From: an uncultured Acidobacteriota bacterium
GTDB taxonomy: Bacteria > Acidobacteriota > Thermoanaerobaculia > Multivoradales > JAHEKO01
DNA length: 21,383 nucleotides
NCBI GenBank assembly: GCA_963713825.1
Contig: CAVQNG010000008.1
Coordinates: forward strand, 1-21,383
Direction: 5' to 3'
This document shows, piece by piece, positions 1 to 21,383 of this stretch (positions are counted from its first letter, which is position 1; every line of letters starts with the position of its first letter). The translations under genes were made by a program, and so were the position numbers. The notes beneath the pieces were generated by a model. It saw only the letters and a program-made list of their open reading frames with translations, was not told the DNA's origin and did no database searches.

Positions 1-659
1 TCTTCGCCTACGCCATCGCGGCGAACGGAGAGGTGCGGGACTACTACGACCAGATCCTCGGGATCGACCTCGAGAAGGCCGGGCCGAACCTCGAACAGAA
101 GGGGCTCAAGTTCTGGAGCGAGTTCGATCTCCCGCCTGGCGAGTACCTCGCGAGGGTCCTCGTGCGCAATGCGGTGACAGGTGACTCGGGAGTAGCCGTG
201 TCCCCGTTTCGTGTGCCGGATGCGGGCATGGCGGAGCCGACCCTGCTGGCGCCGCTGTTTCCGGAGCCGGCCGGTCTGTGGCTGAACGTCCGAGGACAGC
301 GTGCTCTGGAGTCCGAGCAAGACTACCCGTTCACGGTGCAAGGCCAGGCCTTCGAGCCAGCCGTGAAGCCGATTCTGATTCCAGGGCAGAGCGCTGCGGT
401 ACTGCTCGCCGGTTACGGCCTCGGAGACGCGGTTCGGATCACGGGTGAGCTGCTGACTCCTGAGGGCGACCCGGCAGGAAGGGTCTTCCTGAACGTCGGC
501 GAGCGCCGGCCGGCTGAGGAGCCGGGTTTGTCGCAGTGGGCGGCCACGCTGAGCACGGGTCCGGTAGAGCCTGGTGACTACATTCTGGAGGTCACCGCAA
601 CGGATCCCGGGTCCCGCGAGACCTACTCCAGCTCGATCACGGTCTCCGTTTCGGGTTGA
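1..659 (+). CDS. 5'-partial CDS; C-terminal Ig-like region resembling Acidobacteria-type VWA-domain-containing proteins
   Basis: Frame is open from the window edge (FAYAIAANGEVRDYYDQ...) to TGA at 657-659. Two 'LPPGEYLARVLVRN' / 'VEPGDYILEVTATD' beta-sandwich signatures are typical of these C-termini. The VWA domain itself is not in the window. Confidence 0.6.
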   Translation, partial: FAYAIAANGEVRDYYDQILGIDLEKAGPNLEQKGLKFWSEFDLPPGEYLARVLVRNAVTGDSGVAVSPFRVPDAGMAEPTLLAPLFPEPAGLWLNVRGQRALESEQDYPFTVQGQAFEPAVKPILIPGQSAAVLLAGYGLGDAVRITGELLTPEGDPAGRVFLNVGERRPAEEPGLSQWAATLSTGPVEPGDYILEVTATDPGSRETYSSSITVSVSG

Positions 660-689
660 AACCTTCGGGGTCAGGGCGGAAGGCAGCGT

Positions 690-3600
690 CTACCGCCAAT
701 CCCCGGCGGCCACGAACCCCGCCCAGTAGAAGGGATGGGTACTCTCACCCGCTGTCCGCCGCGCTGCAAGCAGGTCGAGATTCGTGTGATGGACGGCTTC
801 GATTGTCGAGAGCCCGTCCATGAAACGATGCCGGTAGAGTTGGGACATCCAATCACGGGTGACATCGTCGTCCACCGGCCAGAGGCTCATGATCAGGGTG
901 CGCACCCCGGCAGCGGCGAAGGTGCGGCGCAGGCCGAGCACACCCTCGCCAGTCTGCACGTCACCGAGCCCGCTCTCGCACGCTGAAAGCACGGCCCAAT
1001 CGACACCCAGCAGATCGAGAGCCGCCACCTCCTCCGCGGTCAAGATGCCGTCGTCCTCGCTCGGCAGCGCTGCCTGACGGTGATTCGCACCCGCGAAAGC
1101 CAGCCCCGATCGCAGCAGGGGGCTCTCCATGGACACATCGGCCGCCCAGCGGCCGGGTAGCTCGTAGACCGGGCAGCCTGCTCCGAGGTAGAAGCCGTGG
1201 GTGGAGAGGTGAAGCACCTGTCGGCCAGCGGCGAGGCGCTTGAAGCTCGCCTCCAGAGCGTCGTCTCGGAACAGCGTCGTCACGGGTTGCGAGGCCCCGA
1301 AGCCCTGCCAGACTTCGGCGATTTCTTCGACTTCCCGTTCGCTGGCCGGCAGGGGGAGAAAGCGCATCGTCTGAAAGCTCTCGCAGGTCGAGCGCAGACC
1401 ACGGTCGACACTGTTCCCCGCTGCTTCTGTCGGGGATTCGGCAACGCCTGCTCCAGAGCCGATCCCCCCGGCAGCGGACAAGTACGCCGGCTCGTCGAAA
1501 TCCGGATTGCCGATCGCCAAGAGACCCTTGCCCATCGTCGGTGAGGTCTCCGCCACCAGGTCGCGCTCCGCGGACAGATAGTGCAGCAAAGGTCCAACCT
1601 CTGCGAGATACTCGCTCTTCCCGACCGGCAGCGCGGCCAGGCTGACCAGGTGCAGGCTGCCGTCCGGCACCACAAACACCTGCTGCAGGTCGGCCAGGTA
1701 GGGCTCGAGCGGTACCCAGATCAGCTGCCGAAATCGCTCTGCGACTTCTCGGTAGTCCGATTCCAGAGAGGAAGTCCCTAGAAGGGCGAGCTCCGCTTCT
1801 CTCTCGACTTCGGTCCTGAGCTCCTCGACCAGGGCTTCGATCTGGCTGGCTCTCCCCAGGTCGACGAGCTCGACTTCGGTGGACCCAGCTCGTAGCACGT
1901 AGGCCAGATACGAGGGTACGGGCTCCGCGGGGAGTGTCCTCTCGGCACCCTCTCCCACAGTCGAGAAGTGCCGGTAGCGTCTGAAACCCAGCAATCCGCT
2001 TTCCGCTGGCAGCGAAGCCATGACCTCGTCCAGGCCGACACCTTTCCCTTGCTCGCGAAGGCGGAATCGCCGATCGACCTCGGCGAGTGCTCTCTCGACC
2101 CGGTCGCGCTCTCTTCGGGCGTTGACGAGCGCCAGTTGAAACGAGTCGATCGCGTCGGGAGCTCCGGGACCCTGCACCGTGAGGTATGCCAACCTCTTGC
2201 GAGATCGCGTCAGATCGTCCAGCAGGCGGGCGGTACCCATGGCCGCACTGGTCGAGAGCTTCCGGCGACGGTCGGCGATCTCGTCCAGGACAAGGGCGCG
2301 GGATCGGATCAGGGCATCGACTCCCTGCTGTCTCGCACCCGACTCCGGCCTGTCGATCAGTAGAGAAAGTACTCTGTCCAAGCCTGAGGGGCGGTTCGCT
2401 GCGTACCGCAGAGCAACGCGTTCGCTCAGGCCGGACAGCATGATTCGGGAGTGCTCCCTGGCGATCACCTCGGCTTGGAGAGCCTGGTCGAATGCCGCCT
2501 TCCAATCCTTCGCCCGGATCCATCCGTCTGCGATCTTCAGACGGGTGGCGGCAGCTCGGGGATTCTGACGTCCGTAGAGCCGTTCGAGAATGATGACCGC
2601 CTCCTCGTAGATCGGAATGGCCTGGCTCGCGGCTCCCATCTCATCGATGAGATCGGCCAGTGCGACGAGGTTCTCGGCGAACTCGTGGTTCGGGACCCCG
2701 AGACCCTGCTGCCGGACCAGGAATCCTCGACTCAGAACCTCTCGGGCCTCTTCGTGCCGACCCTGGGCACGAAGCACTTGGCCGAGCGCTCTCGAGGCCT
2801 CATCCGATCCGGGCGTGCCCGGATGCGTGACGCAGCCGCGGATCTCGCAGGCGCGGCGGGCGAGCGGCTCGGCGCGCTCGAGATCTCCATCCGCCAGATA
2901 GAGTGCCGAGAGGGCGATGTAGTGGTCGGCCGTATACTGGCCGGCGATTCCGTAGAGACCGGTAGCGATCTGCAGACCCTGTTCGAGATGACGCCGGGCA
3001 TCCCCGAGCTCGCCCAGTTCGGTTTCGAGCTGCCCTAGCTGGGTGAGCAGCGATGCGGCTTCGATGCAGCCGGGTGCGTAGGTCCGCTCAGCGATTCCGA
3101 GAGCCTTCTCGTAGAGTTGTCGGGCCGAGACCAGGTCACCCTGGCGATACCGTAGGGATCCCAGGGCGCCGTAGGTCTTGGCGGACAGTCCGACTTCGGG
3201 GTACTGCTCGAAGATCGCGATGGAGCGCCACAGGCTCTCCTCGGCCGCTACCGGGTCTCCGCGGATCTCCTGAAGTTGGTGGATACCGTGCAGGTAGTGT
3301 CCGAGAAGGAGATGATCGGATCCCAGGGACTGCTCGAGGGACTGCACCGCCTCGCTCATCAACTCGAACGACTCCGTGTAACGGTGAAGCTCATGAAGGA
3401 CCCAACCGTAGAGGTAGAGACTCTGCGCGACGAGGGGATGGTCCTCCGGGAGTCGTCTCCGGCGGAGCTCGAGCGCCCGCCGGGTCAGTGCTTCGGCGGT
3501 GGCGCCGTAGTCTCCCGTCCGCGAATGGAGGTGAAACTCGGCGAGCCCGGTGAGCACCTCCGCCAACGTCAGCTCATCCGGCCTCGCGGCGCTCTCGGCT

Positions 3601-4163
3601 ATGCCGACAGCCAGGGCCGAGTGCCATTCGGCGTCTCGTGTCGGACCGGTGTGAAGAAAACGCTGGCCCAGCCGATGGTGGGCCCGGGCTAAGCTGATGT
3701 CGTCGGAGCCGGGGCTCGACTCGTAGATCTGCAGGGCCCTGGTGAGGAGGTCTCCAGCGACGGCGTAGCTGTCCGTGGCGAGCAGCACGTCAGCCTTGCG
3801 CACCAGGCTGTCCGCCACCAGCGGGTCGGAATCACCGAGCTGTGACTCTCGTATCGCCAGCGCGCGATCGGCCAGCTCCAGGGTCTCCGGCAGACTCGAC
3901 TTACCGCCGAGCTGGAGGGCTTCTACATAGTGGTCCAGCAACGCAGCCGTTGCGAGGGAGTCCGATCCCGTGAGGCTTTCGATCTCGGGGAGGAGGCCAT
4001 GGGCGAAGCGCTCTGCCGCGTCGTACTTGCCGAGATCGATCAGCTGCCCGACACGTTGGATCGCCTGATCGTAAGGATGAGCTTCAACCGAAGCGAGCGC
4101 ACTTGCGCACACCAACACGCTTCCGGCTCCGAGAAGCGCCATTCGCCAGCTTCGGTTTGCCAT
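690..4163 (-). CDS. TPR-repeat + CHAT domain (caspase/separase-like, HetF family) protease with N-terminal signal peptide
   Basis: 1157 aa. Kinesin-light-chain-like TPRs (ALAIRESQLGDSDPLVADSL, EDHPLVAQSL). CHAT motifs VFVVPDGSLHLVSL, LHLSTHGF (His989), VLSACESGLG (Cys1062), GEGVLGLRRTF, SLWPVDD, HPFYWAGF. The N-terminus MANRSWRMALLGAGSVLVCASALA is signal-peptide-like. Confidence 0.93.
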   Translation of the reverse strand: MANRSWRMALLGAGSVLVCASALASVEAHPYDQAIQRVGQLIDLGKYDAAERFAHGLLPEIESLTGSDSLATAALLDHYVEALQLGGKSSLPETLELADRALAIRESQLGDSDPLVADSLVRKADVLLATDSYAVAGDLLTRALQIYESSPGSDDISLARAHHRLGQRFLHTGPTRDAEWHSALAVGIAESAARPDELTLAEVLTGLAEFHLHSRTGDYGATAEALTRRALELRRRRLPEDHPLVAQSLYLYGWVLHELHRYTESFELMSEAVQSLEQSLGSDHLLLGHYLHGIHQLQEIRGDPVAAEESLWRSIAIFEQYPEVGLSAKTYGALGSLRYRQGDLVSARQLYEKALGIAERTYAPGCIEAASLLTQLGQLETELGELGDARRHLEQGLQIATGLYGIAGQYTADHYIALSALYLADGDLERAEPLARRACEIRGCVTHPGTPGSDEASRALGQVLRAQGRHEEAREVLSRGFLVRQQGLGVPNHEFAENLVALADLIDEMGAASQAIPIYEEAVIILERLYGRQNPRAAATRLKIADGWIRAKDWKAAFDQALQAEVIAREHSRIMLSGLSERVALRYAANRPSGLDRVLSLLIDRPESGARQQGVDALIRSRALVLDEIADRRRKLSTSAAMGTARLLDDLTRSRKRLAYLTVQGPGAPDAIDSFQLALVNARRERDRVERALAEVDRRFRLREQGKGVGLDEVMASLPAESGLLGFRRYRHFSTVGEGAERTLPAEPVPSYLAYVLRAGSTEVELVDLGRASQIEALVEELRTEVEREAELALLGTSSLESDYREVAERFRQLIWVPLEPYLADLQQVFVVPDGSLHLVSLAALPVGKSEYLAEVGPLLHYLSAERDLVAETSPTMGKGLLAIGNPDFDEPAYLSAAGGIGSGAGVAESPTEAAGNSVDRGLRSTCESFQTMRFLPLPASEREVEEIAEVWQGFGASQPVTTLFRDDALEASFKRLAAGRQVLHLSTHGFYLGAGCPVYELPGRWAADVSMESPLLRSGLAFAGANHRQAALPSEDDGILTAEEVAALDLLGVDWAVLSACESGLGDVQTGEGVLGLRRTFAAAGVRTLIMSLWPVDDDVTRDWMSQLYRHRFMDGLSTIEAVHHTNLDLLAARRTAGESTHPFYWAGFVAAGDWR

Positions 4164-4171
4164 GGTTCAGC

Positions 4172-4900
4172 TCATTCTGGGATCTGCTCGAGAACCTCCT
4201 CTGCTCGGGTTTGCAGCTCTCCACCCACCCAGATGACGTCGGACAGGTCGGCGAGTGCGGAATCGAGATCGCCGAGGCGCAGGTGCGCCTTGGCGCGGTA
4301 GAAGTGGGCCCACTCCGAGTAGGGGGTGTCTTCGAACCCCGCCACATGGCTCAGGCTGTCGATGGCCTCTTCCGGCCTATTCTCCAGGAGATAGCAGGCA
4401 CCGAGATAGAAATGGGCCTTGTCGAGGCCCTCATCGAGGGCGACCGCATTCTCCAGTCCTGGAATCGCCGCAGCGAGGTCACCCTCCTCGTAGGCGGCCA
4501 TCGCCTCCCGGAATGCGAGTTCTCCCTCACCCACCACGCTTCGGAGCGTACTGGGTTCGTAGGGCGGGGCTTCGACGGCCGAAGCGGCGATCAGGACCTG
4601 ATCGGTGGGAGATCCCGCCCAGGGGGCGAGCCAGAGGACCAGACCGAGCCCCGCTACGATCACGGCTGCCGCCAGGAGCCACCAGGGGTTGAAATCGGCT
4701 CTCGAAGGCGCCGCTGGGCTCAGCTCTTCCCGAGGAGCGTTCGAAAGTGCGGCACGAATGGCGGCATGGTCTTGCAGCGCCCGATAGCAGTCTTCGCACT
4801 CGAAGAAGTGCTGCTCGAACGCCGCTGTGTCCGCCTCATTCAGCTGGCCGGCGGAGTAGCGCTCGACGATCTGCTTGTCAGCCACATTCGTGCAGTTCAT
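4172..4900 (-). CDS. Membrane-anchored anti-sigma factor: zf-HC2 zinc finger + TM helix + extracytoplasmic TPR domain
   Basis: 242 aa. FEQHFFECEDC (HxxxCxxC), hydrophobic WWLLAAAVIVAGLGLVLWLAPW, TPR helices (AHFYLGACYLLENRPEEAI; AHFYRAKAHLRLGDLDSA). Directly downstream of the ECF gene with a GGGAG RBS. Confidence 0.88.
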   Translation of the reverse strand: MNCTNVADKQIVERYSAGQLNEADTAAFEQHFFECEDCYRALQDHAAIRAALSNAPREELSPAAPSRADFNPWWLLAAAVIVAGLGLVLWLAPWAGSPTDQVLIAASAVEAPPYEPSTLRSVVGEGELAFREAMAAYEEGDLAAAIPGLENAVALDEGLDKAHFYLGACYLLENRPEEAIDSLSHVAGFEDTPYSEWAHFYRAKAHLRLGDLDSALADLSDVIWVGGELQTRAEEVLEQIPE

Positions 4901-4928
4901 GTCGGCTCCCGTTCTAGGAGTAGCACTT

Positions 4929-5492
4929 TCAGCGATTTTGTGACCCTTTTTCTTTCAAGAATGCACGAACCTGGCGCAACGCTCGTGACTTTCTTTTTCG
5001 CACGACCTCAGAGCTCAGGCCCATTTTGGCTGCAATCTCGGCCGATCCCTGGCCGTCGATGACGCTCGCCTGCAGAATGGCGCAATCGCTGCTCTTGAGA
5101 GATTGAATCGCCTGGAGGGCTAGCCGACTCCGCTCGACGCTGGAGAAGCACTGTTCGGGATCGGGCAGGTCGATCTGGAGGTCGTCAGTTAGTTTCGTTT
5201 CCTTGCGCTGGGCGCGGCCCCGAAAGAAGAAGCTGATCGTGTTGCGAGCGGTGGTACAGATGTAGGCGACCAGGCTGTCGTGGTTCCGCAGGCGGCCTTC
5301 GCGGAGGGCACACAGCACCGAGATCATGACCTCCTGGGCGAGATCTCGTGCAATTTCCGGATCTCCGGTCCGGGCCAGGGCCATAGCGAAGATCCGACCT
5401 TGAAAGCGCTGCACCAGCTCTGACTCGGCTTCGGAGTCACCGAGCCCGATGCGTTCCACCAGGCCAGCTGTTCCGCTCTCGGTCGCCATCAT
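4929..5492 (-). CDS. ECF-subfamily sigma-70 RNA polymerase sigma factor
   Basis: 187 aa (start may be the second ATG at 5489). Region 2 (GDSEAESELVQRF, ARDLAQEV, AYICTTARN) and region 4 HTH (SAEIAAKMGLSSEVVRKRKSRAL). GAGGGA RBS. Confidence 0.93.
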   Translation of the reverse strand: MMATESGTAGLVERIGLGDSEAESELVQRFQGRIFAMALARTGDPEIARDLAQEVMISVLCALREGRLRNHDSLVAYICTTARNTISFFFRGRAQRKETKLTDDLQIDLPDPEQCFSSVERSRLALQAIQSLKSSDCAILQASVIDGQGSAEIAAKMGLSSEVVRKRKSRALRQVRAFLKEKGSQNR

Positions 5493-5521
5493 TCCCTCGG
5501 GCTGCAGCGAGTGACTCCCTG

Positions 5522-5550
5522 ATTCTATTCGCCCCCTGCGCCTCCCGAAA
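5522..5550 (-). promoter_or_regulatory. Candidate housekeeping sigma70-type promoter of the ECF operon (TTTCGG-N17-TAGAAT)
   Basis: TAGAAT on the minus strand at 5522-5527 with a weak -35 at 17 nt spacing. TAGAAT also occurs in other intergenic regions (19474-19479 minus, 20065-20070 plus). Confidence 0.35.
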
Positions 5551-5577
5551 GCACATCGATCGAGATCGATCTTTCTC

Positions 5578-5605
5578 GGTCACGAATCCCGATCTCGTGC
5601 ATCTC
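5578..5605 (+). promoter_or_regulatory. Putative ECF promoter copy 1 (GGTCAC-N16-CATCTC)
   Basis: Same motif, spacing and 58-nt distance to the ATG upstream of all four paralogs. Followed by ATGAAC and an AAAGGAGG RBS. Confidence 0.75.
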
Positions 5606-5635
5606 TCCTCATGAACGATCCGAAAGGAGGACGTG

Positions 5636-7042
5636 ATGAGGAAGATCTCGAAGTGTCTGCTCGGAGCTGCGGTGCTGCTATTGCTCGGGGAGGCCATCTG
5701 CAGCGCCAACCTGATCAGCTATATCGAGCGAAGGGCCAACAAAGAGGTGCTGATCGTGATGGAGGACGACGGCACCAACCCCGTCGAGCTCTTCGTGGCT
5801 GGCAGGCGCGACCCTGCCATCGAAGGACCCACGGTGTCGCCTGCGGGGCTGGAGGAGCCTTGGGTGCTCTTCAACCAATCGGACATCTACAGAATTCGAC
5901 CCGACGGCACCGGTCAGGACTTGGTTCTCTGCGTCGGCGGCACCGACAGGTTCGGAGCGCCCTATTACATACACCTATGGGTCGGAATCTGGTCGCCCGA
6001 TGGTTCTCAGATACTTTTTCAGTCAAACAGATCTTTCGATGGGGCGGGAGAGACATTCCTTGCGCTGCTTCCCGCGGACCACACCGCGAATGAATCCTGT
6101 ACCAGTGCGTTGACCGAGATCCATAAGCCCCCCTCTCCCTGGTATGTAGATGCCGGGCCTGCGGCCTGGAATCATGATGGCTCGCGAATCGCCTTCTACG
6201 AGAGCAATATGGACACCTGGCAGAGCCGTTTGGCCGTGATCGAGCGTACTGCGCCTGGAGTCTGGGAGCGTATCGATACCCTTTCGCTCCCCGTCCTGGA
6301 CGAGTTTTATGCAAGGGATCTTTCCTGGCGGCCGCAGTCTGGGAGCGGTCTAGTGATCTTCCGCCTGAGGAACGACACGGGGCATTGGCTTGCTGCAATC
6401 GATCTCCATTCCCGTGACTGGGACTACGTTCGGAACAATGGGAGCCCGATTGAGATGGCTTGGGACAGCTACCCCAAATGGTCGTCCGATGGAAACGAAA
6501 TTCTCTTTACCGATCCCGATGGCAATCTCGTTCGATGGACCTACCCTGACGGCGACCGCCAGGTGATTGGTTCCGGATTCCGGAGTGATTGGCAGCGGGA
6601 TGTGTTCGTCAGTTCCTGTGAAGCGGACGTTGATTGCGATGACGGCAATGTCTGCACGTTCGATTCCTGTGTTGCGGGTAGCTGCGAGCACGACCCCTTG
6701 AACGGTGGCACCTGCGGTGTCGGCGGTTGGTGCGTGGAAGGAAGCTGCTTCGAGCCGGAGTGCACCGAAAGCGCCGACTGCGAGGACTTCAACGAGTGCA
6801 CGACCGCGGAGTGCGTTGGTTACGCCTGCCTCGTGACCAATGTTGGGGTGGGCACTCCCTGCACCGATGACGGAGACTCCTGCACGGTCGACACCTGCAA
6901 CGGTGCAGGTACCTGCGAAAGTGTCTTCGATCCGGACATCCCCGGTTGCGAGCCGGTCTGTGGGGCCAAGGGTGAATTCTGCACCTCCGGCGCCGACTGC
7001 TGCTCCGGCCTCTGTCACCCGGTGAAAGGGGAGTGCAAGTAA
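5636..7042 (+). CDS. Secreted TolB/PD40-like beta-propeller + Cys-rich repeat + knottin-like protein, paralog 1
   Basis: AGGAGG at 5625-5630 favours ATG 5636 (GTG 5633 is an alternative). Signal peptide, WSPDGSQILF, AWNHDGSRIAF, PKWSSDGNEILF. The tail has 24 Cys with CDDGNxCTxDxC-type repeats. Confidence 0.85.
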   Translation: MRKISKCLLGAAVLLLLGEAICSANLISYIERRANKEVLIVMEDDGTNPVELFVAGRRDPAIEGPTVSPAGLEEPWVLFNQSDIYRIRPDGTGQDLVLCVGGTDRFGAPYYIHLWVGIWSPDGSQILFQSNRSFDGAGETFLALLPADHTANESCTSALTEIHKPPSPWYVDAGPAAWNHDGSRIAFYESNMDTWQSRLAVIERTAPGVWERIDTLSLPVLDEFYARDLSWRPQSGSGLVIFRLRNDTGHWLAAIDLHSRDWDYVRNNGSPIEMAWDSYPKWSSDGNEILFTDPDGNLVRWTYPDGDRQVIGSGFRSDWQRDVFVSSCEADVDCDDGNVCTFDSCVAGSCEHDPLNGGTCGVGGWCVEGSCFEPECTESADCEDFNECTTAECVGYACLVTNVGVGTPCTDDGDSCTVDTCNGAGTCESVFDPDIPGCEPVCGAKGEFCTSGADCCSGLCHPVKGECK

Positions 7043-7078
7043 TCAGGCAGTACTCTCAGGGACGCATTATAGGCGTTG

Positions 7079-7117
7079 CAGCGACCAGGAGAGCTTCGGC
7101 TCCTGGTCGCTGTTTGT
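7079..7117 (+). terminator. Repeated terminator-like hairpin, copy 1
   Basis: CAGCGACCAG(GA)GAGC-TTCG-GCTCCTGGTCGCTG followed by TTTGT. 14-bp stem, 2-nt bulge, cUUCGg tetraloop, short U tract. Confidence 0.65.
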
Positions 7118-7134
7118 CTGTGGAGCAGATTTTC

Positions 7135-7162
7135 GGTCACAGATCCCGGTTTCGAGCATCTC
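7135..7162 (+). promoter_or_regulatory. Putative ECF promoter copy 2
   Basis: GGTCAC 7135-7140, N16, CATCTC 7157-7162; 58 nt to ATG 7193. Confidence 0.75.
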
Positions 7163-7192
7163 TATTGATGAACACGCCGAAAGGAGGACGTG

Positions 7193-8635
7193 ATGAAGAG
7201 GGTTTCGAAGTGCCTGTTGGCGGTTGCGGTACTGCTGTTGCTCGGGGATGCCGTCTGCCGCGCCAACTTGATCGCCTACACGACGTCGTCGAAGAACCGC
7301 GAACGGTTGATGGTCATGGAGGACTCCGGGGCCGATCCCACCCAGCTTGTCCTAGGCGCCAAGTTCTCGCCCCTCTACGCGTTTCCTTCGGTTTCGCCGG
7401 CCGGTGGCACGGACGGCACCTGGATCTTGTTCAGCGAATACTACGATCTCTACAAGATCCGACCTGACGGCAGTGAAAAGACCATGGTCTTGTGCGGCGG
7501 GGGTACGGACTCGTATGGAGATCCCTATTCCTTGGAGATCTTCGGCGCCGACTGGTCACCCGATGGGTCCGAGATTCTCGTCTACACATACCCAGTTGAC
7601 CTCACGGCGTTCTATCCGTGGTTCCTCGGCCTGATTCCGGCGACCCACACGGCAGAGCCGGGCGAAAGCTGCCCCAGTTCCCTCGTGAGGATCTACCCAG
7701 ACCCGGATTCCCCTTGGGGTCCTGATGGACCGGCCGCTTGGAACCAAGACGGCTCACAGCTCGCCTTTCTGGAATTCAATGCACTCACCTATGAAAGCCG
7801 AATGTCTGTCATCGAACGCCAGGCGTCGGGCGCGTGGGAGCCGGTCGACAGCTTCGTACCCATTCTGGGATCTCCTGATCTGCCTCACGACCCCACCGTG
7901 TTCTTTCTCGACTGGCAGCCTGGAACCAGCCTTCTGACTTTCAGGCTGAGGGGATCAGATGAACGAAGGCCCCCCTACTGGCTGGCCTCGATCGACCTGG
8001 ATACCCACGTCATGGACTTTGTTTTGGACAAGGGCAGCCGAATCGAAATGGATATCCGTAGCAGTCCCAGCTGGTCGGCCGACGGAAGCCAGATCCTCTT
8101 CACGGACCCAGATGGGAACCTCGTGAAGTGGACCTATCCCGACGGTGACCGTGAGGTGGTCGGCTCGGGTGACTGGGCCCACTGGCAGCGGGATCTGGTA
8201 CTCACCTCGTGTGAGCTAGACACCGACTGCAATGACCTCAACGAGTGCACGACCGACACCTGTTTGGCTGGCACCTGTAGCCACGCTAGCTTGGACGGTG
8301 ACGGGTGCGGCGACGGTGGCTGGTGCGTGGATGATTCCTGTCTCGAGCCTGAATGTGAATTCGACACCGATTGCGAAGACTCCAACGAATGCACGACCGA
8401 GGAGTGCGTCGGATATGCCTGTGTCGTGACCGACGTCGCGGCGGGCACTCCCTGCACCGACGATGGAGACTTCTGCACGGTCGACGCCTGCAACGGAGCT
8501 GGCGCCTGCGAGAACGTCTTCGATCCGAATCTCCCCGGCTGTGAACCTCTCTGCGGAATCGTGGGAGACCCCTGCAGCTCCGGTGCCGACTGCTGCTCCG
8601 GGCTCTGCCACCCGAAGAAGCACGTGTGCAAGTAG
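7193..8635 (+). CDS. Secreted beta-propeller + Cys-rich + knottin-like protein, paralog 2
   Basis: AGGAGG RBS (GTG 7190 is an alternative start). Signal peptide, WSPDGSEILV, AWNQDGSQLAF, PSWSADGSQILF, Cys-rich tail ending CCSGLCHPKKHVCK. Confidence 0.85.
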   Translation: MKRVSKCLLAVAVLLLLGDAVCRANLIAYTTSSKNRERLMVMEDSGADPTQLVLGAKFSPLYAFPSVSPAGGTDGTWILFSEYYDLYKIRPDGSEKTMVLCGGGTDSYGDPYSLEIFGADWSPDGSEILVYTYPVDLTAFYPWFLGLIPATHTAEPGESCPSSLVRIYPDPDSPWGPDGPAAWNQDGSQLAFLEFNALTYESRMSVIERQASGAWEPVDSFVPILGSPDLPHDPTVFFLDWQPGTSLLTFRLRGSDERRPPYWLASIDLDTHVMDFVLDKGSRIEMDIRSSPSWSADGSQILFTDPDGNLVKWTYPDGDREVVGSGDWAHWQRDLVLTSCELDTDCNDLNECTTDTCLAGTCSHASLDGDGCGDGGWCVDDSCLEPECEFDTDCEDSNECTTEECVGYACVVTDVAAGTPCTDDGDFCTVDACNGAGACENVFDPNLPGCEPLCGIVGDPCSSGADCCSGLCHPKKHVCK

Positions 8636-8710
8636 GCGACCTCGGTCAATTAGCGTCGGCTAGAGGCGTTTCGGCGACCAGGAGAGCTTCGGCTCCTGGT
8701 CGCTGTTTGT
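8239..8710 (+). repeat. ~472-bp near-identical direct repeat, copy A (3' end of paralog 2 + hairpin)
   Basis: Matches 9785-10256 at offset 1546. By eye there are only two mismatches, both synonymous (8596/10142, 8602/10148). Confidence 0.9.
8672..8710 (+). terminator. Repeated terminator-like hairpin, copy 2
   Basis: CGGCGACCAGGAGAGC-TTCG-GCTCCTGGTCGCTG-TTTGT. The A>G change relative to copy 1 keeps pairing as G-U. Confidence 0.65.
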
Positions 8711-8728
8711 ATTCAGGCGCAGATTTTC

Positions 8729-8756
8729 GGTCACAGATCCCGATCTCGCGCATCTC
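8729..8756 (+). promoter_or_regulatory. Putative ECF promoter copy 3
   Basis: GGTCAC 8729-8734, N16, CATCTC 8751-8756; 58 nt to ATG 8787. Confidence 0.75.
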
Positions 8757-8786
8757 TATTCATGAACGATCCGAAAGGAGGACGTG

Positions 8787-10181
8787 ATGAGGAAGATCTC
8801 GAAGTGTCTGCTCGGAGCTGCGGTGCTGCTGTTGCTCGGAGAGGCTGTCTGTAGTGCCAACCTGATCAGCTACTCGACCTGGCCGGCCCGACGGGACAAG
8901 TTGATGGTGATGGACGAGGACGGAGGCAATCCGGTCGAGGTTCTCGTGATGAGCAAGGGCTCGTTCCCGGGGGGCGGATCGATCTCCCCGGCGGGCTTGG
9001 AGGAGACCTGGATCCTCTTCAATGATCTCGAAAACGTCTACAAGATCCGACCTGACGGCACCGATCAGACTCTGGTCCTTTGCGCCCCGGGCACGACTCA
9101 CCCTTATGGCCTGGGCGATCCGATCTGGTCGCCCGACGGATCCGAGATCCTCGTCACGCCCTATGATGAATTCCATCCCGCCTTCCTCGCGCTGATTCCC
9201 GCGGACCACACCGCGGGCGACACCTGCAACAGTGAATGGACCCAGATCTATGAATTCGACCCGCCCTGGGGCCTGGATGCAGAGCCTGCCTGGAACCATG
9301 ATGGCTCCCGAATCGCCTTTAGTGCATGGAAGCCATCAATCGACCCGGAACGACCCGACGGGGAAATCCAACTGGTCGTCATCGATCGTCTGGCGTCGGG
9401 GGCCTGGGAGCGTATCGATGATCCCATCCCTCTAGATTACGGCTTCTCACCTATGGACTTCTCCTGGCGGCCGCAGGCAGAGAGCCTTCTGCTGATATGC
9501 CGCGTGAGGGACGACCATGGCGTCTGGCTCGCTTCGGTCGACCTCGATACCGGCGCCTGGGACTATGTCCTGGACGGGGGCAGTCGAATCGAGATGACTC
9601 TCGGTAGTACCCCCCGTTGGTCGTCCAACGGGGAGGAGATTCTCTTCACGGACCCCGAGGGCGATCTGGTCATCTGGAATTACCTCAACGGTTCCCGCCG
9701 GACTGTCGGCTCCGGCACCTGGGCCGATTGGCAGCGGGATGTCGTCGTCAGCTTTTGTGAAGCGGACATTGATTGCGATGATGGCAACGAGTGCACGACC
9801 GACACCTGTTTGGCTGGCACCTGTAGCCACGCTAGCTTGGACGGTGACGGGTGCGGCGACGGTGGCTGGTGCGTGGATGATTCCTGTCTCGAGCCTGAAT
9901 GTGAATTCGACACCGATTGCGAAGACTCCAACGAATGCACGACCGAGGAGTGCGTCGGATATGCCTGTGTCGTGACCGACGTCGCGGCGGGCACTCCCTG
10001 CACCGACGATGGAGACTTCTGCACGGTCGACGCCTGCAACGGAGCTGGCGCCTGCGAGAACGTCTTCGATCCGAATCTCCCCGGCTGTGAACCTCTCTGC
10101 GGAATCGTGGGAGACCCCTGCAGCTCCGGTGCCGACTGCTGTTCCGGCCTCTGCCACCCGAAGAAGCACGTGTGCAAGTAG
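8787..10181 (+). CDS. Secreted beta-propeller + Cys-rich + knottin-like protein, paralog 3
   Basis: AGGAGG RBS (GTG 8784 is an alternative start). Signal peptide nearly identical to paralog 1, WSPDGSEILV, AWNHDGSRIAF, PRWSSNGEEILF. Tail from NECTTDTC onward is identical to paralog 2. Confidence 0.85.
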   Translation: MRKISKCLLGAAVLLLLGEAVCSANLISYSTWPARRDKLMVMDEDGGNPVEVLVMSKGSFPGGGSISPAGLEETWILFNDLENVYKIRPDGTDQTLVLCAPGTTHPYGLGDPIWSPDGSEILVTPYDEFHPAFLALIPADHTAGDTCNSEWTQIYEFDPPWGLDAEPAWNHDGSRIAFSAWKPSIDPERPDGEIQLVVIDRLASGAWERIDDPIPLDYGFSPMDFSWRPQAESLLLICRVRDDHGVWLASVDLDTGAWDYVLDGGSRIEMTLGSTPRWSSNGEEILFTDPEGDLVIWNYLNGSRRTVGSGTWADWQRDVVVSFCEADIDCDDGNECTTDTCLAGTCSHASLDGDGCGDGGWCVDDSCLEPECEFDTDCEDSNECTTEECVGYACVVTDVAAGTPCTDDGDFCTVDACNGAGACENVFDPNLPGCEPLCGIVGDPCSSGADCCSGLCHPKKHVCK

Positions 10182-10256
10182 GCGACCTCGGTCAATTAGC
10201 GTCGGCTAGAGGCGTTTCGGCGACCAGGAGAGCTTCGGCTCCTGGTCGCTGTTTGT
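9785..10256 (+). repeat. ~472-bp near-identical direct repeat, copy B
   Basis: Matches 8239-8710. Confidence 0.9.
10218..10256 (+). terminator. Repeated terminator-like hairpin, copy 3
   Basis: Identical to copy 2. Confidence 0.65.
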
Positions 10257-10274
10257 CTCTAGGTGAAGATTTTC

Positions 10275-10302
10275 GGTCACATTTCGCCACTTCGAGCATC
10301 TC
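10275..10302 (+). promoter_or_regulatory. Putative ECF promoter copy 4
   Basis: GGTCAC 10275-10280 and CATCTC 10297-10302. The spacer ATTTCGCCACTTCGAG has diverged in sequence but is still 16 nt; 58 nt to ATG 10333. Confidence 0.75.
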
Positions 10303-10332
10303 TATTCATGAACGCGCCGAAAGGAGGACGTC

Positions 10333-11763
10333 ATGAAGAGAGCTTCGAAGTGCCTTCTCGGAGCAGCGGTACTGCTGTTGTTCGGGGCCGCCATCTGCAG
10401 CGCCAACCTGATCAGCTACATCGAGCCTAGGGCCAACAAAGAGGTGTTGATCGTGATGGAGGACGACGGCACCAACCCCGTCGAGCTCTTCGTGGCTCGC
10501 AACCGCGACCCTGCCATCGAGGGACCCACGGTGTCGCCCGCGGGCCCCGATGAGTCCTGGATCCTCTTCAACCAACAGCACATCTACAAGATTCCACCAG
10601 GCGGTGGCGATCCGGTCCTGGTGCTTTGCATCGGGGGCACGGACACCTTCGGAGCACCGTACTACTGCCACGGTGCTGGCGGGCGCTGGTCACCCGACGG
10701 ATCGGAGATCCTCTTTCATTGCCATGACTCCGTCGGTTCCCACGAGGGGTCGTCTCTCGCGCTACTAGGCGCTAACCACACAGCGGACGAGACCTGTGCC
10801 AGCGAGTTGATCCGGATCTACGAAGCCCCGTTGCCCTGGGGCGTAGATGGGCCAGCGACCTGGAACCACGATGGCTCACAGATCACCGTTCTGGAGATCA
10901 ATTCGGACAACGAGGAGACCGAGGAAGGCCGCCTGGCCGTGATCGAACGCCAAGCGTCTGGAGTTTGGGAGCGGATCCACACCAAGGAGCTGACTCCAGG
11001 CTCCCCTGATCTGCAGGACCACTATCCACAGGATCTCTCCTGGCAGCCGCAGGCTGAAAGCCGTCTCCTGACCTTCCGTTTGAGGGATGGGGTGGGTTAC
11101 TGGCTCGCTTCGGTCGATCTCGATACCGGCGTCTGGGACTATGTCCTGGACAAGGGGGGGAGTCAGGTCCAGCTGGGTTTCGACAGTTACCCCCGATGGT
11201 CGTCCAACGGTGAGGAGATCCTGTTCACGGACCAGGAGGGCAACCTTGTGCGTTGGACCTACCCTGACGGAGACCGCCAGGTGATCGGCTCCGGATTCCG
11301 GAGCGATTGGCAGCGGGATGCGGTCGCTGGGGTTTGCGGCGACGGAAACTGTGCTGGCTCGGAGAACCAGTGCAACTGTGCACTGGATTGCGGAGCCTAC
11401 CCATCGGATGAAGCCGGACTGTGCAGCGATCTCACAGACAACGATTGCGATGGGCCCATCGACTGCGAGGACAGCGACTGCAAGTGGGACGAGGCCTGCC
11501 CCTTCTGTGGGGACTTCGTTTGTAACGGGGACGAGACAGAGTGCAGCTGTTCCGTGGACTGCGGCACTCCTCCGAGCTCCGAAGCAGGTCTGTGCACAGA
11601 TGGTGTCGACAACGACTGCGATGGCGACTTCGACTGCGATGACCCTGATTGCTCGGACGATCAGGCCTGCACCAGTACGTGTGGAGCCAAGGGCGAGGCC
11701 TGTGCCACAGGCGACGACTGCTGCTCCGGCTTGTGCCACCCGGTGAAGCTGGAGTGCAAGTAG
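10333..11763 (+). CDS. Secreted beta-propeller + Cys-rich + knottin-like protein, paralog 4 (different Cys-rich stalk)
   Basis: 476 aa. Signal peptide and same propeller motifs. Stalk of two CGDxxCxGxExxCxCxxDC...CxDxxDNDCDGxxDCxDxDC units, ending CCSGLCHPVKLECK. Confidence 0.85.
   Translation: MKRASKCLLGAAVLLLFGAAICSANLISYIEPRANKEVLIVMEDDGTNPVELFVARNRDPAIEGPTVSPAGPDESWILFNQQHIYKIPPGGGDPVLVLCIGGTDTFGAPYYCHGAGGRWSPDGSEILFHCHDSVGSHEGSSLALLGANHTADETCASELIRIYEAPLPWGVDGPATWNHDGSQITVLEINSDNEETEEGRLAVIERQASGVWERIHTKELTPGSPDLQDHYPQDLSWQPQAESRLLTFRLRDGVGYWLASVDLDTGVWDYVLDKGGSQVQLGFDSYPRWSSNGEEILFTDQEGNLVRWTYPDGDRQVIGSGFRSDWQRDAVAGVCGDGNCAGSENQCNCALDCGAYPSDEAGLCSDLTDNDCDGPIDCEDSDCKWDEACPFCGDFVCNGDETECSCSVDCGTPPSSEAGLCTDGVDNDCDGDFDCDDPDCSDDQACTSTCGAKGEACATGDDCCSGLCHPVKLECK
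11335..11679 (+). repeat. Internal tandem duplication of a 57-58 aa Cys-rich unit in paralog 4
   Basis: Units start at 11335 (CGDGNCAGSE) and 11506 (CGDFVCNGDE), period 171 nt. Each contains EAGLCxDxxDNDCDG. Confidence 0.8.
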
Positions 11764-11851
11764 GAACCTGATCAGGGTTCTTGTGTCAGGGGAATTGGTG
11801 GCCGGGCTGGTCAGGCTCGGCCACTTGGCGGGTCTCGCCGGCAGATTCGAG

Positions 11852-11881
11852 TGTCACTGCCCTGTCGATTTCGCTATTCTT
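11852..11881 (+). promoter_or_regulatory. Possible ECF-type promoter variant (TGTCAC-N16-CTATTCTT)
   Basis: Conserved upstream of both lipoprotein genes; shares the GTCAC core with the array promoters. Confidence 0.45.
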
Positions 11882-11905
11882 AGGAAGGAAGGAGGGCCGA
11901 GTAAC

Positions 11906-12355
11906 ATGACGCTGTCGAGATCGAGCTCATTCGAGTCGGCGCTGCAGATTGTGGTACTCGCCTCGCTTCTGCTCTTCGGGGCTGCCTGCGGTGGCGGTGG
12001 TGGGAGCAGTCCCACCGAGCCGCTACCACCGGCACCAGAAATCCTGGTCCTCCATGTCAGTTGGGAGTACGACATAGGAGGCGGCCCGATAGCAGGAGTG
12101 ACCCACCCGATCGCGGGTAACACGATCCTTCTACAGAACGTTGATGGAGGGTATTGCGAGGCTGTAGATGGGTGGACTGTGTGCTATCCAGACGTCGCTG
12201 AATGTAGGACAACGCCCGAGGGCGGTCTCCAAGCCTACCACCACGAATCCCTCACGGGCGATCAACCAGGGACGCTGGGTCCTCTCGTGACCTCCGGCTG
12301 CAGCTTCGCCGAGGAATACGGCTACTACACGAAGTGCTGCCTGGTCGATTCCTGA
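11906..12355 (+). CDS. Putative lipoprotein of unknown function, paralog A
   Basis: ATG 11906 follows AAGGAGGG and aligns with the start of paralog B (the ORF-track start at 11783 is too far upstream). LLLFGAA-C-GGGGGSSPTEP is a lipobox-like site plus tether. 149 aa. Confidence 0.75.
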   Translation: MTLSRSSSFESALQIVVLASLLLFGAACGGGGGSSPTEPLPPAPEILVLHVSWEYDIGGGPIAGVTHPIAGNTILLQNVDGGYCEAVDGWTVCYPDVAECRTTPEGGLQAYHHESLTGDQPGTLGPLVTSGCSFAEEYGYYTKCCLVDS

Positions 12356-12362
12356 CGTAGGC

Positions 12363-12403
12363 TTCCGGCCTCTGCCACCAGAAGCAGCACGTGTGTAAGT
12401 AGG
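12363..12403 (+). pseudogene. Remnant of the 3' end of a paralog 2/3-type Cys-rich gene
   Basis: TTCCGGCCTCTGCCACC-AGAAGCAGCACGTGTGTAAGTAGG aligns with TTCCGGCCTCTGCCACCCGAAGAAGCACGTGTGCAAGTAGG (10142-10182; SGLCHPKKHVCK-stop) with only a few differences. Confidence 0.75.
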
Positions 12404-12490
12404 TACTCGGTACGCGGTCTGGCGCCAAGGGAATGGGAGGCCGGGCTGGTCAGGCCCGGCCACTTGGCGGGTTTCGACGGCAGGTCCGAG

Positions 12491-12520
12491 TGTCACGGCT
12501 CTGCCGATTTCCCTATCCTT
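12491..12520 (+). promoter_or_regulatory. Possible ECF-type promoter variant (TGTCAC-N16-CTATCCTT)
   Basis: Homologous to 11852-11881 with the same spacing. Confidence 0.45.
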
Positions 12521-12540
12521 GAGGAGGAAGTAGAAGAACC

Positions 12541-13062
12541 ATGAAGCTGTCGAGTTCGGGGTCATTCGGGTCGGTGCTACAAATCGCAGCACTCGCCTCG
12601 CTTCTGCTCTTCGGGGCTGCCTGCGGTGGCGGTGGTGGGAGTAGCCCAACGGAGCCGGTAGCGCCCGCCCCGGAAGTACTCGTAGTGCATGTCAACTGGG
12701 TGTACGAGGTGGATGAGGATGAGGGCCTGGTGACAGGCACGAGCTACCCTATCGCCGGGAACGAGATCGTTCTTCTCAGTCGCGATGGACATCCTGGCAC
12801 CACTTGTACAAAAGACGGGGTCTGGGCACCGTGCCTTTTCTTCTATGGGGACGACGGCGAGATCGTGGAGGTTGTCTGGAACCCTGAGAATGTCCGTTTC
12901 ATCGCCGAGTGCCGCACCACGTCGGACGGCGAAGTACAGGCCTACTATCATGATCCCTACTCACATTCAGGTCCCGGCACTCTGGGTCCTCTCGTCACCT
13001 CCGGCTGCAGCAGGGCCGAAGAGTGGGGTCACTATGCCCAGTGCTGCCTGGCGGATTCCTGA
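12541..13062 (+). CDS. Putative lipoprotein of unknown function, paralog B
   Basis: 173 aa. Same signal/lipobox-like site and tether. Conserved C-terminus AECRTT...PGTLGPLVTSGCSxAEExGxYxxCCLxDS. Confidence 0.78.
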   Translation: MKLSSSGSFGSVLQIAALASLLLFGAACGGGGGSSPTEPVAPAPEVLVVHVNWVYEVDEDEGLVTGTSYPIAGNEIVLLSRDGHPGTTCTKDGVWAPCLFFYGDDGEIVEVVWNPENVRFIAECRTTSDGEVQAYYHDPYSHSGPGTLGPLVTSGCSRAEEWGHYAQCCLADS

Positions 13063-13163
13063 TTGACCGGAGCCCCACTACAATTCGGGCTGGATCTCGA
13101 AAGGGGGAGCCGAGAGGTCCTGAAACATGGACTCCCCTGACCTGACCTGGGGAGCCGAAGACC

Positions 13164-14501
13164 GTGATCTCCAAGCTCTACTGGAACACCTACACCCTCT
13201 GGCATGCTCGGCGGGAGGCAAAGCTGCCTTTCCTGCCGCTGGAGCAGGTGCTCGCGATGCGGAATTGGCGGTTTCGGAGGATGGTCGAACATGCCTACGG
13301 GACCGTTCCCTTCTACTGGCGGCTGTTCGACGAGCTGGACCTGGTGCCAGGGGACCTTCAGACAGCTGGGGATCTTTCGGAGCTGCCTGTCGTCACGGGC
13401 CGGGATCTTGCGGCTGATCCTCATGACTTCCTGTCCAACAAGTTCTCGGAAGAAGACACCCTGGAGCTGAGCACAACCGGCACCACAGGGCAGTTCAAAA
13501 GGATCTTCTTCGATCCGGCGGCGCTCTTTCAGGCGCGGGCGGCAGGTCTGCGAAAGCGACAGGTGGTGGTCCGGCTGCTCGGCAAGACAGGCAGCTATCG
13601 GGAGCTCGCGGTGGCCCGGGAAGGTGGCACCTGGCCGGTCATCCGGGATTTTTATCGAGATCATTCGTGGATGCCACGAAGGTTCGATTTGAACAGGGCA
13701 TCGATCTCCCCGGCCGATCCGTTTACGAAGAACATCGAGATGATCAATGCCTTCCGGCCGGATGTCATCGTCGGTTTCGGGGCGTATATCGGTGCAATCT
13801 TCCGGTTCGCCACAGAGAACGATGTCGAGATCTTTCCGCCCAGGCTGGTTCAGTACGGAGGTGACACGCTTCAGCCACCCGAGCGGCGTCTGCTCGAAGA
13901 GGACTACGGAATCGTGGTTCTCTCAGCTTTTCAGGCCTGCGAAGCGCTGAACATCGCGTTCCAGTGCGAAGAGCGGCGAGGCTTTCACATCAGTCTCGAC
14001 CAGGTGGCTGTGAGAGTCGTGGACAGTGAAGGCCATGACGTCGAACCAGGTGTCTCCGGGAATCTGGTGATCTCGAACCTGACCAATCGCGCGACCGTGC
14101 TGCTGAACTACCAACTGGGAGACCGCGTGACCCTGGCGAGGGAGCTCTGCCGTTGCGGTCGAACTCTGCCGCTGATCGAGACCCTCGACGGGAGGTCCGA
14201 GGATCTGATCCTGCGCCCAGGCGGAGAGCTGGCACACGAATCGGTGATCCTGTCGCAGGTCTACGATGCTCCCGGGCTGATTCTCCTGCAGCTGGAGCAG
14301 TTGGCGCTGCAGGAGTTCGTTCTGCGGGTTGTCAGCCGCAGGGATGTCGAGTGGGCCGAGACCGAGCGCTACCTGGACCGCACCCTGTGTGCGGTGCTCG
14401 GGGCTGGGGAGGAAGTCTCCCTCACCTTCGAGCGGGTCGACGACATCCCGCTCGAACCTTCGGGCAAGTTCAAGGCGATCCGATCGGCTTGCACCGTTTG
14501 A
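13164..14501 (+). CDS. Phenylacetate-CoA ligase family (PaaK/CapK-like adenylate-forming) protein
   Basis: 445 aa. HAYGTVPFY, P-loop-like STTGTTG, LVISNLTN...LLNYQLGD, CRCGRTLP, GRSED, IPLEPSGKFK. GGGGAG RBS. The substrate cannot be inferred. Confidence 0.88.
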   Translation: MISKLYWNTYTLWHARREAKLPFLPLEQVLAMRNWRFRRMVEHAYGTVPFYWRLFDELDLVPGDLQTAGDLSELPVVTGRDLAADPHDFLSNKFSEEDTLELSTTGTTGQFKRIFFDPAALFQARAAGLRKRQVVVRLLGKTGSYRELAVAREGGTWPVIRDFYRDHSWMPRRFDLNRASISPADPFTKNIEMINAFRPDVIVGFGAYIGAIFRFATENDVEIFPPRLVQYGGDTLQPPERRLLEEDYGIVVLSAFQACEALNIAFQCEERRGFHISLDQVAVRVVDSEGHDVEPGVSGNLVISNLTNRATVLLNYQLGDRVTLARELCRCGRTLPLIETLDGRSEDLILRPGGELAHESVILSQVYDAPGLILLQLEQLALQEFVLRVVSRRDVEWAETERYLDRTLCAVLGAGEEVSLTFERVDDIPLEPSGKFKAIRSACTV

Positions 14502-14543
14502 GCTCCCGCCTCGACGGGGGCGCTCCCAAGCGCGGTGGTACCG

Positions 14544-17024
14544 CTACTCAGTGCGCAGGGCGGCGACAGGGTCGACCCTGGCGGCTCGGCGGGCCGGAAG
14601 ATAGGCGGCCAGAGTCGCTGCGGCCACCAGGACTACGGCACCGGCAGCGAGGCTCAGCGGGTCCGTGGGCTCGACGCCGAAGAGAAGGCCCTGGACCAGG
14701 CGCGTGACCCCGAGCGACACGACTAGCCCGACAACCAGTCCGATGATTACCGGTGTGAGGGCACGGCGCAGGATCAGCTGGCCGACTTCGGATCGCTTGG
14801 CGCCGAGGGCCATGCGGACGCCGATCTCGCGGGTTCGGCGGCTGACGGCCAGGCTGACAACACTGAAGATCCCGATGGTCGCCAGGGCCAGACCGAGAAA
14901 CGCGAGGAGCGAGAACATCTCCGCGTTCATCCTCTGGGTGTAGAGAAATCCCCGCACGACCTCGGTGTAGGGAAGCACATTGACGATGGCGAGGTAGGGC
15001 TCGAAATCACGCAGCCAACGGTGGAGGAGGGGTACGGTCGCGGCGGGGTCGAGCTTCGTGGAGACGAGGAGTGCGCTCCCGGTTGGGTAGCGATGCTGGG
15101 CGTAGGGGAAGTAGACCACCGCCGGGGCCTCTGCGAGGAAGTCCTGGGGCTTGGCGTTTCGCACCACGCCGACAATCTCGAACTCCCGCTCGGTGCCTTT
15201 CTCGAGGTCGGGCTCCCACAGCCGGCCACCGACGGATTCTCTGTCAGCGAAGAATCGCTCAGCCAGCTCCTCGTTGACGATGGCCACGTCCGGAGAGTCG
15301 GCATCGTCGGTGTCGAGGAATCTCCGGCCGTCGAGCAGGTCGATCTCGAGGGTCTCGAAGAATCCGGGCACGACTCTCGCCTGGACGAGGGAGACGAGCT
15401 CCTCCTGACCCTCGACGCGCATCTCGGCCGAGCGCTGGCCGGAAAGGGGTGCGTTCTGCGCGATGGTGACGGCGTTCACCCAGGGCTCCTCGGCGAGGCG
15501 CTCCCTCAGTTCGTCGAAGAACTGCTCCCGCTGCTCGGGCTCGAGCTGAGTGCTACTCGTGGAGATGTGCGTGCCCACGAGGGTCTCGTAGGCGAACCCC
15601 GGATCGAGACCGCTGACATTGGAGAGAGTGCGCACCACCAGGCCCGCCACCACAAGAAGCACGACGGAGAGGGCCACCTGGGATGCGACCAGCAGATCGT
15701 GCAGGCCGGGGAGCCGCAGGCCCCAGAGGCGATGATGGCCGCCGCCAGACATGACCGAGTCGGTCTGCAGCGTAGGCATCAGGTTCCGCCCGGAGGCGCG
15801 AAGTGCCGGCAACAGTCCCGCGACGATCCCGGTAACAACAGAGATGATGAGCGCGAAGAGGACAACTCTCCAATCGACAGAGACTTCCCGGGAGACATTG
15901 GCCCCCCAGACACTGGGCCGCGCGAAATAGGACCCGAGTCGCGTGGTGAGTGGGCCGGCGAGAAGGAGAGCGATGACCCCGGCGACGGTCGACAAGAGAA
16001 CACTCTCGGTGAGGACCTGCCTCAAGAGGCGGCCCCGGGAGGCTCCGAGCGCGGCCCGCATCGCCAACTCCTGTTGCTTCCGCAAGGCCACCGAGAGGAG
16101 CAGGTTCGCCACGTTGGCGTAGGTCAGGAGCAGCAGGACTGCCGCTGCCACCGTCATGAGCCGGAGCGTCGGCTGCTCGGCCACCCGGTCGCGCGGGTCG
16201 ATCCAGGTGGCCTGTCCCAGGCTCAGACGTCGGAGCTCGGTCCGTCCGGGGTAGGTCTCATCGAGTCCCCTGGCGGTGAGGGTCAGCTGCTCGAGAGCTT
16301 GATCTCTGCCGACACCAATCTTGAGGCGACCGAAGACCCGGATGAGGGGTACGCTGCGGTCCTCGGAGAGAGCAGCCCAGCTGGTGTAGCGATCCTTGAA
16401 GGGTGCGATGGGAATCCACACGTCGGGCCGGGTGCCGGAAGTCGAGCCCAGGAACTTCGGCGAGGCGACACCGACGACCGTGAAGGGCCGGTTGTTGAGG
16501 TAGAGGGTCCTGCCGAGCACCGACTCTTCGCCAGCGAAGCTGCGTTGCCACCAGCTGTGAGACAGAACGGCCACCGGATCAGCTCCGGGACGATCGTCAC
16601 CGGCCATTAAACCCCGACCGACTTCCATCTCGACCTCCAGCACCCGGAAGTAGTCGCCCGAGACCGCTTCGAGGAATGCCACCCCGGTTTCGGTGGCGTG
16701 TCGCACGCTGGCGGCATAGTAGGCCTGGGCGGCAGCTAGACCTTCGAAGGCACCGTCCGCAGACGCCGCGTTGGCGGTCTCATAGTCCAGAAAGTCGAGA
16801 TACGGAAGGTCCTGGTAGGGCTCTTCGGTCTCCACTCCGAAAACCCGAACCAGACCCCGAGCGTCAACGCCCGGGAAGGTCTGGTGAAAACCGTTGATGT
16901 AGGTGAACACCGCGACGCAGGCGGCCAGACCGAGCGCCAGAATGGTGACCACCACGATCGGGATGAGTGGCCGACGGCGAACGCTGCGAATGGATGCACG
17001 CAGGTCGTGCCAAAGCTGAGACAT
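14544..17024 (-). CDS. ADOP-family duplicated MacB/FtsX-type ABC transporter permease
   Basis: 826 aa with two MacB periplasmic + FtsX halves. VSGDYF, ANVANLLL, ELAMRAALGASRGRL, LVASQVALS, RRTREIGVRMALGA, PARRAARVDPVAALR. No ATPase gene adjacent. Confidence 0.92.
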   Translation of the reverse strand: MSQLWHDLRASIRSVRRRPLIPIVVVTILALGLAACVAVFTYINGFHQTFPGVDARGLVRVFGVETEEPYQDLPYLDFLDYETANAASADGAFEGLAAAQAYYAASVRHATETGVAFLEAVSGDYFRVLEVEMEVGRGLMAGDDRPGADPVAVLSHSWWQRSFAGEESVLGRTLYLNNRPFTVVGVASPKFLGSTSGTRPDVWIPIAPFKDRYTSWAALSEDRSVPLIRVFGRLKIGVGRDQALEQLTLTARGLDETYPGRTELRRLSLGQATWIDPRDRVAEQPTLRLMTVAAAVLLLLTYANVANLLLSVALRKQQELAMRAALGASRGRLLRQVLTESVLLSTVAGVIALLLAGPLTTRLGSYFARPSVWGANVSREVSVDWRVVLFALIISVVTGIVAGLLPALRASGRNLMPTLQTDSVMSGGGHHRLWGLRLPGLHDLLVASQVALSVVLLVVAGLVVRTLSNVSGLDPGFAYETLVGTHISTSSTQLEPEQREQFFDELRERLAEEPWVNAVTIAQNAPLSGQRSAEMRVEGQEELVSLVQARVVPGFFETLEIDLLDGRRFLDTDDADSPDVAIVNEELAERFFADRESVGGRLWEPDLEKGTEREFEIVGVVRNAKPQDFLAEAPAVVYFPYAQHRYPTGSALLVSTKLDPAATVPLLHRWLRDFEPYLAIVNVLPYTEVVRGFLYTQRMNAEMFSLLAFLGLALATIGIFSVVSLAVSRRTREIGVRMALGAKRSEVGQLILRRALTPVIIGLVVGLVVSLGVTRLVQGLLFGVEPTDPLSLAAGAVVLVAAATLAAYLPARRAARVDPVAALRTE

Positions 17025-17080
17025 GTCCCCTCCAGCCCGTCAACCCGTACTACGGAGAACGCTCGTCAAGGTTCACTGAG

Positions 17081-18096
17081 TCACCTCCCAGACTGCGGCA
17101 CCCGAACGCCCAAATCCCTGCGGTCCTTTTCCGAGAGCGCCTCGAATCGACGGGCCTCGAACTCGAGGTACCGATCCTCGGCGTCGCCCTTGCCCATCAC
17201 ATACCCAGTGACTTCGCCCAGAGCATGAATCAGGAGATTGAGCACCAGCGCCGGCAGGATCTTCGGCATCAGAGAGTGCTGCTGGGTCAACGGCCGGATC
17301 TCCGGTAGCAGACGCTTGAGGCGTACTACGGGAATAAGGGGCCGCCACCGATGTAGATCAAGCGGCGCAGGAAGCCCCAGTCCTCGCCTTCGACTCGTGA
17401 GCCTCCGTAGAGCTTGCCTCCCCAGAACGCTTGCAGGATCCAGGACGAGAAGCGGGAGATATTGATGTGGTTCGTGGAGACATCGGGAAGCAGGTACGCC
17501 CGGTGTCCCTTCTCCCTCAGCTCGTCTTGCAGGATGCCCTCTACCGCGAGGAGACGCCGCAAGTTGTCCTGTCTCTCCATGAGGTCCGCTCGAAGATAGG
17601 AGGTGTTGTGCCAGGGCGTTTGTGTCACCTGGCCGGCCATTCCTGAATGGCTCCACCGACTGAAGCAGGCCAGGTAGTTCGTCCAACTGAGAATCGAGCC
17701 CGGGTTGGCGTTCTTGATGATGGGGCCAACCAGTGCATAGCCTTCGCGGTGGGCCGCGATGAGCGCCTCCGCCCATGTTGGCTCCGGCCAGGAGTGATCC
17801 TCACCGAAGACCACCCAGTCGGCCTTGGCTTGAGCGACGGCGAGGGCCTTCGCCGCGGAGAGGGACTGGATCTCTCCGACCTCGATCACTCTCGAGTCGA
17901 AGAATCCCTCGACGGCAGCCGGATCGAGCTGCAGGACCTCCTTGGAAGAAGCGACGATCAAGACCTCCAGCTCGGGGCGAGCAGTCTGCGCTCGATAGTG
18001 CTCGAGGGTCTTCTCGATTCGCTGGTAGTTGTCGATCGTGGCCAAGACGGCCGTAAGGGTGGGGCGTCCTGAAGATTCGGAGGTCGAGGCTGTCAC
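17081..18096 (-). CDS. Glycosyltransferase family 2 protein (one frameshift near 17340)
   Basis: Likely GTG start at 18096 with AGGAGA RBS (plus 18105-18110). LTAVLAT, LEVLIV, VVFGEDH (DxD-like), HNTSY. A missing base in the G run at 17338-17341 moves the C-terminus (LIPVVRLKRL...GEVTGY) into the 17081 frame. Confidence 0.75.
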
Positions 18097-19430
18097 CGAG
18101 GCTTTCTCCTGCGATCTGACCGTTCGGAAGGAGCGGGTGTATTGGTCCACGATCTCGCGCCACGGGCCCTGCGCCCTCAGCGTCGTGAGGTTGCCGAAGT
18201 GACCAGCGAAGGACCGGTCGATGAAGATGATGTCTTCGGGGAAGTGGGCATCCATCGACTGCGTCCAGTTCGCGGCGCCGAGCTCCATGATCTTCTCGTA
18301 GAATCGCTCGTCCTCGCCGAACATGTAGGGCGGGTCCTCGCGCACCATCTCCAGGAGCAGATCGAAGTAGGGGTCGATGATCTCTTGTGCGATGGCCACC
18401 GGCCCGGTGCGGAAGACACCGAGCTCCAGCAGCAGCTCGGGCACGTCTTGCCGGCGGTCTTCGAGCACGGCTCGAACCAGCATCGCGTAACCCTCGGCGA
18501 TCTTGGCGGAATCCGCTTCATACACCCGAAGTCGTAGACCACTACCCTGCCGTCGTCGAGGAAGGCGAAGTTCGCCAGATTCGGATCGGCGTGGAGGAGG
18601 CGATCATGGAACAGCCCCCGCACCTGGAACTCGAAGAGCACTCGGCCCCACTCGTTCTTGAGTTCCTGGGGATAACGGTCAGAGATCCTCGCGCGGTTTG
18701 ATGCCTCCGACGAACTCCATCGTCAGCACGTTCTTGGTGCTCAGCTCGTCGATAACCTGCGGGATCACGATCTCTGGTACGTCGGCGTAGAGAGCCGCCA
18801 TCTGCCGCATGTTCTCGGCTTCGTGCTCGTAGTCGAGCTCTTCCAGTAGCCGATCCCGGACCTCTCCCAGAGCGGCTCGAAGTCAGCCTTGAAGAACATG
18901 CTGAACAGCGATTGGAAGAGCCGTTTCAGGTTTTTCAGATCGGCGGTGACGATGTGGTCGATGGCCGGGTACTGGATCTTGACGGCCGCGGGGCGGCCAT
19001 CCTTCAACGTGGCTCTGTGGACCTGCCCGATGGATGCCGAGGCGTAGGCTTCCTCATCGAAATCGACGAACAGCTCTCCGATCGGCGCCTTGAGCGCTCC
19101 TTCCACCTCGTAGCGCATCACCTCGGTGGGCACGCTGGGAGCCTTCTGCTGCAAAAGGGACAGCACCTCCGCGACCTCCGGGGGCAGCCTCGACTCGTGC
19201 AGGCTGAGCATCTGCCCCACTTTCATCGCGGCGCCCTTCATCTCTCCGAGGGTTTCTACGATACACGCCGCGTTTTTGACCAGGTTCTCGGTGCGCCGCA
19301 GCTGCTGGTGGGCCCCGAGAATGCGAAGTCGATAACTCGCTCGGTGGCCACAGAGGTCCCGACCGCCCATCAGGCTGCCGATCTTGACGATGCGACCGAG
19401 GGACGAAGTCGTGGGTTTCTTCTCGGTCAT
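18093..19430 (-). CDS. AarF/ABC1/UbiB-family atypical kinase, broken by several frameshifts
   Basis: Motifs spread over several frames: MKGAAMKVGQ, ASASIGQVHRA, AVKIQYP, EELDYEHEA, VLTMEF, HADPNLAN, YDFG. The 3' end is uncertain because it reads in frame into GT2. Confidence 0.8.
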
Positions 19431-19551
19431 CGGGTCTTCCCGTCATCACTGGCCTTCCACCGAGTGCTGGTCGATTCTATGCGCTGGGCACTTGTAGAGG
19501 CGGTAGGTCCTCTAGAATGCTCTCGAAGCCCGACTGGAGAAAGACCGTGAG

Positions 19552-19804
19552 AATCCGAGACAGGAGCTCGCCTGAAGTTCTTATCTCTGCGACTCTGGGG
19601 TAGCGGTGGAGATTTTCCTGGCTGCAGTCCTCGAAGGCGAACCAAAGGGCAGGGGATTCAAGAAGGGCATCTTCGCGACGCTCGGGTACCTCACCTCTCA
19701 CGACAGCCACCACAGGGGGAGCATTCTGCTCATCCTGAAGACTTCCGGGCCATAAGCTCGATCAGGCCACTCAGTACGCAAGCTGGGCTTGGGATCAGAT
19801 GTAG
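19552..19804 (+). pseudogene. Truncated, frameshifted DinB-family fragment (C-terminal part)
   Basis: Manual translation: YLCDSGVAVEIFLAAVLEGEPKGRGFKKGIFATLGYLTSHDSHHRGSILLILKTSG, then a shift near 19750 to HKLDQATQYASWAWDQM-stop. HxxHHRG is the DinB signature. There is no room for the N-terminal half. Confidence 0.65.
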
Positions 19805-20150
19805 TAGCTGTCCCTGGTCCAGCCGAGCATTCGATCGGAATCTGCACCTTCGGCCTTACGTGGGCCACGGTTTGCCACTTCACGGGCCTCGCTCATGAGC
19901 ATGGTCTGGCTCTGGTGATTGCGATTGCTGTCGGGCTTGCGGTAGGCGCCGGCTACGCGATCTCCGAATCCAGGCTCTTCGATCTGTGGCTACGTCGACG
20001 GCATTGAGCGGCGGCGGACTGCAGAGCCGCACCATCCACAGGCCATTTCGCGGCAAATTTGACCTAGAATCCCCGTTGGGCACACTGCTTCCTTCCCACG
20101 GCGAGACGGTTCGCCGTGCCTCGACTCGTGCCCGGTCGGAGGTCTAGATC

Positions 20151-21383
20151 ATGAGATCCGGTAGTCGACTTGCCAGTCCAACGTTGACTCTTTTTGCCCT
20201 GCTCGCCCTGGCGTGGACGTTTCCGGTCCATGCCCAGGAAGAAGTGCCACCACCCGAGACTGTCGAAAGCGACTTCGAATCCAAGACCACTGAGGAAGAC
20301 GTGGACCTCACCTCCGATGTCGAGCGGCTCCTGAGGTACGAGAGAGTCAAGGAGGTCTATCAAGCCAAGTTGGAGACGGTCCGTAAAGAGCTCGAGGAAC
20401 AGCAGGAGTTGTTCGATGCTATTGGGAGCGCAACCTACCAGCTCTCTATCGAACTAGAGGAGAAGAAGAAGAGTCTCGATGAGCTGGGTGAAGCAGGGGA
20501 CCCCGAGGAACGATCACTCCTGGAAACTGCGATTGGCGATCTCGAGCAACCTCAAGGGTTCTACAGAACACAGTCCGATCTCGAGCTGCACGACCGAGAC
20601 CAACCTGCGTCAGCAAATCGAATCCCTGGAGAAGAAGCTCGAGCGCGAACAGCGGGCGATCGACACCTTGAGGGGCGTCGACCCCAGCGAGCCGCAGCCG
20701 GCTCCAACGCCCGAGCCCGAGGCACGTGCCGAGGCTGCAGGAGGTCCTTCCGCTTCGATTCCCGGTATGCCGATGGTGCCCGGTGCTGGAGCTGTGCCTG
20801 CGCCGGAGGCCAAGCCGAAACTCGAGACCACGGCTCAAGTCGAAGCCCAGAGGGATCTCGAAAAGAAGCAGATCGGCGTCGAGGTGGCGGAGAAGGCAGT
20901 CGTCGAGTACGTCAAACGCCGAGAGTCATTGCAGGAGCAAATCGGATTCGAGACGGTGCTCCTCGAGACTACCCAGCAAGCCGTCGAAAATCTCGAGAAG
21001 GCTCGTCAACACTGGCGGGATCAGGTAGCCCGGGGGGACCGAGGCCGGGGCGCCTCGTGCTCAGATCGACGCGCTGCAAGAGGATCTGAATACCATCGAG
21101 GCGGCGATGAGGAAGGGACTCAGCAGAATTACAGAGCGGAAGGGAGCATCTCGCCTCACTCCAGGAACGCCTGGAGGTCCAGCAGCAAGAGGAAGGTCTC
21201 GTTACGGCGCAAGTCGAGGAGCGACGCAAGGAAGTCAAGAAGGCACAGGAGAGGCTGTACTGGCTGCGGAGCCCGATCCATCCATCCAATGTCGCTCGGT
21301 GGTTCCGGGAGCGTGGTCCTCGAATTCTGTTCGTGATCGTCGTCACGGCCGTACTTCTCTTTCTGTTGAAGGTCTCGGCTCGG
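20151..21383 (+). CDS. 3'-partial, frameshifted exported coiled-coil membrane protein, probably the N-terminus of a large MscS-family mechanosensitive channel
   Basis: Signal peptide (…AWTFPVHA-QEE) and long coiled coils split over three frames. The last frame reads LYWLRSPIHPSNVARWFRERGPRILFVIVVTAVLLFLLK (start of a TM helix). The MscS core is not in the window. Confidence 0.55.

Follow-up and report, generated by a model that had tools for sequence, protein, structure and literature searches.

The window, that is, the whole 21,383-nucleotide stretch of DNA that was analyzed, carries an operon of ECF sigma, anti-sigma, and TPR-CHAT genes on the minus strand, divergent from six plus-strand genes, namely four propeller paralogues (P1 to P4) and two lipoprotein genes (S1 and S2). 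The tight three-gene operon of the original prediction was confirmed, with gaps of 28 nt (anti-sigma/ECF; 4901-4928) and 8 nt (CHAT/anti-sigma; 4164-4171). The features are:

690-4163, minus: TPR-CHAT caspase-like protease, 1157 aa, signal-like N-terminus (Pfam, dyad, model)
4172-4900, minus: single-pass anti-sigma factor, 242 aa (zf-HC2 and TPR matches, hydrophobic window, alignment)
4918-4945, minus: ECF-type promoter-like box GGTCAC-N16-CTACTC before the anti-sigma gene (comparison across modules)
4929-5492, minus: ECF sigma gene (Sigma70_r2, r4_2, TIGR02937)
5522-5527, minus: TAGAAT, housekeeping-type -10-like hexamer ~30 nt 5′ of the ECF start (read in the sequence)
5579-5605, plus: box GTCAC-N16-CATCTC before P1
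5633-7042, plus: P1, TolB-like propeller, Cys-rich region, and six-Cys tail (model, Foldseek)
7078-7113, plus: intrinsic-terminator-like hairpin 3′ of P1, 14 pairs, T-rich tail
7136-7162, plus: box GTCAC-N16-CATCTC before P2
7190-8635, plus: P2, P1 paralogue
8672-8705, plus: terminator-like hairpin 3′ of P2
8730-8756, plus: box GTCAC-N16-CATCTC before P3
8784-10181, plus: P3, paralogue of the P genes
10218-10251, plus: terminator-like hairpin 3′ of P3
10276-10302, plus: box GTCAC-N16-CATCTC before P4
10333-11763, plus: P4, paralogue whose Cys-rich middle module differs
11853-11879, plus: box GTCAC-N16-CTATTC before S1
11906-12355, plus: S1, small putative lipoprotein
12492-12518, plus: box GTCAC-N16-CTATCC before S2
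12541-13062, plus: S2, S1 paralogue, 54% identity

The start of S1 assigned by mechanical ORF calling (GTG, 11783) was rejected in favor of the ATG at 11906. All six plus-strand products, and the CHAT protein, have a hydrophobic N-terminal segment.

The sigma factor matched Sigma70_r2 (E 4.4e-10), r4_2 (E 9e-7), and TIGR02937 (69.2 bits; cut-off 42.9). The anti-sigma factor, which matched zf-HC2 (23.0 bits; cut-off 22.2) as well as TPRs, comprises a cytoplasmic CHCC zinc-finger domain (C3/H31/C35/C38), a predicted membrane helix at ~72-95 (hydrophobic window, ~70-98), a juxtamembrane motif, EAPPYEPxxLR, and a periplasmic TPR domain (~125-235). Invariant in an alignment of 35 anti-sigma sequences were E29, H31, C35, C38, and the L119 and R120 of the juxtamembrane motif, the latter two being kept in 35/35 behind a linker of variable length.

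Judged from its sequence and a structural model (pLDDT 88.4, pTM 0.87), the third operon product is a protease of the separase/DdvA type, predicted to be exported, whose His-Cys dyad is intact. Its CHAT domain (residues 806-1155; PF12770, E 3.3e-58) is accompanied by seven TPR_12 stretches, and ~17 TPR-like helix pairs can be counted. The dyad lies at H989 and C1062, exactly where it had been predicted; among 60 homologues H989 was invariant and C1062 nearly so. C927 and C997 are near-invariant among CHAT homologues too, which fits an exported protein. Foldseek searches with the model retrieved separase (E 6e-15), DdvA (8rot_A, E 1.6e-11), and Csx29 (E 3.6e-10); in a search of PDB sequences, no sequence similarity to DdvA was detectable.

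P1 consists of a six-bladed TolB-like β-propeller (~23-326), followed by a Cys-rich region and a tail of the pattern C-x6-C-x5-CC-x3-C-x6-C. Its model (pLDDT 77.9) matched TolB (1crz, E 3e-11, TMt 0.53) and also LRP6 in Foldseek, and PD40 and Dicty_CTDC matched weakly. The term "knottin", used for these proteins in the original prediction, has to be reduced to a resemblance in cysteine spacing, as matches of the tail to inhibitor-cystine-knot toxin families stayed below threshold (Toxin_29, 18 bits; cut-off 25). P4 contains acidic double-disulfide repeats in its middle module (NCBIfam NF033662, 31.7 bits, under the cut-off of 41) but ends in the same six-Cys tail. S1 has a lipobox-like LLFGAAC, a Gly-rich linker, and a Cys-containing C-terminus, and gave no family match in domain searches. 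P1 to P4, as well as S1 and S2, are duplicates including their upstream DNA. P2 is 57% identical to P1 and shares with P3 100% identical DNA over the C-terminal 90 codons, and the propeller part of P3 matches the only P gene on contig C28 at 90-100% DNA identity. The propeller genes are mosaics that arose by recent cassette exchange; the reshuffling of signal-peptide head, propeller, and tail segments by recombination suggests a repertoire of variable binding proteins. Proteins with the full architecture are rare (13 members in 5.8 billion proteins), and the Cys-rich tail also occurs on other proteins beside second-class CHAT genes of the same assembly (C14 and C16).

Each of the six plus-strand genes had been predicted to possess its own GTCAC motif, and each does: a two-part box of ECF-like spacing (GTCAC, 16 nt, C-W-W-C/T-Y-C) precedes all of them, with GTCAC at 5579, 7136, 8730, 10276, 11853, and 12492, 49-57 nt 5′ of the start codons. 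By itself, the pentamer shows no enrichment in the window (52 seen, 50.15 expected). Because P1 to P4 and S1/S2 are duplicates, the six boxes amount to about two independent cases; their significance rests on comparisons beyond the window. The -10-like hexamer shows degeneracy (CATCTC, CTACTC, CTATYC, CCACTn), and the CGT often seen in ECF promoters is missing from it. Genome-wide, the degenerate box was not enriched (346 matches versus 373-535 for scrambled controls), and the P boxes were not retrieved by a position-weight matrix derived only from the anti-sigma boxes. A further box, 45 nt 5′ of the anti-sigma start, overlaps the end of the ECF reading frame (last codons and stop). The ECF gene itself has a TAGAAT rather than a GTCAC box; a generic sigma-70 scan did not call it, as there is no good -35. 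Promoters are predicted here solely from position and conservation.

Among 26 related loci, mostly from Acidobacteriota, 21 clearly contain the ECF/anti-sigma/CHAT operon in the same order, and 2 more do so loosely. At L161 the CHAT gene lies upstream; at L151 and L159 the ECF and anti-sigma genes were found with no CHAT gene in the DNA examined. The box before the anti-sigma gene was present in 8/8 close modules (two of which, C3 and C7, are near-identical copies). In modules of other genomes (30, of which L140 and L141 duplicate two of the close ones), GTCAC lay 40-45 nt before the anti-sigma start in 21, where chance would give 6% per 70 nt; GTAAC or GACAC was found in 7 more and no box in 2. 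As the C-terminal residues of ECF vary from module to module, a constraint on the protein does not account for the motif. TAnAAT occurred at a similar distance before ECF in 11 of the 19 modules examined.

Boxes also precede neighboring genes, within the same assembly (C28, C7/C3, C13, and C15) and outside it. A single uniform regular expression found a neighboring box in 16/22 other-genome modules (13 divergent from ECF, 5 just after CHAT, 2 overlapping) and none in the remaining 6; wrong-orientation controls gave 1 and 2 matches. The four-plus-two array itself is confined to this contig; C3, the copy on the main chromosome, and C28 each have one P gene. In a same-genus genome, an 85-nt head is ~78% identical and the propeller protein only ~22%; in a genome of the same family, GGTCAC-N16-CATCTT lies ahead of a TonB-receptor-like gene that is unrelated. 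Boxed neighbors often encode secreted β-propellers of varied repeat family, and target families differ among modules (Kelch, DUF5122, SBBP, FG-GAP, PD40, and outer-membrane barrel), most of them without the Cys-rich tail. Since a bipartite ECF-like box recurs in distant modules with unrelated targets, the regulon seems indeed to be readable from the sequence, as had been claimed, and to be local: of 16 genome box matches preceding a signal-peptide gene, 10 lie within module loci.

The locus is a real system, and the sigma, anti-sigma, and CHAT genes very probably switch on the secreted propeller set. According to the wiring we infer, a housekeeping promoter would supply sigma constitutively, and the anti-sigma factor would tether it at the membrane; once freed, sigma would transcribe each of the six secreted-protein genes as a unit of its own, as well as the anti-sigma and CHAT genes, providing negative feedback and resetting. 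We hold this local regulon with its feedback with considerable confidence. Least certain is the trigger. The CHAT protease would be activated by a cue in the periplasm, probably a TPR-bound protein, and would then take the part of a site-1 protease, cutting the anti-sigma ectodomain in trans at or beside the juxtamembrane PPYEPxxLR; intramembrane proteolysis and sigma release would follow. The output would be a set of TolB-like propellers, secreted and equipped with Cys-rich tails. Separase cuts after Arg. Cleavage of the anti-sigma factor by CHAT, for which the invariant LR motif and a weak pass in complex prediction speak indirectly, is put forward tentatively, at somewhat below an even chance, and the explanation as a whole, a periplasm-sensing ECF switch with a strictly local regulon and CHAT as its trigger, comes close to an even chance. 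The authors of the DdvA study propose a CHAT-mediated site-1 cleavage of the linker (PMC11506125). When the anti-sigma ectodomain was modeled in complex with CHAT 301-1157, the prediction scored 0.37 (best of three controls, 0.00), with at least 63% of contacts in common between runs and a partner pLDDT of at least 84. The pass mark was met by 58/80 solved complexes and 2/110 mismatched pairs; scores up to 0.60 comprised only 7 of the 80 plus both passing mismatched pairs, and the result is graded "weak support", a grade that by the tool's calibration is wrong more often than right unless the pairing is likely a priori.

That linkage and boxes reflect tandem duplication or chance, with the propeller array a mere neighbor and the assembly copies stemming from co-binned related strains, is highly improbable and close to refuted. 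The unenriched pentamer and the duplicated upstream DNA would fit it, as would the collinearity of C8, C28, C7, and C3:239-260 kb at 72-86% identity and the many small contigs that are variants of large-contig regions. However, the box keeps its distance even in modules whose flanks have ceased to be alignable, in other genera and orders, and it does so ahead of unrelated genes; wrong-strand controls yielded almost nothing, and all six array genes are on one contig, whatever the status of the others.

With the same wiring, TPR-CHAT may instead be a shield or co-anti-sigma factor, whose bulk on the TPR ectodomain blocks the site-2 protease until a cue detaches or consumes it and exposes the anti-sigma factor. 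According to PMC11506125, the bulky periplasmic TPR-CHAT of DdvA blocks RseP, and truncated DdvA without it is cleaved. The split form found here would render such a shield detachable, cotranscription from an ECF-type box would keep both proteins in step, and the weak pass of the predicted complex speaks for binding rather than cleavage. Yet the conserved His-Cys dyad argues for catalysis on some substrate, and the invariant LR motif sits in the linker, outside the TPR fold; this role is considered rather unlikely. A somewhat better, though still minor, chance is given to CHAT as an output or maturation enzyme that trims or releases Cys-rich tails or hits an external target, the anti-sigma factor being inactivated by a TPR-bound ligand and the usual proteases. 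Lying behind an ECF-type box, the CHAT gene would itself be induced, so that CHAT could equally be an output; the recurrence of the tail beside second-class CHAT genes and the two loci without a CHAT gene point the same way. A dedicated maturation protease would, however, be expected to track its substrate, whereas the linkage of CHAT to the anti-sigma gene persists in 21/26 loci though target families change entirely, most of them tailless.

The proposed CHAT-triggered switch resembles canonical regulated intramembrane proteolysis of ECF anti-sigma factors (sigma-E/RseA/DegS/RseP and sigma-W/RsiW/PrsW) in its single-pass anti-sigma factor, in an extracytoplasmic site-1 cut (here proposed) followed by a site-2 intramembrane cut, and in a regulon that includes the anti-sigma gene. 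It differs in that the candidate site-1 protease is an operon-encoded caspase-like TPR-CHAT protein and in the apparent absence of autoregulation of the ECF gene, the ECF-type box beginning only at the anti-sigma gene. The type III-E craspase (Cas7-11, the TPR-CHAT protein Csx29, Csx30, and an RpoE-like sigma factor) is reportedly cytoplasmic, RNA-guided, and dependent on Cas7-11. In that system, TPR-CHAT probably releases an ECF-type sigma factor by cleaving its inhibitor, as is proposed here, but the analogy drawn in the original prediction is loose: the protease here is predicted to be exported, the anti-sigma factor is a membrane protein, and domain and family profile searches found no cas gene in the window.

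The closest known system is DdvS/DdvA of Myxococcus xanthus, in which a periplasmic TPR-CHAT is fused to the anti-sigma factor and an island of CBASS and CRISPR forms the regulon (PMC11506125; PMC6061681). The earlier statement that ECF-zfHC2-CHAT neighborhoods have no characterized output had overlooked it; the original interpretation is partly supported, namely in the conserved unit, the ECF-like boxes, and the seemingly local regulon, whereas the lack of a characterized output, the type III-E likeness, and the knottin are not supported in the form given. Both systems have an ECF sigma bound by a single-pass anti-sigma factor whose zinc-finger domain is of the CHCC kind, a TPR-CHAT in the periplasm that belongs to the separase/craspase type and has a His-Cys dyad, and several sigma-dependent promoters (here predicted) clustered around the regulator genes; the CHAT site-1 cut of the juxtamembrane linker is a proposal there too. 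Unlike in DdvA, TPR-CHAT is a separate exported protein here and the anti-sigma factor has its own small TPR ectodomain. With this query no fused anti-sigma-TPR-CHAT relative was found, which is weak evidence. The box is GTCAC-N16-CWWCTC here versus GTAA-N16-CGT there; it precedes the anti-sigma gene rather than the ECF gene, whereas in Myxococcus PddvSA drives ddvS-ddvA; and the output consists of secreted propellers and lipoproteins instead of CBASS and CRISPR (PADLOC, 0 of 8). New are the box ahead of the anti-sigma gene, the TAnAAT box of housekeeping type that serves ECF, the conserved operon with its neighbor boxes, the likeness of the CHAT model to separase, DdvA, and craspase, and the cassette mosaicism; the first two and the last had been missed originally.

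According to PMC8999054 and PMC7826278, ECF54 of Actinobacteria has CHAT/TPR, subtilase, and carboxypeptidase-regulatory-like genes nearby. Shared are an ECF sigma conserved beside a TPR-CHAT protein and, near several modules (L141, L144, L155, L156, and L162), adjoining CarboxypepD_reg proteins. ECF54 is described there as lacking an anti-sigma factor, confined to Actinobacteria, and using the motif GTATCAG / CTCC, whereas a zinc-finger anti-sigma factor is always present here.

The P proteins share the six-bladed PD40/TolB-like propeller with TolB but not its N-terminal domain (TolB equivalog, 29.5 bits; cut-off 343), and their small disulfide-rich modules after the propeller recall LRP-type receptors (YWTD-propeller plus EGF).

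The contig (C8), one entire contig of the 5.42-Mb assembly (38 contigs), carries on its minus strand an operon for an ECF sigma factor, a zinc-finger anti-sigma factor and a TPR-CHAT protein. The genes are separated by gaps of 28 nt (ECF to anti-sigma) and 8 nt (anti-sigma to CHAT), which bears out the tight three-gene arrangement of the original prediction.

Genes of the operon
690-4163, minus strand: TPR-CHAT gene, 1157 aa (Pfam: PF12770 CHAT, E 3.3e-58, and seven TPR_12 stretches)
4172-4900, minus strand: anti-sigma gene, 242 aa (Pfam: zf-HC2 just over the cut-off, and TPRs)
4929-5492, minus strand: ECF sigma gene, 187 aa (Sigma70_r2 and Sigma70_r4_2 only)

The sigma factor belongs to the ECF family (group IV sigma-70), scoring 69.2 bits with TIGR02937 (cut-off 42.9 bits); no NCBIfam subfamily or equivalog model matched it at its cut-off. 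It may already be covered by an existing ECF group. The main text of the ECF classification does not mention CHAT, and the available part of its supplement does so for ECF54 alone (PMC7826278). The anti-sigma factor has the features of the class I ZAS transmembrane type, H31-x3-C35-x2-C38 together with C3 and one membrane segment (hydrophobic, residues ∼70-98), and was assigned from its sequence as a predicted ZAS-type sigma inhibitor. Past a linker of variable length stands the motif (E/D)(A/P)PxYxPxxLR, in which all 35 aligned anti-sigmas carry L119 and R120, with P112, Y114 and P116 nearly invariant. Scattered TPR core positions aside, this LR motif is the sole strongly conserved feature of the ectodomain; a protease site or a docking motif would look like this.

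The TPR-CHAT protein, like all the products of the divergent genes (P1-P4, S1 and S2), starts with a hydrophobic, signal-like segment. It combines a CHAT domain, a His-Cys dyad, a TPR array and a separase-like fold, and the dyad (H989/C1062) lies where it had been predicted and is conserved among 60 homologues. The model of the CHAT protein (pLDDT 88.4, pTM 0.87) retrieved human separase (E 6e-15), the DdvA anti-sigma (8rot_A, E 1.6e-11) and the craspase subunit Csx29 (E 3.6e-10) as best Foldseek matches. From sequence and model, the protein is thus predicted to be an exported protease of the separase/craspase/DdvA type. Sequence searches of the PDB matched only TPR proteins, and nothing to the CHAT half; the CHAT family itself is a very large one, with 12,541 cluster representatives retrieved down to an E of 1e-30. 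Two cysteines outside the dyad, C927 and C997 (window ∼1383-1385 and ∼1173-1175, minus strand), are nearly invariant in the 60 homologues, as would suit a disulfide in an exported protease.

Divergent from the operon, on the plus strand, lie the genes of four paralogues, P1-P4 (57-61% identical), and of two small lipoprotein-like paralogues, S1 and S2 (54% identical; the true start of S1 is the ATG at 11906). P1 was modeled as a six-bladed, TolB-like propeller (residues 23-326, pLDDT ∼90; Foldseek TolB 1crz, E 3e-11), followed by a poorly predicted Cys-rich stretch and a better predicted C-terminal part; from this model, P1-P4 are predicted to share the six-bladed PD40/TolB-like fold. The Pfam PD40 match was weak (P1 23.6 bits, cut-off 20.9) and below the cut-off for P2 and P3. 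P1-P4 were rejected as TolB orthologues (TIGR02800 20-31 bits, cut-off 343; no tol/pal genes nearby). The last 26 residues of P1 read C-x6-C-x5-CC-x3-C-x6-C, a framework shared by 12 of 14 members of the family (of the other two, one is truncated and one shorter-tailed). Of the knottin that had been proposed for this tail, the six-Cys framework is therefore present, but a curated family match is not: P1 gave only sub-threshold matches to spider and cone-snail knottin families (best Toxin_29, 18 bits vs a cut-off of 25, conotoxin families lower), so that, by its sequence, knottin is a resemblance rather than a finding. Compared with PDB sequences, the Cys-rich part had a single match (P2X4 head, E 0.048). 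No family was detected for S1/S2 in Pfam or NCBIfam, and in the protein atlas the best score for S2 was 0.80, under the useful range.

The P family is rare, with 13 full-architecture members in 5.8 billion proteins, four of them from this assembly. No full-length match was obtained in 40 relatives, nor in 400 genomes of the class, where 12 propeller-only and three tail-only matches were found; a related-locus search with P1 alone yielded one partial Cys-rich match, and a generic PD40 pattern retrieved only generic TolB-like propellers from metagenome contigs. One other Acidobacteriota assembly has several tandem modules (L142, L143 and L146) in which a P-family gene is again divergent from the ECF gene, there with the box GTCAC-N16-GTACTC, and four further contigs probably carry both a P and an anti-sigma homologue. 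The Cys-rich tail (profile 383-476) is also the C-terminal part of otherwise unrelated ORFs (551-732 aa) from three further genomes of the class, including one of the same genus (G004:C179:724-984, G390:C105:5714-5974 and G160:C17:320381-320566); judged from these matches, it behaves like a mobile C-terminal module.

A GTCAC pentamer precedes each of the six plus-strand start codons (P1-P4, S1 and S2) by 49-57 nt. The pentamer is not enriched in the window (52 found vs 50 expected) and the six boxes derive from about two originals, so the window alone proves little. A strong terminator-like hairpin follows each of P1, P2 and P3, which therefore look like separate transcription units. When the divergent P genes of the assembly, including those of module copies on other contigs (C3, C7, C13, C15 and C28), were aligned on GTCAC, all had GTCAC-N16 (N17 in C13) followed by a C-rich hexamer.

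Hexamers of the GTCAC boxes ahead of P and S genes
C8 and C28, P boxes: CATCTC
C7 and C3, P boxes: GAACTC
C15, P box: CAACTC
C13, P box: CACCTT, spacer 17 nt
S1 and S2: CTATTC and CTATCC

The same element, here GTCAC(G/A)AA-N13-CTACTC, also covers the 3' end of the ECF gene (last codons and stop), with GTCAC standing 40-45 nt before the anti-sigma start. It was found in eight of eight modules (five contigs here, C3, one same-genus and one same-family genome), and it is not a protein constraint, because the ECF C-termini vary between these eight modules. Among loci of other genomes, GTCAC stood at 40-45 nt in 21 of 30 modules (two of which, L140 and L141, coincide with members of the set of eight), GTAAC or GACAC replaced it in seven, and two had nothing; the chance of a GTCAC within a 70-nt window is 6%. 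Ahead of the ECF gene, no ECF-type box was conserved in the modules compared, and TAnAAT occurred ∼30-40 nt before the start in 11 of 19 (here TAGAAT, 5522-5527). A candidate autoregulatory box, GTCAC at 5511-5515 (minus strand), was discarded: its distance to the ATG is only 18 nt, and C28 and C7 have not kept it. A full-width weight matrix from seven anti-sigma boxes recovered only its own sites, the P boxes scoring less than 12 bits owing to over-fitted spacer columns. A degenerate two-block expression was not enriched genome-wide; the motif is unusable for finding distant regulon members. A search for RNA runs containing the window found none. In the simplest reading, which the comparison of sequences supports well, the ECF gene would be transcribed by the housekeeping sigma factor, anti-sigma and CHAT genes by the ECF sigma factor, resulting in negative feedback, and the neighboring genes would be ECF targets. 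Such a design would put only the inhibitor arm under feedback, and the tiny regulon, readable from the sequence, offers a clean set of ECF, promoter and anti-sigma with an unusual -35/-10 pair.

The original prediction had called for homologous loci with adjacent arrays sharing the motif. With a profile built from 35 anti-sigma homologues, 39 loci were recovered in public genomes, most of them titled Acidobacteriota (Thermoanaerobaculia, Vicinamibacterales, Bryobacterales, Terriglobales and Aminicenantes); other titles included Steroidobacteraceae, another gammaproteobacterial record and Gemmatimonas. The three-gene order was the same in 21 of 26 loci (L140-L165); L158 and L164 fit loosely, no CHAT gene was seen in the locus DNA of L151 and L159, and in L161 it lies upstream. 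One uniform expression was applied to 22 modules, up to 350 nt divergent from the ECF gene and up to 250 nt past the CHAT gene. A box was present on the divergent strand in 13 and past the CHAT gene in five, together in 16 of 22, as compared with one and two boxes, respectively, in the wrong orientation in the same regions. The consensus of the neighbor-gene boxes is GTCACGTT...CCACT(C/T/A). Each of 18 box sites followed had an ORF downstream, most with a signal-like N-terminus. Fourteen of these ORFs were searched against Pfam (left out were two short low-complexity ones, one starting 239 nt off and one intragenic site); seven had no family, among them L146 with only a weak SOP4 match, and the others were as follows.

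Pfam families of putative box-associated targets in related loci
L145 and L163: Kelch propellers
L150: DUF5122 propeller with SLH domains
L165: SBBP propeller with P-domain
L148: PD40 propeller
L141: TonB-receptor-like barrel with CarboxypepD_reg domain
L144: weak DUF3466 match

When the two nearest genes on each side of the 22 modules were scanned (67 proteins) and the outcome was pooled with the gene-order and box-target results, a gene of a beta-propeller family was found near 12 modules, or 13 with L148, where it lies further off; the families were PD40, Kelch, FG-GAP, DUF5122, SBBP, Vgb-lyase-like and the P family. Genes with CarboxypepD_reg and an outer-membrane barrel adjoin five modules, and recall the carboxypeptidase-regulatory-like genes in the context of ECF54 (available part of PMC8999054). 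CarboxypepD_reg was combined with OMP_b-brl_4 at L144:14639-18340, L155:13865-17791, L156:4977-7328 and L141:42-2945, the L156 gene lying between the anti-sigma and CHAT genes. As predicted outputs, secreted beta-propellers thus recur in different lineages with repeats from five or more unrelated families, a recurrent pairing that has no described function. Compared with a same-genus genome, identity is just ∼22% for the propeller protein but ∼78% for the 85 nt that span box, 5' leader and first codons; by this alignment, the putative regulatory head is kept while the propeller body diverges.

The P genes themselves are mosaics, as read by sliding-window DNA identity. Within codons 391-480, P2 and P3 show 100% identity, against 48-78% in the rest; P1 and P4 share 83-93% within codons 1-90, but 36-50% in the Cys-rich part; for P1 and P3 the figure is 92% in codons 1-30; and P3 matches the C28 gene at 90-100% throughout the propeller. 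The genes for CHAT, anti-sigma, ECF, ligase and permease have a dS of 0.76-1.01 between C8 and C28 (dN/dS 0.10-0.24), and P3 and the C28 gene a dS of 0.34 overall, with pS down to 0.05 in the propeller core. The low dS of P3 amid the high dS of the locus indicates that head, propeller and tail segments were recently swapped between anciently diverged loci. In these little-known sediment bacteria, the mosaics point to an extracellular binding protein under diversifying pressure.

The original prediction knew of no characterised output for such neighborhoods; a characterised relative does exist, the DdvS/DdvA pair of Myxococcus xanthus, in which the anti-sigma factor is fused to a periplasmic TPR-CHAT. 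It is the nearest known system, and the CHCC type of the DdvA anti-sigma recurs here (C3, H31, C35, C38). The locus is alike in outline but departs from it in three defining features. TPR-CHAT and anti-sigma are encoded by separate genes with an 8-nt gap rather than fused; a search for longer proteins fusing anti-sigma and CHAT found none (three matches were TPR-only), which is weak evidence. The DdvS promoter, GTAA-N16-CGT, lies upstream of the sigma gene (available part of PMC6061681), whereas GTCAC-N16-CWWCTC stands before the anti-sigma gene here. Finally, the DdvS regulon is an anti-phage island (CBASS and type III-B CRISPR), whereas no cas or CBASS domain occurs here, and PADLOC matched none of eight window proteins. 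Nor is the locus a craspase module: the type III-E craspase is linked to Cas7-11 (gRAMP) and cytoplasmic, whereas the window holds no cas gene and its CHAT protein begins with a signal-like hydrophobic segment. In the literature searched, which included part of the ECF classification supplement, no description was found of the split operon of ECF, TPR anti-sigma and exported TPR-CHAT, of its internal promoter or of its propeller outputs; an anti-sigma with TPR-CHAT was met only in DdvA and type III CRISPR, and no paper joined three or more of CHAT domain, ECF sigma, Acidobacteria and beta-propeller.

Even in DdvA, the one case studied, the role of a periplasmic TPR-CHAT in anti-sigma signaling is a matter of proposal: self-cleavage has been put forward, with protease and presumed substrate fused in one protein. 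In the reading preferred here, the exported CHAT protein would act in trans as the site-1 protease of the anti-sigma factor, cutting at or beside the LR motif. This key proteolytic step is still conjecture. It is favored because CHAT and anti-sigma genes remain strictly linked while the targets change, because the His-Cys dyad is retained and the LR motif of the linker invariant, because the DdvA authors propose this cleavage for the fused form (PMC11506125, Discussion, in the part available) and because a complex prediction returned weak support. In the latter, anti-sigma ectodomain (100-242) and CHAT (301-1157) scored 0.37 vs 0.00 for the best of three controls, a result with no bearing on cleavage; the runs shared at least 63% of contacts, with a partner pLDDT of at least 84. 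Of 80 solved complexes, 58 attained the mark applied, as did two of 110 mismatched pairs, and scores of 0.60 or less were those of only seven of the 80 solved complexes and of both passing mismatches. Two alternatives are serious. The CHAT protein may be a detachable shield against a site-2 protease, as suggested, by analogy, by the DdvA data on RseP (available part of PMC11506125), or it may be an induced output protease. As for cleavage of the anti-sigma factor by CHAT, the natural split form provides protease and substrate apart, so that trans cleavage, LR motif and dyad are directly testable in vitro.

Taken as a whole, it is rather unlikely that this split DdvA module is a periplasmic caspase switch across Acidobacteriota and a few Gammaproteobacteria, in which an exported TPR-CHAT, a small TPR anti-sigma with an invariant LR cleavage motif and a non-autoregulated ECF sigma factor control fast-evolving, cassette-shuffled secreted propellers (PD40, Kelch, DUF5122, SBBP or FG-GAP, by lineage) as dedicated output. 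If true, phages, competitors or prey would face an inducible and variable system for surface recognition or counter-attack. In that case the TPR sensor may even have the propeller as its ligand, which would close a feedback loop.

Searches of the assembly with the window proteins (tblastn) located further CHAT-anti-sigma-ECF operons divergent from a P gene.

Copies of the module in the assembly
C28: CHAT 73% identical
C7 and C3:253-260 kb: CHAT 68% identical; C7 is 99% identical to C3
C13: CHAT 41% identical
C15: CHAT interrupted by TGA

C8, C28, C7 and the C3 region are collinear across the whole contig (72-86% DNA identity), and C13 and C15, whose flanks differ, are true paralogues. Many small contigs are 80-99% variants of large-contig regions. 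In the whole assembly, ∼25 small contigs (4-66 kb) are 73-100% identical variants of a few such regions and of each other, clustering at a handful of loci that include both CHAT module loci. They may be segmental duplicates or multi-copy or hypervariable islands, or else alleles of co-binned relatives. The C15 CHAT gene (1535-3900) has one in-frame TGA and matches in pieces, while anti-sigma, ECF and P look intact; this module may be decaying. The C3 anti-sigma (255448-256172) is in two pieces in different frames and is intact on the 99%-identical C7 (8774-9502), so that one of the two copies carries a frameshift or was misassembled. Sediment and salt-marsh runs matched the window with short contigs only, many of which continued unlike it; a few joints connected paralogues (6657>10110 and 8182>6590 in X6) and may represent either recombination or chimeric assembly.

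A second class of module, with all genes on the same strand, was seen at C13:17872-26236, C14:4000-10927, C15:18044-20115 and C16:3400-9526. It comprises a longer sigma-70 family protein, a zinc-finger anti-sigma and a TPR-CHAT of 980-990 aa, then a protein of 627-772 aa that shares its terminal Cys-rich tail with P4. The C13 module adds a 525-aa PD40 propeller without GTCAC box upstream, and just past it (C13:27426-29069) lies a gene for 547 aa with four beta/gamma-crystallin and three Inhibitor_I36 domains.

Of the flanking genes, that at 13164-14501 (plus strand) was rejected as a regulon member, having TACAAT upstream and no box with the right spacing; it encodes a PaaK/F390-synthetase-like adenylate-forming enzyme (NCBIfam matches all far under cut-off). 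The gene at 14544-17024 (minus strand) encodes an ADOP-family duplicated permease (705.8 bits, over the cut-off), and both are kept next to the module in C3, C7 and C28. On the other side, a gene of ∼720 aa converges on CHAT (window 3-659, plus strand; full length at C28:344-2503 and C7:3081-5261). No Pfam family matched its product apart from a weak C-terminal Y_Y_Y hit; the gene is kept in C8, C28, C7 and C3, and C1 carries another copy, 60% identical.
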